Shown here piece after piece: positions 1 through 64,000 of a DNA stretch of 64,000 bases (its first letter is position 1; each line of letters starts with the position of its first letter). The DNA is from an uncultured Gemmatimonadales bacterium. GTDB taxonomy: Bacteria; Gemmatimonadota; Gemmatimonadetes; Gemmatimonadales; GWC2-71-9. The stretch spans positions 32,001-96,000 of the forward strand of contig CAWJIM010000016.1 in assembly GCA_963842945.1 (NCBI GenBank), given 5' to 3'. Position numbers and translations under genes: made by a program. Below the pieces are notes generated by a model, which saw nothing but the letters and a program-made list of their open reading frames with translations, searched no databases and was not told the origin of the DNA.

Positions 1-2549
1 ATCTTTCGGATTGCCCGTCCCCGCTCCGCCTGGTCGATCCTCGTCGCCCAATTCCGCAGCGTCATGGTGGTTCTCCTGTTGGTTGCGGGGGCCGTGGCCC
101 TGGTCTCAAGAGACCTGCTCGATGCCGGCGCGATCCTCGCCGTGCTGATCCTGAACGTCGCCATCGGCTTTGTGACCGAGCTCAGGGCGCATCGCGCGGT
201 CGAGGCGCTCCTCGAGCTCGAGGTGACCCATGCCCGGGCCGTGCGCGATGGCCGAGTGCGGGAGCTGGACGCGCGCGATCTGGTTCCGGGGGATGTGATC
301 GAGATCGAGACCGGGCAGATGGTCCCCGCCGACGCCAGGCTGCTTCAGGCCGCCGAGCTCCGCACGGTGGAGGCGTCACTCACCGGCGAGCCGCTGCCGA
401 TCGATAAGCGGGCCGAGGCGGTACTCGATGCTGAAGTGCCGCTGGCCGAGCGCACGACGATGCTGTACAAAGCCACTCCGGTAGTGGCGGGCCGGGGCCG
501 CGCTGTCATCGTGGCGACCGGGATGATGACGGAGGTCGGACGTATCGGCGAGCTGGTCAGCGGAATCGCCGAGAAGCGAACGCCACTCGAGCGCCGGTTG
601 GACACACTGGGACGGCGCCTGGTCGCGGTCGCGGTGGGAGTGGCCATCCTGGTGATCTGGCTGGGATACCTCCAGGGCCTGTCACCCAAGGAGCTGTTCC
701 AGACCGGGGTGGCGCTCGCGGTCGCGGCGGTGCCGGAAGGATTGCCGGTCGTCGGCACCATTGCCATGGCAGTTGGCGTACGCCGCATGGCTCGACGGCG
801 GGCGTTGATGCGGCATCTCCCCGCGGTGGAAACGCTCGGCTCGGCCACCATCATTTGCACCGACAAGACGGGGACTCTGACCGCGGGCGAGATGACCGTG
901 ACCATCGTCCGCCTGGACGACCGCGAGATCGAGGTGCGAGGATCCGGCTACTCGCCTCAGGGTGACTTCCTGCATCTGGGTACCCGAATCGATCCGCGGG
1001 GAGAGCCTCGGCTTGCGGCTGTCCTGCGGATCTGCGCCCTGACCAGCCGGGGAGACGTCGCCGAGCGCAACGGCGTCTGGGCTGCAGTGGGTGACCCGAC
1101 GGAGGCTGCGCTGGCCACGCTCGCGCGCAAGGCCGGGCTCGACCGCGACGCCCTGCTCACGAGAGCTGCCCGAGTCGGGCGAGCTGCCGTTCAGTAGTCA
1201 GCGCATGCTGATGGCGACATTTCACCGCTCCCCGTCGGGCGTGCTCATTGCGGTAAAGGGTGCTCCGGCCCGGGTTCTTCAGCTGAGCACCCGGGCTCTC
1301 GCAGAGACCGGTAGCCGGGAGCTGAACGAAGCCGAGCGCCGCCGCCTGCTGGAACTCAACCGCGAACTGGCCGGCCGCGGACTTCGGGTACTCGCCTTAG
1401 CTCAGAGAGATGGATCGGGGCCGGCAGATCGGGAGATCCAGGATCTCACCTGGATCGGCTTCGTGGGTATGACCGATCCGCCGGCTCCTGGCGTCAGGGA
1501 GACCATCGCCACCTTTCGGCGGGCAGGAATACGCACGGTGATGTTGACCGGCGACCAACGACTCACGGCCGAGCGCGTCGCTACCGATCTCGGCCTGAGC
1601 CAGGCTGACGACGTGATACTCGAGGGGCACGAGGTGGACCGGCTCTCGGATGCTGCGCTTCGGACGGCAACCCGGCACGCGGTCGGGTACAGCCGGGTGA
1701 GCCCGGAGGCTAAACTCCGCATCATCAGCGCCTATCAGGCCGGGGGCGATACCGTCGCCATGCTGGGAGATGGGGTGAACGATGCCGCAGCGCTGAAAAA
1801 GGCCGATATCGGTGTGGCCATGGGGCAGCGGGGAACCGACATGGCCAAGGAGGCATCCGATCTCATCCTGGAGGACGACCGATTCCAGACCATTGCGGCT
1901 GCGGTCGAGGAAGGCAGGGTAATATTCGACAACATTCGAAAGTTCGTCTTCTATCTGTTCAGCTGTAACCTGGGCGAGATCCTGGTGCTGCTCGGAGCTG
2001 GAGTTGCAGGACTTCCGCCGCCGTTGCTGCCGCTTCAGATCCTCTGGCTCAATCTGCTGACCGACACCGTGCCGGCCCTGTCGCTGGCGGTCGAGCCAGG
2101 CGAACCGGGACTCATGGATCAGCCGCCCCGCAACCCTGGGGAGGCCATCCTGTCTCCTCGCCTGACCCGCTCCATCATCGGTTACGGTCTGCTCATCAGC
2201 CTCTGTACTCTCGGCGCATACTGGTGGGCTCTCACCCGGTTTCCCCACGATCAGGCGCGGGCCACGACAGTGGCGTTCATGACCCTTGCATTCGCGCAGA
2301 TCCTGCACCTCGGCAACGCCCGGAGTGCTCTTCCGGTGCTCGCGCCGCTCCAGGTGGTGGCCAATCGGTATGCGCTCGCCGCGGCTTGGCCTGACCGCCG
2401 CACTGCAGGCGTTGACGCTTAAGCTCGAGCCGCTGGCGCGGGTGCTCCGGGTCGAGCCGATCGGGGGCGAAGGGTGGCTCGTGGTGATCGGGTTTGCGCT
2501 GATCCCGGCTCTGGCGGGGCAGCTCATCAAGACCATCAGGGCGCAGTGA
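1..2549 (+). CDS. Cation-transporting P-type ATPase (type II, Ca2+/CtpF-like), 5' partial; frameshifts ~1165 and ~2385
   Basis: VAAVPEGLP, DKTGTLT phosphorylation motif, GDPTE, KGAP, MLTGD, GDGVND, QILWLNL motifs across ORFs 64..1197, 1091..2422, 2286..2549. Confidence 0.9.
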
Positions 2550-2561
2550 TGTCGCTTCGGT

Positions 2562-3785
2562 TCACATGGCTCCCACGATACGAACAGGACTGAGGCGCCT
2601 CTCTGTCGTGCCATCGCCGAGTTGGCCGCTGCGATTCTCCCCCCAGCAATAGCCGACACCGGCAGCGGTCGTCCCACAGCTGTGGGACGCGCCAGGGCTG
2701 AGCTGAACCAGGGCGAGACGGCCGGCCACCGAAACCGGAGTCGATTGCTGCAGAGTGGTACCATCGCCAAGCAGTCCACCGGTTCCCCAGCAGTAGATGC
2801 GGTGCAGAATGGTCTCGCCGCAGGTGAATGGGTTAAAGGACCCACCTGCGCCGACGCTCTCGAACGACAGCCCTCCCACAACGGCTACCGGCCAGAGGCG
2901 GACGCGGAGGTAGGTCTTGCCGTTGCCCAGCGCGCCCCATCGGTTGCTTCCCCAGCAGTACGCTCTAGCCGCGGTAGAGACCGCGCAGGTGTGCAGGTTC
3001 CCCGCTGATACCTGCCGAAACTTCAGGGTTCCAGCGGCGACCCGGACTGGACTGAAATGCCCCACTCTGCTGCTGTCCCCCAGCTGACCGTAATAGTTCC
3101 GTCCCCAGCAGTAGAGTTGCCGGGAGATAGCGAGACCGCAGGTATGTTGTCCGCCTGCACTCAACTGAAGCCAGCGCCGCCCGCCGAACACGGGAACGGG
3201 GGTCAAGCGATCGGTCGTCGTGCGATCGCCAATCTGTCCGGAGGAGTTATTTCCCCAGCAGTACGCCAGACTGTCGTAATACCCAATGGCGCACGCGTGA
3301 TGTCCGCCGGCGACGACTTGCCGGAATCGGAGCGCGCTTGCCACCGGCGTCGGTGTCAGCCGGTCCTGAGTAGTACCGTCGCCCAATTGCCCAGAATTTG
3401 CGCCCCAGCAGTGGACTCGAAATCCGGTTCCCAAGCCACAGGAGAACTCGTTGCCGGCGCTCACACTGCGAAATCTGACGGTCCCGACGACGAGCTCCGG
3501 CGTCGGTTGAGGGTCCCAACTCGATGTACCATTGCCAAGCTGCCCCCGCGCATTGGAACCCCAGCAGTAGGCCAGGTCTTCCTGGGTTACCCCACAGGTG
3601 TGATCGTAGTCCGCAAGCAAGCCCCGGCCCGAGCTGACCTCTCGAAACACCAGTGCGGCGGCCGACCCCAGGCTCGGGCTGGAGGGTTCGGCTACCGGAG
3701 CGGTAGGCGCGTCATTCGTACTCTGACAGCCGGTCGCTGCCAGCAGCGCCAGGGAACCCAGAGCCAGAATTGAAGGCTTGCGCAC
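2562..3785 (-). CDS. RCC1/BLIP-II-repeat beta-propeller lipoprotein
   Basis: Lipobox LAATG-C; repeated HTCG...AYCWG.N..GQLG.G units. Confidence 0.88.
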   Translation of the reverse strand: MRKPSILALGSLALLAATGCQSTNDAPTAPVAEPSSPSLGSAAALVFREVSSGRGLLADYDHTCGVTQEDLAYCWGSNARGQLGNGTSSWDPQPTPELVVGTVRFRSVSAGNEFSCGLGTGFRVHCWGANSGQLGDGTTQDRLTPTPVASALRFRQVVAGGHHACAIGYYDSLAYCWGNNSSGQIGDRTTTDRLTPVPVFGGRRWLQLSAGGQHTCGLAISRQLYCWGRNYYGQLGDSSRVGHFSPVRVAAGTLKFRQVSAGNLHTCAVSTAARAYCWGSNRWGALGNGKTYLRVRLWPVAVVGGLSFESVGAGGSFNPFTCGETILHRIYCWGTGGLLGDGTTLQQSTPVSVAGRLALVQLSPGASHSCGTTAAGVGYCWGENRSGQLGDGTTERRLSPVRIVGAM

Positions 3786-3863
3786 GATACACCTCGTTCC
3801 TTCCAGTATGGAGCACAGGGGTCAGGTTCGAATGGATGCGAACTCGGCCCGGAAACAGAGTGA

Positions 3864-3916
3864 ATTCTAGGGCTGGGGCATGATGCGCTGGTGGAATTTT
3901 CGTGAGGATCTCTTCA
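3864..3916 (-). promoter_or_regulatory. CTTCA-repeat promoter box 1 (RCC1 lipoprotein)
   Basis: Sense: TGAAG-N4-CCTCA-N6-TTCCA-N6-CATCA-N11-TAGAAT. Confidence 0.65.
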
Positions 3917-3956
3917 GGCAAACCTCACTCCGGCGTCAGGGACCGGAGCGTATGCT
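3903..3956 (+). promoter_or_regulatory. CTTCA-repeat promoter box 2 (Kelch K1)
   Basis: TGAGG-N4-CTTCA-N6-CCTCA-N6-CGTCA-N12-TATGCT. Confidence 0.75.
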
Positions 3957-4008
3957 GGGGCACGCTTCACAGGGATGCGGACGAGATCAGCACCGTCAGG
4001 AGGTTGGT

Positions 4009-4600
4009 ATGAGAAGACATTCAGCTGCTGCTCTTCTGGGACTCGGCTGCCTGCTGCTGGCAGGCTGTTCCGATCAGACTGCTCCATCCGGGATGCGGAG
4101 CGATGCCGGTCCGGACCTCGCGGTTACCCATAACACCTGGATCACCCGGAAGGACATGTGGAATACCGAGCGGACCGATTTCGCGACCGCCACGGTGCCC
4201 AATGCGGCCGGCCAGTCGGTGGTGTATGTGATCGGGGGCCGCGGCGCGTCGAACGTGGGGCTCACCAGTGTCATGGCGTATAACGTCGCCACCAACACCT
4301 GGACCCTGAAGAGCGCCCCTCCCCTGGCCTCGGTACGCGATGAGCGGAGCCGGTGTGATCAACGGCAAGATCTACATAACAGGGGGGTACCCGTACGGAT
4401 ATTCCAGTCCTCGGACGCTGATGTATGATCCCGCCAAGAACACTTGGGCCGAGAAGAGCCGCATGCCGGACGTGGAAGATCTGCAGGCCGGTGGTACAGG
4501 GGTGACCGGGGTCATCAATGGCAAGCTCTACGTGGTAACAGAGGGACGGTGCACTGATACGCGGCCCGACTATGACGAGAACGTTGTCCGTGATGGGTGA
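4009..4600 (+). pseudogene. Kelch-repeat lipoprotein K1, 3'-truncated after ~3 blades (frameshift ~4330)
   Basis: Lipobox LLAG-C; ATVPNAAGQSVVYVIGG, YNVATNTWT, GVINGKIYITGGY, GKLYVV then stop; lacks the second half present in paralogs. Confidence 0.75.
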
Positions 4601-4625
4601 TCGCGGTGAAACGGGCGCCGGCTGG

Positions 4626-6677
4626 TCAGAGCCGGGCCCGCCGAAGCAGCTGGGCGTTGACCGCAACGATGACGGTGCTGAGCGACATGAGGATCGCCCC
4701 GACCGCCGGGGACAGCAGGATCCCCCGGTGGGCCAGGATGCCCGCTGCGAGCGGAATGGCGACGATGTTGTAGCCGGCGGCCCACCAGAGGTTCTGCACC
4801 ATCTTGCGGTAGCTCGCCTTCGATAGCGAGACGATCCGCGGCACATCGCGCGGGTCGCTTCGAATCAGCACCACATCGCCGGCTTCGACCGCCACGTCGG
4901 TTCCGGCACCGATCGCGATGCCGACGTCGGCCGTGACCAGCGCCGGCGCGTCGTTCACCCCGTCGCCCACCATGGCGACGCGCTTGCCCTGGCGCTGAAG
5001 CTCCTGGATCTTCGCCGCCTTTTCCTCCGGAAGAACCTGGGCAAAGACTCTGTCGATCCCGAGCTCGGCGGCCACGGCTTCGGCCACCGGCTGAGCATCG
5101 CCGGTCAGCATGGCGACTTCGATCCCCAGCCGATGCAGCCGGTCGACCGCCTCCCGTGATTCGGGACGGATCGCATCGGCCACGCTGAAGGCCGCCAGGA
5201 CTCCGGTCCCTTCGATCAGGTAAATGACGCTCTGTCCCTTGGCCGCCGCCGCTGCGGTAAACTCGTCCAGCTCGCGGGGAAGCGTGAGGTTCAGCTTCCG
5301 CAGCAAATTCGGCCCACCGAGGGCGAGCTTCCGGCCATCCGACCACGGCCTCGACTCCGTAGCCGGACATGGCACTGAAGTACGTGGCGCGGGGAATGTC
5401 GTATCCCTGTTCCTGGGCGCTGGTCACCACCGCCCGCGCGATGGGGTGCTCGGCATCCTGCTCCATTGCGGCGGCCAGCCGGAGCGCCTCTGCTTCGGTG
5501 AGACCGTCAGCGTCCTCATCGCCACCACCCGGTGCTCGCCCAGGGTGAGCGTCCCGGTCTTGTCGAAGACCACTGCGTTGAGCAATCGGGCCTCCTCCAG
5601 GCCGCGCCGGTCGCGGACCAGGAGCCCGCCCCGGGCACCGAGAGTGGTCGAGATGGCGATGACCAGCGGCACGGCCAAACCGAGCGCGTGGGGGCAGGCG
5701 ATGACGAGTACGGTGACCAGCCGCTCGACCGCGAAGGCGGCATCCGCGCCCGCCGCCAGCCACCCGGCCAGGGTGACCGCTCCCGCGCCGAGCGCGACGA
5801 TGGTAAGCCAGTACGCGGCCCGGTCGGCCAGCGCCTGGGCCCGGCTCTTGGACTGTTGAGCCTGCTCGACCAGGCGCATGATCCCGGCGAGCGTGGTGCG
5901 CTCTCCGGTTCCGGTTACTTCAACCCGCAGCGATCCCGAGTCATTCACGGTGCCGGCGATCACTGGGGCGCCGGGGTTTTTCTCGACCGGCCGAGATTCG
6001 CCCGTGATCATGGATTCGTTCACGCTGCTGTGGCCTTCGCGTGCGATGCCGTCTGCGGCTACGCGGGCACCCGGGCGCACCAGGATCAGATCACCCGGTC
6101 GAAGCTCTGCGACCGGCACCTCGACCGGCTCTCCTGTCCCGCTGATACGCAGCGCGGTATCCGGCAGCAGCCTGGCCAGCTCGGCCAGGGCCCCCTGCGC
6201 CTGGGTGATCGACCGCATCTCGATCCAATGGCCCAGCAGCATGATCGTGACCAGGGTGGACAGCTCCTCCCAGAGCGGCATCCCGCGATAGCCCAGAGTC
6301 ACCGCCGCGCTGAAGACGAACGCCACCGAGATCGCCAGGGCGATCAGGGTCATCATCCCCGGCAGGCGCTCGCGCAGCTCGCGAACGGCTCCCTGGATGA
6401 ATGGCCAGCCTCCGTAGAGGAACACAGCGGTGCCGAACACCGGCGGGATCCAGCGGGCACCAGGGAACTGTGGCGGCGCGTACCCGAACGCCCGCTGCAG
6501 CATGTGACCCCAGATCAGGGTCGGGATGGTGAGAAGGAGAGAGATCCAGAACTTGTCCCGGAACATCGCGACACTATGACCGGCGTGTTTGGCATGCGGG
6601 TCGTGTCCGCCGGCCGGATGTTGGCGGTGTGCCGGGGTCGAAAGATTCGGTTGATGTTCGTGCTGCTGGTGGCGCAC
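4626..6677 (-). CDS. copB: Copper-translocating P1B-type ATPase (CopB-like); frameshifts ~5340-5500
   Basis: His-rich N-terminus, CPH in TM6, DKTGTLT, EHP, GDGVND, YN..AIP, MSLST. Confidence 0.85.
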
Positions 6678-6733
6678 GCCGCGCTCAGGCCTTTGTCTGA
6701 GGGCTCAGCCCAGGCTCATTCGCGCTTGCCCGG

Positions 6734-7102
6734 TTATCTAGAGTCATGATGTTCGGCATGTGCGCTATCGTCCCGATCCGACGGTGCCATCCGGGGTCCA
6801 CCCATCATGTGCTCCGAGTGCATCCGCTCCATCATCTGCATCATATGCGACCGCATCTGCTTGCGTTGGGCGACCAGCTCGTTGATCACCGCCGCCATGG
6901 CCTCGACTTTCTTTTGTCCGGTAGCACGATTCATCTCGCCCACCAGCCGGTCCATCCGGGCATCGGCCGCCTGGACCTGCTGCATCATCCTCTCATGGTT
7001 CATCATCATGGCGCTGTCCCGATGCGGAACCGGCTGTTGAGCGGATACCGCGACCGGAGATAGCGTGGCGGCCAGCAGAAAAATTCCAATGTGGCGAATC
7101 AT
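6734..7102 (-). CDS. Small exported Met/His-rich helical protein, possible copper binder
   Basis: Sec signal (..VAVSA-QQ); MMMNHERMM, MRSHMMQMMERMHSEHMM, HAEHHD; directly upstream of copB. Confidence 0.7.
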   Translation of the reverse strand: MIRHIGIFLLAATLSPVAVSAQQPVPHRDSAMMMNHERMMQQVQAADARMDRLVGEMNRATGQKKVEAMAAVINELVAQRKQMRSHMMQMMERMHSEHMMGGPRMAPSDRDDSAHAEHHDSR

Positions 7103-7162
7103 GGGTTCAGCTCCTGTATCGAGTGTACAGCATCAGCATTCTTTCGGCCAAGCTCACCCTGC

Positions 7163-9620
7163 TCAGCACTCATCCGCTCCGGCGGCAATCCTGTACGCTA
7201 CCCTGGCGAGCGAGTCGGGATTGAGCGATATCGAATCGATCCCGATCCGCACCAGATAATCGGCGAAGTCGGGGTAGTCGCTCGGCGCCTGGCCGCAGAT
7301 CCCGACCGGCCGCCCGTTCTGGTGGGCTGCGGCGATGACCATCTGGATCAGCCGCTTCACCCCGGGATCCCGCTCGTCGAACACTTCGCGGAGCAGCTCG
7401 GAGTCGCGGTCCACGCCGAGCGCCAGCTGGGTGAGATCGTTGGACCCGATGGAGAAGCCATCGAAAAGCTGGCTGAACTCGGCGGCAAGAATGACGTTGT
7501 TGGGGATCTCGCACATGACGTAGACCTGCAGGCCGTTCTGTCCCCGAATGAGGCCGTTCTCCGCCATCACCCGAAGCACCCGGCGGCCTTCCTCCACCGT
7601 CCGGCAGAACGGAATCATCACCTTGACGTTGGTCAGGCCCATCTCCTCCCTGACCCGCCAGATCGCGGCGCACTCCAGGGCGAAGGCCTCCCGATAGCGA
7701 TCGTCGTAATAGCGGGAGGCGCCGCGGAAGCCGATCATCGGGTTGGACTCCACCGGCTCGAAGTCCCTGCCGCCCAGCAGCCCGGCGTACTCGTTGGTCT
7801 TGAAGTCGGAGAAGCGCACTATCACGGGCCGGGGATAGAAGGCGGCCGCTATCTGGGCCACGCCGCTGGCCAGGCGGCTCACGAAGAACTCGGATGCCGG
7901 ATGAATGTTTGCCACCCGCCTCCGGATCTCGTCAGCCGCGGCCTCGTCGGTCACCCGCTCCAGGTGGAGAAGCGCCATCGGGTGGACCCCGATCCAGCTC
8001 GACACCACGAACTCGATCCGGACCAGCCCCACGCCGTCGCTGGGAAGTTGGGCCAGATGGAACGCCCGCTCCGGATTGGCCAGGTTGAGCATCAGAGGCA
8101 CCGCCGGCTTCGGCAGAGTCGCCGGGTCGATCTCCTGCCGGTCGAAGGCAACTTTCCCCGCGTACACTCTTCCGTCCTCGCCTTCGGCACAGGAGATGGT
8201 GACCTCCTGGCCGTCGCGGAGTACCTGGGTGCCGCGCACGGTGCCCACCACGCAGGGGATTCCCAGCTCGCGGGCCACAATCGCCGCGTGACAGGTGCGC
8301 CCTCCCTCGTCGGTGACCACGGCAGCGGCCTGCTTGAGGACCGGCTCCCAGTCCGGGTCAGTCATCGGCGCCACCAGCACCTCGCCGGGCTGGAACTGGC
8401 TGAGACCTTCGGTGGACCGGATCACTCTCACGCGGCCGGTGGCGACGCTGTTCCCCACTGCCTGACCCGTCAGCAGGATTTCGGCTTCCCCCTGCCTCCG
8501 GTAGAATGCCAGGCTGGGAGCAGTGGAGCGGGAGTGCACCGTCTCCGGCCTGGCCTGGAGGATGAACAGCTGGCCGTCGCGGCCATCCCGGGCCCACTCG
8601 ATATCCATCGGAGTAGGGCGTCCCGCCCGCTCGGAGTAGTGGTCCTCGATCTCGAGCGCCCACTGGGCCAGGGTGAGAACGTCGTCGTCGCCCAAAACCG
8701 CGGCCTGGCGCTCCCGCCGAGGCACCCGCACTTCTCGCACCGTCTTCCCGCTCTCCTCGGCGTAGATCAGTTTCATCTCTTTATCAGCAATCTCCCGGCG
8801 GATGATGGAGCGGTGCCCCTGCCGCAGGGTCGGCTTGTGCACCCAGAACTCGTCGGGGCGAACCCTGCCCTGCACCACCGTCTCGCCCAGGCCCCAGGCA
8901 CCGGTGATGAGCACCACGTCGCGAAATCCGCTCTCGGTATCCAGGGTGAAGATCACGCCGGCCGAGTCCAGGTCGCTCCGGACCATCTTCTGCACGCCGA
9001 CCGATAGCCCCACGTCGCGGTGCTCGATTCCCCGCTCGGCGCGATACACGATGGCCCGCTCGGTAAAGAGAGAAGCCATGCAACCCCGGACCGCCCGGTC
9101 GAGCGCTTCGAAGCCGCGGATGTTGAGATAGGTCTCCTGTTGCCCCGCGAAAGAAGCCGTAGGCAGATCCTCGGCGGTCGCGCTGGAACGGACTGCTACG
9201 TCGGTAGCCTCCTCGGTGTAATCCGTGGACAAGCGACTGTAGGCGGCCCGAAGTTGCTCGGCCACCTCGCTCGGCAGCGGCGCAGTGGCTATCCGGTTCC
9301 TGATTGACCGTGCAGTCCCGGCCAGGGCGGCGACATCATGCAGGTCTACACCCGCCAGCTCGGTGTAGATGCTCGAGTCAAGGCCGGCGGCTCGAAGGTG
9401 CAGGCGGAAGGCGTCAGCAGTGACGGCAAAGCCGTTGGGGACTCGGATTCCCTTGGGTCCTCAGTGCGCGGATCATTTCTCCCAGCGAGGCATTCTTCCC
9501 CCCGACCCGCGGAAGATCTTCCAGGTTGATCTCGCTGAAGGGCAGGACGTACTGGGGCGAAGCCGGTGGAGAGGGTGACGCCCAGGACGGGCGAGGAACG
9601 CTGGCGGTGGCATTGCTCAT
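7163..9620 (-). CDS. ppsA: Phosphoenolpyruvate synthase; frameshifts ~9300-9450
   Basis: VGGKNASLGEM, VRSSATAEDL, FAGQQET, TCHAAIVARE, GFSIGSNDLTQL. Confidence 0.93.
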
Positions 9621-9659
9621 GAGTGGGCCTCGAGATTCATGGTGGTTTCAACTCCTGAC

Positions 9660-9704
9660 AATCTGCGAGGCGCGATATGAAGGAACCATGAAGCGCAGAG
9701 GAAT
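9660..9704 (-). promoter_or_regulatory. CTTCA-repeat promoter box 3 (ppsA operon)
   Basis: Sense: ATTCC-N6-CTTCA-N6-CTTCA-N12-CAGATT. Confidence 0.72.
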
Positions 9705-9720
9705 CCGGGATCAGCCATTC

Positions 9721-9773
9721 GGAAGAAGTCTTCACGGTGGGTTCAGTCCGGATTCAGGAGCCGGGAGCAAACT
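9721..9773 (+). promoter_or_regulatory. CTTCA-repeat promoter box 4 (CBS gene)
   Basis: GGAAG-N4-CTTCA-N6-GTTCA-N6-ATTCA-N11-CAAACT. Confidence 0.75.
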
Positions 9774-9799
9774 TCAGGCAACCTTCTCCCGGAGGCACC

Positions 9800-10201
9800 A
9801 TGCTGGTTTCCGAACTGATGCAGACCGATCTCCAGGTCATCGCTCCAGATGCAGCAGTGAACGAGGCCGCAGTTACTCTGGCAGAGGCCCACGTTTCGGG
9901 CCTCCCGGTGGTGGACCGGCGCGGACACCTGGTAGGAGTCATCTCCAGCACTGATATCCTCGCTTCGGAAGAGGAGGTTGAAGGTGAGGCGGGGAGGGTG
10001 GCGCTGTTCGAGGAGACTCTGGTCCGCGATCTCATGACCCCGCGGCCCGTGACCGTCGCGCCAACGGCCACGGTCAAAGATGCTGCCCAGCTCCTGCTCT
10101 ATGCCGACGTGCACCGGGTATTTGTGATGGATGGCGACCGGCTGGTCGGCGTCCTCTCCACCACGGACATCGTTCGAGCGGTCGCCAACGGCCAGCTCTG
10201 A
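9800..10201 (+). CDS. CBS-pair domain protein
   Basis: GGAGG RBS; VSELM, SGLPVVD..G.LVGVIS.TD, VRDLM, LVGVLSTTDI. Confidence 0.9.
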   Translation: MLVSELMQTDLQVIAPDAAVNEAAVTLAEAHVSGLPVVDRRGHLVGVISSTDILASEEEVEGEAGRVALFEETLVRDLMTPRPVTVAPTATVKDAAQLLLYADVHRVFVMDGDRLVGVLSTTDIVRAVANGQL

Positions 10202-10365
10202 GTCAGGGCACGATGCTCAAATCTAGCCTGTCTCGTTCGGGCCTCATCGGGCACGTCATCATGCACGGCGCCGCGGTCTTCCACGGGATAGAGAGCACTC
10301 CGCAGCTCCCGCCGCACTTCCCCCATTCAATGAGATAGGGGCGCGGCTCTAACCGAACCTGATCG

Positions 10366-10419
10366 TGAAGCAATCTTCATCGCGAGTTCACGCTGGCAGC
10401 GGGAAGCGGTCGCCATCTT
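10366..10419 (+). promoter_or_regulatory. CTTCA-repeat promoter box 5 (nosZ operon)
   Basis: TGAAG-CAAT-CTTCA-N6-GTTCA-N6-(degenerate third unit)-N12-CATCTT, ending 36 nt before the nosZ ATG. Confidence 0.72.
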
Positions 10420-10455
10420 CGGGAGTAGGTGATGCGTATTCCACAAGGAGAGAAG

Positions 10456-12445
10456 ATGAGTTCGATCCGCCATACCGCCCTCGCGGCCGCGCTGGTTGCT
10501 ATCGGAATTTCCGGCTGTAGTCACTCCGGGTCAGGCCGGGTAGGCGACACCGGGGATGCCGCCAAGCAGGTGTACGTAGGCCCCGGCAAATACGATGAGT
10601 TCTATGCCTTCATGTCGGGCGGCTTCGACGGGCAGGTCGGGGTGTACGGCCTGCCGTCGGGCCGGCTGCTCAAGCACGTGCCGGTGTTTTCCCAGAGTGC
10701 GGAGAACGGCTGGGGCTACAGCGAGCAGACCAAGCCGATGCTGGCCACCAGCTACGGGTTCGTGCCCTGGGACGATGCCCACCATCCCCAGCTCTCCCAG
10801 ACCAAGGGCATTGTTGATGGACGATGGCTCTTCATCAACGGCAACAACACTCCGCGCATCGCCCGGCTCGACCTGACCCGCTTCGAGACCGAGGAGATTC
10901 TCGAGATTCCCAACTCGGCCGGCAATCACAGCTCGCCGTTCGTCACCGAGAACAGTGAATACGTCGTGGCGGGAACGCGATTCAGCGTGCCATCGCCGCA
11001 GCGGGACGTGTCGATCGAGGAATACAAGGACGCCTTCAGCGGGGTGCTCAGCTTCGTGCGGGTGGACAGCGCCACCGGTCACATGCAGCTGGCCTTCCAG
11101 ATGAGACTCCCGGCCTTCGACTACGACTTGTCCCACTCGGGCAAGGGCCCGTCGCACGGCTGGTCGTTCTTCACCAGCTACAACAGCGAAGAGGGCAACT
11201 CCAAGCTCGAGGTCAGCGCCTCGCAGAAGGACAAGGACTACATCGCGGCGGTCAACTGGAGACGAGCGGAAGAATGTGTCGCCCAGAACAAGGCTAAGAC
11301 CGAACCGGCCCGCTACGCCCACAACCTGATGGGCGAGGACGGTATCGCCCGGACCGAGTGGGGCTCCAGCGTAACGATGCTGACTCCGGCCGGCTGCCCC
11401 GGGATGGTGTACTATCTCCCCACTCCCAAGTCGCCCCACGGGGTCGACGTGGATCCCACCGGCGAGCTCATCGTGGCCGGCGGCAAGCTCGCGACGGTGA
11501 TCCCGGTGCACTCCTTCAGCAAGATGCAGAAGGCCATCGCGGACCGCGCCTTCACCGGCGAGGTGCACGGAATCCCGGTGCTCAAGTACGAGGCGGTGGT
11601 GGCGGGAGAGGTGCAGAACCCGGGCCTGGGCCCCTTGCACACCGAGTTCGACGGCAAGGGAAACGCCTACACCTCGATGTTCCTCGCGTCCGAGATCGTG
11701 AAGTGGAGCCTCAAGGACTTCAAGGTGCTGGATCGGGCGCCCGACCTACTACTCGATCGGCCACCTGATGATCCCCGGAGGGGACAGCCGCAAGCCCTGG
11801 GGCAAGTACGTCCTGGCGCTGAACAAGATCACCAAGGACCGCTATCTCCCCACCGGTCCGGAGCTGGCCCAATCGGCCCAGCTGTACGACATCAGCGGCA
11901 GCCGGATGAAGCTGCTGCTGGATTTCCCGACCATCGGCGAGCCGCACTACGCGCAGGCCTTGCCCGCCGAGCTGATCCGCGAACGGCAGCTCAAAATGTA
12001 CTCGCTTAAGGACAACAAGGATCCGTTCGCTGTGCGCTCCGAGATGAAGACCAGAGTGGACCGGAAGGGCAACGTGGTTGACGTGCTATTGACGTCGGTG
12101 CGGAGCCACTTCATGCCCGACAAGATCGAAGGAATTCGCCTGGGCGACACCGTCTACTTCCATGTGACCAACCTGGAGCAGGACTGGGACGTACCTCACG
12201 GCTTCGCCATCACCGGAGCAAACAACTCCGAGCTGCTGATGATGCCGGGACAGACCCGTACCCTGATGTGGGTGCCCCAGCGGGTCGGCGTCTTCCCCTT
12301 CTACTGCACCGACTTCTGCTCGGCGCTGCACCAGGAGATGCAGGGGTATGTGCGGGTCTCGCCCCGCGGCTCGAAGGTGGAGCTGGCCTGGAACAGCCCG
12401 ACCTACAAGGGGTGGAGAGGTCGAGGAACTGAATCCGCGGAATGA
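10456..12445 (+). CDS. nosZ: Clade II (Sec-type) nitrous oxide reductase; frameshift ~11740
   Basis: No twin-Arg leader, lipobox-like ISG-C; DAHHP, GNH, SPHG, GLGPLHTEFDG, EPH; CuA site HGF...CTDFCSALHQEM. Confidence 0.95.
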
Positions 12446-12486
12446 GGAGCATGAGCGGCGGGAGCACGGGGGAGGCTGGACGCCTA

Positions 12487-13124
12487 ATGCGGATGAGAAG
12501 GCGTCTCCCGCTGGACTATCGCAGCGGCATCGCTGATCCTGCTGGCGCTTTACCTGCTGCCGCTCTGGAAGATTCAGCTGCACGCGCCGCAGTATCCCGA
12601 AGGGCTGGGCCTCCGGATCTGGGTGGACCGGATCACCGGGGCTCCAGCCCAACGACCTGAACAGCATCAACAATCTGAACCATTACATCGGGATGCACGC
12701 CATCCATCCGGATGACTTTCCCGAGCTCAGGTTCATGCCCTGGGTCCTGGGCGGCTTCATCGGGCTGGGTCTGCTGGTGGCGCTTACCGGGATCCGGGGA
12801 GCCCTCTATGCCTGGCTTCAGTTAATCGTCCTGGGCGCGGTGGCCGGGCTGGCCGACTTCTACCGCTGGGGCTACGCCTACGGCCACGAGCTGGACGAGC
12901 ACGCGGCCATCAAGGTACCCGGCATGAGCTACCAGCCACCGGTGATCGGATCCAAGCAGCTGCTCAACTTCCACGCGTCATCCTGGCCCGACCTGGGCGC
13001 CTGGGTCGTGGTTCTGGTCCTCGGCATCGGCCTGACGGTGGCTTGGCTCGAGTGGCGGAGGGCGCGTCGAAGCTCGCCGGCTTCGTTGGCTCTCGACCGG
13101 CCCACTCTGCGGGTGACCGCTTGA
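12487..13124 (+). CDS. Clade II nos membrane protein (NosB-like); frameshifts near 5' end
   Basis: LPLWKIQLHAPQYPEGLGL, INNLNHYIGM, YGHELD..A.IKVPGM.YQPP; position between nosZ and nosD. Confidence 0.8.
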
Positions 13125-14360
13125 GGCTGACTCTCGCTTCCCTTCTGGCCTGCTGGCTGGCGAATGCCGCCTCGGCGCAGTCGCCCTTGGTCGTGGTCGA
13201 CCCTGGCGGCCCGGTCACCACGCTCACCCAGGCGCTGAGGCTGGCCCCGCGACACGGGCGGATTCTGGTGCGGGCCGGTACCTATCGCGAGCCGAGGCTG
13301 CTGGTGGATCGGCCAGTGACGATCGAGGGAGAGGGCTGGCCTGTGTTCGTCGGCGGCGATCACGAGGTCTTCACCGTTACCGCGGACAGCGTCACCATCC
13401 GCGAGCTTGCGATCAGCCGGATCGTGGCCACTGGAGCGGAAGACCGGGCAGCGATCCGGCTTTCCGGTGTCCGCCACTGCAGGGTGGAGAACACCAGGCT
13501 GGACGACACCTTCTTCGGCATCTATCTGGCCAAGTCAGCAGACTGCCTGCTTGAGGGAAACATCATCCGGGGCCGGGCGAAGACTCAGGGGCTTGCCGGG
13601 AACGCCATTCACTCCTGGAACTCGAGCCACCTCACCATCCGGAACAACTAACCTCACCGGTCACCGGGACGGCATTTATCTCGAGTTCACCACTGCGTCG
13701 ACTATCCAGAACAACCGAAGCTCGGGAAATCTGCGCTATGGCCTTCACTTCATGTTTTCCCATCACTGCGACTACACCGGGAACTCGTTTGTGAAGAAAC
13801 CGGGGCGGGGTCGCCGTGATGTATAGCGACTCGGTCACCATGCGGCAGAACCGGTTCGAGGCCAGCTGGGCTCGGCGGCCTACGGCCTCCTGCTCAAGGA
13901 GCTCAAGGACAGCCGGATCGAGGACAACCAGTTCACCGCAAATACGGTGGCGCTCTGGACCGAGGGCACCAGCCGGGTCATGGTGAGCGGCAACCGGTTC
14001 GTGAATAACGGGTGGGCCATCCGGGTGCTGGGCGACGCATCGGACAACGTCTTCCGGCGGAATCGCTTCGCGGCAAACTCGTTCGACGTGGGAGCCACCG
14101 AGGGCCACAGCGACAATCTGTTCCTGGAGAACTACTGGGACCGCTACCGGGGCTACGACCTGGATCGCGACGGATTCGGCGACGTGCCGTTTCAGCCGGT
14201 CACCCTGTTCGCCTTCCTGGTCCAGCAGAGCCCGCCGACTCTGATCTTGCTCCACAGCTTCTTCATCGACCTGCTGGATCTGGCGGAGCGGGCGCTGCCG
14301 GCGCTGGCGCCGGAAACGCTGCTCGATCCGCATCCGCTGATGCAGTGGAGCAGCTCATGA
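13121..14360 (+). CDS. nosD: N2O reductase maturation protein NosD; several frameshifts
   Basis: Parallel beta-helix repeats, GHRDGIYLEF, LRYGLHFMFS, NYWD.Y.GYDLDRDGFGDVP. Confidence 0.9.
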
Positions 14361-14384
14361 CAGCGATGAGGATCGAGATGTCGC

Positions 14385-15132
14385 ATGCCAAACTATCCCT
14401 CGACCTCGCCCGGCCTGGCGCTGGAGTTGCAGGAGGTCAGCAAACGGTTCGGTCGGAACCGGGTGCTCGATCAGGTGAGCTTCGAGGTTCGCCCTGGCCG
14501 GGTAAGTGCCATCCTGGGTCCCAACGCGGCGGGCAAGTCCACTGCCATGAAGATCGTTTTGGGACTGGTGCGCCCGGACAGCGGCCGGGTCCTGGTTAAC
14601 GGCATTCCTGCCGGCGGACGACCCCGAGTACCGATCCAGTATCGCGTATATGCCTCAAAACGCCCGCTTCCCCGATAACCTGACCGGGCATGAGGTGGTC
14701 CGCCATGCTGCGCGACCTCCGGCGCGGACAAGTTCCGGGGACGACCGGCTGTTTCAGGAGCTCGGGGTTGACGATGCAGCTGGGCAAGCCAATCCGAACG
14801 CTCTCGGTGGGTACCAGGCAGAAGCTCAATGCCGCCATCGCGTTCATGTTTCGGCCCTCTCTCCTGATCCTGGACGAACCCACGGCGAGCCTCGATCCGG
14901 TGGCCAGCAACGTGCTCAAGACCCGGATTTCCGAGAGCCCGGAATGAGGGGTCCACCGTCGTTACTCACCTCTCACGTGCTGGCCGAGGTGGAGGAGCTG
15001 GCCGACGACGTGGTCCTGCTGCTGGAGGGCAAGGTCGCCTTTGCCGGAACTCTCCGGCATCTGGAGCAGATGACCGGGGAGCCACGGCTGGAGCGCGCGG
15101 TGGCCTGTCTGATGAAGCGAGTGGCGTCATGA
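14385..15132 (+). CDS. nosF: ABC ATPase NosF; frameshifted
   Basis: GPNAAGKST Walker A, LS.GTRQK signature, LILDEPT, TSH; between nosD and nosY. Confidence 0.85.
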
Positions 15133-15915
15133 GCGCGGGACTGATCGTGCTGAAGCACCAGGTCAACAATCTGCGGCGCAGCCGCTGGCTGCCGGGCTAT
15201 GTGCTGGTGCTGGTGGTGCTCACCGACTCGCTGCTCCGCTTCGGCGGCGCTGGTCCCCAGACGGTCGTGAGTCTGCTGAATGTGGTGCTGATCGTGGTCC
15301 CCCTGGTGAGCCTGGTGTTCGGGACCCTCCACCTATATGGAGCTCGCGAGTTCGCCGAGCTGATTCTGGCCTAGCTGGTGGGACGAGGATCGCTCTATGC
15401 GGGCCTCGACGGGGGTTTGCGCTGCCGCTGGCAGCCGGATTTACGGCCGGCGTCGGCCTGCCCTTCCTCTGGGGCGGGGGTGATCAGGACCGGCGGGCCG
15501 CTGGGGATTCTGCTTCTGGCCGGCGTCATGCTGACCCTGGTCTTCAGCGGTCTCGCCTTCCTGATCGCCCTCACTTTCGACGACAAGGCCCGCGGCCTCG
15601 GCGCGTCCCTCGTGATCTGGCTGGGCATCACCGCGCTGTACGACGGCTTTCTCCTCTTCGTGATCGGCGCCTTTGCCGACCGGCCGCTGGAGCTGCCGCT
15701 GATTGGACTGACTCTGCTGAATCCGGTGGACCTGGCGCGCATACTCATTCTGCTCCGGCTGGATACCGCGGTGTTGATGGGGTATACCGGAGCAGTGTTC
15801 GAGAGATTCTTCGGAGGATCAGCAGGCCTGGTCGTAGCGGCTCTGGCGCTGCTGGGCTGGGTGGCCTTGCCCTTCGGGGCGGGGACTGAGACGTTTCCGC
15901 CGCAAAGATCTCTGA
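15129..15915 (+). CDS. nosY: ABC permease NosY; in-frame TAG at 15372 plus frameshifts
   Basis: Multi-TM, LNPVDLARIL.LL.LD...LMGYTGAVF, C-terminal FRRKDL*. Confidence 0.82.
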
Positions 15916-15942
15916 AGCGGAAATCTTCGAGGAACCCAGAGA

Positions 15943-16939
15943 ATGAGCCTCAGCGAGAACCCCTGGGAAGTCTCCGAGCAGGATTTCCCCTACGACGCAG
16001 ATATCGAAGACCAGCTTCGGTTTCTGCTCCGCTTTGCCATCCTGGCGCCGTCCGCTAGAAATTCCCAGCCCTGGTCCTTCAGGGTGAGAGGCAACAGGGT
16101 GTTGCTGCTGGCCGATTTTGCCCGAAGCCAGCCAGTGTCGGACCCCAACCGCCGTGAACTCTACATTGCATTGGCATGCGCCCTGGAAGATCTGCTCTGT
16201 TGCCGCCGAGCACCTCGGCTTTGAGCACTCTGTGGCTTACTTCCCTCGCCCGGGACAGCAGGATCTTGCCGCGATGATCGCTTTCCGGCCGGGCGGCACT
16301 GTCTCTCCAGCGCGTAGCGGAACGACCCTGGATGCAGTCCGCCGACGGCGGAATGAGACCGGACTGGTTCCACTCCACACCGGTTCCGACGCAGCTGCAG
16401 GAGCGGCTCACCGGCTGCTGCGTCGAACCTGACCTGGTGGTGAACCTGAGCGAGGATACCCTGTTCCATCGATGGATCGATGCGCTCACCATGGCATCCG
16501 ACCGGGCCGATCTGGCCAATCCGGCCTTTCGAATGGAGCTGCAGTACTGGAGGAGCCTCAGCGTCTTTGGCAGTCGGTTGGAACAAGGGCTGGCCAGTAC
16601 TGGCAAGCTCCCCATGAACCGGGAGGCGGTGGCGGTGCTGGATCATCTCGAGGTGGAGAGCGCTCCTGTAATCGGCCTCATCCGGGGCGCCGGTGACACT
16701 CACCTTATCCACCTCAAAACCGGACAAGTCTTCGAGCGGCTCTGGCTCACTGGCACTGCGCTGGGTGTCGGCATCAACCCCATGAGCCAGATGATGCGCC
16801 GGCCGGAGTGAGATCGACGGTGAGGGAGCTGATGCCGTCGGTGGGCTGGGACCCTCAGCACCTGTTCCGGGTCGGCTACTCCAGCAACGACCCGGAGCCG
16901 CGCGCTCCCCGGCGATCACTGGAAGACGTGCTGTTGTAG
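15943..16939 (+). CDS. Acg-family FMN-binding nitroreductase-like protein (copy 1); frameshifted
   Basis: AILAPS.RNSQPW.F, DP..RELYI..C ALE, GQ.FER.WL..T..G..INPMSQ, PQHLFRVGY, PRR. Confidence 0.82.
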
Positions 16940-16967
16940 CTGAGCCGAAAGGGATACTTGGCCCGTG

Positions 16968-17804
16968 CTAGACAGCGCTCGGTTGGAGCGACTTGACGGA
17001 GAGCCTTCGACCAGGGGCACCGCCGACGGCAGCGACCAGAAGCCACATCGTGGCCGCTGAGGCTAGAGGGATCATCAGAAGGCGTGCACCGGTAAGCCCC
17101 GGCTGGGTAAAGACGATCGATACGAAGGAGACCGCTGCGTGCATGAGCATCACCAGCGGCAGGCTCCGGGTTCGCTCGTGGAGCTCAATCAGGAGCACGC
17201 GAAACGGCGGCAGCCAGGCGAACAGGCGCGTCAGCAGAATTGTGAACGGGAGGGTCGCGGAGAAACTGTCAACTTCCCAGAAAAGCGGGAAATGCCATGC
17301 GCCCCACACCGCACCGACCGCGAGTCCGGTCATCAGGATGGAATGACGCCTGCGCAGGTGGGGAACGGCAAAGCCAGTCCAGCCGCTCTCCTCGAAAGCG
17401 CCGACCATCAAGCTTGGGCCGATGGCGCCAATCAGGATCGCGCCTCTGTTCTCCGCGGCAAGGATGGCGGGGCGGAATTCGGAGGAGATCATCGATAGCA
17501 GCAGCGTCGTTCCGGTGATCGCCAGAGCGGGCAGGAGCGCCAAGGCGTACGCGCCAGGGGAAACACGCCAGTGGCCCAGCCGCGCCAGAAACTCTCTGAT
17601 GCCGGGAATCCCGTCGGTGAGCGCTATCATCAGAATGCCCGCCACGCTGGGTCCGGCTATGATCGCCAGGTAGACCATGGGTCCCAGGCTGGCGAATCGC
17701 TCGGCGCTCGGCGGAAAATCTCCCGGGGCGAGAATAAGGAGGCCGCCCCAGGAGAAGAGGAACACAAGACCGAAGTAGATCAGTACCGAGTGCCTCGGAC
17801 CCAT
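16968..17804 (-). CDS. CPBP/CAAX (Abi) family intramembrane glutamic endopeptidase
   Basis: EE.GW.G, WGAWH.P, MH motifs in a multi-TM protein. Confidence 0.85.
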   Translation of the reverse strand: MGPRHSVLIYFGLVFLFSWGGLLILAPGDFPPSAERFASLGPMVYLAIIAGPSVAGILMIALTDGIPGIREFLARLGHWRVSPGAYALALLPALAITGTTLLLSMISSEFRPAILAAENRGAILIGAIGPSLMVGAFEESGWTGFAVPHLRRRHSILMTGLAVGAVWGAWHFPLFWEVDSFSATLPFTILLTRLFAWLPPFRVLLIELHERTRSLPLVMLMHAAVSFVSIVFTQPGLTGARLLMIPLASAATMWLLVAAVGGAPGRRLSVKSLQPSAV

Positions 17805-17822
17805 TTGGCGTTGCCAACGCTG

Positions 17823-18914
17823 CTACGGGGTGTACTGCAGGTTGTTCCCCGGCACCGTTCCGCCGACCAGCTCGATCCGCGGCTGGCCCTTGAGCAGCAC
17901 CGTCGTAGCGGCGAGACCGGTGCGGGGGGCCGGCAGCGAGGCCACCGGAGTCCACAGGTCCGTGGCTGGATCGTATACGATGGTCTTGTCGATGGTCTCG
18001 GATCCGCCAAGAGCGGGGTTGTACCGTCTGCCACCGATGACGTACAGCTTGCCTCCCAGCACCGCCGTGGCTGCGCCGGGACGGGCAAATCCCAGGGCGT
18101 TCCTTGGCGTCCACTGGTTGGTGGCGGGATCATAGACGCTGAATCTCGAGTCCTCCCCATATCCGGCCATCACATAGAACTTCCCCGCAATGACCCCGCC
18201 CGCGTACGGTGAATAGGAAAACTCCGTAAAGGGAGAGGGCAGCGTGGTCCACCGGTCGGTGACCGGGTTGTACCGGAAAAAGAAGGGAGCTAGATGCTCG
18301 CTGCATCCCTCAGAGAAAGGGTCCCCCGGAAAGGAGGTGAAGCACGCTGTGACCACGTACAGCTTACCGCTGATCACGCCGGTCACGCCGCCGGCACCCA
18401 CCCTGTAGCGATCGCCCCCCTGGGTAAGTGGGATCTCCGGCATATCCCGCTTCCGGGTCCAGGCATTGGTAGCGGGATCGTACATATAGAGGGCGCTGGT
18501 CACAAAGTCATAGCGGGTTTCAAAGTACCCGCCGGAGACGTAAATCCTTCCGTTGATAACGCCGGCACCATTGGAACCGGCCAGAGGAACCGGCAGCGAA
18601 CGCCGGAAGGTCCAGGTATTGGTCGCGACGTTATACGCCGTCACCTTGCTGAGCGGGATCCGACTGGAGTTGCGGCCGCCGATGGCGTACACCATTGATT
18701 GCCCCGCGGCATTGGTCACCGTGGCCGCCGCCAGCTCGGTCCGGCTCGCGGGCATGTTGGCCAGGGTGGTCCAGCTGCCGGCCAGGACCTTCTCGGGGCC
18801 GGCCGGCGCAGGCTGAGCCGCCCCGGTGGCCTCGGTGGGCGCATCGTTGCCGCAGGCGGCAAGCCAAAAGGTGCTGAGCACCAGCGCGCCGGGCAGCAGT
18901 GAAGGGTATCTCAT
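17823..18914 (-). CDS. Kelch-repeat lipoprotein K2 (intact)
   Basis: Lipobox LAA-C; six Kelch blades (IGG..YNVATNTW, SGGY..YDPATNAW ...); C-end PRIELVGG..PGNNLQYTP. Confidence 0.9.
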   Translation of the reverse strand: MRYPSLLPGALVLSTFWLAACGNDAPTEATGAAQPAPAGPEKVLAGSWTTLANMPASRTELAAATVTNAAGQSMVYAIGGRNSSRIPLSKVTAYNVATNTWTFRRSLPVPLAGSNGAGVINGRIYVSGGYFETRYDFVTSALYMYDPATNAWTRKRDMPEIPLTQGGDRYRVGAGGVTGVISGKLYVVTACFTSFPGDPFSEGCSEHLAPFFFRYNPVTDRWTTLPSPFTEFSYSPYAGGVIAGKFYVMAGYGEDSRFSVYDPATNQWTPRNALGFARPGAATAVLGGKLYVIGGRRYNPALGGSETIDKTIVYDPATDLWTPVASLPAPRTGLAATTVLLKGQPRIELVGGTVPGNNLQYTP

Positions 18915-18953
18915 TGGGCCTCTCCCTATCTTGGAGGATCAGGATGATGCCCT

Positions 18954-19007
18954 ACTCTACAACCAAGGTCTGGAGAGGACGGTGAGATCGGGGTGAAGAA
19001 GTCTTAA
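18954..19007 (-). promoter_or_regulatory. CTTCA-repeat promoter box 6 (Kelch K2)
   Basis: Sense: TTAAG-N4-CTTCA-N6-TCTCA-N6-TCTCC-N12-TAGAGT. Confidence 0.68.
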
Positions 19008-19643
19008 CCCAACCGGAAGGGCGGATACTCGATCCGTCGTCAGAAGAAAGGCGTAGGCGTTTACCCTGAGCCCGTAGCGCAATACCCCGACGACGAAGTC
19101 GAAGAGTCCCGGTGGATACCGGCCGGTCAGCAGGATGGCAAACCAGGCCAGGATGACTGCGACTACCGCCGCCACGCCCAGGAAACAAAGAACGATGTAG
19201 TGCGGAATGGCCAGAAACCATTTGACCAGCGGAAGCCACCGACTCAGCTCCGTCGCGTCGGGATACGGTATCCAGACGTGCACCCCTTGCTCTTCGTCGG
19301 TCGAGGGATATTCGTCCCGCAGGAGCGCGAGGTAAGCCGCCACCCGGGTACTGAACCTGGTCAGCTCCAGGTTCCAGTCAAACCACCACCGGGGATATTT
19401 CTGCCGGAACAGCAACATCAGCATGGTCGGGAGGACCACAATTCCCCCGATGACGAAGACCGCTTGGTCCGACTGGTGATGCACGACCGGTCCGGACAAG
19501 AGACCCAGGATGACCCCGATGGGGATCACCAGGAAAATCCGGAAAAACGTCGTTTTCCAGTTCAGCTCTCGATCGGGATACTCGACCTCCAGCTCTGCCG
19601 GATAACCGTCAGTACCCTGGCTAATGAGCGGAATTCCATTCAT
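19004..19643 (-). CDS. DUF4389-family membrane protein (frameshift near 3' end; true end YPPFRLG*)
   Basis: Two repeats of L.IP....L / YP..LFDF......R..AY..LL.D.YP. Confidence 0.8.
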
Positions 19644-19672
19644 TGTGCCCCCCTGGTGTGGACTGATCCACA

Positions 19673-19716
19673 AGCTTGGGCGAAGCGGCTGAAGAAACCG
19701 TGAAGTGCGGCAGAAA
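19673..19716 (-). promoter_or_regulatory. CTTCA-repeat promoter box 7 (DUF4389 gene)
   Basis: Sense: TTTCT-N6-CTTCA-N6-CTTCA-N11-CAAGCT. Confidence 0.68.
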
Positions 19717-19743
19717 GCCGGCTTAACGCCCGGACGAGGCTCC

Positions 19744-20817
19744 ATGGTCATTCTGGTGATCAACTGCGGCAGCACCACGCTCAAGTACCGGCTCTTCCAG
19801 GCCAATGGCGCCGAGCTGACCGCGGTGGCGTCCGGTGCCGCGGAAATCAGGCTGGGTTACCGGGAGGCTGTGGCCCGCACCCTCCAGTCCTTGCCGAAAG
19901 TACCAGAGGCGATTGCCCACAGGGTAGTGCACGGCGGGAACCGGCTGACCGGCGTGGTACAGGTGGATGTCGGGGTGCTGAACCAGTTGCGCGAGCTCGA
20001 CTCTCTCGCTCCACTGCACAACCGCCCAGCCCTGGAAGGGATTGAGGCCACGCTCGCGCTCGGAGTCCCACTCCTGGCCGCTTTCGACACTGCATTTCAC
20101 CGAACCCTGCCGGCTCGGGCCTGGCGTTATGCCGTTCCAGCCCCGGAGCAGGTGCGGCGTTACGGGTTTCACGGGTGGTCCCACCAATCGGTCATGGAGC
20201 AGTACGCCCAACTCTCCGGCCACCCCCACCCCACGATGATCAGCCTGCACCTGGGGAGTGGTTGCTCCGCCACTGCCATCGAGCGGGGCAGATCGGTGGA
20301 TACCTCGATGGGATTCACGCCCCTGGAAGGGCTCGTGATGGGCACGCGGCCAGGCGATTTGGACTCGGGGGTCCTAACCCATCTGATGGCACAGGGCATG
20401 ACCTTGAACCAGCTGCGGCACCTGCTCTACCACGAATCGGGCCTCAGGGCAATTGCCGGAACCGACGACATGCGTGAGCTGCTGGGGAGAAACGATGAGG
20501 CGGCGCTGCTCGCGGTTGAGATCTTCTGCTACCGGGTGCTCAAGTACGTGGGTGCCTACCTGGCCATTCTGGGGGGAGCCGAGGCAATCGTGTTTACCGG
20601 TGGGATCGGCGAGCACTCGCCCGAGATCCGCCGCCGGGTATGTGATGGACTCAAGTGGCTGGGACTCACGCTGGACCAGCAGGCGAACGGCCGCGGTAAT
20701 CGCCGGATCTCCACGGCGGCGTCCAGTCTCGGCGTGTTCGTCCTCCCGGCGGAGGAAGAACGGGTGATCGCGCGTGAGGCCTGCGCCGTCCTAAGGCGAG
20801 ACGGCGCGACGGGCTGA
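19744..20817 (+). CDS. ackA: Acetate/propionate kinase
   Basis: ILVINCGSTTLK, HRVVHGG, APLHN, FDTAFH, RYGFHG, HLGSG, TSMGFTPLEGL, FTGGIGE. Confidence 0.95.
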   Translation: MVILVINCGSTTLKYRLFQANGAELTAVASGAAEIRLGYREAVARTLQSLPKVPEAIAHRVVHGGNRLTGVVQVDVGVLNQLRELDSLAPLHNRPALEGIEATLALGVPLLAAFDTAFHRTLPARAWRYAVPAPEQVRRYGFHGWSHQSVMEQYAQLSGHPHPTMISLHLGSGCSATAIERGRSVDTSMGFTPLEGLVMGTRPGDLDSGVLTHLMAQGMTLNQLRHLLYHESGLRAIAGTDDMRELLGRNDEAALLAVEIFCYRVLKYVGAYLAILGGAEAIVFTGGIGEHSPEIRRRVCDGLKWLGLTLDQQANGRGNRRISTAASSLGVFVLPAEEERVIAREACAVLRRDGATG

Positions 20818-20844
20818 CCGGCCGCGCCTTCTGCCGGTGTACTT

Positions 20845-21843
20845 TCACGCCAGCACCTTCCGGCAAGCCTGTACTCCGCTATCGCGCACCACACCATACT
20901 GGTTGATAAACTTCCACTCGTAACGATCCGCATACAGATCGAAACGTACAACACCCCACTCCACAAGGATATTCTCCGAATTGGGATGCCGCTGGATGAT
21001 GTCCCGCAGCCTCACTCCTCCGGTGCCAACTACAAACTGCCGGATACCAGCATTCGAAACCGTTCCATCCCGCAGCATCGGCCGCAGCCGCTCCCAACGG
21101 TGCGCATGACCACTGACGACAAACTCGCACCCACTCTCCTGAAGTGCTTGCCACATCGGACCTACGCGACCCTTCGAGGTCATATCCTTCTTATGATACT
21201 CACAGACGCTGGCGAACATCGGGTAATGCACCATCGCAAGGATGTGGTGTGTCGCTGCATACTTCGCCAGATCAGCCTTCAGCCATGCGAGTTGTTCAGT
21301 GAAGTCGGCCCCACCTTCATTGACGGTCATGCAAGTCAGCATGTAGACGCGCCAGTCGTTACCTAGCGTCTTTGCGTAATACCGTGGCGCTCCGGTGTAT
21401 GCGTAATACGCTGCTCCGCGAGGAAGGGCATACATCGTATCGTGATTGCCAATTCCGAAGATCGTTCGATCCTTGAATTGGCCCCACGACTGATGGTAAT
21501 ACTGCTGATACTCGATATCATGGCCGATGTGTGTCAGATCACCTATCGCGAATGCCCACGCACTCGGGTCTGCATCCAGCACTCGCTTCACCTGCGCTGC
21601 CGTCCTCCCTCTGGCCGCAAGATTCAGAACAGCGTGCTGATCCCCGGCTCCGATCAACGTGAACCGTCCTGCTACCGCCACATCGAATTGAGGATTGAAT
21701 ATCCGATCTACCGCACAGCCGAAATTGCTCAACAACAGCGGCGCAGCAGCAACCGTAGCAAGACTCTTGACCATATCGCGACGATTGAGGCTGTTGAGGT
21801 CGGATATTCTCAACTGCGCCTGGGCCCTCTTCTGGTTTAGCAC
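20845..21843 (-). CDS. Tat-exported calcineurin-like metallophosphoesterase
   Basis: RRDMVK Tat-like motif; GD.H, GD, GNHD, H.P, GHAH motifs; GGAGG RBS before GTG. Confidence 0.82.
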   Translation of the reverse strand: MLNQKRAQAQLRISDLNSLNRRDMVKSLATVAAAPLLLSNFGCAVDRIFNPQFDVAVAGRFTLIGAGDQHAVLNLAARGRTAAQVKRVLDADPSAWAFAIGDLTHIGHDIEYQQYYHQSWGQFKDRTIFGIGNHDTMYALPRGAAYYAYTGAPRYYAKTLGNDWRVYMLTCMTVNEGGADFTEQLAWLKADLAKYAATHHILAMVHYPMFASVCEYHKKDMTSKGRVGPMWQALQESGCEFVVSGHAHRWERLRPMLRDGTVSNAGIRQFVVGTGGVRLRDIIQRHPNSENILVEWGVVRFDLYADRYEWKFINQYGVVRDSGVQACRKVLA

Positions 21844-21881
21844 AGGGCTGCCTCCTGTAAGGGTGTTCACGTTACGGAGAC

Positions 21882-21926
21882 AAGATGCCCGAGCCATCGT
21901 GAAGCCAGGATGAAGGACAGGCGAAG
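21882..21926 (-). promoter_or_regulatory. CTTCA-repeat promoter box 8 (metallophosphoesterase)
   Basis: Sense: CTTCG-N6-CTTCA-N6-CTTCA-N12-CATCTT. Confidence 0.78.
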
Positions 21927-21946
21927 CTTTCCTGCAGGTGCCCAGG

Positions 21947-22000
21947 TGAAGACTCTTTCATGCCCGCTTCAGCCTCGGCTCAGCAGGTGTTTCCCAGATT
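21947..22000 (+). promoter_or_regulatory. CTTCA-repeat promoter box 9 (cheB-like gene; probably leaderless)
   Basis: TGAAG-N4-TTTCA-N6-CTTCA-N6-GCTCA-N12-CAGATT-N6-ATG. Confidence 0.75.
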
Positions 22001-22006
22001 TGTACC

Positions 22007-22651
22007 ATGAAGCAGCCCATACGCCTGGTCACCATTGCCGCGTCCGCCGGAGGTATTCCCGCGCTCCGCGAGCTGCTGGCAGCACTACCGGCCGATTACC
22101 CGGCCAGCGTTGCCATTGTTCAGCACCGGACCGAGCACAAGCCGGACCTCCTGTCTGGGGTACTTGCCCGCCGCTCCAAGCTGCCCGTGAGCCAGGTGCA
22201 GCCGGGTGAGCCGATTCTACCAGGCCATGTCTACCTGGCACCCGCTCGCGAGCACCTGCTGATCCTGGCCGACGAAACCTTTGCCACTACCGACGGCAGG
22301 AAGATCCACCATCTGCACTCTTCGGCCGACCCCCTGTTCGAGACGGCGGCCCAGGTCTTCGGTTCCGCCATGATAGCTGTGGTGCTCACCGGGGGTGACT
22401 CTGACGCCACCGATGGGGTGCAGGCCGTCAAGTCAGCCGGCGGAACAGTAATCGTGCAAGACGAGGCAACATCCCAGTGTTTCTCGATGCCCGCCTCGGC
22501 AATCAGGACCGGGGCAGTCGACTACATCCTGCCGTTGGGCGACATCGGACCGCGCGGTAGTGCGCCTGACCCGGCGCAGCAGAAATCACCAGGATATAAC
22601 TGCCGGCGCAGTAGGAGGCATCAGATGACTGCAGCTTCGGCGCGACAGTGA
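22007..22651 (+). CDS. Stand-alone CheB methylesterase domain protein (3' end probably frameshifted)
   Basis: ASAGG, VQH, S.D.LF, VLTG..D..G...VK..GG...VQDE, MP.SAI; no receiver domain. Confidence 0.85.
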   Translation: MKQPIRLVTIAASAGGIPALRELLAALPADYPASVAIVQHRTEHKPDLLSGVLARRSKLPVSQVQPGEPILPGHVYLAPAREHLLILADETFATTDGRKIHHLHSSADPLFETAAQVFGSAMIAVVLTGGDSDATDGVQAVKSAGGTVIVQDEATSQCFSMPASAIRTGAVDYILPLGDIGPRGSAPDPAQQKSPGYNCRRSRRHQMTAASARQ

Positions 22652-22687
22652 TTCGAGGCATCCATATTCCTGAAAGCGAGCGACTAA

Positions 22688-23245
22688 ATGAGCCAGATCC
22701 TGATCAGCTACGGAACCTCCTACGGCCACACCGAGAAGGTTGTCCGGCGAATGAGCCAGGTGCTGCAAAATCATGGCCATTCGGTGAGTACCTACCGGGC
22801 CGATCGGCTTCCTCCGGATATCCGAGTCGGCACCTACGATGCCTGCATAGTGGCCGGCTCGGTTATCAGCGGGAAGCATCAGCGTTACCTGCTGGACTTC
22901 GTGCGACAGCATGCCGGCGAGCTGAATGCCACCACCTCGGCCTTCATTTCGGTTTCCGGATCGGCCAGGGATGCGCCTGATCAGGCGTGCCGCTGCGCCG
23001 AGTCCTTTGTGCGCGACGCGGGCTGGCGCCCAACTTTCATCTACTGCGTCGCCGGTGCCATGGCATTTACCCGGTACAACTGGCTGCTTCGGTTGATCAT
23101 GAAATGGATCAGCCGGTCACATGGGGGACCTACTGATACCAGCCGGGACTACGACCTGACCGACTGGCCCGCGCTGGACCGGTTTACGGCCGAGCTGGCC
23201 GAGGCTGTGCCGGCGCGAGCGAAGTTCCAGACCTCACCTCCATGA
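22688..23245 (+). CDS. Flavodoxin-domain protein, HemG-like protoporphyrinogen oxidase
   Basis: ILI.Y.T.YGHT, AF.SVS, AGA...RY.....IM..I....GG.TDT..D...TDW. Confidence 0.75.
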   Translation: MSQILISYGTSYGHTEKVVRRMSQVLQNHGHSVSTYRADRLPPDIRVGTYDACIVAGSVISGKHQRYLLDFVRQHAGELNATTSAFISVSGSARDAPDQACRCAESFVRDAGWRPTFIYCVAGAMAFTRYNWLLRLIMKWISRSHGGPTDTSRDYDLTDWPALDRFTAELAEAVPARAKFQTSPP

Positions 23246-23399
23246 GGTGCACTGTGACCTTCGCCGACAGATCATCTGGCAAGGCCAGTGCCGACATGAT
23301 CCCGACCGTTGCCGGCCAGCAGACAGCCTGATCTCCTCGCCGACCCAGCTTGCTCGTCCGGCAGGAGAACTGCGCGCGCTAAGGAAGTGAAGGTCTACG

Positions 23400-24079
23400 A
23401 TGAACAGCCCATAGCGAAAACAGATAGGGGAGGAGAAAAGCTGGCAACCCTCCTGCTGGTGTGCGGCATCGTCTCTTCGCTGCTGTACGCCGCGATGCTG
23501 GCCGTTGTTCCGCTGCGGTGGGACGGGTACAGCTCTGCCGCTCAAACGGTCAGCGAGCTGTCCGCCATCGGCGCGCCGACCCGATCGCTCTGGGTGCCGC
23601 TCGGGATCCTGTGGACCCTGCTCTATGCCCTCTTCGGTTGGGGAGTCTGGCAGGCAGCGGGACGGAGCCGTTCTCTGCGGATTGCCGGAGCCGTCATCAT
23701 CGCGCATGGCGTGTTCGGAATCTTCTGGCCCCCGATGCACCTGCGCGGAACCCCGCCCTCGCTGACAGACACCCTGCACATCGTGTGGTCGATGGTGACC
23801 GTGCTGCTCATGGCGCTCGCGATTGGCTTCGCGGCTGCGGCGCTGGGCAAGCGATTCCGTCTGTATTCCATCCTGACGCTGCTGGTCTTCATCCCGTTCG
23901 GGATTCTGACCGGGATGGATGGCCCCCGGATCGCGGCCAATCTGCCCACACCGATGATCGGCGTCTGGGAGCGGATCAACATCGGGGTCTGGTTGCTCTG
24001 GGTCGTGGTGCTGGCCGTCGCCCTGCTGCGGCGATGCGCGCTCCGGGGATGCGACCGGCGTGCTCCGGTGAGGCCATAA
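23400..24079 (+). CDS. DUF998-like membrane protein (start uncertain)
   Basis: YS...QTVSELSA.G, TD.LH, G.WER motifs; five hydrophobic segments. Confidence 0.7.
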
Positions 24080-25272
24080 CGCAGGTTCATGGGCTGGTCG
24101 CCCCGGGCTTCGAGGAGGTCCGCGCCGAGTTCGCGCGCAACTTCGCCGAGCGGGGGGAAATCGGCGCCGCCGTCGCAGCGTACTGGCGGGGCGAGAAGGT
24201 GGTGGACCTGTGGGGCGGCCGCCGCACGCCCGAGGGCGACGCGCCGTGGAACGAGGACACCATGGTCGTCGTCATGTCCAGCACCAAGGGCCTCTCGGCC
24301 ATGACCCTCGCGGTGGCGAACGCGCGCGGCTGGATCGATTACGACGCGCCGGTCGCCCGGTACTGGCCCGAGTTCGCCCAGAACGGCAAGGCCGGCGTCA
24401 CCGTGCGCCAGCTGCTCGGCCATGAGGCCGGACTGGTCGTGCTGGACGAGCCGCTGACACTCGAGCGGTTGAACGATCTCGATGACGTAGCGCGTCTGCT
24501 AGCCCGGCAGAAGCCGGCCTGGCCGCCGGGCACCCGGCACGGGTATCACACGATGACGATCGGCCTGTGCATGCAGGAGCTGATCCGCCGGGTCGATCCC
24601 AGGCATCGCACGCTGGGGCGGTTCTTTCAGGAGGAGATCGCGGCTCCGCTGGGACTCGACTTCTACATCGGCCTTCCTCATGAGATCCCCGATGAGCGCC
24701 TGGCCAAGGTGAAACCGCTCTCTCGCGGGCGCGGCCTGCTGGCGCTGCGCTACACCCCGCCGGCCGTGACGTTGAAGATGATCATGCCGGGATCGCTGCT
24801 CCGCCGATCCTTTTCTGGCTTGAGTGTCGACCCCACCGCCCGGGCCTACCTCGATGTCGAGGTGCCCGCCGGGAATGGCGTGGGTACCGCGCGCGCGATC
24901 GCCCGAGCCTACTCCGCCTTCGCCGAAGGGGGCGCCGAGCTGGGCATCACGCCGGAAACGTTCGCTCGCATCACCGAGCCACCGGTGGTCGCCCGGCCCA
25001 AGGACGAGGTCATCGGCCTCCCGAGCTACTTCTCGCTGGGCTTCCTGCGCCCCGGGCCCGAGGTGGCGTTCGGCTCCAGCCAGCGCGCTTTCGGCTCGCC
25101 CGGTGCCGGCGGCTCCTTCGGGTTTGCCGATCCCGACGCGCGCCTGGGCTACGCCTATGTAATGAACAAACTGGACTTCTATCTGGTGGACGACCCGCGG
25201 GAGAAGGCGCTGCGCGATGCGGTGTACCGGGCCATTGCGCGAATCACCATCCGCTCGGAGAGGAGGCGGTGA
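24049..25272 (+). CDS. Serine hydrolase (class C beta-lactamase-like esterase)
   Basis: VVDLWGG, SSTK (SxxK), LLGHEAGL, PGT.HGYH, G.GGS.GFADP. Confidence 0.85.
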   Translation: MRPACSGEAITQVHGLVAPGFEEVRAEFARNFAERGEIGAAVAAYWRGEKVVDLWGGRRTPEGDAPWNEDTMVVVMSSTKGLSAMTLAVANARGWIDYDAPVARYWPEFAQNGKAGVTVRQLLGHEAGLVVLDEPLTLERLNDLDDVARLLARQKPAWPPGTRHGYHTMTIGLCMQELIRRVDPRHRTLGRFFQEEIAAPLGLDFYIGLPHEIPDERLAKVKPLSRGRGLLALRYTPPAVTLKMIMPGSLLRRSFSGLSVDPTARAYLDVEVPAGNGVGTARAIARAYSAFAEGGAELGITPETFARITEPPVVARPKDEVIGLPSYFSLGFLRPGPEVAFGSSQRAFGSPGAGGSFGFADPDARLGYAYVMNKLDFYLVDDPREKALRDAVYRAIARITIRSERRR

Positions 25273-25339
25273 GCGGACCCGTGGCCGGATGCGAGTGGCG
25301 GTTTCCAGCGCGCTGTAGTCAGGCGGTCTCGCTTCTTCA

Positions 25340-26243
25340 TCATGGCCACAACCACGCGGCGCCTCGAACTCCGCTCGAGTCTCCATGCACGTTCAAGAGG
25401 ATACGGGTGGCCACCCGGTCGGAGAAGACGTAGCGAGGCAGGAGGACGGTAACTGCGGAGGTGAGGTCGGGGAGATTGGACATCCCGCCGCCGAGGACGA
25501 TTGCATCCGGATCCAGGATATTGGTCATCGCGGCCAGTGATCGGGCGAGCCGGTCCTCATATCTCCTGAGCGCGCCGATCGCATGGGCGTCGCCCTCGGC
25601 CGCCGCGCTCACGATGTCGCGGACCGGTCCTGCGCCTGCCGCTCAGAAGCGTATAGTCTCGTTCGAAGCCGGGCCCGGAAAGAAACGTCTCCACGCATCC
25701 GGTCTTGCCGCAGTAGCACGCCGATGCGGTGGAACGCTCCTCGTCGGTCATCCAGGGGAGCGGGTTGTGTCCCCACTCGCCGGCGATCTGGTTCGGCCCC
25801 TCGTGAATTCGCTGCCGCAGCGCAATCCCGCCGCCTACCCCAGTGCCCAGGATCACGCCGAACACGGTATCGAAACCCCGGCCCGCGCCGTCGATCGCCT
25901 CCGATAGCGTGAAGCAGTTGGCATCGTTGGCTACGCGAACTGGCCGGGAGAGTCGGGCCTCCAGGTCGGCCAGCAGCGGTCGACCGTTGAGCCAGGTGGA
26001 GTTCGCGTTCTTGACCAGACCGGTGGCGTGGCTGACGACCCCCGGGATTCCGATGCCGACTGAGCCGGGACGCCCCGCCTCACGCTCGATGTCGGCGACG
26101 AGGTCCGTGATCGCATCGATCGCCCCGGCATAGCTGCGTGGCGAGGCGACTCGGCGTGGCACTGCCAGGAGCGTGTCCGCCTTGAGGCCGATCCCTTCGA
26201 TCTTGGTGCCGCCCAGATCGATGCCGATCTGCATCTGTGCCAT
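25340..26243 (-). CDS. ROK-family sugar kinase (fructokinase Mak-like); frameshift ~25630
   Basis: GIDLGGTKIE, NDANC..LSE, ILGTGVGGG, GEWGH, CYCG..GC.E, GDSSGVRGAAWL. Confidence 0.88.
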
Positions 26244-26249
26244 CAACAA

Positions 26250-26303
26250 TGAAGGATTCTTCATGGGCGGTTCCTCCCCACGTCATTCCTCCTATCAGAC
26301 ATT
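26250..26303 (+). promoter_or_regulatory. CTTCA-repeat promoter box 10 (protease-Kelch gene)
   Basis: TGAAG-N4-CTTCA-N6-GTTCC-N6-CGTCA-N12-GACATT. Confidence 0.68.
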
Positions 26304-26408
26304 AACTGTACGAACACGCTGAGAGTGACCGGGTCATTCCTCCAGATGCGGACCGCATCAGTTCCTGCCCGGTGCTTTCGGCAGGCTTTTGCGAGAAGGG
26401 AGTGACTC

Positions 26409-28662
26409 ATGTATACAGGATCGCTCGTAACCGCCGCTGCCGTGGCGCTTGCTGTCCTCGGCTGCCAGAACGAGCCGACAGCTCCAAGGGCCGAGATGCT
26501 TCTCGCGCTGACCGGTCGGCTGCACGCCCACTCGAAGGCTGGTTCCATGTCATATGGGTTGACCCTGGGCCGGGGCACGGTCCGGCGAGCGTCCGATACC
26601 AGCTCGTTGACGCTCGGGGGCATGGTACCGAGCTGGAATTAAGTCCGGGGCTGGGCGCCCGATGGGGAGGGCCGCGCGGACTCGACCGGCGGAAGGTCCG
26701 GGTCGATGGAACTCCGTGGCCAGGGGCCGGTTTCGCGTCCACTCGATCGAGCCGGTCGCCGGGCCTGCCGGTGCTGGGCCGTCCGCAGTACAAATCGGCT
26801 CCCGTCCTTACGTCACCATCCTCTGCAAGTTCTCCGACATTGCGGCAGAGCCCCAGACGGTCGCGACGTATAGCCTGGACCACCGGCACCTCCTACCCCG
26901 GACTCGATCACTACTGGCGCGAGCTGTCGTACAACAAGATGAACGTCACCGGCAGCATCGTGGTTGGGTGGTACACGCTGCCGCACCCGATGTCCATTAC
27001 TACCCAGGACGCCGCCTGGGACCTGGTGAGCCTGACTGCGCGATTGCACCGCGCGCCGCGGATTCCGACGTGAACTTTCCCCAGTTCTAGGGCATCAACC
27101 TGCAGGTCAACGGCCCCGGTAGGATGGTGCCTTGGGGGCGGCTGGACGCTCACCGCGACGGCCAGACCAAGAACTACGGTATGACATGGCTGGAGCCATG
27201 GGACCACGCGGCCTTATACGCCCACGAGGACGGTCACACGCTCGGGCTGCTACACTCCTCCGGCCCATATGCCAGCCTTACGATTCGCGGTGGGACGTGA
27301 TGAGCTACTGGAGTACTGGGGACGGCCTCGACGAGCTATGGCGTCCCGCAGCACACCATCAGCTACCACAAGGACCTGCTCGGGTGGATCCCCGCAGCCC
27401 GGAAGCTCACCGTGGGGCCGAACACCAGCGGGACGATCACGCTGGAGCGCCTCGCTCTGCCCGGCCCGGGTAATTACCTGATGGCCCAGATCCCCATGGA
27501 CAACGCCCCGGGCCAGTTCTACACGGTGGAGGCCCGCCGGCGAGTAGGATACGACAACGGCTTCCCCCGGCAACGCAGTGGTGCTGCACCGGGTCGATCC
27601 ACCGAATGGCCCTGGATCGGTTATGACCGTTAGCTCAGGTGGTGGACGTCGACAACAATGGCGACCCGAACGATGACGGCGCGAGTGGACGCCGGGCGAG
27701 ACCTTCACCGATGCGGCCAACAAAATCACGGTCACGGTCAACGCGCAGACCGCCACCGGCTTCCGGGTCACGATCAAGCGCGGGACGCCCCGGCCTGGGT
27801 GAGCCGGGCTTCGATGTCGACCGCCCGCCGAGCCCTTGCCGTCGCGGTCGCTAACGGCAGCGTCTACGCCATCGGCGGAGCGAATGCCGCAGGGCACGGT
27901 GCTCCGGACGGTGCAGGCCTACAGTCCGAGCCACCAACGGATGGACCACCAGGGCCTCGATTCCGGCGGCTCGGCAGGGCGGCAATGGCGCCGTCACGAT
28001 CAATGGGACCGTGTACCTGCCCGGCGGCGAGGACGCGGCGGCGAGCGCTGACCCGGACGCTGTACGCCTACAATACGGCCACCAACGTATGGAGCACCCG
28101 CGCCCAGATGCCGGCATATGCCGCCTGCGGCGGATCGGCCGTGATCGCCGCGAGGGTCTACGTCTTCAGCGGCTGCACCCGCTCCAGCACCGGCGCCACG
28201 ATCAACGCGGGGGTGCTGCACCGGTACAACCCGACTACCAATACCTGGACCACGCTCAAGGCTGCTCCGGTCACGCACTTTCGGCCGGTGGTCGCGGCCA
28301 TCGGCGGCAAGCTCTACGTGGCGGGCGGAAACAACGCCGCGGGCACCGCCCTGCGCCGAGTGGATGTGTATGACCCGGCGACGAACACCTGGTCCACCGG
28401 AGCGGCCATCCCCACTGCTCGAGCGAACGCCGGGGCAGCCTTCATCGCAGGCAAGTGGTATGTCTTCGGTGGCAAGAAGGGGACGACCTATCTGAATACT
28501 CTCGAGGTCTACGATCCGGCCGCCAACGCCTGGACCAGCCGGCCCGCGATGCCCACGGCACGGGCGGCGTTGGGGGTCGGAGGTGTCAGCGGACTGATCT
28601 ACGCCGTCGGAGGCCGGAACGCGACCGCTGCACTCGCTACCAACGAGCGCTTCACGCCCTAG
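26409..28662 (+). CDS. Lipoprotein with metzincin (M6-like) metallopeptidase domain and C-terminal Kelch propeller (K3); many frameshifts
   Basis: Lipobox VLG-C; YW.E.SY.KMNV.G; HEDGHTLGLLH at ~27223; WDVMS Met-turn; YHK..LGWI; Kelch blades from ~27800. Confidence 0.75.
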
Positions 28663-28685
28663 ACAGGAGATGGATCGCCATCTAG

Positions 28686-28718
28686 AACGCCTCCGGCCAC
28701 CGGAGGCGTTTTCTTTTT
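28686..28718 (+). terminator. Intrinsic terminator
   Basis: AACGCCTCCGG-CCA-CCGGAGGCGTT followed by T-rich tail. Confidence 0.85.
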
Positions 28719-28739
28719 GGCCGCTGTACGTTTCCGCCT

Positions 28740-30375
28740 ATGACCCTGCCGGCCAAGCGCGGCCTGGACCTGCTGCACGATCCTCGACTCAACAAGGGCA
28801 CCGCCTTTACGCGTGGAAGAGCGCGACGCGCTCGGTCTCCACGGACTGCTGCCCCCGCGGGTCTTCACCATCGAGCAGCAGCTCGAGCGGGTGATGGAGA
28901 ACTTCCGGGCCAAGCCATCCGATCTCGAGCGATACGTGTACCTGGTTGCTCTCCAGGACCGGAACGAGACTCTCTTCTATCGCGCACTGGTCGAGCACCT
29001 GACCGAGATGATGCCGATCGTCTACACCCCGACGGTGGGGGAGGCCTGTGCCCGGTTCGGGCACATCTTCCGGCGCCCCCGCGGACTCTACCTGTCGGCC
29101 GGCGACAGAGGAAAGATCGCCGAGGTGCTCCGCAACTGGCCTGAGCTGGAGGTGCGAGTCATTGTGATCACCGACGGCGAGCGCATCCTTGGCTTGGGAG
29201 ACCTGGGGACGTATGGGATGGGCATCCCCATCGGCAAGCTGGCGCTCTACAGCGCGTGCGGCGGGATCCCGCCCTCGCACTGTCTGCCGGTGATGCTAGA
29301 CGTGGGCACCGAAAACCCTGCGCTGCGTTGGGATCCACTCTACACCGGTCTGCTGCAGCCTCGGCTGCGGGGCCGGGAGTACGCTGACCTGGTGGATGAG
29401 TTCATGCTGGCGGTGCAGGAGGTGTTCCCGAAGGCGTTGGTGCAGTTCGAGGATTTCGCCACGGAAAATGCGGTTGGGCTGTTAGCCCGCTACCGCGACC
29501 GGATGTGCGCCTTCAACGATGATATTCAAGGCACCGCCGCAGTGACACTGGGTGCGCTCCTGGTGTCGGGCCGGATCACCGGCCGGCGACTCGAGGACGA
29601 GCGGCTGCTCTTCGTCGGCGCCGGGGCGGCGGCGCTCGGAATTGCCGATCTCATTGTCGCCGCGCTCCGCCGGGCGGGGATCGGCGAGCAAGCAGCCCGG
29701 GGCCGCATCTGGACTTTCGACTCCAATGGCCTCGTCGTTGCGGAGAGGACCGACCTCCCCGAGTGGAAGCAGCGCTACGCACATGACCATCCCCCGGTTG
29801 CCGGATTGGCTGATGCTGTTCGCGCGCTTCGGCCCACTGGATTGATCGGGGTTTCGGGGCAACCCCAGCTTTTCACCCGACGAGTGCTCGAGATCACAGC
29901 GGAGGTGACCCAGCGGCCGGTCATCTTTGCGCTCTCCAACCCGACTTCGCGGGCGGAGTGCACCGCCGAGCAGGCATATCGTTGGACCGGTGGCCGGGCG
30001 GTGTACTCCAGTGGGAGCCCATTCGATCCTGTGGAGCTCGATGGCCGCAGGTTCGAGCCATCGCAGACCAACAACGCTTACGTCTTTCCGGGGTTGGGGC
30101 TGGCTCTCACGGCGATGGCGGCGCGCCGGGTCACGGACGGGATGCTGCTGGCGGCCGCTGAAGCGCTGGCGAACCAGGTCGCCGAGGGGGCGCTCGCGCG
30201 TGGAGCAGTGCTCCCGCCGCTGGAGCGAATCCGCGAGGTCTCGCTCGATATCGCTGCCGCAGTGGCCCGGGTCATTACCGAGGAGGGCCACGCCGGGCGC
30301 GAGCTCCCGAATGATCTGGAGTCCTACCTTCTCGATCGCATGTATCAGCCGGTCTATCCCGAGTACCTGAGCTGA
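28740..30375 (+). CDS. NAD-dependent malic enzyme; frameshift ~28810
   Basis: LNKGTAF, LQDRNETLFY, VYTPTVG, TDGERILGLGD, QFEDF, FNDDIQGT, GAGAA, LSNPT. Confidence 0.93.
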
Positions 30376-30549
30376 ACCCTCTGCGGTGATCCCGCGCTGG
30401 TGCGGCTGCTCCGGGGCGCTGCCGAGTCGACAGTCGCGTGCTTTCCCCCTCTCGTGCGCGGGAAAAGGCGCAACGCGACGCGGTCTACGCGCGAATACGA
30501 AGCTCGCTAGCAGTCAAGACAGTCCTGCAGGGGGGAAAACTTGTCTGGA

Positions 30550-31524
30550 TCAGTGTCTAGGGACGTCAATCGTGAATGGCACCGTGTTCCTGAAGCGGGT
30601 TCTGATCAACTGGTTTCCCGTCGCGCGAGCCGCCCGGGAGACCAGGAGCGGGACCCAATGGGCCGGGAACTCCGACAGATCTGCCAGGAACTCCACTTCG
30701 ATCTGAAATGCGGAGTGCTTGAAGCCACGGCCTCTGGCGTGGTCCAGGTGACCTAGGTCTATATCGCTCAGTGTATGCGGGTACCAGTAGTCTTTGCCAC
30801 CTGCATCGTGCCGCAACACCCCCTGCCAGTCACCATACTGGATGTGCGTCGCCTCGTGCAGCATCGTACCGGCGCGGTGTCCGGGGTCGCTCGCCCGATT
30901 CAGGCTGGGACACCACATCTCCACCCGATCCCTGGCGCGCCACCCCATGACCGCGTGACCGTAGACGTTGTGCCCGTCACTGATGGTCTGGTTTCTGGGC
31001 TGGTATCGGAAGCCATGGACCGAGCCCGAAGCCCACTTGGTATAGTCACTACTGCTGTGCCACGGGCGCCCAGCTCCATTCCTCGGTGGAAGGCTCCTCT
31101 GGCTGCCGACAAGAGGGTTGTAGCCGACCACCTGCTGCGGGCCACCACCGGCAACGCCGGGCCGCACTAACCCGGTGTCCACCCCGGCTCGCAGGAGAAA
31201 GGCCGCATTCATCATCTTCGAGAACGCAGAATTCGGAGACGACTTTCCCCAGCCCCAGCCATCGCCCCACTGCTTCTCCTGCAAGTTGAAGTAATCGGCG
31301 AACACCGCCTGGAAAGCCGAATCCCCTGCCAGTGCTGCCGCAATCTGGATGTCCTCGGGGTTGGCAGCCGTTCCACAGGTTGGATCGTCAGCTCCGGCAA
31401 AGGCCGCGACCATAACTGCGGCGGCAAGCGCCGCGAATAGTCCTCGGCACCTACCGGCACTCCTGGCGATCACGCCAACGCCAGGTTTAAGGGGCGACCT
31501 CTCCTCTCGCCGTATCGGTGCCAA
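30550..31524 (-). CDS. Hypothetical exported protein with HExxH (zincin-like) motif
   Basis: Hydrophobic signal ending AFA; AGTMLHEATH; start uncertain. Confidence 0.55.
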   Translation of the reverse strand: MAPIRREERSPLKPGVGVIARSAGRCRGLFAALAAAVMVAAFAGADDPTCGTAANPEDIQIAAALAGDSAFQAVFADYFNLQEKQWGDGWGWGKSSPNSAFSKMMNAAFLLRAGVDTGLVRPGVAGGGPQQVVGYNPLVGSQRSLPPRNGAGRPWHSSSDYTKWASGSVHGFRYQPRNQTISDGHNVYGHAVMGWRARDRVEMWCPSLNRASDPGHRAGTMLHEATHIQYGDWQGVLRHDAGGKDYWYPHTLSDIDLGHLDHARGRGFKHSAFQIEVEFLADLSEFPAHWVPLLVSRAARATGNQLIRTRFRNTVPFTIDVPRH

Positions 31525-32201
31525 TCTCCGGCCGCTCCAAAAGGGGATACAGAGTGGTGGGAAGCTGTTTTTTCAAGCTGCTTTGAGCGTCAGGGTCGCC
31601 TCGATGGCGCCGCAGGTAGGCGTTGATTGCTGCCATTCGAACCACAACTGACTCATGACCTCGGATGATCGTCACCAGTACCTGGTCAATTCCCTTCCTG
31701 GACACGGCGGATAGCTGTTCCACCGCCGTGGAAACGATCATTTCCTCCCGGTCTCGAGCCGAGAGGCCGTCGGATATCCTGGCTGCAGGGAGCGGAGTCC
31801 AAATGATGGAATTCAGCTGACGGACTATGGCGCTCGCCCCCAAGGAGCCCAGGAGTTGGACCGCCTGGAAGCGTTGCAGAAAGTCGGCCTTATCGAGCCC
31901 TTGGTAGTACGTGTAGATGACTGCCGGGGCCTGCGGCTGCTGGCTAAGCAAGCGTATGGCCCGCTCGAAGCTGAGTGGTGTCCTGTTGGGTAGCCCGGCC
32001 CATCTCGAGCAGGATGGCCGGCAGCCGCGTGTCCAGCGTGTGCCAAGGCGCCCTTCGCGGCAGCTCTGAAACCAGCTGCAGCGTACGATTGACCCGCGCC
32101 TTTTCGGGCTCGGAAGGAGGGAGCTCTTTGGCAGGCTGTTGGCAGCCCTGGGTCAGTGCGGCAAGCAGGACGACGGTTGCAGCTGGCGGGATCTTCATCA
32201 C
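31487..32201 (-). CDS. Hypothetical lipoprotein with HEAT-like helices; frameshift ~31960
   Basis: Signal ...LTQG-C; R.QAVQLLGSLG, VR.AAINAYL. Confidence 0.5.
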
Positions 32202-32377
32202 GAGACATAACCTACGTCGCTGAGAGAGTCGCTGATAGGCGACGGCATCCTACGCCGAGGCTGCGTGCTGCGCGGTTCACTGTGCAGCGGATGCATGACG
32301 CCGCGGGCACTATGGCCCGATTGCAGAGAGGGCTCACCGGTTTGGGCGAGCCCCTTTCCACAGTGCTGTGCTGACTA

Positions 32378-32492
32378 CTACGGGACGTATTGGAGGTTGT
32401 TGGGCACCCCACGGCAACAGCCGATCACTTCGATCCTCGGCTTGCCGTTCAGAAAGACTCGACTTGCGGCTGCGACTTGAGGATCGGGACAT
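32378..32492 (-). pseudogene. Internally deleted Kelch paralog (start joined out of frame to last ~30 codons)
   Basis: GGAGG-N6-ATG at 32492; other frame encodes AASRVFLNGKPRIEVIGCCRGVPNNLQYVP*, matching the family C-terminus. Confidence 0.75.
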
Positions 32493-32583
32493 ATGGATCC
32501 TCCGGATCGAACCCTGGGTGAAAGACTCGCCCGTGGAAGCGAGGGGCTGGCGGGCGTCCTGTCCCAAGTAATCGGGACACTAC

Positions 32584-32628
32584 AGAATGCATCAGGAGGG
32601 CGGAAACCCGTGTGAACCCGGTGTGAAG
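32584..32628 (-). promoter_or_regulatory. CTTCA-repeat promoter box 11 (Kelch remnant)
   Basis: Sense: CTTCA-N6-GTTCA-N6-TTTCC-N12-CATTCT. Confidence 0.72.
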
Positions 32629-32638
32629 GATTCCATAC

Positions 32639-32670
32639 AAAAGGGCTCACCGGTGATCCCGGTGAGCCCT
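32639..32670 (-). terminator. Intrinsic terminator of Kelch K4
   Basis: 12-bp inverted repeat AGGGCTCACCGG/CCGGTGAGCCCT, T-run on minus strand. Confidence 0.8.
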
Positions 32671-32688
32671 CGAGCGATCGTCGGGACG

Positions 32689-33774
32689 CTATGGGATGTA
32701 CTGAAGGTTGTTGCCTGGTGGGCTCCCGCCCACCACCTCGATCCGGGGCTGGCCGTCGAGGAAGACCCGGATTGCCGCGATGCCGTAGCGTGCGGTCGTC
32801 ATTGGTGCGGCGGTGGTCCAAGTATTGGTGATCGGGTGATACACCCGGGTGCTTCGGACCGGCTGCCACCCGTTGGCGCCGGGTTGCCGGCCACCCGTCA
32901 GGTACAGCATGGCGCCCTGGACCGTTGCGGCTGCATCCACGCGCACCTGGCCTCCGGTGACCTTCATGGTCCACTGGTTGGTAACCGGATCATACACTTC
33001 GATGGTCTTGCCGTCGGTCAGGTAGAGCTTGTCGTAGAGCACCCCACCCATGTGACCCGCCTGGTATACACCTTTGGGACTCGGAAGCCGGGCCCACCGG
33101 TTGGTCACCGGGTTATAGCGGAAGAAGTTCGATATCCCTGGCCGGCCACCCTCCACAGACCCACACTCGTCATAGTAGAATTCTTCAGGCACCCTTTCAA
33201 AGCAGGTACTGACCACGTAGAGCTTGCCCTTGATCACGCCGGTCAGGCCAAGGGCGCCAGACTCCGGCATGTAGGCCTTCCTGGTCCAGATATTCGTGGC
33301 CGGATCGTACTGGAAGAGTCCCCCGACGGGATCTGCGGCCTGAGAATCTTCGTCCAGATAGTACCCGCCGGAGATGTAAATCTTCCCGTTGACCACCCCA
33401 GTCCCGTTCGTGCCATATAGAGCAGTGGGCAGCCTTGCCTTCTGACTCCAGGTGTTGGTGGCGACGTTGTACGCCTGCACCCAGTCCAGGCTCATATCGG
33501 GCACGGAGTACCCATTGGGACTCTGCCCGGACCCCCGACCACCGATGACATAAACGACGGCCTGGCCGGCCGGATTCGATACCGTTGCGATGGCAGGCCA
33601 CTGGACCTCGTGGGGGATGTCGCGCCGGGTGACCCAGGTATTGTGCGCGACAGCGAGCTCCGGACCGGTGACAGTTGGAGTCTTGGTTGGGGCGGTGGTC
33701 TCGTCGGAGCCGCAGGAGGCCAAGGCCAGCACACCAAGCCCGAGGACGGTGTACCCCAGTGGAAGGTGCCTCAT
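32689..33774 (-). CDS. Kelch-repeat lipoprotein K4 (intact)
   Basis: Lipobox LAS-C; same framework as K2/K5; ends PRIEVVGG..PGNNLQYIP. Confidence 0.9.
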   Translation of the reverse strand: MRHLPLGYTVLGLGVLALASCGSDETTAPTKTPTVTGPELAVAHNTWVTRRDIPHEVQWPAIATVSNPAGQAVVYVIGGRGSGQSPNGYSVPDMSLDWVQAYNVATNTWSQKARLPTALYGTNGTGVVNGKIYISGGYYLDEDSQAADPVGGLFQYDPATNIWTRKAYMPESGALGLTGVIKGKLYVVSTCFERVPEEFYYDECGSVEGGRPGISNFFRYNPVTNRWARLPSPKGVYQAGHMGGVLYDKLYLTDGKTIEVYDPVTNQWTMKVTGGQVRVDAAATVQGAMLYLTGGRQPGANGWQPVRSTRVYHPITNTWTTAAPMTTARYGIAAIRVFLDGQPRIEVVGGSPPGNNLQYIP

Positions 33775-33839
33775 ACATCCTCCTAAAATCCCAGCCGGGG
33801 TCAGGGTCAGAATGGCCCAGGGACCCAGCTGATGGGAGG

Positions 33840-33893
33840 AAATTGCATCCAGAGTGGCGAAAGGAGGGTGAACCCGTCGTGAAGAAACCCTCA
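33840..33893 (-). promoter_or_regulatory. CTTCA-repeat promoter box 12 (Kelch K4)
   Basis: Sense: TGAGG-N4-CTTCA-N6-GTTCA-N6-TTTCG-N12-CAATTT. Confidence 0.78.
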
Positions 33894-33897
33894 GCAA

Positions 33898-35400
33898 TCA
33901 CGAAGCCGAGGTGCGAATGGGAACTCGTCCCAGCAGGCTGCCCCAGCTTCGGAGTTGGCTGGTGACCAGAAACAGCTCGTGTACCCGCCGTTGCCCGTTC
34001 CTGCCCCACTCCTGCCGAGCCTCAGGGAGTGCCAGCATCTCGTTGATGGCGCGCTCCAGCTCCTCCCGGTTGGAGGGATCGTCGATGAGCCGCCCGTCGA
34101 GCCCATCGCGGATCTGAGTTCGTGGCCCGACCGCCCGGGAGTTGCTGAGCACCGGAACTCGCTTCCACATGGCTTCGGCTATGGTGAGCCCGAAGCCTTC
34201 GCGCAGCGAGTTCTGCACGACGATCGTTGATGAGCGCTGCAGGGCATTGACCAGCAGCGCGTTCTGCTCCTTTGAGCGCATAGGTAAGGTGACGATGGCA
34301 ATGTCGTCCTGAACCGCTGGGTGCAGCGAGACGTATGCCCCTCGGAGCTCCTCCAGCACGTCCGTCGCTTCCGGATCGTCCTGGATGGCCTCCGCTTCCG
34401 GGCCGGCGAGCACCAGCCGCACTAAGTCCAGCCGGCGGCGGTGGACTGGATCAGGAGCGGTGTCGCCACCATAGATGGATCGCTTGAGAGAGGCGAACGC
34501 CTCCATCAAGGGGCGGAATCCCTTCAGGCGGTCCCAGCGGGAGACCTGCGTCACGATGGGCCGGGTAAGGAGACCGATGTCTTCCATGGCATTGGCTGGG
34601 GCGGAGCTTCCGTCCGGCAAGACACGGTGAGCGGGGTAAGCATAGGGCGGCTCCACCGTGGGTCCGGGACACACCACCAGTCCGCCGGTACAGAGCACCT
34701 GCACGGCACCGTTCAACGACAGCTCGCAATTCTTTTCCGAGAGCGGATCTATCCCGGGATGGATCACCGTGGATCTGCCGGCCAAGCGCTCCGGGATGTA
34801 CTCCGATGCCGAGAACACCGCGTGATCGTAGGCATCAAGATAGGGCGCCAGAAAGTCCCAGGCCGAGCGGGTCGCCGCGTTCTCCTCATCCAGCCCGATA
34901 TGGGAGCGCCAGATGGTCAGCACCGGGACGTGCTCACGCAGCATTCCGGCGAGCGGCAATGGTTGTGGGTCATGCACGATCAGGAGGTCACCGGGACGAA
35001 CCAGCGACTTGAGCTCCTCCGCGTTCTCCCGATTCACCTGCTCGAACAGCTCACGATCGGCCTTTTCCAGACCGGGATCACCGGCGCCGTGGATGAGGTT
35101 GTGAATCCGTTTGGTCAGCGGGAAGAAGGCGGGGTCCCGGGAGCCGATCACCACCCACTCGATGCGTACGCCGAGATCCCGTAACAGCGGGACCATGTTC
35201 ACCAGCATCTCGGCGACACCGCCACCGTGGGCGGTCGAGTTGACCATCCAGACCGTCCGTCCGCTCAGGCGGGGAAGCACCGCTGCGGCCTCACTCCGGA
35301 GGTCGTGCACTGCCTGGGCGAGGTGGGCGACGGCCTCGTACTCCGCCAGGGTTCGTTGCGTCTCCAGCTTAACGCGCTGGAGTAAGGATCGGGTCACCAT
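33898..35400 (-). CDS. GT4 glycosyltransferase, TreT-like trehalose synthase
   Basis: VNSTA.GGGVAEM, HDPQP, WR.HI, IDPLS.KN, QVSRWD.LKG, EGFGLT..EAMWK. Confidence 0.85.
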   Translation of the reverse strand: MVTRSLLQRVKLETQRTLAEYEAVAHLAQAVHDLRSEAAAVLPRLSGRTVWMVNSTAHGGGVAEMLVNMVPLLRDLGVRIEWVVIGSRDPAFFPLTKRIHNLIHGAGDPGLEKADRELFEQVNRENAEELKSLVRPGDLLIVHDPQPLPLAGMLREHVPVLTIWRSHIGLDEENAATRSAWDFLAPYLDAYDHAVFSASEYIPERLAGRSTVIHPGIDPLSEKNCELSLNGAVQVLCTGGLVVCPGPTVEPPYAYPAHRVLPDGSSAPANAMEDIGLLTRPIVTQVSRWDRLKGFRPLMEAFASLKRSIYGGDTAPDPVHRRRLDLVRLVLAGPEAEAIQDDPEATDVLEELRGAYVSLHPAVQDDIAIVTLPMRSKEQNALLVNALQRSSTIVVQNSLREGFGLTIAEAMWKRVPVLSNSRAVGPRTQIRDGLDGRLIDDPSNREELERAINEMLALPEARQEWGRNGQRRVHELFLVTSQLRSWGSLLGRVPIRTSAS

Positions 35401-35424
35401 ACCAATCGACAGCTGCTATGAAGG

Positions 35425-37281
35425 TCAGGGAGGGGTCTTGGCTGGAAGGGCTGCCCGGAGTGCATTCAGTATCACCGCCACATCGATTCCCTCCTGAAGC
35501 AGCGCTCCAGCGACCGGCGGGATATAGCCTAGACTGGCCACGACCATCGCCGCCCCACTCAGACCGAGCCCTGTCCAGATGCTCTGCCGGGCAATGCTCA
35601 GGGTGCGCCGGCTGATGCGGATCGCCTCGCCCACCCGGGTGGGATCGTCAGCCAGGATCACTGCGTCAGCGGCCTCGGCGCTGATGCCCCCGCCGCTCGA
35701 AGCCAGGGCAATTCCGACCGTGGCGGTGCTGAGCGCCGGGGCATCGTTGGTGCCGTCGCCCACCATGAGGACCGGCTCCCCTTCCTTCATCAGTCCCTGC
35801 ACCCAGGCGACCTTTTCTGCCGGGAGGAGATCACCGTGAGCCTCCTCAATCCCAACCGCCTGGGCTACAGCTGCGGCATTGGCCTGGTCATCGCCAGAGA
35901 GCAGGAGGATCCGCCGGACGCCCAGCCGCCGGAGCTGAGAAATGAATTCAGCCAGCTCGGGGCGGAGCCGGTCGGCATACTCGATCACTCCGGCGCCACG
36001 GCCGTCCACCGCCACATACGCCCTCAGCTCGACGCCGGGCGTCTGCGCCAGTAGCTCGCGCAGTGGCGCTTCAGCCGCCGGATGACGGTGCACCAGGAAG
36101 GACCAGCCACCCACAGTCACGGCGCGCCCTTCGACTGCGCCGGTCACCCCTTGGCCGGAAGCTTCGGTGACGTTCCCCGCCTCGGGCAGCTTAATTCCGC
36201 GAGCTGACGCTTCTTGGACGACGGTCCGCGCGAGCAGGTGGCCGGAGCCCTGCTCGATACTGCCGGCCAGCCGCAGCACGTCTTCCTCGGTGAAGGGCGG
36301 GACGGCAAGCACCCGGTCCACTCGGGGCCGGCCGATGGTGAGCGTGCCAGTCTTGTCGAACACAGCCACCACGATCCGGCCCAGCTGCTCCAGGGCGGTG
36401 CCGTGACGGAAGATGATCCCCCGGCGAGCCGCCCGGTTGATGCCGCCAACGATCGCGACCGGGGTCGCCAGGATGAGAGGACAAGGAGTCGCGACTACCA
36501 GCACCGCGAGCACCCGCGTCGGATCGCGAGAGAGAAGGTATGCCGCGGCACAAACCACCAGGGTCAGCGGCGTGAACCAGACTGCGTACCGGTCGGCCAA
36601 CCGCTGGAGCGGTGCCTTGCTCTCCTGAGCGGTGCGAACCAGCTCCACGATCCTGGCGTACTGGCTTTGGCTCGCCGGAGCCGTGACCCGTACCGTGAGG
36701 GGCCCCTCGAGGTTGAGGCTGCCACTCATCAGCCCGACATCGGGATGGGCGCTCACCGGCACCGGCTCCCCCGTCATCCGGGAGGCGTCCACGTGAGACC
36801 GCCCTTCGATGACGACCGAGTCGCAGGCCAGCAGCTCCCCGGGCCGGAGCAGGATAACATCTCCCACCGCGACGGTCTCGGCGGCGACATCTGTGACCTC
36901 ACCGGCGACCAGACGGTGAGCGATCCGGGGCGCTGCGGCCTCCAGCTCCCGGACCGCCTCCGATGCCCGGCCCTGAGCATAGCGCTCCAACGCCTCCCCA
37001 CCGGTCTGCATCAGGACTACGATAAGGCCGGCGAGCGGCTCCCTCAGAAGGAGTGAGGTGACAATGGCCAGCATCGCCACCAGATCGGCGGCAAAGCGGC
37101 CCGAGGCGATGCCCCGAAGCGTCTGCCACACCACTGGAATACCGGTGAGAACCAATCCAGCATTCCACACCGCGGCGGCCACATTGCTCCGCGCCGCGAG
37201 ATGGAGCAGCAACCCGCTGATGATGCAGAGAAGAGCGCCGGCCGGAAGGAGGTAGGTGCGGCCGACCTGACCCGGAGCTAG
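35425..37281 (-). CDS. Heavy-metal P1B-type ATPase (P1B-5-like, PCP/QExxD); start uncertain
   Basis: VATPCPL, DKTGTLT, GDGTND, LQEGID..VILNALR. Confidence 0.85.
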   Translation of the reverse strand, partial: LAPGQVGRTYLLPAGALLCIISGLLLHLAARSNVAAAVWNAGLVLTGIPVVWQTLRGIASGRFAADLVAMLAIVTSLLLREPLAGLIVVLMQTGGEALERYAQGRASEAVRELEAAAPRIAHRLVAGEVTDVAAETVAVGDVILLRPGELLACDSVVIEGRSHVDASRMTGEPVPVSAHPDVGLMSGSLNLEGPLTVRVTAPASQSQYARIVELVRTAQESKAPLQRLADRYAVWFTPLTLVVCAAAYLLSRDPTRVLAVLVVATPCPLILATPVAIVGGINRAARRGIIFRHGTALEQLGRIVVAVFDKTGTLTIGRPRVDRVLAVPPFTEEDVLRLAGSIEQGSGHLLARTVVQEASARGIKLPEAGNVTEASGQGVTGAVEGRAVTVGGWSFLVHRHPAAEAPLRELLAQTPGVELRAYVAVDGRGAGVIEYADRLRPELAEFISQLRRLGVRRILLLSGDDQANAAAVAQAVGIEEAHGDLLPAEKVAWVQGLMKEGEPVLMVGDGTNDAPALSTATVGIALASSGGGISAEAADAVILADDPTRVGEAIRISRRTLSIARQSIWTGLGLSGAAMVVASLGYIPPVAGALLQEGIDVAVILNALRAALPAKTPP

Positions 37282-37976
37282 AGCGCGGGCGAGATCTCCG
37301 CCTCGCCGCCCCGGCGCAGGCTGAATCCCACTCCCCGCACCGTGCTCAGGAGCCGCTCCCCCGCGGCCTCGCTCAGTTTCCGGCGCAGATTCCCCACGTG
37401 GACGTCCACCACGTTGCTCTCCGGATCGAAGTGCATGTCCCATACCTTCTCCAGGAGCGTGGTCCGCCTGACTACCTCTTCCGGATGAAGCATGAAGTAC
37501 TCGAGTAGCTGGAACTCCTTCGCTGTCAGATCCAGCCTCTTGTCATTGACCGTAGCAATGTGGCGCAACCGGTCCAGCGCAATCGGCGGATACCGCAGCA
37601 GGTCCAGTCGCTCGGCCCCGCCCCGGCGATGGAGGGCCCGGATCCGGGCCAGCAGTTCGTCGAACTGGAATGGCTTGGCCAGATAGTCGTCGGCACCAGC
37701 GTCGAGACCGCGGACGACGTCCTCTTTTGCGTCGCGCGAGGTCAGCATCAGGATCGGTGTCTTCCGGCCTTCCCGCCGGAGCTCGGTGGCCACCTGAAAC
37801 CCGTTCTTTTTGGGAAGCACGATGTCCAACAGGATCATGTCATAGTCGTAGACGTGGGCCAGCATCGTCGCCTCCTCCCCGTCAGGGGCGACGTCTACGA
37901 CATACCCCTCTTCCCTGAGGCCCTGCTCGATGAATCCGGCGACTTTGCGGTCGTCTTCCACAACGAGGATCTTCAT
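37278..37976 (-). CDS. OmpR/PhoB-family response regulator (no adjacent kinase)
   Basis: MKILVVEDD, LLD, GLDAGADDYL.KPF, LT.KEF.LL, SNVVDVHV..LR.K, TVRGVGF. Confidence 0.95.
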   Translation of the reverse strand: MKILVVEDDRKVAGFIEQGLREEGYVVDVAPDGEEATMLAHVYDYDMILLDIVLPKKNGFQVATELRREGRKTPILMLTSRDAKEDVVRGLDAGADDYLAKPFQFDELLARIRALHRRGGAERLDLLRYPPIALDRLRHIATVNDKRLDLTAKEFQLLEYFMLHPEEVVRRTTLLEKVWDMHFDPESNVVDVHVGNLRRKLSEAAGERLLSTVRGVGFSLRRGGEAEISPAL

Positions 37977-37982
37977 GTATGA

Positions 37983-38035
37983 AATCTGGGTGGTCGTGGT
38001 TAAGGCTGGCGGAAGGCCGCCTGAAGCTTTCTTCA
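37983..38035 (-). promoter_or_regulatory. CTTCA-repeat promoter box 13 (regulator's own promoter; probably leaderless)
   Basis: Sense: TGAAG-N4-CTTCA-N6-CTTCC-N6-CTTAA-N11-CAGATT-N6-ATG. Confidence 0.78.
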
Positions 38036-38132
38036 CGTTCGACAGTGGCCTGGAGCTCGCCCGACTGGGCGCCGGCGCGAACTCATAGGTCAATACTACC
38101 GCAGAGGTTCCGACCTCGAAACCCTCAGAAAG

Positions 38133-38177
38133 CTTCGCCCCGACTTCATCCTCCCTTCATAACGCTCGAGCTAAGTT
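38133..38177 (+). promoter_or_regulatory. CTTCA-repeat promoter box 14 (DUF2892-USP operon)
   Basis: CTTCG-N6-CTTCA-N6-CTTCA-N12-TAAGTT. Confidence 0.78.
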
Positions 38178-38233
38178 TGGGCCAGGCGAGAGATCCTGAA
38201 CCGATAGTGGCGGCAGTCGAAGGAGGACACATT

Positions 38234-38443
38234 ATGACTCGAAATATCGGCAACCTGGAACGGATCGCCCGATTGATCGTAGGCGTCCTGATCCTGGGTC
38301 TGTACGGCGCCCTCCCGTCGCCCTGGCGATACGTCACTCTGATTGGATTACTCCCTCTGGGCAGCGGCTTGACCGGCTTCTGCCCGCTATACGCCCAACT
38401 GGGCTGGAACCGCTGGCATCCGACCGGCAGGAGGAGCATATGA
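38234..38443 (+). CDS. DUF2892 (YgaP-like) small membrane protein
   Basis: M.RNIG.LER.AR...G ... G...L..G..G.CP.Y..LG; AGGAGG RBS. Confidence 0.85.
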   Translation: MTRNIGNLERIARLIVGVLILGLYGALPSPWRYVTLIGLLPLGSGLTGFCPLYAQLGWNRWHPTGRRSI

Positions 38444-39414
38444 TGCGCCAGATCCAATCCATTCTCGTGCCGCTCGACGGCTCCTCGCTGGCCGAGGAGG
38501 CTCTGCCCCTGGCCCAGGCCATAGCCGAGCGCTCCCGGGCCAAGCTCAAGCTGGTCCTGATCCATGAGCCCCACATCCTGATGGAGCCTGGCCCCGCCTA
38601 CACCAAGGTGGAGCTCGCGATGCAGAAGGCCGACCGGGATTACCTCAAGTCGGTGACTACCCGACTCCGCAGCGTGCTCGGCCGCTCGGTATCCTCGGCG
38701 GTGCTGCAGGGAATTCCGGTGGCACAGACGCTGGCCTCGTATGCCCGGGAGCTGGGTGTTGATCTGGTGGTGATGACTACGCATGGTCGGGGCGGGCTTC
38801 GGCGGGCCTGGCTGGGAAGCGTCACCGACCAGCTGATCCGATTCTCGGAGACCCCCATCCTGGTGGTTCGGCCCGGCGAAGCAGGAGTGGCCAAGCCCGC
38901 GACGGAGATAAAGGAGGTTCTGGTTGCTCTCGATGGGTCACCTCTGGCGGAGGCGGCGCTCGAGCCGGCTGTCACCCTGGCCAAATTGTGGGACGCCGAG
39001 ATCTCGCTGGTGCAGGTGGTTCGTCCGATCATTCTGACCGATGGTGCACCGCTTACCTTCCCTAGTGGCTATTCGGAACAGGTCACAATCTTCCGCCGCG
39101 AAGCCGCCCAGGACTACATCAGGGATCTGGCGGAGCGCCTGCGTGAATCGGGAATCAGAGCAAACGGAGTGGCCGTCATCGGCGCCGCTGTTCCCGAGAC
39201 ACTGATCGATATGGCAGCGCCCGAGCGGGTCAGTCTGATAGTGGCAGCCACCCACGGGCTGGGCGGTCTCAAGCGGATGGTACTGGGGAGTGTGGCTGAT
39301 AAGCTGGTACGCGGCGCAAACGTACCAACTCTAGTGGTCCGCCCTGCCGGCCGCAGGGCGCGCCGGAACTCGGAGGAGATGAATGTTCCGGTCAGTGCGG
39401 GCGCGTCCTTGTGA
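38440..39414 (+). CDS. Tandem universal stress protein
   Basis: Two ILV.LDGS..AE.AL / LVV..THG.GG....LGSV.D.L units. Confidence 0.92.
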   Translation: MMRQIQSILVPLDGSSLAEEALPLAQAIAERSRAKLKLVLIHEPHILMEPGPAYTKVELAMQKADRDYLKSVTTRLRSVLGRSVSSAVLQGIPVAQTLASYARELGVDLVVMTTHGRGGLRRAWLGSVTDQLIRFSETPILVVRPGEAGVAKPATEIKEVLVALDGSPLAEAALEPAVTLAKLWDAEISLVQVVRPIILTDGAPLTFPSGYSEQVTIFRREAAQDYIRDLAERLRESGIRANGVAVIGAAVPETLIDMAAPERVSLIVAATHGLGGLKRMVLGSVADKLVRGANVPTLVVRPAGRRARRNSEEMNVPVSAGASL

Positions 39415-39476
39415 TGTCGGAGCCGGTGTGAACCGGTCGTGACCGACCATCCATCTCGGTCAAAGCCAGCGGGCGA

Positions 39477-39530
39477 TGAAGCGATCTTAATCTGAGCTTC
39501 ATGCCTCCTTCGCAATGCCGGTCTCATTTT
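39477..39530 (+). promoter_or_regulatory. CTTCA-repeat promoter box 15 (Acg copy 2)
   Basis: TGAAG-N4-CTTAA-N6-CTTCA-N6-CTTCG-N12-CATTTT. Confidence 0.8.
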
Positions 39531-39574
39531 TGACCGGCATTGCCCCTGATCCGCCGAACCCGAGGAGGCACCCG

Positions 39575-40572
39575 ATGGTTCCGCAGAACCCCAGCGTCTG
39601 GGAGGTCACGCCCGATAACTTTCCCCATGCCGCAGCGATCGATACTCAGCTCCGCTTCCTTCTTCGCTACGCGATCCTGGCGCCTTCGCCCAGAAACTCG
39701 CAGCCCTGGACCTTCGCCATCCGCGACAACAAGGTCTTTCTGCTGGCCGACCATGGCCGGAGCCAGCCGGTACTCGATCCCGACCGGCGCGAGCTCTACA
39801 TCGGGCTGGGGTGCGCGCTGGAAAATCTCCTGGTGGCAGGCGAGCACTTCGGGCTCAGCCACGCGGTGAGCTACTTCCCGGACCGCTGGCATCCGGAACT
39901 GGCTGCAACCGTGTTGTTCGAGCCGGGCGGAACTCCCTCAGCGGTCCGGGTGGGCGCCACCCTAGAGACGATTCGGCGGCGGCACAACGACACGGCGCTG
40001 TACCATTCGATCCCGCTGCCGGAAGAGCTGTTGCGCCGGCTGACTGCCTGCTGCGACGAGCCCGATGTGCGGGTAGAATTGACCGAGGACAGTTTGTTGC
40101 ACGATTGGATTCAGGCGCTAACGGTGCAGTCCGATAGCGTGGACCTGGCTAACCCGGGCTTTCGGATGGAGCTGGAGTACTGGATGAGCCAGGGGATCTT
40201 CGGGCCGGACCGAAACGCTTCGGCAGAGGACAATCCGGCCACCATTCTTCAGCGGCAACGGGCGATTACCCTGGGTCAGCTCAGGGTGGAGAGCGCTCCG
40301 GTGCTGGGGCTGATTCGGGGGCGGGCGACAGCCATCTGGTCCATGTGCGCGCAGGACAGCTGTTCGAGCGCATCTGGCTCACGGCGACCGGCCTCGGCAT
40401 CAGTATCAACCCCATGAGTCAGACGCTGCGCCGGCCGGAGCTAAGGGCGGTCGTCTCCGAGCTGATGCCTGCGGTGGGCTGGATTCCTCAGCACCTGTTT
40501 CGGGTGGGATACTCCTCCGCGCCACCGAAGCTGCGAAGCCCTCGCAGAACGGTCGAGGACGTCATGCTCTGA
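39575..40572 (+). CDS. Acg-family nitroreductase-like protein (copy 2); frameshift ~40320
   Basis: Paralog of 15943..16939; AILAPSPRNSQPW, GCALEN, ANP.FRMEL.YW, PRR..EDV. Confidence 0.85.
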
Positions 40573-40576
40573 CCAC

Positions 40577-40624
40577 AGTGCCCGAGGCGAGAGTCGAACT
40601 CGCACGAGGTTGCCCTCGGCGGAT
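40577..40624 (-). repeat. att-type direct repeat of the 3' half of tRNA-Leu
   Basis: 48 bp identical to 43649..43696 (AGTGCCCGAGGCGAGAGTCGAACTCGCACGAGGTTGCCCTCGGCGGAT). Confidence 0.95.
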
Positions 40625-40702
40625 CCTCGCAGGCGAGTCGGATGGTCCTGGGGCTCGCCTACTGGAGATATAAAGAGGATCGACGCAAACGTGCTTAAGC
40701 GT

Positions 40703-41101
40703 TCAGACGCTCGCTGGTGCAGGTCTCGATTGCTTCTGCAAGACCCGCCCGACCGCCGCGCTGAGATCGTCGAGCAGGAAGGGCTTAGTAAGCACTGGAC
40801 GGTCAAGCTCTAGGTCGGAGCGAAAGGCTGACATAAAAATGACCTCCGGAGCGTTAGGTAATGCCGCCAGACGGTCGGCGAGTTGATAGCCATCGAGCTC
40901 GGGCATCAGTAGATCGCAGAGCACAAGGTGGACTTCTACGCCAGACTGCTCGAGTACCGTCAGTGCTTCTACGCCATTCCCTGCAGTCAGGACGCGATAT
41001 CCGGCCTGCTCAACCTTTCGCGCTATGACGCGACGAACACCTTCGTCATCGTCGACCACCAACACTGTGTGCGGGAGTAGCTCAGGGGCGGGGGCATTCA
41101 T
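40703..41101 (-). CDS. Single-domain response regulator receiver
   Basis: VLVVDDD, LVLCDLLMP.LDG, FMSA, KPF. Confidence 0.85.
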   Translation of the reverse strand: MNAPAPELLPHTVLVVDDDEGVRRVIARKVEQAGYRVLTAGNGVEALTVLEQSGVEVHLVLCDLLMPELDGYQLADRLAALPNAPEVIFMSAFRSDLELDRPVLTKPFLLDDLSAAVGRVLQKQSRPAPASV

Positions 41102-41281
41102 GAGACACCTTCTCTTGCTCGGGGGCGGCATAGGAATCAGCCGTATGGGGCCGACGGAGTGGCGAATCGCAGGAAGCGCAGGACGCACTGGAAGGGAGTC
41201 GCTGAATGAATCTACCCCGCACGCCGGTTGAGCACCAACGGAGCCCAGGAAGTGCCGTCAGCGCACCCCGGCCTGAGCTCG

Positions 41282-41560
41282 CTAAAACCGTTGGTGGAAT
41301 GTGATCTTCACCGTCTGTGGGCTGTTCGTCGCTCCGGTAGCCCACACCTTGATTTTGCCATAATAGGTGCCGCGAGGCAGGCCTGTGCCATCGACCCAAA
41401 CCTTCATGACAGAGGGCGCTGTCCCAATTCTCGGCGACCGCTTGATCCAGGTCGCACTCTTGGTGGATGTCCAGTTGAGGATCCCACCGCCGGTGTTGCT
41501 GATGGACAAGGAGCCTGACGACGGCCAGCAGAAGCCACGAACTTTAGTTCGACCATCACA
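41282..41560 (-). pseudogene. BACON/Ig-like domain fragment
   Basis: LSISNTGGG.LNWT....ATWI...P..GTAPS....V....L..GTY.G.I.V...GATNSPQTV..T; no clear start. Confidence 0.55.
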
Positions 41561-41649
41561 CCAGGCAGGGGTGGCGAGTTCGAAGCCTCTCCGACTGAGA
41601 GCGATAGTGCGGGCCGCCTCCGTCACCAGCGCAGTAGAGCGGCGGCTCG

Positions 41650-42014
41650 ATAAGGTCATTCCCTATGTTTTCCACCGGAACGGAAAGCCGATTCACGGAT
41701 ACCTAGACGGCTGGCGGGCAGCCTGCAAACGGGCAGCGGTCGTGAAGCGGGGCGAGCTGGAGGCGGTTGTCCGTCCCCACCTGCTCAACCGGACCCCTCA
41801 CGATTTCCGGCGCACTGCAGCGCGGAACCTCATTCGCGCTGGCGTCCCTCAGCACGTGGTGATGAAGCTCTGCGGCTGGAAAACGGATGCGATGTTCCGC
41901 CGCTATGCCATCGTTGATGAGCGAGACCTGCGGGACGCCGTGGCCAAACTAGCTGGATTCTGGGCACCCGACATAGCGCACAGTGAACGCTTCTTCACAG
42001 AGACATCACGATGA
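41650..42014 (+). pseudogene. Tyrosine recombinase/integrase C-terminal remnant
   Basis: YVF, HDFRRTA (HxxR), GW, MF.RY catalytic Tyr; N-terminal part absent. Confidence 0.85.
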
Positions 42015-42037
42015 CTTCTGAGCGTCGTTGGCATATT
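41984..42037 (+). promoter_or_regulatory. CTTCA-repeat promoter box 16 (Kelch K5)
   Basis: TGAAC-N4-CTTCA-N6-CATCA-N6-CTTCT-N12-CATATT. Confidence 0.75.
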
Positions 42038-42059
42038 GGGGGCAACACAGGAGGTCTAT

Positions 42060-43157
42060 ATGACATACCGGCCAGTGTTGCCCGTCGTCGTGCTCAGCGC
42101 GCTCTGGCTCGCCGCCTGCGGTAACGATACCCCTACAGCCCCTAGCCACCCAGCCCAGCCGGCCAGCGGCGGGGCCGAAATGGCGGTAACGAGTAACAGC
42201 TGGATCACCCGCGCCGCCCTGCCCGCTTCCTTCCGGGCTGAAATGGCCACCGCGACGGTGACGAACGCGGCGGGGCAGTCCGTCGTGTACTCTATCGGCG
42301 GTGTCGACGCCATTGGACATCCGCTCACCAACGTCGCGGCGTACAACGTGGCGACTAACACCTGGACCTCCCGACGGGCGTTGCCCAGACGGTTGGCCTC
42401 GACCAATGGCGCGGGAGTCATCAACGGCAAAATCTACGTGTCGGGAGGGTATTCCTCCCTTGACGACGCGCTCTCGTGGAGGCCATGGCTCTACATGTAT
42501 GATCCCGCCACGAATACCTGGACCCGGAAGCGTGACCTGCCAGCGGTGACGGTGTACGGCGTCCGCGAATACCCCGCCGGCGAGGGCGTGACCGGGGTCA
42601 TCGGGGGGAAACTCTACGTCGCCAGCCACGTTTTCGTTGATTATGGGGACCCATCCTCGGGTCTTGACAGGGGGTACGGTACACTGTTCCTCCGGTACAA
42701 TCCGCGGACAGACGAGTGGGTCAGACTCCCGGAACCGTTTGCAACAGAGGGAGAGGCCGTACGGCCCACCGGCGGTGGGGTCATTGATGGAAAGTTCTAT
42801 CTGATGGGCGCGACGACTGGAGACAGAAACGGTCGTCTCGCCGTGTATGATCCGGCCACGGACGAGTGGACCACAAGAACCCCGCTACGCCTGGGCCGGC
42901 CGTCGGCGGCATCGGCAGTACTCGGAGGCAAGCTCTACGTCATGGGCGGAAGCCGCTACAACGCTAAAACGGGGTACTCTGACCTCCTGGACGTTACCAT
43001 CGCGTATGATCCAGTGAAGGACACATGGACTCCCCTGGCCCCGCTGCCGAGCCCTCGGTACCGAGTATCGGCCACCAGGGTCTTCCTCAATGGCCGGCCG
43101 CGGATAGAGTTGGTAGGTTGGTTTGCGCCGGGGAACAACCTGCAGTATGTGCCGTGA
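42060..43157 (+). CDS. Kelch-repeat lipoprotein K5 (intact)
   Basis: AGGAGG RBS; lipobox LAA-C (WLAACGND as in K2); ends PRIELVG..PGNNLQYVP. Confidence 0.9.
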   Translation: MTYRPVLPVVVLSALWLAACGNDTPTAPSHPAQPASGGAEMAVTSNSWITRAALPASFRAEMATATVTNAAGQSVVYSIGGVDAIGHPLTNVAAYNVATNTWTSRRALPRRLASTNGAGVINGKIYVSGGYSSLDDALSWRPWLYMYDPATNTWTRKRDLPAVTVYGVREYPAGEGVTGVIGGKLYVASHVFVDYGDPSSGLDRGYGTLFLRYNPRTDEWVRLPEPFATEGEAVRPTGGGVIDGKFYLMGATTGDRNGRLAVYDPATDEWTTRTPLRLGRPSAASAVLGGKLYVMGGSRYNAKTGYSDLLDVTIAYDPVKDTWTPLAPLPSPRYRVSATRVFLNGRPRIELVGWFAPGNNLQYVP

Positions 43158-43650
43158 GGTACGGGGAACCGTGAGCGGATTACACAATACGTGAGCGGTG
43201 AGCGGGCGCTGTTGAACGAGCAGTTAGGAGTTATCATCCAAAGCAATGAGCGGTAGCGGGGATCAGCTCCCGCTTACCGCTCACGCTCGTTTCAATCCCT
43301 CAAGTTTTTGTTAGTGCGAGGGTCACGCCGACACCAAAACGGGCAGTAATAAGCCACCCTCAACATTGCTGGCGTAGATCGGTCATTTGCCCGTGTCCCT
43401 GCGCTTGCGGGCCTGCCCGATCTGGATGAATCCGATGACCGTGCAGACAACGCCCGGCCCGGACGCCGAGAGCCAGCACACCGCACTGATCCGGTCTCCA
43501 GCGTCGAGTCACGAGCAGCTTCCGAAAGGAACTGCAGCCGTCGGGTTTGGACCCAAGTCGGCTGATCAGGGGCACAACGGGGGCACAATCAGCGGTGAAG
43601 GCCCTGCAGGTGGCTCGATGAAGCGTGACCTAAGTTGTTGCGGGGTAAAG

Positions 43651-43733
43651 TGCCCGAGGCGAGAGTCGAACTCGCACGAGGTTGCCCTCGGCGGATTTTG
43701 AGTCCGCTGCGTCTGCCATTCCGCCACTCGGGC
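43651..43733 (-). tRNA. tRNA-Leu(CAA)
   Basis: GCCCGAGTGGCGGAATGGCAGACG..GCGGA-CTCAAAA-TCCGC, long variable arm, GTTCGACTC, acceptor CTCGGGC-A; CCA not encoded. Confidence 0.97.
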
Positions 43734-43921
43734 CTGGCCCAATAATAACCAGTCCAGCCCTCCTTGCGGGTTCCCTCCGGGAGATAGCTTCAGTCATTAC
43801 CGCGCGAGAATAGCTCCGGTCTCCTAGTCGCTCTCCTCCGTCCGGAGCCTTTGTGGAACTCAGAGGCTACCCCGCCCTGCTCTACCCGCGCAACCCGAAC
43901 GATGACCTTCGGTCCGGCCTT

Positions 43922-44503
43922 CTACCCTTCCCTTTCATTTCTCAGCGCTAGCGGCGGATCCAGGATCTCCCGCCACACCACGGCATCCCGGAGCTGCTGC
44001 GGGGTGTAGCTGCGGGTGGCGGTGTGATCGGCCGGTGCGGGCTGAAGAACTTCCGCCGGCTTCCCTTTCCTCTGTCCGCTCCGCCCGGCGTCCCGCGCCT
44101 CCGCAGCCTGGATCCGCCCGGCCTCGATGCCGGCGGCCTCGTCGTCCCGGTCCACCACCTGGCGCTCCTCCCGCTGCACCTCCCCTTCCAGGCTCCGGAC
44201 CTCGGGCTCCCCCTCCAGCGACTCTGCCGGCTGCCGCTGCTCCCGTCGAGCAACGGGTCTGTCCGACGGCGACGCGGTCTGCGCCGCTTCCTCCAACGCC
44301 CGGCGCAGTTCTCCCAGCACCATTTGCAGCCGGAATCCCTCCTGCTGAGTGGGATCGGGCCGGGACGGCAGCGGCTTGGGGCCGGGATAGCTCGATGGTC
44401 CGGGCTGCCGAGGACGAGAGGACTTCCCTTTGGCTCTGGTGATCAGGGTCAGCAGGAACCAGAGTGCGCCGATGATCAGAAAGCCATTCAGCTCGCCGGT
44501 CAT
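43922..44503 (-). CDS. Hypothetical membrane-anchored protein downstream of floA
   Basis: N-terminal TM; C-terminal [14 protein letters not shown] motif. Confidence 0.7.
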
Positions 44504-45504
44504 CCGCTACCCAGCGCTCCCGTCGTTCCGGCGTCGGTCTGGCCCGCGATTGCCTGACGCATGGTGGTGTCGGCCTGGACGTTCCGGTACCGCTGATAGT
44601 CCATCACGCCCAGGTTGCCGTTCCGGAACGCCTCAGCCATGGCGAGTGGGATCTGGGCCTCTGCCGCGATCACCTTCGAGCGCTGGTTTTGCGCCTCTGC
44701 CTTGAACTCCTGCTCCATCGCCACGGCGAGCGCTCGCCGCTCTTCCGCTTTCGCTTGCGCGATCCGTTTGTCAGCCTCGGCCTGATCGGTCTGCAGCTCG
44801 GCGCCGATGTTCTTGCCTACGTCCACGTCGGCGATGTCGATCGACAGGATCTCAAACGCGGTCCCGGCATCGAGTCCCTTGGCCAGCACGGTCTTGGAGA
44901 TGAGGTCGGGGTTCTCCAGTACCGCCTTGTGCGACGTGGCCGAGCCGATGGTGCTGACGATTCCCTCACCCACCCGGGCCAGAATCGTTTCCTCGCCAGC
45001 GCCGCCCACCAGCCGGTTCACATTCGCGCGAACCGTCACCCGCGCCAGCGCGAGGAGCTGGATTCCGTCCTTGGCCATCGCGGCAACTTTGGGCGTGGTG
45101 ATCACCTTGGGATTCACGCTTACCTGTACCGCCTCGAACACGTCGCGGCCGGCCAGGTCGATCGCGGTGGCCTGCTGGAAGGTGAGCGGGATCTGCGCCT
45201 TGTCGGCCGAGATGAGCGCGTTCACCACCCGCTGCACGTTGCCGCCCGACAAGAAGTGGATCTCGAGCTGGTCTATGGTCAGATCGAGTCCGGCCTTGCG
45301 CGCCGTGATCAAAGGATCCACGATGGCGGCTGGGTTCACCTTGCGGAAGCGCATGCCGAAGAGGGTGAGGAAGGAGACCCGCACCCCCGAGGCCGCCGCC
45401 CGGATCCAGAGGCCTATGGGGATGAACCGGAAGAAGATGACGGCAAAGATGAAAGCGATGAAGAACAGCGCGAGCACCAGGCCGAGGCTTAGGGAGTCGT
45501 CCAC
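44500..45504 (-). CDS. floA: Flotillin-like protein FloA (YqfA)
   Basis: [58 protein letters not shown]. Confidence 0.93.
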
Positions 45505-45513
45505 GGGTATGTC

Positions 45514-46338
45514 CTAGTAGAGAGTTGGTCGGGAGTCGCGAGACGCGGGTCGGGAGTCAGGAGACGGATGGTCGCAGAAACTCGTGTCCCGCGACTCGTG
45601 ACTCGTGACTGAGCTCCTGACCGACCCTTCCACGACATGCCGATACCCATCACTCCGCACCACCCGCACCCGGCTGCCCTGGGCGACGTACTCGCCTTCG
45701 GTGACCACGTCGATCCGCTCCTCTCCAACCCGGGCGGTCCCCGAGGGACGGAGGTCGGTGATGGCGGTGCCATCCTTGCCGACCAGCTCCGGCCGGGCCG
45801 GCGCGGTGATGAAGCCCGCGTCCCGATGCCCCGCGCCCTTCAGCAGCAGTCCGCTGAACCGTCCGCTGTTCGGCAGATGGCGCAGCCAGGCGTAGACTAC
45901 CGCGGCGGTGATGAAGAAGCTCGCGCCCAGCACAGCGAGCGCCTGGGCGACGTCGCCGCTGGTCGGGTGGCTGCCGACCAGGGCAAGAAGTACCGATGCG
46001 GTCACCGCCAGGATGCCGACGATCCCGGCAATCCCGAAGCCCGGAATGATGAACGCCTCGACCGCGAGCGCGATCAGCCCGAACCCCAGCAGCAGCACCT
46101 CCTGCCATCCGGCGAGGCCGAGCATGAAGCTGGACGCGAAGAACAAGCCAAGGGAGACCAGGCCGAGCAGCCCACCGAGGCCGAAGGCGCCGGCCTTGAT
46201 CTCGAAGATCAGGCCGAGAATGCCGACCGAGAGCAGCACCGGGGAGACCAGCGGGTGGGTCAGGAACCGGAGAAGCCCGTCGGCCCAGGCAGGGTCAGGC
46301 TGCATGAGAGCGAGCGTCAGCAGAACGAAACGGCGCAT
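45514..46338 (-). CDS. NfeD-family membrane protein
   Basis: E..IPGFG.AG; G..G.A.TDLRPSG.A..G.ERIDVV.EG.Y; upstream of floA. Confidence 0.85.
   Translation of the reverse strand: MRRFVLLTLALMQPDPAWADGLLRFLTHPLVSPVLLSVGILGLIFEIKAGAFGLGGLLGLVSLGLFFASSFMLGLAGWQEVLLLGFGLIALAVEAFIIPGFGIAGIVGILAVTASVLLALVGSHPTSGDVAQALAVLGASFFITAAVVYAWLRHLPNSGRFSGLLLKGAGHRDAGFITAPARPELVGKDGTAITDLRPSGTARVGEERIDVVTEGEYVAQGSRVRVVRSDGYRHVVEGSVRSSVTSHESRDTSFCDHPSPDSRPASRDSRPTLY
45531..45610. repeat. Degenerate heptamer repeats (GGGAGTC / GACTCGT), inverted pair
   Basis: gggagtc-gcgagac-gcgggtc-gggagtc ... gactcgt-gactcgt-gact. Confidence 0.7.
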
Positions 46339-46373
46339 CGCGGTGCTCGTTGGGTGAGATGGGGGAAATGTAA

Positions 46374-46509
46374 GGAGTCGCGAGTCGCGAGTCACGAGCA
46401 AGGAGTCGGGAGTCGGGAGTCGGGAGTCGGGAGTCGGGAGAAAACTCCTGGCGCAAGTGTAGCCATGGGCCCTGCACTTTCGGTCACTCGCGACTCGCGA
46501 CTCGCGACT
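46374..46509. repeat. Heptamer tandem repeats (GAGTCGC x3, GGGAGTC x~5) and inverse array ACTCGCG x3
   Basis: Directly visible between nfeD and the phosphodiesterase gene. Confidence 0.85.
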
Positions 46510-46521
46510 GTATTCTTGACC

Positions 46522-47227
46522 ATGCGACGCCCGAGCGTGATCGCCCATCGCGGCGCTTCCGGTTACGAATACGAAAACTCCCGCGCCGCCTTCCGGCGGG
46601 CGGTCATGCTCGACGCCGACGGCATCGAGCTGGACGTGCATGCCACCCGGGACGGCGGCATCGTGGTTCACCACGACCCGGAGATTCCCGGCGTCGGCCC
46701 GCTCGGCGGTCTCTCGCTCAGCGAAGCTCGGCAGCTCAAGATCCCCAACGGGGAGCAGCTCCCGCTGTTGTCGGAGATACTGGAGCTGGTGGGGAACCGG
46801 GACGTGTGGGTCGAGGTAAAGAGTCTGCCGGCTCTGCACGACCAGAAACTGCTGGAGGTGCTGGATCGGGGGCCCGCGCCCCGATCGGTATGCCATCCAC
46901 AGCTTCGATCATCGGATCGTGTATCGGCTGGGAGAAGCCCGGCCGGCGCTTCACCGGGGAATCCTGTTGAGCGCCTACCTGAGGGATCCCGTGTCGGTCA
47001 TGCGCGCCGTGGGCGCCACCACGCTCTGGCAGGAATGGAAGCAGGTGGATCAGGAGCTGGTCACCCAGGTACACGAGGCGGGTGGCGCCGTCATTGCCTG
47101 GACGGTGAACGAGCTGGGCGACCTGGACCGGATGGTCCGGCTTGGTGTCGACGGACTCTGCGGCAACTATCCCGACCGGATCCGGGTCGCCATCGCGCCC
47201 CGGCTGGATCAGGCCTCCCGGGCCTGA
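46522..47227 (+). CDS. Glycerophosphodiester phosphodiesterase; frameshift ~46890
   Basis: IAHRGAS..ENS, IELDV..TRDG..VVHHD, VEVK, SFD, WTVN, GVDG...YPD. Confidence 0.9.
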
Positions 47228-47581
47228 GTCTCCGGTCGACGGTTCCGCGGTCTCGGAGCTGACCGTGGCGGGCGCGTTCTGCGCCGAGCCCCGGTCCGGG
47301 TGCTCCGCCTGGACTGCGCGATCTGTTGCTCCAACCTGGCTATTTCGCTCTGAAGATCATCGAGCCGCAGCATGAGCGCATCGATCCGGCGGGACTCGAC
47401 CGGACTTCCGCGTTCCCGCCGGTGAAAGATGAGCCCCAGCTCCCGCGCGGTGTGATCCTGCCGGCGCCGAACGCGGAGCAGCTCGATCTGGAGCTTCCCC
47501 TCGTCCAGAGCGGCCTGAGCCTTCTTGCCGAAGGCCTCCAGCTCCTGATTCAAGCCGATCGAAGAGAGTGGATTTGGTCAT
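47209..47581 (-). CDS. Hypothetical coiled-coil protein; frameshifted
   Basis: Amphipathic helical ORF ELEAFGKKAQAALDEGKLQIEL...; RBS GGAGG upstream. Confidence 0.55.
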
Positions 47582-47591
47582 GGTTGACCTC

Positions 47592-47737
47592 CGGGAGCTG
47601 GGGGCTAGGGGCTTGGAGCTTGGAGCTAGAGGGACGGAATCGCCGTCCCGATGGTTTCAAAAGCTAACAAAAAGGGGACGCGGAGTGGCTCCGCGTCCCC
47701 GAGCTCCCGAGCTCCCGAGCTCCCGAGCTCCCTAGCT
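47592..47737. repeat. Short tandem repeats GGAGCT(T/A/G) x5 and GAGCTCCC x4, inverted pair around rpmA terminator
   Basis: Directly visible. Confidence 0.8.
47669..47700 (-). terminator. Intrinsic terminator of rplU-rpmA
   Basis: GGGGACGCGGAG-N3-CTCCGCGTCCCC followed by T5 on minus strand. Confidence 0.88.
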
Positions 47738-48001
47738 GCGCTCAGCCTCCACCGGATACACCGACACCTTCTGCCGGTTCTTGTCCCGGAACTCGAACTT
47801 GACCACGCCGTCGATCAAGGCGAACAGGGTGTCGTCGTTGGCGCGCCGAACATTCCGGCCGGGGTGGAACTTGGTGCCGCGCTGGCGCACGAGGATATTG
47901 CCGGCGACGACCTTCTCGCCCCCGTAGCGCTTGACGCCGAGATACTGGGGATTGCTGGTCCGGCCATTCCGGCTGGAGCCTACGCCTTTCTTGTGTGCCA
48001 T
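47732..48001 (-). CDS. rpmA: 50S ribosomal protein L27
   Basis: [30 protein letters not shown]. Confidence 0.98.
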
Positions 48002-48008
48002 TGCTTCC

Positions 48009-48324
48009 TCAGCCCAGCTTGAGGTCGGTTATGCGGACCTCGGTGTAGCCCTGCCGATGTCCGGTCTTGCGGCGATAATTCTTCCGCCGCTTGAACTTGA
48101 ATACGTAGATCTTGGCTTCCTTGCCCTGGCCGACCACTTCGCCGGTGACCTTGGCGCCTTTGACCAGGGGCGCGCCGGCCTTGATGGTCTCTCCGTCGGA
48201 CGAGAGGAGCACTTCGTCGAAGGTGACCTTGGAGCCCGCCTCCGCTTCCATCAGCGGGAGCCGAAGGGTCTTGCCCTTCTCGGCCTTGAACTGTTTGCCC
48301 ACCGGCACGAATGATCGCGTACAT
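48009..48324 (-). CDS. rplU: 50S ribosomal protein L21; frameshift ~48300
   Basis: [26 protein letters not shown]. Confidence 0.96.
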
Positions 48325-48367
48325 GAAAGAACCAATCGACTAAAAGGTGGTCAGACAATAGCCCGTA

Positions 48368-48396
48368 AAACTAGGCAGGCACGGGGGTTGTGACAA
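48368..48396 (-). promoter_or_regulatory. Sigma70-type promoter of rplU
   Basis: TTGTCA-N17-TAGTTT. Confidence 0.7.
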
Positions 48397-48645
48397 GGGG
48401 CAGTCCGGTTTGGGTGTTGGCCACGTGAATACGGACTGTGACTGCCCATGTGGTCTGACCGGGTGTACCGACAGCTTCAAACTGGCAACCTTCGGTGAGC
48501 CAGGATGGCGTGCGCCCACCTAGGATCTCGGCGTTTCTGGACACGACGGACCCTGCAAGGAGAGGTGCGGCGACCGGCATCCCTTCACTCTCGGATACGA
48601 CCTAGCGAGCGGTGAAACGATGCCGCCGCTTCGCTCATGCCGCTC

Positions 48646-50355
48646 TTACGCGACCGCGTAAAGATCGGTCACATCCCGTCCAGCCGGCCGGCTCATCAGC
48701 CGGAACTCGTCCAGCCGCATCATGGGATCGTCCCTGAGCTCGATATCCACGCCGGTGATCTTGGTCAGGGTCTGCAGCAGCCTGGGCTCCTCTTCCAGGA
48801 GGTACAGCGCCACCTCGGGGTGCAGCCGTACGGTGAGCTGGCGCTCGCGCCGTTCGTGCCCGGCCCGCTTGAGCGCACGCTCGAGCCGGCGGGCCACCAC
48901 CTCGGGCGTGAACACCCGTCCGGTGCCGGCGCAGGTGGGACAGTCGGTGGTCATCGAGTGCCACAGCGAGGGGCGAACCCGCTGCCGGGTCATCTCGACC
49001 AGACCGAGCTCGCTCACAGCCAGGGCCTTGGTCCGGGCGCGGTCACGTCCCAGGTGGGTCCGCAGCTCCTGCAGCACCTTGTCCCGGTTGGACCGGGTCT
49101 CCATGTCGATGAAGTCGCAGACGATGATGCCGCCGATGTCGCGCAGCCGGATCTGCCGGGCGATCTCGCGCGCCGCCTCGAGGTTGGTCCGGAGGATGGT
49201 CTTCTCCGGATCCTTCTTGCCGGTGTAGCGGCCGGTGTTGACGTCGATGCTGATCAGGGCCTCGGTCGGCTGGATCACCAGCGAGCCGCCGGTAGGCAGC
49301 TCGACCCGCGCCTTGAACAGGTCGCGGATCTCCGACTCGATGTCGAACTTGTCGAACAGCGGGAACCGCGTCGGCGTAGAGATGAACCCGGCTCATCAGC
49401 TCCGGATCAATCTGCTGCAGATACTGCTCGATCTCGTTGTAGAGCTCCTTCATGTCGACGTGCAGCGCGTCCACCTTGGCGCTGAAGAGGTCGCGAATGA
49501 TGCCCCGGGTCAGGCTGGTCTCCCGCTGCAGCAGCGCCGGCGCCCGGCGGACGAAGGTCTTCTTCCGGTTGATCTTCTTCCACAGGCTCAGGAGTGAGTC
49601 GATCTCTCGGCGGAAGTGCTCCTCGGTGACTCCCTCCGCCACCGTCCTGACGATCACCCCTCCGGTGTCCTTGGGCAGCAGCTTGGAGACCATCTCCCTC
49701 AGCTTGGCCCGCTGCTCCCGGCTCTCGATCTTGCGGCTGACCCCGACCTTCGAGGCATAGGGCATGTAGACGAGAAATCGCCCCGGAAGGGAGATCTGGG
49801 CCGTAACGCGGCATCCCTTGGTGCCGATCGGCTCCTTGGTCACCTGGACCGGGAGGCGTCTGCCCCTTCTTGAGGATGTCCTGAATGTTGGGGAGGGCTC
49901 GGCGGGGAGAGATCTCACGTTGGCGGCGCTCGCTCGGCTCGGAGCGCTCGCCCGGCGCCGTTGTTCCGGCGGCGACGGCGGTCGCGGCTGCGCCACGGGC
50001 CTTTCCGTTCCTGGGCGGGGTCTTCGACCGCGCCTTCCACCATTCCTTCGGAGGACGCCACCTCGGCCTCCACGGCGGTCTCGCCCGGCTCGTCGACTTC
50101 CTCCTCATCCGGCTCTTCATCCTCCTCCGGCTCCAAGAGGTCGGACGCGTGGAGGAAGGCGCTCTTTTCCTGACCGATGTCGACGAAGGCCGCCTGGATG
50201 CCGGGGAGAACCGCTTCGACTCTTCCGAGGTAAATGTCACCGACCGTCCGGCGGTGGTCGGGACGGTCCACCAGCAATTCGACCAGCCGATCGTCTTCCA
50301 GGATTGCCACGCGCGTTTCCCGCTGGCTTCCATTGATCAGGATTTCACGCTTCAA
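48646..50355 (-). CDS. Rne/Rng-family ribonuclease (RNase E/G); frameshifts
   Basis: GDIYLGRV..VLPGIQAAFVDIG, QVTKEPIGTKG, IDVNTG, RLRDIGGIIVCDFIDM, CPTC.GTG. Confidence 0.93.
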
Positions 50356-50487
50356 TACGACCTCAGCCGCGGCTGGATTCGATACGCGAAAGACGCGCTC
50401 GTCGGCTGGCCTGCACCACCGAACGAGGAGCATGCCGCGAGAGCGCGTCTGCTGCTGTAATTGTATAAAGGAGGCGGGCTTAGTGGT

Positions 50488-50596
50488 AGTCGCGAGACCC
50501 GAGTCGCGAGTCCGAGTCGCGAGTCCGGATGGTCAGGGACCTACAAGAACCGTTGCGACTACTCGTGACTCGTGACCCGTAACTCTCGACTCTCGA
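50488..50596. repeat. Heptamer-type repeats (GAGTCGC / GACTCGT), inverted pair
   Basis: gtcgcgagacccgagtcgcgagtccgagtcgcgagtc ... actcgtgactcgtgacccgtaactctcgactctcga. Confidence 0.75.
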
Positions 50597-51815
50597 TCAA
50601 TCCACCAACTCCCCCAGAATCTGCCTCCCGATCACGATCCGCTGAATCTCGCTGGTGCCTTCGCCGATCTCGCAGACCTTGGCGTCGCGCATCATTCGCT
50701 CGACCGGATACTCGGTGGTGTAGCCGTAACCGCCGAAAATCTGCACCGCCTGAGTGGTGGTGCGCATGGCCAGCTCGGAGCAGAACAGTTTGGCCATCGC
50801 CGCCTCCTTCTTGAACGGCCGGCCGTTCTGCTTGAGCCACGCCGCGTGATAGAGGAGATGGGTTCCCGCCTCGATCTCCAGCGCCATGTCGGCCAGTTGG
50901 AAGCTCACCCCTGGAAGCTCCCGATAGGCCGCCCGAACTGTTTCCGCACTCCCGCGTAGCGCAGGGCCTCCTCATAGGCGCCTTCGGCGATGCCCAGCGA
51001 GAGAGCGGCGATGCCGATCCGGCCGGCGTCCAGCGTCTTCAGAAAGTTGATGAAGCCGTAGCCCGGTCTTGCCCAGCAGGTTCTCCTTGGGCACCACGGC
51101 ATCCTCGAAGACCAGCTCGCGGGTGTCGCTGGCCCGCCAGCCCATCTTCTCCTGCTTCTTGCCCGCGCGCACTCCGCGAGTCTTGGGCAGATCGGGAGCG
51201 TGTCCCACGCCGAGCTTCCGGCACTTGCTCGAGGTCGACCGTGTCCTTGGTGACGATGAAGCTGGTGATCCCCTTGTTCCCGTTGCCCGGCTCGGTGCGC
51301 GCGGTGGTCACGAAGACCTCGCCCACGCCAGCGTGGGTAATGAAAATCTTGGAGCCGTTGATGACGTAGTGGTCGCCCCGGTCCACCGCGGTGGTGGCGG
51401 TGCTGCCGGCGTCGCTGCCCGCGCCGGGCTCGGTAAGACCGAAGCCGCCCAACACCCGGCCCGACGCCAGCAGCGGGACGTATCGCCGCTTCTGCTCTTC
51501 GGTGCCGAACTCGACGATGGGAGAGGTGCCGAGGTTGGTATGCGCGCTGATGGTGAGCGCGTGGCTCGCATCGACCTTGGCCATCTCGTGGATGGTGATG
51601 TAGTAGGAAAGCTGGTCCATCCCGGCGCCGCCCAGCTCCTCGCTCCAGGGTACGCCCAGCAAACCGAGCTCACCCATTGCCTTGATGTTTTCCCAAGGGA
51701 AGGTGGAGGTACGATCGAGCTCGGCGGCGACGGGCGCGATGTGGGTCCGGGAGAAGTCGCGAACCATCTCGCGGACTTGATGGTGCTGCTCGGTGAAATA
51801 GAGGGAGTCGTCCAT
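50597..51815 (-). CDS. Acyl-CoA dehydrogenase; frameshifts
   Basis: FGLTEPGAGSD, NGSKIFIT, KMGWRASDT, GRIGIAA, RKQFG, QIFGGYGY, IGEGTSEIQR. Confidence 0.93.
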
Positions 51816-51890
51816 GGCAGCAGCAACTTAACCGCTGGACCGTTGGCGGACCATTACCGGGACACTAGAGAGTCTCACAGCGGAGCTTGG

Positions 51891-52466
51891 TCACCGGCCG
51901 AAGCGTATGCCGAGGGTCAAGGGAATGAAGTGACTGTCATCGGCATCCGTGAATACGGTGTGGTACCGGGCCTCGAGGTACAGCACAATGCGGCTCACGG
52001 TGTAGTTCAGTCCCAAGCCGCCGTTGACGCCGAAATCGGTTGAGGAATCATCGCCAAATAGATCGGCATCGTTGCCGATTCCCTTCGAGTTGTACACTCC
52101 TCCCCCAGCAATCACATAAGGATCGACCTTGGAGGTTTCCGAACCGGCCCGCTTGAAGCGGTAGACCAGATTTGCCGTCCCGTAGATCCAACGCTGCTTG
52201 ACGTCGAATCCCTCGACATCGAACCCGAGCTCCGAGTACGTGCCATCGATTAGTAAGCCGAGCCGGCTGTCGTGCCGCCCAAAGTTGATTGAACCCGTTG
52301 CATGCCAGCCCACATTGGCGAGCTCACTGTACTTTCCGGTGGGGAACGAGGCGCCCCCACCGAGGGCAAAGCGGTTGCCCTGAGCATACAGCGAAGGAAC
52401 CGCCAACAACGTTCCTACGAGGATTGTCCCGACCGCGCAGACCAGAAGTGGCCTGGATCTATTCAT
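51891..52466 (-). CDS. Small outer-membrane beta-barrel protein
   Basis: Signal peptide, alternating beta pattern, PY..AGGG.Y, E.RYH, terminal F. Confidence 0.8.
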   Translation of the reverse strand: MNRSRPLLVCAVGTILVGTLLAVPSLYAQGNRFALGGGASFPTGKYSELANVGWHATGSINFGRHDSRLGLLIDGTYSELGFDVEGFDVKQRWIYGTANLVYRFKRAGSETSKVDPYVIAGGGVYNSKGIGNDADLFGDDSSTDFGVNGGLGLNYTVSRIVLYLEARYHTVFTDADDSHFIPLTLGIRFGR

Positions 52467-52635
52467 GGTCTGCCCCTTTATGCCGGTGTTTTCACCCATA
52501 ACTCCGATGGCGCCCATCCTTATGATCTGGGCAGTATAGTCCCCGCGACCCGGAGGAAACAGGGCAGAAGTACATCCATGTTATTTCCTCGCGGCGGCTG
52601 CTGCGAGAAAGGGTGCTTCCGGTATTTGCGCGGAG

Positions 52636-54467
52636 TCAAGCTCTTGGACTGGACGCCAGCCCAGTAATCTCCAGCAGAGTGTCTCCGAACTTGGCCAGGG
52701 TTCGGGGCCCAACCCCTTGGACTCGCGCCAACTCCAGACGGGTGGACGGCCGTTGCGTGACGATGTTGCTCAGCGCCGCATCCGGCAACACGGTATATGC
52801 CGGCACTCCCATTTCTCGCGCCACTCCAGCCCTCCACTGCTGCAACACCAAGATCAGCGGATGGTGACTGGGCAACGATTTCTCGGGCGTGCCGGCCAGG
52901 GCGGCGAGTATAGTGCCACTCAACCGGGCAGCCAGAGCCGGACCCACACCCGGCACATCGGCGAGCGCGGCCGCGGTTGACGGGGGATTTCGAGCCAACC
53001 CCAGCAGCACCTCGGGCTCTAGCGGGCAACCACCCCATATAGTCTTGCTCTGAAGCAGCGCGGAGCGAAGCCGGTTCAGCCGAGTCGAGACATCTCGATT
53101 TTCGGGGGTGAACGTTGCTCTGGTGCCGCAGCAATCGCACCCGCTGCAGCGAGCCAGCCGCTCTCCGAAGTATCCCACCAGGCGGGCCCGCCGACAGCGG
53201 GACTCACTAGCATAGTTGGCGACCGCCTGGATTCGGAACTCGGCCTTCCCGCGCCGCTCCGAGATCGGCCGCCAATCCACCGGGCCACGCTCCGGCCGGA
53301 GCTCCCGTCTGAGCCGTTCCGCTGATTGGAGCACGTTTTCCGGAACGCCGCTCACTCTCCCGGCTTTGCTCCAGATTCTTTCCAGCTCCGGACGGGGAGG
53401 AAAGGTGACGTCCAGCTGCCGCCGATGGAGCACGGCGTCTCCCGGGCGCCAGAGCATGACGCAGCGGGCAAACTCTCCATCTCTGCCCTGCTCTGCCGGC
53501 TTCCTGATAGTAGGCCTCCGGCGTAGCCGGAGGTGTCCAGTGCACCACCAGCCGCACGTTGGGCTTATCGATGCCCATGCCGAAGGCGCACGTTGCCACG
53601 ATGACGTCCACCCGGTCCTGGAGGAAGTCGTCGAGCGTGACCCGACGGAGCAGCTTGCTCAGGCCTGCGTGATAGGGGGCGGCCCGGTGCCCCGCTTCGC
53701 GCCAGCGCGCGGGCAATTGCCTCCGTGCTCCCTCTCGTGGGGGCGTAGACAATGGCCATGACATCATCGCCTTGGAGCAGACGAAGCAGTGCCGCCAGGC
53801 GCTCCCGCTCACTATTAACCCGCATCGCACCGAACCACAGGTTGGCCCGATCGAACGAGCCCAGGTGCAGTACGTAGCCTTCACGAAGCCGAAGGCTCCG
53901 GACAATTTCCGCTCGGACTGCGGGTGTGGCGCTGCCGGTCAACGCGACGGTCTGTGGCGTTCCCAATCGGTAGCGCACCCGGGCAAGCCTGCGATAGCTT
54001 GGCCGGAAATCGTGGCCCCATTCGGCGATGCAGTGGGCCTCGTCGATGACCAGGAGGCGGGGACGGATTCCCGCCGCCTGCAGCTCCAGGCTCAGGCGCT
54101 CGAGCCTTTCAGGGGAGACGTAGAGAAGGCGAACCGATCCATCCCGGATGGAGGAGCGAACCCGGCTCTGCTCCTCCTTGCCCAGCGAGCTGTTGAGGCA
54201 AGCTGCGGGAATGCCGCGAGCAACGGCGGCCTCCACCTGATCCTGCATCAGAGAGATCAGCGGTGAGACGACGATGTGCAATCCGCCGAGCACCAATGCG
54301 GGAACCTGAAAGCAAATGGACTTCCCGCCCCCGGTGGGGAGAACGGCGAGGGTGTCCTTCCCGTTCAGAATGGAGTAGATGACCGCGGTTTGCGCCGGCC
54401 GGAAGTCGGGATATCCGAAGTGATGCTGAAGGAGGCTGCGGGCCTGGGCCATGAGATCCATGGCCAA
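52636..54467 (-). CDS. recQ: RecQ-family DNA helicase with HRDC domains; frameshifts
   Basis: FRP.Q, PTGGGKS, DEAHC..EWGHDFRP.Y, ATCAFGMGIDKPNVR, YYQEAGRAG, CRR...YFGE...C..CD.C. Confidence 0.92.
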
Positions 54468-54663
54468 AGCTCGCGGCCATCTTGCGAGCTACTTAACCAC
54501 TATCGTGCGAAACGGCGCCAATCTGCTCGGTTTGTCTCACCCGCCGAGGCAAGACGCCGGCACCTGCTCCCCCCTCACCTTGGTGAGCCTGCACCACCGA
54601 GACTTCCACGGAGCTTCCAGCGGTGCTGCAGGTCGAGGAGCAGATGCCTGATGCAAAGCCTGG

Positions 54664-55239
54664 TTAATGCCCACCCAACCTTATACCCAGAGTAATGGGA
54701 ATGAACTGGGTGCTGGCATCCTCGGTGAAGATGTTGTGGAACCGGCCTTCGAGGAAAAGCCCGATCCCGCCGGTCTTGATATCGAATCCGGCTCCGGCAT
54801 TGACGCCGAAGTCGGTCTCACCGCCGGGCAGAATGTCACTGGGATCGTCCGACCCGGTGATCTTGGAGTTGTACACCCCACCGCCTCCGATCAGATACGG
54901 CCGGAAGGTGCTCTCCTCCGAGGTCTTGAACTTGAAGACGATGTTGCCGGTACCCATGAGATAGCGATTCTTCAGGCCGGAGAATCCGGGGAAAGCGGCA
55001 TCGTCGAGATTGAACTGCTGATACGAGCCATCGAACTGTATCCCCACCGGCCAGCCGTTCGGCACGAAGGAGATTGCGGCCAGTCCGTGCCAGCCCGTCT
55101 TGGCCGCGTCGTCGAAATCACCGAGCGGAATTCCGGCACCGCCGCCTAATGAGAATTCAGCACCCTGCGCACGGAGCGCGGGGGCACCGAGCAGCATTCC
55201 GACGGCGAGTGCTGCTATACCCTTTGACAAACCCCTCAT
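54664..55239 (-). CDS. Small outer-membrane beta-barrel protein (paralog of 51891..52466)
   Basis: GWHG, PYLIGGGGVYNSK, DFGVN.G.G, FIPITLGIRL. Confidence 0.8.
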   Translation of the reverse strand: MRGLSKGIAALAVGMLLGAPALRAQGAEFSLGGGAGIPLGDFDDAAKTGWHGLAAISFVPNGWPVGIQFDGSYQQFNLDDAAFPGFSGLKNRYLMGTGNIVFKFKTSEESTFRPYLIGGGGVYNSKITGSDDPSDILPGGETDFGVNAGAGFDIKTGGIGLFLEGRFHNIFTEDASTQFIPITLGIRLGGH

Positions 55240-55319
55240 GTTCTCCTCCTGGTGGCGTGGTGTTGACTCTCGAGGGGCCAAAGTAGCTCGGGCCGAATCG
55301 GGATAGTGAAGCCGTCACC

Positions 55320-55335
55320 TGTGACAGCCGTCACA
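55320..55335. promoter_or_regulatory. CRP-consensus palindrome
   Basis: TGTGA-CAGCCG-TCACA ~80 nt upstream of the OM barrel gene. Confidence 0.5.
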
Positions 55336-55479
55336 AAGACCTGCGCCGAAGCCACAGACGCAGCAGCAGGGACACCGCCAGCAAGACGATTGCCACCCAC
55401 CCCAGGCGCCGCTCGTCCAAGGCGACACTCAAGGCTGCCAGGAGAAAGCCCGCCAATGCCAGCGCGAGCCTCAGCCGGT

Positions 55480-56235
55480 TCATCGTTTCAGGAAGCGCGC
55501 GATGGCGTCGCGAAAGTCGGGCGTCGCCCGGGCCACGGCGTTGACCTGAGCCCCTCGAGCGATGCCCTCACTCAGGGTCGTGCCATCCATCTGGTAGAAG
55601 AGCTGCTTGGTGAGCGCGATTGCAGTACCGCTGCTGCCGGCGAGCTGACCGGCCAACTCGAGCGTCGAGGTCTCCAGTTCCCGGTCAGGGAAAACCCGGC
55701 TGACCAGACCGGCGCGCTCGGCCTCGTCTGCCGAGAGCAACCGTCCGGTGAGGACGAGATCGAGGGCGACCTTTTCCCCCGCGGCGCGTCGAAGAAGCGC
55801 CATCACCATGGCCGGCACAAATCCGCGCTGAATCTCCGGGTAGCCGAGCTGAGCTCCCGCTCCGGCGAGCACGAGGTCGCAGGCGGTGGCAAGGCCTGCG
55901 CCTCCGGCCAGTGCTCGGCCCTGCACTTTGGCGAGCACCGGTTTGGGCAAAGTGCGCATCCGCTCGAACAGAGAGCCGAGCTGGAGCGCCGCCGCCTCAT
56001 TCTCCTTGACCGTCTGATTAGCCGACGCGAGCAGCTCGTCGAGATCGGCGCCGGCGCAGAAGTCCTTGCCAGCGCCGCGGAGCAGGACGACGCGGACGGC
56101 GGCATCCAGATCGGCCCGCTCGAACGCCTGATGCAGGGCTTCGATCAGCTCGGCGTTCAGGGCGTTCCGCTTCTCGGGGCGATTGAGCGTGAGGCTGAGG
56201 ACTCCGGATGCGAGCGAGCTGAGGAGCGCGGTCAT
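55480..56235 (-). CDS. Enoyl-CoA hydratase/isomerase (methylglutaconyl-CoA hydratase-like)
   Basis: LNRPEKRNAL, FCAGADL, ALAGGAGL...CD, PE...G. Confidence 0.9.
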   Translation of the reverse strand: MTALLSSLASGVLSLTLNRPEKRNALNAELIEALHQAFERADLDAAVRVVLLRGAGKDFCAGADLDELLASANQTVKENEAAALQLGSLFERMRTLPKPVLAKVQGRALAGGAGLATACDLVLAGAGAQLGYPEIQRGFVPAMVMALLRRAAGEKVALDLVLTGRLLSADEAERAGLVSRVFPDRELETSTLELAGQLAGSSGTAIALTKQLFYQMDGTTLSEGIARGAQVNAVARATPDFRDAIARFLKR

Positions 56236-56671
56236 TGCGGCGGCTCAGACGGCGAGCCAGCGCAGCTGGAACCGGGATCTCCATCCGGAGCAGCGCGGTG
56301 GAGTACACCTTTCCCTGGGCATCGGTCTTGAGCGAGATGGTGCCTCCGCCATCGAGCGCGCCGTGCAGCAGGAAGTTCAGCGCGTTGAGGTTGGGCAGCT
56401 CGAATCGCTCAACCCCGATCACCATTCCCTTGAAGTGCCGGGCGACGCGCGCGGTGGTGACCTCCCGCCGGAGAATCGGGTAATACTCCGGCTCCAGGGC
56501 GATCAGCCCCACGTTGGCCGTGTCGCCCTTGTCGCCGGAGCGGGCGTGGGCGAGATAGCGGAGTTGCAAGCGGGGCAGCGGGGCAGCGGGGCGGCGGGGC
56601 CGTCCAGCGCCACCGGTGCTTACGCCTGCCCGGCTGCTCTTACTTTTTCTTTTCCCCGGCTTCTTTGCCAT
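56232..56671 (-). CDS. AtuA C-terminal-like small protein (3' end frameshifted)
   Basis: AHARSGDKGD, V.RFELP.L.ALNF, ALDGGG..SL..D.QGK. Confidence 0.8.
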
Positions 56672-56679
56672 TTGATCTC

Positions 56680-56703
56680 CCGCTCACCGCTCACCGCTCA
56701 CGC
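56680..56703. repeat. CCGCTCA heptamer repeat
   Basis: ccgctcaccgctcaccgctcacgc; related GTGAGCG(G) units at 43171-43288. Confidence 0.7.
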
Positions 56704-58076
56704 TTTCAAGATCTCCACCCTCACCTCGCTCTCTACCACCCGCCGGTCGATCAAGGCCGGCCAGTAGGCCACCACTTCCTCGACTGCTGGTCTGCCGCCG
56801 GCAAACCCGGTGACGCTGGGCGGCCCGGTGAGCACCAGCGGTGCGATCTCCCGGGTGAATCGTTCCACCGGCGCCTTCTCCCGGGCGCGAACCCCGATTC
56901 GCAGCTGCACCTCGGGCGCATCCGGGTTCGGGGGACCGCTCAGATTGCCGTGGGTGGCGTTTGCGCCGACGAACTCGGTGAGGATCTGCTCGTACTCGAG
57001 TCCCAGGTTCTTCAGTCGAGCCCGGAGGATTCGGTCGGCGGCACGCGCCTTCTCGTACGCCTCGGGCCAGGAGTACACCAGCGTCCCCACGGCCTTGTAG
57101 CCGTAGAAGTAGGCGATGGAAACCTTCAGCATCGGGGTGCGCGGGCCCCCCTTGATCCCGCTCACCTGTAACCCGGTCGCGCCCAACCTGCCGGAGCTGA
57201 ATGGTGGTGAAGTCGGCGATGCCGTCGGGCGTGATGTAGCTGTGCGGGTCGCCCATCTCGTAGACCAGCTGTTCGGTCACCGATGCCACGGAGACCACCC
57301 CGCCGGTGCGCGGGTGCTTGGTGACCACGAAGCTCCCGTCAGTCGAGGCCTCGACGATGGGAAATCCGGGGTTCTCCAATCCCTTCACCGAGCGCCAGTC
57401 TTTCAGCAGGTTGCCGCCGGAGGCCTGTGCGCCGCACTCGATGATGTGGCCGGCGACGGTCCCCGCCGCAACCTTGTCCCAGTCGTCGCTGGGCCAGCCG
57501 AACTCGTGAAAGATGGGACCCAGCGTGAGCCCGGTATCGGTGACCCGGCCGGTGATCACCACGTCCGCGCCGAGCCGGAGCGCCTCGACGATGGGCGCCA
57601 TCCCGAGGTAAGCGTTGGCCGACAGCACCTTGTCGCGGATGTCGGCCAGCGGCTGTCCGGTCTCCATGTTCGCCAGCGCATGTCCGGCGCGGATGAGCTC
57701 GTCCAGTCGTTCCCAGGATGTCGTCGCCGGTGACGAGTCCGATGTTCAGCCGCCCCGTCAGACCGAGCCTTTGGGCGACGTCCAGCACCGCCTCAGCGCA
57801 TCCGCGCGGATTCACGCCACCGGCGTTGGAGGTGACCTTGATCCGCCGCTTCACCACCTCCGGAAGAATGCGCTCCATCAGCGGGACGAAGTCGCGGGCG
57901 TAGCCGGCTTTGGGATCGCGCGACTTCTGCTTCTGCATGATGGACATGGTCACTTCGGCGAGATAGTCCATCATCAGGTAGTCGATAGGCCCGCCGTTCA
58001 CCTGGCGTACGGGAGCCTCCAGCCAGTCGCCCCAGAAGCCCTGCCCCGCGGCAACCCGCACCAGGCGATCGGTCAT
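56698..58076 (-). CDS. Acyclic terpene utilization AtuA-family protein; frameshifts
   Basis: [50 protein letters not shown]. Confidence 0.9.
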
Positions 58077-60947
58077 CGCATCATCGGAGGATTGGGGAGC
58101 GGCAGTCCGCCTTCCCGGGTCCAGCTGTGCTCCTCAGCCCGGACCACCAGCACTCCCAGAGGAAAGAACCCGTCGCCCAATGGCCAGGGATTTTCCGGGA
58201 GTGCGAAGTTCACGCTGGAAGTCTTCTTCGGGGCTACGGTGACGATCGAGTCTGTCGGTGTGGCCGGATCCAGCGCGACGGCAGAATCGGCATAGAGCCG
58301 GATGGCAGCCCGGAGCGTCCAGTTTTCCTCTCCGTCGGGATCGGCGAAGCCGGGGAACAGGGCCAATCGGAGCGGCATGGTTCCGTGATCGTCCGGCAGC
58401 TTGGCCTGAAGCCGGCCGAATGCGTAATTGAGCGGCTGTTTCTCGATCTGGCGGCCGACCGAATCGAACAGGGTGACGCCGAAATCGGTGAAGCGGCTCC
58501 ACTGCGCCCGCTCCATCGTGAGATCGACTACCACCGCCTTGGCCCAGGCCGGCGCTACGAAGGGGATTTCCCGGACGCCCGATCCGCGGGCGACCACCGT
58601 CTCGATTCGCTCGCCCCCGCCGAGGAGCATGGCCAGATCGGCCCGCACCGGAGCGGCGGTCAGATTGGTGAGCTTGGCCACGGCCAGGTTCTTCTCCGTC
58701 CCCAGCTGGAGGCGCACCGGCGATTGGGTGACCCTGACATTCACCGCAATCCGCTGAGCCGTCGGAGCGACAACCACGGCCTGATACGCTCCGGGCACGA
58801 CGTCTCTGGCGTCTACCAGATACACCGCCTCCCGCTCGGCTGCTCCAATGGGCCGGGTGTACTCGTCGCGATACGGCATTCCGTCCGGCTCATGGAGAAA
58901 GGCGAGCCCCTTCTGCCCGACGCTCGCGCTGGAAATGCGTAGCTCGTAGGGCCGGGCGCTGTCGGCCTTGAAGAAGGTGCGCAGCTCACTGCCGGCCTCG
59001 ACCGGCGTGCCAGACCTCACCTCGCGCGAGGCCGCCGCGATCGGCTCGGGGGCCGTCACGGTGGTCACCAGACGGAATGCGGGTCCCGCGAGACTGTCCG
59101 CGCTCCAGCCGCTCACCGTTGCGGTGTACCCGCCGGGCGCCTTGAGCCCCGACACGCGATAGCGCACGTCCACGGTTGCGGTCCGGCCGGTGAAGGTCAC
59201 GCTCGCGGGCGCGGAGGCCCAGGGAGCGTCGGAGCGAAGCGAGTACACCTGCCGCCCCGCAGCCGAGTCGAAGCGAGTCAGCTCGAAGCGCTGAACCCAG
59301 ACCGAGTCGGACGGCGCCTTCTGATGCAGCCCCGCGGTAGGCCGGCCCTCTGCGTTCAGTGCCCGCACTGCGATATCGGCGATGGTGCGCGGCTCGCTGA
59401 GCCACTGTGCCGCCTGGGCGACGTCGGGCAGTCCGGTCCCCTCGTCCACCAGACTCGCTCCCTGGAGGGGCCGCGCGGTAACCATGAGTGCCTGCTTGAT
59501 CTCCGCGGCATTAATGGTGCGCTTCTCCTGCAGCAGCTGGGAGACGAGCAGCGCCGCGAGTCCCGCCGCGTGGGGCGAAGCCATGCTGGTGCCCTGCTCG
59601 ATCTCGTGACCGGTATTCCATCGGGGCACGGTGGAGTAGGCCACGCCGGGGGCGATCAGATCGGGTTTGGCCAGCTCGCCCCCGCGGGAGCTGAAGTACG
59701 CCAGCAGATCGTCATGCGAGCCGCTGGGATTGGGCGGCAGAAAAGTCGAGGGCAGCGTGGCGCCGATGCTGATGCTCCGCCGGGCTGATCCGGGGAATCC
59801 CATGGTGGAAAGTCCCGGACCGTCGTTACCCGCGCTGATGACGAACGTCAGCGCGGGATTGGCGGCGAGGATCGAATCGATGATTCCGTCGATCCGGGCG
59901 GTGCCCTCGACCTCGTTTCCCACCCCGAAGCTCAGATTCAGCACCAGAGGCAGCCGCCGGGTCTGAGCGAATTGAATGGCATACTCGATAGCGCGCACCA
60001 GGCTGCCGGTGGTGGTGATGCTGCCCTGGGCGCTGTTGGCGATCTTCAGCCCGAGCAGCTGGGCGCCGGGCGCGACTCCGTTGAAGCCGGTGACCCCGTA
60101 CATGTCGTGAGCGGCCGCGATGCCGGCTACGTGGGAGCCGTGACTGTAACTGTCGAACACGAGATCCAGCTGAGGATCCTTTCCGCTGGACGAGAAGTTG
60201 GCTGCCAGGTTCATCCCTGGGGCGCCTCCCCCGCCGAGCCCATCCGAAGCTCTCTCGCGAAACCAGGTAGTCATGCACCGGCCGCTCACCGACTAGCGAG
60301 CCATCGCCATCGGTGTCGGCAAAGAGCACCCACCCGTCGGTGGCTCGGGTGACGACCAGCGGGAGCGTATCCGTGTCACTGCCGTTGCCGTTCAGGTCGG
60401 AGGCCGGAGGCTCCCCCAGCGGGAGCTCCGCGATGGTGCCGCCGTAGTAGGGGCCGCCGGTACTCACGGCGGCCACCCGGCCGAATCCCTTGAGCCGGTG
60501 TCCAGCGATGTCGATCGAATCTCCGACCGGAGTCACCGGCCGAAGCGGTACCGATCCTTCGTGAGAGAAATCTCTGAGATCCAGCAGCTTCGGCGTGTCG
60601 GTACTGGTCTTCAGCAGCCCGGGGATGCCGGGATCGATTCCGGTATCCAGAATGCCGATGAGCACGCCACGCCCGTCGTAGGTGGGATGCAGCTGGAGGA
60701 ACTTCTCCACTCCGGTGCTGCTCAGTGCCATCCACCCGTGGCTGTAGGCCGCCTCGGGCGGGACCATCGGCTGCGGCGGCTCCTCCGCTTCCGGCTCCTT
60801 GCCGGGCGGTGGCGTTTCCGGCGGCTTGGTGGAGACGCGGCCGGGATCGATGTTGGGCTTGGGCGGCGGAGATTCGGGCTCTGGTTGCTTCGGAGCGCAG
60901 GCGAGCGTCAGCACCAGGACAAGGAGGCTGCGGCAAATCCAGGGCAT
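58073..60947 (-). CDS. S8 serine peptidase lipoprotein, tripeptidyl-peptidase-II-like; frameshift ~60230
   Basis: Lipobox TLA-C; ILDTGIDPG, HGSHVAGIAA, SAGNDGP, GTSMASPH. Confidence 0.85.
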
Positions 60948-60954
60948 TGAGTTC

Positions 60955-62587
60955 CTAGCGGAGAGTGGCCGCGTCGAGCTGCGGAAGCACGAAGGGCCCC
61001 AGGTGGGGCCCGGCGTAGTTGGCGGTAATCCGAAGGGTGAAGGCGAGCAGGTCGCGGGTGTCTTCCGGGGTAATGATGGCGTCGACGAATCCGCGGGCGG
61101 CAGCGAAGCGGGCGTCGAGCTGCTGCTCATAGTCGGCCCGCATCGATTCCATGGAGGCCTTGGCCTCGGGCGATGGCTCACGCTTTTCACGCTTGGCCTT
61201 TTCCAGCTCGGCGCCGTGCACCGCCATCACCGCCGATTCGCCTTCCATCACGCCCATTCTTCCGGTAGGCCAGCTCAAAATGAAATCCGGGTCGAACCCC
61301 TGTCCCGCCATGGCGTAATACCCGGCGCCGGACGCGTGATTGATGGTCAGCACGATCTTGGGCACGACCGCCGTTGCCATCGCTTCTACGAAGTGCGCCC
61401 CGGCCCGGATGATGCCCGAGTGCTCGGCTTCGGGTCCGACCATGAAGCCGCTCACGTCCTGGATGAACAGGATCGGCAGCCGCTCCCGGCTGGCTGTTTC
61501 GATGAAATACGCCGTCTTCTCGGCGCTCCCGGTATACACGATGCCGCCGAAGCGGGGACGCTCACCCGGCTGGCCCTTCACCACTCCGCGCTGGTTGGCG
61601 ATGACCGCGACGGGTCTGCCCTCGATGTGCGCGTGACCGCAGATCATTTCCCGGGCGACGTCGGGCTGGAACTCGTCCAGCTCGCCGCCATCCAGGATGC
61701 ACGCCGAGCACCTGGCGCATGTCGTAGGACAGCCGATGGTCCTGGGGAAGGATTTCGTAAAGGTCGGTGGACGGCCGCGCGGACGGACGGGCGGACAGCG
61801 TGCGGTGGCTGATGCCTTCATGCCGGGGAAGACGGGCGATGTACTGGCGAATCCGCTCCAGGCATTCGGGATCGTCCGCCGCGCGGTAGTGGGCCACCGC
61901 GCTCACCTCGGTGTGAGTCTTGGCTCCGCCCAGGGTCTCGGCGTCGATGGTCTGTCCGGTGGCGCCCTTCACCAGGTTGGGGCCGCCCAGCCCCATGAAG
62001 CTGGTGCCTTCGACCATGAAGATCACGTCGGACAGCGCCGGCAGGTACGCACCACCGGCGACGCAGCTTCCCATCACGGCGCTGACCTGCGGCACATGGA
62101 GATAGCGCCGCATGATCGAGTTGTAGTAGAAGATCCGGGCGGCGCCATACTGTCCGGGAAACACGCCGCCCTGATAGGGCAGGTTCACGCCGGCGCTGTC
62201 CACCAGATAGACGATGGGGATGCGCTGCCGCATCGCCACTTCCTGGGCTCGCAGAATTTTCCTGATGGTTTCCGGCCACCACGAGCCGGCCTTTACGGTG
62301 GCGTCGTTTGCCACCACCACGACTTCGCGGTCTTCCACCAGGCCTACTCCGGTGATCACCCCCGCGCCGGGCGCCTGCCCCTCGTATTGGTCGTACGCCA
62401 CCAGCAGTCCCAATTCGAGCCAGGGGGAGCCCTTGTCCAGCAGCCGCTCCACCCGTTCACGCGGGGCAAGCTTCCCCTGCTGGTGCATCTTGGCCACCCG
62501 GGCCGCGCCGCCGCCCTGCTTCAGGCGGTGCGCCAGCTGCTGAAATTCCTCAGTCAGCGTACGCAGGCGCCCTGCCGCCGGGCTCAT
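60955..62587 (-). CDS. Acyl-CoA carboxylase carboxyltransferase (beta) subunit; frameshift ~61705
   Basis: GKL..RER...[32 protein letters not shown]. Confidence 0.92.
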
Positions 62588-63003
62588 GACTCCAGGTGCG
62601 CCGCGGCCCACGACTCGATGTACTCGATGAGCTCGGAGGTAGGCGTGCCGGGTCCGAACAGCTGACCGATGCCCAGCTGCTGCAAGGCGGCCATGTCTTC
62701 GGGGGGAATGATGCCGCCGCCGGTGACCAGTGTGTCGGGCCGGCCCATTTGCTCCAGGAGCTGGCGCACCCGGGGGAACAGGGTCATGTGGGCACCCGAG
62801 AGTATGGAGAGCCCAACCACGTCGACGTCCTCCTGCACCGCCGCCGTGGCAATCATCTCGGGGGTTTGGTGCAGGCCGGTGTACACCACCTCCATGCCGG
62901 CGTCGCGTAGGGCGGCAGCGACGACCTTGGCGCCGCGGTCGTGGCCATCCAGGCCCGGCTTGGCGACGAGGACGCGGATCGGACGGGTGGGCTTAGCTGC
63001 CAT
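62584..63003 (-). CDS. Cobalamin-binding subunit of an acyl-CoA mutase
   Basis: [10 protein letters not shown] (DxHxxG), [14 protein letters not shown]. Confidence 0.93.
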
Positions 63004-63703
63004 TGCGTCCCTGGGGGGAGAGAAGATCATCCACCAGGTCTGGTATCGAAGAGGTCACCCGGCAGTCGAGCTCGGTCATATGCTCATGGCTTGCCAGCAG
63101 CACGGCTTCCAGACCCGCCGCTCTGGCTCCCAGCACATCGATTTCGTAGAGATCGCCCACATACAGCGCCTCCTCTGGTGCGACGCCGAGGGCCTCCAAC
63201 GCCGCGTGGAAGATACGCGGATCGGGCTTCTCCACACCTAGGAGCGCGGAATCGATCACCACGTCGAAGTAGTGGCGAACGCCGGCGGCGGCGAGGGCCT
63301 GCTCCACTCTGCCGTCGCTGTTGGACACCACACCGAGCTTGAGACCGGCCTGACGTAACCGGGCCAGCGACTCGGCAGAACGGTCGGCGAGCACCGACCA
63401 AAGGTGACGCTCGCTGTGCATGCGGCTGAGGCAGTCGCGCACCTGGTCGAGGGATTCAGGCGGAACCCCGCTGAGCAGGAACAGAGACTCGAGGTAGGCT
63501 GCGGCCCGGTGATGGTCGCCGCCGCTGGCGGACTCCATGGCCTGGGTAGCGGCGGCGCGGTGCCGGGCCAAGCCCTCCCCCGTCAGCGGCAGCCCGACGG
63601 CAGCGCCGACCTCTTCGGCCAGGCGTGCGTAGTCGAGAAAGACCAGGGTATTCCCCGCGTCGAACAGTACCGCGCGGAGTCCCGCTCCCGGCCGCTTGCT
63701 CAA
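62993..63703 (-). CDS. HAD-IA family hydrolase
   Basis: [21 protein letters not shown]...D..GA..AG. Confidence 0.9.
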
Positions 63704-64000
63704 CGAAAGCGGAGCAGCCCGCCCAAACCGTCGATCGCTACGCGGGCCTCGGGCTCGTAAACCACGTTGACGTCCACTCCCTGCCGGAGCGCCTCTTCGA
63801 TCGCGTCGTCCACCACGTCCAGAACCGGAATGGGCTCGCCTTCACCGCGGCACTCCCGCTCGGCGAACGCCAGACGGCCCGAATCCCCACAGCGGAAGCC
63901 CGGCTGACTTGCGTCGGCGTCCACCAGGAGAGAACGAATCTGGCCGCGCGACAGCGCGCGAAGCGTCGGCGTAAGGCCGTTCACCCCCCAGCCGGTTCCC
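63700..64000 (-). CDS. eRF1/baeRF-like protein, C-terminal part (5' beyond window)
   Basis: G...TL.AL..G....LLV, G..C..C, DVVD..IE.A, G.GGLLRF. Confidence 0.7.
   Translation of the reverse strand, partial: GTGWGVNGLTPTLRALSRGQIRSLLVDADASQPGFRCGDSGRLAFAERECRGEGEPIPVLDVVDDAIEEALRQGVDVNVVYEPEARVAIDGLGGLLRFR

Follow-up and report, generated by a model that had tools for sequence, protein, structure and literature searches.

OmpR-family regulators of low-oxygen genes include those of the ArcAB, ResDE and SrrAB systems, with ArcA acting through multiple 11-bp repeats; their kinases are membrane-bound quinone or redox sensors, not haem GAF proteins of the DosT type, and their half-sites differ from the one described here. 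In mycobacteria, the soluble kinases DosS and DosT carry haem-type GAF domains and, with the NarL-family regulator DosR, control an autoregulated regulon whose tabulated members include ctpF, hspX and Rv3131 (PMC4082495). The same review gives His149 of DosS as the haem ligand and Tyr171 as a residue of ligand discrimination, and links Gly85 of DosT to stable O2 binding, the kinetics behind that role being disputed (PMC4082495). CusR, of the CusRS/CopRS type, has its own box in Escherichia coli (AAAATGACAAnnTTGTCATTTT; PMC11195947), and PmrA/BasR and PhoB bind tandem half-sites as head-to-tail dimers, the recognition helix of PmrA using two Asn (PMC4660055). Like the system proposed here, the nosZ regulators FixK2, FnrP/NNR, DNR, RegR and NssA–C tie transcription to O2 or nitrogen oxides, but they are Crp/Fnr or RegR types, and no haem-GAF kinase paired with an OmpR-family protein is among them; clade II nosZ has had little detailed study (PMC11539149). 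Gemmatimonadota nosZ genes are described as some of the most abundant of soils, with a presumed role during temporary anoxia (PMC10581226).

We analysed a 64-kb stretch of DNA (the window) from an uncultured Gemmatimonadales bacterium, for which the initial annotation had described 16 upstream arrays of CTTCA-N6 repeats with a hexamer 11–12 nt behind the third unit. A matrix scan found the same 16 sites, spanning 3862-42038:

3862..3917, minus strand: site 1, for the RCC1-repeat lipoprotein; central inverted repeat common to site 2
3902..3957, plus strand: site 2, for the frameshifted Kelch lipoprotein
9659..9714, minus strand: site 3, for ppsA, a small exported protein and a copB-type ATPase
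9720..9775, plus strand: site 4, for the CBS-pair protein; back to back with site 3
10365..10420, plus strand: site 5, for the nosZ operon; inverted repeat and second unit strong, third degenerate
18953..19008, minus strand: site 6, for a Kelch lipoprotein
19671..19726, minus strand: site 7, for the DUF4389 protein
21881..21936, minus strand: site 8, for the metallophosphoesterase
21946..22001, plus strand: site 9, for the cheB-like and hemG-like genes; ATG 5-6 nt past the hexamer, predicted leaderless
26249..26304, plus strand: site 10, for the frameshifted lipoprotein with terminal Kelch repeats; no YANNNT
32583..32638, minus strand: site 11, for a lipoprotein region without a propeller match
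33839..33894, minus strand: site 12, for a Kelch lipoprotein
37981..38036, minus strand: site 13, in autoregulatory position for the regulator operon (regulator, P1B ATPase, treT); predicted leaderless
38123..38178, plus strand: site 14, for the YgaP-like and USP genes
39476..39531, plus strand: site 15, for the Acg-family oxidoreductase
41983..42038, plus strand: site 16, for a Kelch lipoprotein

The CTTCA-repeat promoter motif is genuine. Its consensus is TGAAG-N4-CTTCA followed by 11-bp-phased CTTCA direct repeats, and the comparison with shuffled DNA proposed in the initial annotation came out in its favour: the window holds 20 CTTCA-N6-CTTCA pairs (at most one mismatch) versus 2.33 ± 1.36 in 100 shuffles (largest 6), and 18 triple repeats versus a shuffle mean of 0.6 (largest 3). 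When pair spacing was scanned from 6 to 24, spacing 11 gave 20 pairs and spacing 22 gave 12, with 0–13 at the remaining spacings. The motif is not limited to the window, as 18 further sites lie on seven contigs, for a genome total of 34. A matrix built from these 18 sites scored all 16 window sites at 23.3–39.8 bits and the rest of the window at 12.3 bits or less, a recovery that is only partly an independent test because the 18 had originally been found with a window-trained matrix. From 43.9 to 64 kb, where the motif had earlier gone unseen, the best score is at most 13 bits and no site occurs.

The arrays have the make-up of an OmpR/PhoB-type promoter, as had been suggested, with 11-bp direct repeats set at a constant distance from a -10 hexamer. 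In 11 of the window sites 12 nt separate the third unit from YANNNT, and in four the gap is 11 nt; at site 10 (26259) GACATT stands instead. The hexamer is at the predicted spacing in 13 of 46 held-out sites. Only the A at -11 and the T at -7 are strongly kept, and there is no -35 consensus. The E. coli cusC promoter (TGACA-N4-TGTCA-N6-TGTCA-N6-AATCA-N12-TAAAGT) has a geometry identical to that of the CTTCA sites, and as with CusR there is a site in autoregulatory position and a site common to divergent promoters. Apart from the half-site, the repeats are thus arranged as in CusR/CopR promoters already described, a likeness that the initial annotation had missed.

Because ArcA blocks -35 elements as a repressor and OmpR-family proteins can repress from such arrays, the repeats, which cover the -35 region, could instead be repressor sites from which the regulator blocks the -35 region under one condition, with control running in the opposite direction. 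We consider this very unlikely: activation, unlike repression, requires that the repeats keep a fixed 11–12 nt phase relative to the -10, the layout is that of the activated cusC promoter, and the lack of a -35 consensus together with a weak -10 fits activator-dependent promoters.

The likely reader of the array is encoded within the window, and a close paralogue lies on contig C24, beside a kinase:

37278..37976, minus strand: OmpR/PhoB-family response regulator P0001, 232 aa, likely binder
G000:C24:487704-488399: regulator paralogue, 92% identical to P0001, directly following the kinase
G000:C24:486440-487693: kinase P0002, outside the window, directly before the regulator paralogue

P0001 has a receiver (PF00072) and a Trans_reg_C domain (PF00486), both above cut-off, and no kinase stands beside it in the window, where it is a kinase-less duplicate. 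It reaches no curated regulator-family cut-off; its best NCBIfam match, which makes CusR/CopR the nearest regulator family, is the heavy-metal regulator family TIGR01387 (232.3 bits versus a cut-off of 279.2). The recognition helix, SNVVDVHVGNLRRK, is almost invariant among regulator orthologues and reads DVHVGNLR where CusR has DVAVKRLR; the half-site is CTTCA where CusR has TGTCA, and a box of the TGACA..TGTCA type is not formed. As in PmrA, two Asn are present, here eight residues apart, which presumably map onto the PmrA pair. The PmrA half-site is CTTAA, and the present system differs from PmrA and PhoB in its half-site, in having three units plus an inverted unit, and in signal and targets. 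A motif site lies upstream of the regulator orthologue in all 17 same-genus loci with sequence there, and motif counts track regulator presence, which supports the earlier assignment of the 37278-37976 protein as the likely binder. One relative (G038) has the kinase–regulator pair and only 1.6 bits before its regulator, which is no site.

The probable cognate sensor, lying outside the window, had been missed. P0002 is predicted, from its sequence and a structural model, to be a haem-binding oxygen sensor of the DosT type. It is soluble and cytoplasmic, with GAF_2, HisKA and HATPase_c domains from residue 19 on, and has one GAF (residues 19-159) where DosS and DosT have tandem GAF-A and GAF-B. 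The best PDB sequence matches of this GAF are those of DosT (E 4e-42) and DosS (E 3e-33); its predicted model (pLDDT 90) superposes on the DosT GAF with an rmsd of 1.9 Å at 51% identity, and ranks 1–17 of a structure search are all DosT or DosS. His107 is kept in 80/80 kinases, Tyr129 in 79/80 and Gly44 in all 79 covered, residues that we take to be the equivalents of DosS His149 and Tyr171 and DosT Gly85 (the residue numbering is partly presumed). A GAF-HisKA kinase adjoins the regulator in 71 of 80 loci, and 65 of these 71 junctions score at least 20 bits, with four below 11. The placing of a DosT-like haem-GAF kinase beside the C24 regulator makes it the likely source of the regulon's signal. 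That kinase might bind haem yet mainly report NO, CO or redox state, not O2, and the regulon be a nitrosative or redox stress response, given that NO and CO also activate DosS and DosT, that a redox-sensing role has been argued for DosS (PMC4082495), that the kinase lacks the second GAF by which DosS gains sharper ligand specificity, and that there is a nirK-like gene two genes away from it. We regard this as unlikely, since Gly44 corresponds to the residue of DosT type to which stable O2 binding is linked (kinetics disputed; PMC4082495) and the targets are of general hypoxia type. The nirK-like genes themselves have no direct site (0/2).

The window genes behind the sites are:

2562..3785, minus strand: RCC1-repeat lipoprotein, target of site 1
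4009..4580 (end approximate), plus strand: short, frameshifted Kelch lipoprotein, target of site 2
4626..9640, minus strand: ppsA (5' part frameshifted), small exported protein and copper-type P1B ATPase (frameshifted), targets
9800..10201, plus strand: CBS-pair protein, target
10456..12445, plus strand: clade II (Sec-type) nosZ, frameshift near 11740, then nosB-like, nosD, nosF and nosY-like fragments to about 16060
17823..19643, minus strand: DUF4389 protein and Kelch lipoprotein, one site each
20845..21843, minus strand: metallophosphoesterase, target
22007..23245, plus strand: CheB-like methylesterase and HemG-like flavodoxin, targets
26410..28662, plus strand: frameshifted lipoprotein with C-terminal Kelch repeats, target
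32689..33774, minus strand: Kelch lipoprotein, target
33898..37212, minus strand: P1B-type ATPase and TreT-like glycosyltransferase, behind the regulator in a putative operon
38234..40417, plus strand: YgaP-like protein, tandem USP and Acg-family (Rv3131-like) oxidoreductase, targets
42060..43157, plus strand: Kelch lipoprotein, target

Site-bearing targets comprise USP, CBS, Acg, Hsp20, BON, HemN-like, HemG-like and HPF-like proteins, P-type ATPases, ppsA, a small laccase and clade II nosZ, and these family matches support the hypoxia-type character first ascribed to the targets. USP, Acg, Hsp20, CBS, a CtpF-like ATPase, baeRF10 and PRTase-type proteins are common with the DosR regulon by family match, some of the Rv-number identities behind this overlap being our assumption. 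Unlike the DosR regulon, this one includes clade II nosZ and has a Gemmatimonadota host, its regulator is OmpR/PhoB with a class I (HisKA) kinase, and its operator, TGAAG-N4-CTTCA with 11-bp direct repeats, is not a Dos box. The initial annotation counted seven Kelch/RCC1 loci; we find six, the lipoprotein behind the site at 32628 having no propeller match. Its placing of all propeller lipoproteins in the regulon holds inside the window and fails elsewhere, where a site precedes one of 11 loci and none precedes the other ten. The Kelch type of the window occurs in only 2 of 200 family genomes, and we propose that the propeller lipoproteins are accessory regulon members of the lineage studied.

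A metal regulon of the CusR/CopR type, in which copper or another metal acts through a different kinase on the same regulator and the same sites, would agree with the heavy-metal family match (232 bits), the cusC-like geometry, targets such as NosZ, copper ATPases, the small laccase and cupredoxins, and a membrane kinase with a receiver-only partner behind one site. It is nevertheless quite unlikely: the regulator falls below the family cut-off (279), the half-site is not TGTCA, the targets are mostly USP, CBS, Acg, Hsp20, BON and HemN-like, and the kinase adjoining the regulator in those 71 loci is a cytoplasmic GAF-HisKA protein with DosT-type haem residues, not a membrane kinase with a periplasmic metal sensor. 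The 34 sites also differ from the very small CusR regulon.

Kinase, regulator and motif travel together across Gemmatimonadales relatives. Of 24 genus relatives, the same 18 have both kinase and regulator, with 3–43 motif-model matches (median 10.5) in these 18 and 0–3 in the other six. Family-wide, the median is 9 in 63 system-bearing genomes (12 of which have three or fewer) and the maximum 3 in ten without the system, and 62 of the 74 genomes sampled have sensor, regulator and operator. Because the genomes are kin and the 80 kinase loci overlap with the genome set counted, the cases are less independent than counts and p-values suggest. The bin of the source genome has 6% contamination. Two genomes with 19 matches (G052, G065) yielded no kinase, the regulator lying at a contig end in both; two matches, with E about 0.005, turn up in one without the system (G017); and G040 (87% complete) has eight matches and neither regulator nor kinase found. 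This last genome, and the two Crp-family genes in the source genome, would suit another island-inherited protein (an alternative sigma factor or Crp/Fnr) reading the motif, with the two-component pair merely a target. Such a reader is highly improbable, since motif counts track the pair at both genus and family level, OmpR/PhoB proteins are the ones that use 11-bp direct repeats (PMC4660055), the orthologues have kept helix SNVVDVHVGNLRRK almost unchanged, one Crp protein has no cysteine and the other has 2, and the genome has hardly any FNR boxes.

For nosZ, the two pieces score 578 and 318 bits against the Sec-type model TIGR04246 (cut-off 625), falling short because the frameshift splits the gene, and far above the Tat-type model; intact nosZ of relatives pass. 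A site lies upstream of nosZ in 10/10 same-genus relatives. Most nosZ sites of relatives resemble site 5 in their strong inverted repeat and second unit and degenerate third unit, and a nosZ site of at least 10 bits occurs in 25 of 37 system-bearing family genomes versus 0 of 15 without the system, the other 12 having none within 1 kb of nosZ. The distance between nosZ and the kinase is 8 kb or less in 15 of 80 loci (12 of them with at least 16 bits), compared with 7 of 1500 random stretches. The strict FNR box (TTGAT-N4-ATCAA) occurs once in the whole genome, in none of 55 nosZ upstream regions and in none of 14 more (last 400 nt), in keeping with the earlier proposal that this clade II nosZ is controlled without an FNR box. 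Near-identical nosZ and CBS pieces occur in RNA contigs of two metatranscriptome assemblies, which attests to presence only.

Taken together, we put at about 70% the probability that the 16 sites, sharing one layout, are read by P0001 and its C24 paralogue, which would be phosphorylated by the adjacent, predicted haem kinase as O2 falls, turning on nosZ and dormancy-type genes. By analogy with DosT and DosS, O2 on a ferrous haem bound to His107 would be held by Tyr129 and keep the kinase off, and loss of O2, or binding of NO or CO, would switch it on. Gene order suggests that the HisKA domain would pass phosphate to the regulator. As at CusR/PhoB-type promoters, regulator dimers would load on TGAAG-N4-CTTCA and the 11-bp-phased CTTCA units behind it, with the last unit at the -35 position, and would bring housekeeping RNA polymerase to the weak YANNNT -10. 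The site before the regulator's own gene predicts positive feedback through a leaderless transcript.

Our literature search returned no description of this sensor–regulator–operator system. We lean, at slightly better than even odds, towards a chimeric low-oxygen master switch in a large uncultured soil Gemmatimonadales family, in which a DosT-type haem sensor on a class I kinase was joined to a CusR-like regulator whose recognition helix had changed specificity, and a DosR-like dormancy regulon was rebuilt by convergence. Clade II nosZ would have been captured repeatedly, and haem-sensed O2 or NO, not FNR-type proteins, would as a result determine how these non-denitrifiers, abundant in soil, consume N2O. 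The DosT-type haem domain would then be in use outside its known NarL partnership. The proposal names a sensor, regulator and operator for control of Gemmatimonadota nosZ that are approachable with purified proteins or a reporter while the host is uncultured; the motif matrix allows nosZ copies under the switch to be picked out in metagenomic data, and the proposal offers a likely condition for many uncharacterized genes (DUF4389, YgaP-like, Kelch lipoproteins). In these bacteria, the pair likely switches on genes for survival at low oxygen together with nosZ, whose product breaks down nitrous oxide, a greenhouse gas.

A scan of the window returned 20 matches to CTTCA-N6-CTTCA against 2.33 expected and 18 triple-repeat matches against 0.6 by chance; with 16 non-redundant sites at 3862-42038, the repeat motif described in the initial annotation is real. 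Read in the same direction as the downstream gene, the sites have the layout [TGAAG-N4/5]-CTTCA-N6-CTTCA-N6-CTTCN-N11/12-YANNNT. The hexamer is present in 15 of 16, at N12 in 11 and at N11 in 4. The sites include four divergent pairs, and sites 1 and 2 have a central inverted repeat in common. The annotation had seen no motif in the 43.9-64 kb part, and our matrix scan likewise found no site above 13 bits there.

With the window masked and sites picked by their repeats alone, YANNNT stood at N12 in 13 of 46 held-out sites, against 0-2 at each of the other 19 offsets and a background of 1.4%, so the conserved spacing to a -10-like hexamer also holds outside the window. At a full-model score of at least 24 bits, 14 occurrences lay outside the window and none in four shuffled genomes; at 20 bits or more the genome has 34 sites. 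By crude gene calls, 27 of these 34 lay between genes, with a same-sense gene no more than 600 nt away, compared with 10.7% of random places, and four of the remaining seven were window sites with frameshifted or weakly called targets. A matrix from the 18 non-window sites recovered 16/16 window sites and nothing else above 12.3 bits in the window, in a test that is partly circular because those 18 were first located with a window-trained matrix.

The genome is 87% complete and 6% contaminated, with many frameshifts. In the window, single-base frameshifts are numerous at 10456-16060, 4570-9640, 26410-28662 and 4009-4580, in nosZ, nosD, nosF, ppsA, copB and lipoproteins. nosZ is split near 11740 by one extra base relative to two related contigs that come from a single public run, and is intact in relatives; the window frameshifts, that in nosZ included, are likely long-read or assembly errors.

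Positions of three features outside the promoters themselves:
Window 37278-37976, minus strand: P0001, an OmpR-family regulator by domain match
Contig C24 of the same genome, 486440-487693, outside the window: P0002, a GAF-HisKA-HATPase kinase of 417 aa
Window 30550-32198, minus strand: lipoprotein region behind site 11, without a Pfam match beyond weak HEAT

Of 24 same-genus genomes, 18 have a P0001 orthologue, at 85-93% identity. In all 17 with upstream sequence a site lies 50-53 nt before the regulator ATG, with only 5-8 nt between hexamer and start codon, so that the transcript is predicted to be leaderless and autoregulated. Among more distant copies, one at 77% identity (G036) has the site and those at 76%, 66% and 64% have none. 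Using a model built from the own genome's 34 sites, we counted 3-43 matches in the 18 regulator-bearing genus relatives and 0-3 in the six others. In a phylum draw, the median was 9 matches in 63 family genomes bearing both a P0002-type kinase and a P0001-type regulator (the system; 12 of these had three or fewer), and each of 10 family genomes without it had at most 3. Kinship of the genomes inflates the p-values of all these associations. Two apparent exceptions, G052 and G065, have the regulator at a contig end. G017 and G040 are further exceptions; in G040 (87% complete) we found 8 matches and no kinase-regulator pair. That the motif is read by a binder other than the regulator is very unlikely in our estimate.

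The promoter layout is already known from cusC-type promoters. In E. coli the cusC promoter has the layout TGACA-N4-TGTCA-N6-TGTCA-N6-AATCA-N12-TAAAGT, and the palindrome in it is the CusR box (PMC11195947). The cusC spacing is identical to that of the window sites, whose half-site is CTTCA instead of TGTCA, and the recognition helix differs accordingly (DVHVGNLR in P0001, DVAVKRLR in CusR, DVHIRRLR in PhoB). The PmrA half-site is CTTAA, and two Asn of P0001, eight residues apart, presumably map onto PmrA Asn188 and Asn196; we treat PmrA-like Asn reading in P0001 as a lead only. Base reading by PmrA through Asn188 and Asn196 is described in PMC4660055. P0001 was nearest to heavy-metal regulators, yet below every cut-off among the best 25 NCBIfam models; metal as the input of the regulon seems to us improbable. 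Two sites in the neighbouring family (L026:2212-2267 and L027:2214-2269) have units intermediate between TGTCA and CTTCA with the same N12 spacing to the -10, and accompany a 47%-identical regulator.

No kinase adjoins P0001. Its C24 paralogue, 92% identical and its sister in the tree (support 87/89), lies directly 3' of P0002. Of 80 kinase loci, 71 have the regulator no more than 100 nt downstream of the kinase, and in 7 of the other 9 the sequence ends within 135 nt; 65 of the 71 junctions carry a site of at least 20 bits. The operator of the regulator at C24:487640-487693 (L033:9644-9699) falls within the final codons of P0002, and the predicted binding site thus doubles as coding sequence for the C-terminal tail of the kinase. 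The best 80 P0002 relatives were all in Gemmatimonadota MAGs, mostly Gemmatimonadales. The kinase is present in 18/24 genus relatives, the identical set to those bearing the regulator, and in 62/74 family genomes, 1/31 of the neighbouring family and 4/45 elsewhere. A further domain, PF13493 (KdpD-type membrane), is present in some kinase relatives (P0012-P0026 and others), which automatic annotation names KdpD. At C24:483406-485185 (L033:5407-7186), a nirK-like gene (under cut-off) and two small membrane genes, of which one weakly matches COX1, stand behind a USP gene that is divergent from the kinase and preceded by a 12-bit site.

Among solved structures, DosT (E 4e-42) and DosS came closest to P0002, through their haem GAF domains. 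In comparisons with a structure model (pLDDT 90, from an 83-row alignment), DosT/DosS chains took ranks 1-17 (for DosT, rmsd 1.9 A and sequence identity 51%), and other GAF domains followed from E 2.5e-9 and 26% identity downward. His107 is kept in 80/80 loci, Tyr129 in 79/80 and Gly44 in 79 of 79 covered. According to PMC4082495, DosS His149 is the haem ligand, DosS Tyr171 is required for telling O2 from CO and NO, and DosT Gly85 stands where DosS has Glu87.

We favour, at a probability of about 70%, a haem-sensor kinase acting through the regulator on the CTTCA sites, DosRS-like in input and output and CusRS-like at the DNA, in a system that belongs to neither. P0002 would bind haem, be off with O2 and on in the deoxy state or with NO or CO, and pass phosphate to the regulator, which would then bind the sites and activate the promoters. 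An NO/redox input to the kinase is unlikely, and action of the array in repression would be very surprising given our estimate for it. Searches of the paper literature listed no paper on this kinase-regulator-motif system; background on nosZ is given in PMC11539149 and PMC10581226.

Predicted targets elsewhere in the genome include Hsp20, USP, CBS, two Acg-like genes, a small multicopper oxidase, YceI, TonB, an RND efflux unit, a copper ATPase region, a Kelch protein and the C24 regulator paralogue. The 80 kinase loci contain 189 sites, before the regulator (67), USP (35), nosZ (9), the small oxidase (8) and smaller groups; by gene, the site was present at 8/8 small oxidases, 24/53 USP and 0/2 nirK-like genes. 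A sample of 385 kb from motif-rich regions of 10 relatives, biased by selection on model matches, gave 106 sites before USP, CBS, BON, Hsp20, Acg, ppsA, cation ATPases, PRTases, radical-SAM HemN-like, HemG-like, HPF-like, baeRF10, GroEL, CheB-like and cytochrome genes, the HemN and HPF labels being our interpretation of Pfam matches. This set overlaps the DosR table (ctpF, hspX, Rv3131) and the usual hypoxia set.

On contig C21, a site leads into three genes (72015-73801; L032:3016-4802): a small one, one for a regulator that is a receiver and lacks a DNA-binding domain, and one for a membrane kinase. The same receiver-only form of regulator is found in G152 (L235:13800-15271). A frameshifted multihaem cytochrome cluster with MtrC/MtrF-like and c3-like matches (C21:81100-87805; L032) lies between two motif sites, and no site of its own was found. 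A motif-preceded family of 150-170 aa proteins without a Pfam match occurs in at least six loci, for example:
L103:14992-15450
L229:1796-2281
C21:77486-77929

The annotation had placed all propeller lipoproteins in the regulon. This stands for the six propeller loci of the window, each with a site, but not for the rest of the genome, where only 1 of 11 matches has one (C24:405-406k; a weak Kelch match at C16:251k was left out of the count). Two of 200 family genomes had the lipoprotein type, one without a site and the other with too little upstream sequence; a site of 36.9 bits precedes a copy in G011. The propeller lipoproteins are accessory regulon members, perhaps passengers of the island; that they are surface proteins made on the shift to a low-oxygen state is a guess. 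The right-hand edge of the accessory region carries a tyrosine-integrase fragment (41367-42014), next to a lone receiver protein at 40703-41101.

nosZ is found in 10 of 24 genus relatives, all system-bearing, and all 10 have a site: directly upstream in five, and in the other five at a distance of ~660-710 nt, where it precedes a small gene (cytochrome c in one locus). NosZ sequence type is not the same in the two groups. In 15/80 loci the kinase has nosZ no more than 8 kb away; 12 of these nosZ genes have a site of at least 16 bits, and in the other three the corresponding position scores 11.5-14.7 bits. Of 1500 random stretches, 7 score 16 bits or more. Overlapping the nosZ CTTCA promoter or next to it, 9/56 relatives have another inverted repeat, ATCAY-N6-RTGAT, set in AT-rich sequence. 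It may be a further operator, for a repressor or for metal; the genome has eight copies, none in the window. Its positions are:
~680-780 nt upstream of nosZ: L182, L190, L198, L201, L203, L206, L207, L173
~270 nt upstream of nosZ: L210

For the family-wide set, 56 of 61 nosZ upstream regions from genomes other than the own were taken, with one dropped as too short; three already scored in the genus set, G110 and G054 were left out. Among 37 system-bearing genomes, the nosZ site reached at least 16 bits in 18 and at least 10 bits in 25, compared with 0/15 genomes without the system and 0/3 with a distant kinase. The link between nosZ and the motif is therefore common but not universal, and in the neighbouring family, where 14 of 31 genomes have nosZ, the gene is under other control.

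Follow-up and report, generated by a model that had tools for sequence, protein, structure and literature searches.

Dispersed over 64,000 nucleotides of DNA from an uncultured Gemmatimonadales bacterium (the whole stretch analysed here, hereafter the window) lie several genes for Kelch lipoproteins. A sequence-only reading had proposed that they form a co-regulated, birth-and-death repertoire of binders in which a constant framework carries variable, aromatic-rich loops. The locus therefore raises the question of what these proteins are, what controls their expression, and whether their loops diversify as a receptor repertoire would.

Kelch loci, framework and loops

The motifs and loops quoted in that reading are all present in the window sequence. 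Of the five Kelch loci it listed, K2, K4 and K5 are intact open frames of 361–365 aa, each with a lipobox Cys, while K1 is truncated with a frame break (Table 1). The K1 stop abuts the 3' end of a convergent P-type ATPase gene, and no Kelch sequence is present beyond 4600 at this locus. Since nosZ, RecQ and AtuA are likewise split in the window, the K1 break may be an assembly error. The fifth locus is not a 198-aa ORF; only a promoter, an ATG near 32492 and, fused directly to it, the final ~35 codons of the gene are left. Both its promoter and its 5' leader are close matches to the corresponding parts in relatives L003/L043. Another Kelch gene, missed earlier and with its end at 28662, belongs to a different multi-domain subfamily. 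Its 739-aa ortholog in genome G088 carries an HExxHxxGxxH motif, which we take to mark a metalloprotease, and a subtilase fusion of a related Kelch domain is present in the source genome.

Table 1 Coordinates of the Kelch loci, their neighbours and the box A sites in the window
Feature	Position	Strand	Remarks
RCC1-repeat lipoprotein	2562–3785	−	Divergent from K1; lipobox/Pro-rich leader like that of K1
Box A, weak, of RCC1-repeat lipoprotein	3892–3916	−	
Box A of K1	3903–3927	+	Rank 17 of 8.6 M positions
K1, Kelch lipoprotein, truncated	4009–4600	+	ATG at 4009; frame break near 4320; ends in blade 3
Box A before CBS-domain gene	9721–9745	+	
Box A before nosZ	10366–10390	+	
nosZ	10429–12445		Sec-dependent; split in assembly
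K2, intact six-blade Kelch lipoprotein	17823–18914	−	363 aa
Box A of K2	18983–19007	−	Rank 14
Box A before CheB-like and flavodoxin/HemG-like genes	21947–21971	+	
Box A and multi-domain lipoprotein, frame-broken	26250–28662	+	C-terminal Kelch domain of another subfamily; box A 26250–26274
Remnant of deleted tandem copy	32378–32492	−	ATG fused to last ~35 codons
Box A of remnant	32613–32637	−	Rank 15
K4, intact Kelch lipoprotein	32689–33774	−	361 aa
Box A of K4	33869–33893	−	Rank 6
OmpR-family response regulator with own box A	37278–38035	−	Gene 37278–37976; box A 38011–38035
Box A before Acg-family FMN oxidoreductase	39477–39501	+	
Tyrosine-integrase fragment	41367–42014		End overlapped by box A of K5
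Box A of K5	41984–42008	+	Rank 20
K5, intact Kelch lipoprotein	42060–43157	+	365 aa; no loop Cys pair

K2, K4 and K5 combine a lipobox with a six-blade Kelch propeller whose frame is constant and whose B-C and D-A loops vary. The Kelch proteins score 101–129 bits against Pfam Kelch_1, indicative of membership in the six-blade beta-propellers, and the AF2 model closes into a six-blade fold with a pLDDT of 88. Structure search returned KLHL17, KEAP1 and KLHL12 as the best matches (Z 32–33, with KLHL17 at 33; KEAP1/KLHL Kelch entries 6hrl, 6fmp and 2vpj, rmsd 1.6 Å), ahead of NanM/YjhT at Z 29. K2, K4 and K5 are 42–57% identical overall, with identities of 0.64–0.77 in the framework versus 0.28–0.45 in the D-A loops and 0.16–0.23 in the B-C loops, in line with the proposed split between framework and loops. 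Among 115 homologs, per-site entropy reaches 2.21 bits in B-C and 1.63 bits in D-A loops, compared with 0.71 bits in the strands and 0.6–0.8 bits in the turns of the opposite face, and length differences are confined to the B-C/D-A loops. The variation is thus not spread evenly over the structure; entropy and the AF2 model place it on the B-C/D-A face. Variability of these loops is the usual pattern among Kelch proteins. In Kelch domains, including those of KEAP1 and the KLHL proteins, the BC and DA loops make up the substrate pocket, according to PMC6650413. KEAP1/KLHL proteins are cytosolic proteins of eukaryotes, fused to a BTB domain, and their orthologs share a conserved pocket, whereas the proteins studied here are stand-alone bacterial lipoproteins whose pocket face is their most variable part.

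A loop Cys pair, earlier noted in two of the proteins, is indeed carried by K2 and K4 but not by K5, and is found in 25 of 34 clade members. The aromatic enrichment turned out to be mild: F+W+Y make up 12% of the B-C loops compared with 7.3% of long genome ORFs, and 5.6% of the D-A loops. Across the 34-member clade, conservation of His, Asp, Glu and Cys in the B-C/D-A loops stays below 80% at every position. The lipobox Cys21, the putative lipidation site, is invariant in all 115 aligned homologs and is followed by at least two acidic residues in 40 of 83 proteins. PMC5080379 gives the Bacteroidetes lipoprotein export signal as K-(D/E)2 or Q-A-(D/E)2, from which the acidic motif of the Kelch proteins differs; this mismatch, together with the limited share of proteins that have the acidic residues, makes a periplasmic location possible. 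The variable loops are the predicted binding loops, and the proteins are likely non-catalytic envelope binders.

Box A promoters and a candidate regulator

Every copy of the family is preceded by box A, TGAAG-N4-CTTCA-N6-(C/T)TCA, which supports the proposed co-regulation. The Kelch genes share this box with nosZ, USP, CBS and Acg genes, and box-A clusters additionally contain cbb3-type oxidase and multicopper-oxidase genes. A matrix trained on 37 non-Kelch sites, all from other genomes, ranked all six family promoters of the source genome among the best 20 of 8.6 M positions. At a score of 18 it gave 19 matches, compared with 0–1 for permuted matrices. A at +49 and T at +53, both outside the scoring matrix, occur in 32/32 box-A Kelch promoters, and the −10 element is intact in every one of them.

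Another element, box B (CTTGA-N6-CTTGA), sits on sister lipoproteins and is absent from K1–K5. It resembles SARP-type promoters, described in PMC10972967 as direct repeats with an 11-bp period, in its spacing but not in its repeat sequence, and it serves lipoproteins rather than antibiotic clusters; the source genome has 13 BTAD matches. In a quick, unfinished tree the box-A Kelch clade has an SH-aLRT of 91, and one clade appears to have moved into the box-A regulon out of a wider box-B lipoprotein family.

Across 93 genomes, box A and an OmpR-type regulator occur together in 44, the regulator lacks an exact box match in 17, the reverse holds in 5 and neither is found in 27, kin among these genomes not being independent. 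The regulator tracked by box A (Response_reg plus Trans_reg_C, i.e. OmpR family) adjoins a DosT-like heme-GAF kinase, which makes low-oxygen control likely. The GAF domain of this kinase matches the DosT/DosS GAF structures 2vzw and 2w3d with an E value of 4e-42 and keeps the His motif GFPPHHPPM, aligned to 2vzw, as predicted for a heme GAF. The OmpR regulator of the window itself has no adjacent kinase and is a candidate activator of box A. Matches to CRP/FNR and NarL-type regulators exist as possible alternative binders; we prefer the OmpR regulator because of its proximity and its own box A. Since the control sequence is common to the Kelch genes and the N2O-reductase gene, the binders are likely a low-oxygen-induced set.

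This arrangement recalls mycobacterial DosS/DosT-DosR, in which DosR is of the LuxR/NarL type and the regulon holds USP, Acg, CBS and HSP20 genes. The heme-GAF type of sensor and these targets are alike, but the system here combines a kinase of one GAF plus HisKA with an OmpR-family regulator and a different box, and its regulon includes clade II nosZ and Kelch lipoproteins.

Turnover and selection

The family turned up in only one Gemmatimonadales genus (47 of 97 genomes, compared with 0 of 139 other genomes of the order), with 0–6 strong matches per genome, and several nosZ/box-A genomes, e.g. G007, G073 and G102, have none. Module swaps and gene loss are evident: syntenic loci in a relative differ, promoter-plus-leader modules are exchanged among propeller bodies, with discordant leader and body nearest neighbours in 9 of 32 genes, and broken copies are many. 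Together with the deletion in the remnant, this agrees with the claimed birth and death with recombination; one-to-one orthologs with invariant loops are not what the syntenic loci hold. A fixed operon partner was considered and rejected, the largest neighbour cluster consisting of further Kelch genes (12 of 92 loci) and the remainder heterogeneous. The within-population read comparison found no close reads: the best run contained 0.08 of the words, and the contigs were short pieces, mostly less than 90% alike. Matches in a protein atlas were generic Kelch clusters only. We found no earlier description of the family in the literature searched, which lay mostly outside subscription journals.

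On average the loops are under purifying selection, with a mean dN/dS of 0.50 (CI 0.41–0.59) for the B-C loops and 0.31–0.50 for loops overall, compared with 0.41 for the leader and 0.19 for the framework. Site models nevertheless support positive selection at individual loop sites, which lends support to the diversifying selection suggested earlier. In three quartets, from all of which K2, K4 and K5 are absent, ~6–10% of sites, chiefly in loops, were assigned an omega of 4–8. M1a versus M2a gave 2dL of 25.5, 14.0 and 15.5, in contrast to 0, 0 and 2.1 for three control genes and a maximum of 4.0 over 30 null simulations, although the M2a signal can be raised by recombination and multi-nucleotide changes. 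Loops make up less than half of the alignment columns and hold 27 of the 30 high-posterior sites. Among four sequences 77–94% identical, single sites show 3–4 different residues (e.g. H/D/S/W at 279, A/W/V/D at 353). After columns near gaps were masked, the signal persisted in quartet A and fell to p 0.06 in quartet B; an 11-sequence set including K2 and K5 gave p 0.03.

Polymorphic surface lipoproteins and diversity-generating retroelements combine a constant scaffold, a variable binding face and recombining copies. The Kelch family shares the scaffold, a variable predicted binding face and inter-copy recombination, but has no silent cassette array, only few dispersed copies with a promoter each. 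The source genome (87% complete) has no match to reverse transcriptase PF00078, and no retroelement template repeat was seen in paralog comparisons. With average loop dN/dS below 1, 0–6 copies and no reverse transcriptase found, we regard the genes as a paralog family of small size and fast turnover, not as a generator of an immune-style repertoire.

What the Kelch proteins may do

The explanation we favour, and as a whole consider moderately probable, is that these are non-catalytic envelope binders with renewable loops, induced by low oxygen. A DosT-like heme-GAF kinase would sense O2, NO or CO and phosphorylate an OmpR-type regulator, which would then bind box A and turn on a sigma70-type promoter. 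The Kelch lipoprotein would be exported and tethered by its Pro/Thr-rich segment, and its B-C/D-A pocket would grip an external protein or peptide (possibly a glycan), serving attachment or capture where soil microsites run short of oxygen. Duplication and point substitution would renew the specificities, as would homologous recombination where the conserved leader meets blade 1. More tentatively, the genes may constitute a population-level binder library of heme-sensor-induced Kelch 'receptors', with reshuffled modules and a pocket chasing a co-evolving partner (phage, predator, toxin of a rival or surface of a partner cell).

A conflict role, as periplasmic immunity proteins or decoys against toxins of competitors, phages or predators in dense low-oxygen aggregates, seems unlikely. 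An arms race would fit the loop-site selection, rapid loss and module swapping, but the 27 annotated neighbour representatives contain nothing recognised as a toxin or secretion family, the Kelch genes are part of a physiological regulon that includes nosZ, and the best identity among 58 viral loci is only 39%, so that close viral copies are lacking and a viral origin is rejected. It is quite unlikely that the copies are dispensable paralogs with drifting exposed loops and a site-model signal arising from recombination or multi-hit artefacts. Loop dN/dS does bracket that of the leader, broken copies abound and a strong match is absent from half of the genus; against this stand the constrained framework, the uniformly intact −10 elements, the residue diversity at sites 279 and 353 and the survival of quartet A under masking.

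Enzymes with divergent substrates, whether NanM-like mutarotases/epimerases or galactose-oxidase-like proteins, we consider improbable. Many homologs carry the automatic label 'N-acetylneuraminic acid mutarotase', and NanM/YjhT (2uvk) is likewise an exported bacterial six-blade Kelch protein, but it is only 18% identical, and the family here is multi-copy and loop-variable. NanM has conserved catalytic Glu/Arg in its pocket, and galactose/glyoxal oxidase a conserved His/Tyr/Cys copper-radical site; none of the acidic, His or Cys residues in the pocket loops here is invariant, and the oxidase reading is ruled against because no column has His conserved to 80% within the clade. The NanM label itself fails, at 44–64 bits against a cut-off of 416 (PRK14131) and 36–55 against 256 (TIGR03547), and KLHL/KEAP1 are the better structural matches. 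Least probable of all are accessories of low-oxygen respiration, such as proteins that act in the periplasm as chaperones or scaffolds, with NosZ, copper proteins or alternative oxidases as their clients. The box shared with nosZ and the oxidase genes in its clusters would suit such a role, yet a conserved client predicts a conserved pocket, nosZ being strongly purifying, and G007, G073 and G102 do without a strong family match.

Kelch genes of this kind are widely mislabelled as sialic-acid mutarotases, and box A, the regulator and the sensor offer a candidate control of nosZ in the genus. The alleles amount to a naturally occurring collection of likely Kelch binders whose variable positions are mapped. 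If the favoured explanation is true, a soil lineage not yet cultured, which has clade II nosZ, remodels its envelope with variable binders through nosZ's own switch, a testable link of oxygen sensing and N2O consumption with attachment or conflict in soil. Should the binder-library version be true, variable immune receptors would have in this family a bacterial counterpart made of lipoproteins and coupled to the N2O-respiring state.

The Kelch lipoprotein family and its variable face

The Kelch family is real: the near-invariant motifs and differing loops quoted in the sequence-only reading are present in the sequence. Three copies (K2, K4 and K5) are intact, with a mutual identity of 64-77% in the conserved framework strands, 28-45% in the D-A loops and 16-23% in the B-C loops. 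K1 breaks frame near 4320 and stops at 4600, abutting a convergent P-type ATPase, and the remnant consists of a promoter and ATG fused to the last ~35 codons. Outside the window, the genome holds one further close copy, frame-broken, on contig C24, a distant stand-alone copy on C6 and a short fragment on C19; several of its multi-domain proteins close with a Kelch domain of another subfamily. A lone frame break says little about pseudogene status here, because the assembly holds many split genes.

A profile of 115 homologs matched at least 47 of 97 genus genomes at E≤1e-60, with a highest count of at least six per genome; these counts are lower bounds, 20 candidates being scored per genome. 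Among 139 genomes from the rest of the order, none gave a match, with 13 candidates scored in each. The closest full-length database relatives are 81% (K2) and 70% (K4) identical, and relatives with names are Gemmatimonadales. Four genomes flagged as unpublished (G003, G048, G084, G085) are counted in the genus tallies of the family profile, exact box A pattern and regulator orthologs and excluded from the 93-genome table and every training set described below; none of the conclusions depends on these four alone. We found no prior description of the family in the literature searched.

The AlphaFold2 model is a six-blade propeller (mean pLDDT 88) with residues 1-40 disordered, matched best by KLHL17, KEAP1 and KLHL12 (Z 32-33, rmsd 1.6 Å). 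NanM/YjhT matches at Z 29 with 18% identity; the common database label is unsupported, because NanM family scores fall far under the cut-offs. With loop boundaries taken from the model's strand list rather than from coordinates, variation was restricted to one face, as had been proposed: mean entropy was 2.21 bits in B-C loops and 1.63 in D-A loops, vs 0.71 in strands and 0.6-0.8 in opposite-face turns, and length variation was confined to these two loop types. The loops had also been called aromatic-rich, which holds for the B-C loops but only mildly (F+W+Y 12% vs 7.3% in long genome ORFs). Conserved family-specific hairpins on adjacent blades 1 and 6 (K2 62-78 and 334-361; NAAGQS, LNGxPRIE, NNLQYxP) sit opposite the variable face and are possibly a constant docking surface. 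Propeller fold and variable face are of already known kinds; the Kelch substrate pocket is built by DA and BC loops, on what one source names the bottom face (PMC6650413). With regard to a possible exposure on the cell surface, the acidic residues after the lipobox Cys resemble the Bacteroidetes export signal only loosely (PMC5080379).

Coordinates of the features (bare numbers, window; G000, source genome; other G numbers, relatives; C, contigs; L, loci)
Feature	Location	Strand	Description
K2	17823-18914	-	Intact; 361-365 aa class; lipobox Cys, Pro/Thr-rich tether, Kelch repeats
K4	32689-33774	-	As K2
K5	42060-43157	+	As K2
Repeat downstream of K5	43170-43290		GTGAGCGG-type; look-alikes on at least six contigs
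Tyrosine-integrase fragment	41367-42014		Runs into K5's box A; kindred fragments at C16:26062, C18:75336
HExxHxxGxxH lipoprotein	26408-28662; L149:11128-13347		Under box A; C-terminal Kelch domain
RCC1-repeat lipoproteins	2562-3785; G000 C19 28-35 kb, C23:107881, C18:146508
OmpR-family regulator	37278-37976
USP / heme-GAF histidine kinase / OmpR regulator module	L338:8377-10396 (G000:C24 near 486-488 kb), L334-L340
Box B, example sites	G000 C19:33295, C19:34687, C21:102346, C23:109153, C6:99403
Four-half-site box A	G007:C59, G054:C210, G070:C14, G071:C143, G110:C7		Interpreted from overlapping box A matches on the two strands

Two promoter types and a candidate low-oxygen regulator

Each copy is preceded by a common box, TGAAG-N4-CTTCA-N6-(C/T)TCA (box A). 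Built on 17 Kelch promoters from other genomes, a matrix recovers K4, the C24 copy, K2, the remnant, K1 and K5, and also CBS, USP and nosZ promoters. The exact pattern, derived from Kelch sites, has 131 matches in 52 of the 97 genus genomes (reversed control, 2). Against circularity, we chose an independent matrix of 37 non-Kelch box A sites of other genomes, with which the six family promoters of the source genome rank 5, 6, 14, 15, 17 and 20 of 8.6 million positions; at score 18 it gives 19 matches vs 0-1 for permuted matrices. The co-regulation proposed from sequence alone gains support. In 32/32 box-A Kelch promoters, positions +49 and +53 are A and T, a -10-like element that the matrix does not cover. 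Genes downstream of box A at 34 loci read include Sec-dependent nosZ (5, confirmed), Acg, CBS, USP and Kelch. Four-half-site versions of the box lie between divergent genes in the two read (G007, G070). The box A lipoprotein with an HExxHxxGxxH motif has a middle domain with no match to a Pfam protease family.

The candidate box A regulator is an OmpR-family protein with box A at its own promoter; its orthologs are 81-94% identical across the genus and often lie within kilobases of box A sites. Regulator and box occur together in 44 of 93 genomes, the regulator alone in 17, the box alone in 5 and neither in 27, a co-occurrence whose significance is inflated by kin among them. At other regulator loci, one of them a second copy in the source genome, the gene just upstream encodes a GAF-HisKA-HATPase kinase. 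Its GAF domain matches DosT/DosS structures (E 4e-42) and keeps a GFPPHHPPM motif, whose His presumably has the heme role. Because of this domain and of neighbours including nos, cbb3-type oxidase, USP, HSP20 and BON genes, we infer low-oxygen control of the box A regulon. The conserved module of USP, heme-GAF kinase and OmpR regulator adjoins nos and cbb3-type oxidase genes, and may regulate clade II nosZ in the genus.

The more distant members of the family have another promoter sequence, CTTGA-N6-CTTGA with a TANNNT-like element behind it (box B); the genome has 26 exact sites vs 2 for the reversed control. At least 12 of the 26 precede a lipobox protein under a strict test, and the lipoproteins behind box B (RCC1, Kelch, subtilase-Kelch) have a similar Cys..PT.P..PxLA leader. 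The 11-bp period resembles that of SARP sites (PMC10972967), and the genome has 13 BTAD matches; the set is a candidate SARP/BTAD-controlled lipoprotein regulon. The RCC1-repeat lipoproteins form a parallel family of at least eight loci, five clustered on C19, and in relatives often adjoin Kelch genes. In a quick tree built from 83 genes (the 104 recovered, minus those that score low, are short or have a broken frame), 31/32 box-A genes fall in one 34-member clade (SH-aLRT 91), box-B genes forming the rest. Depending on the root, its simple reading would be a single recruitment of the box-A clade into the low-oxygen regulon.

Turnover, module exchange and a selection signal in the loops

Comparison with a relative, G088, 83-93% identical across collinear parts of the island, upholds the proposed birth and death. 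There, the K1 locus holds only a C-terminal Kelch fragment, no K5 turned up in the 80 kb read, the K2 ortholog has a broken frame and more divergence in its loops than in its strands, and at the K4 locus a promoter and leader matching those of K4 (about 80% nt) precede another propeller (51% aa), which in its first blade has 86-94% identity to K1. The remnant's promoter matches two relatives (L003/L043) whose bodies group with this G088 gene, and the gene's downstream flank matches the remnant's at 73% and K4's at 50%. The history was likely a tandem pair, in which one lineage recombined the K4 leader onto the second body and the other deleted that body. The final 99 nt of that gene speak against such a history, being nearer K4 (77%) than the remnant (68%), a discord that may reflect decay. 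Of the box-A genes, 9/32 have discordant leader and body nearest neighbours; L036, for example, has 90% of its body in common with L002, but 83% leader DNA with L195. Blade-by-blade neighbours are mostly concordant.

Over 12 disjoint pairs, dN/dS was 0.19 in the framework, 0.31 in D-A loops, 0.50 (0.41-0.59) in B-C loops and 0.41 in the leader, with no net positive selection seen in these pairwise values. Site models, in our own implementation without recombination or multi-nucleotide changes, gave M1a vs M2a 2dL of 25.5, 14.0 and 15.5 in three quartets (24.8, 5.6 and 10.5 after masking columns near gaps), with omega 3.9-7.6 at 6-10% of sites; controls gave 0 (kinase), 0 (nosZ) and 2.1 (USP), and 30 M1a simulations at most 4.0. 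Unmasked, 27/30 sites with posterior above 0.8 lie in loops. The top sites of quartet A (279, 296, 333, 353) fall just after the D-A Arg or Gly-Gly motif, the positions lining the KEAP1 pocket. K2, K4 and K5 are absent from all three quartets; an 11-sequence set with K2 and K5 gave p 0.03. The signal of positive selection concerns a minority of sites; average dN/dS in the loops stays below 1.

Probable function and meaning of the family

We consider it fairly probable that these proteins form a small group of envelope binders, non-catalytic and quick to turn over, that is induced when oxygen is low. One subtilase of the source genome carries a related Kelch domain as a fusion, which fits protein or peptide capture. 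A role as conflict or immunity proteins is rather unlikely, and relaxed drift is unlikely. Enzymes are quite improbable, and respiratory accessory factors slightly more so. In the 34-member clade, the polar loop residues conserved at 80% are only R51, N115, K155 and N357; 25/34 members have paired cysteines in the loop of blade 3.

The family does not look like a dedicated repertoire generator. What is new in the envelope binders that we favour is a genus-restricted lipoprotein family, its place in a likely hypoxia/nosZ regulon, its module swapping and the selection signal in its pocket loops.
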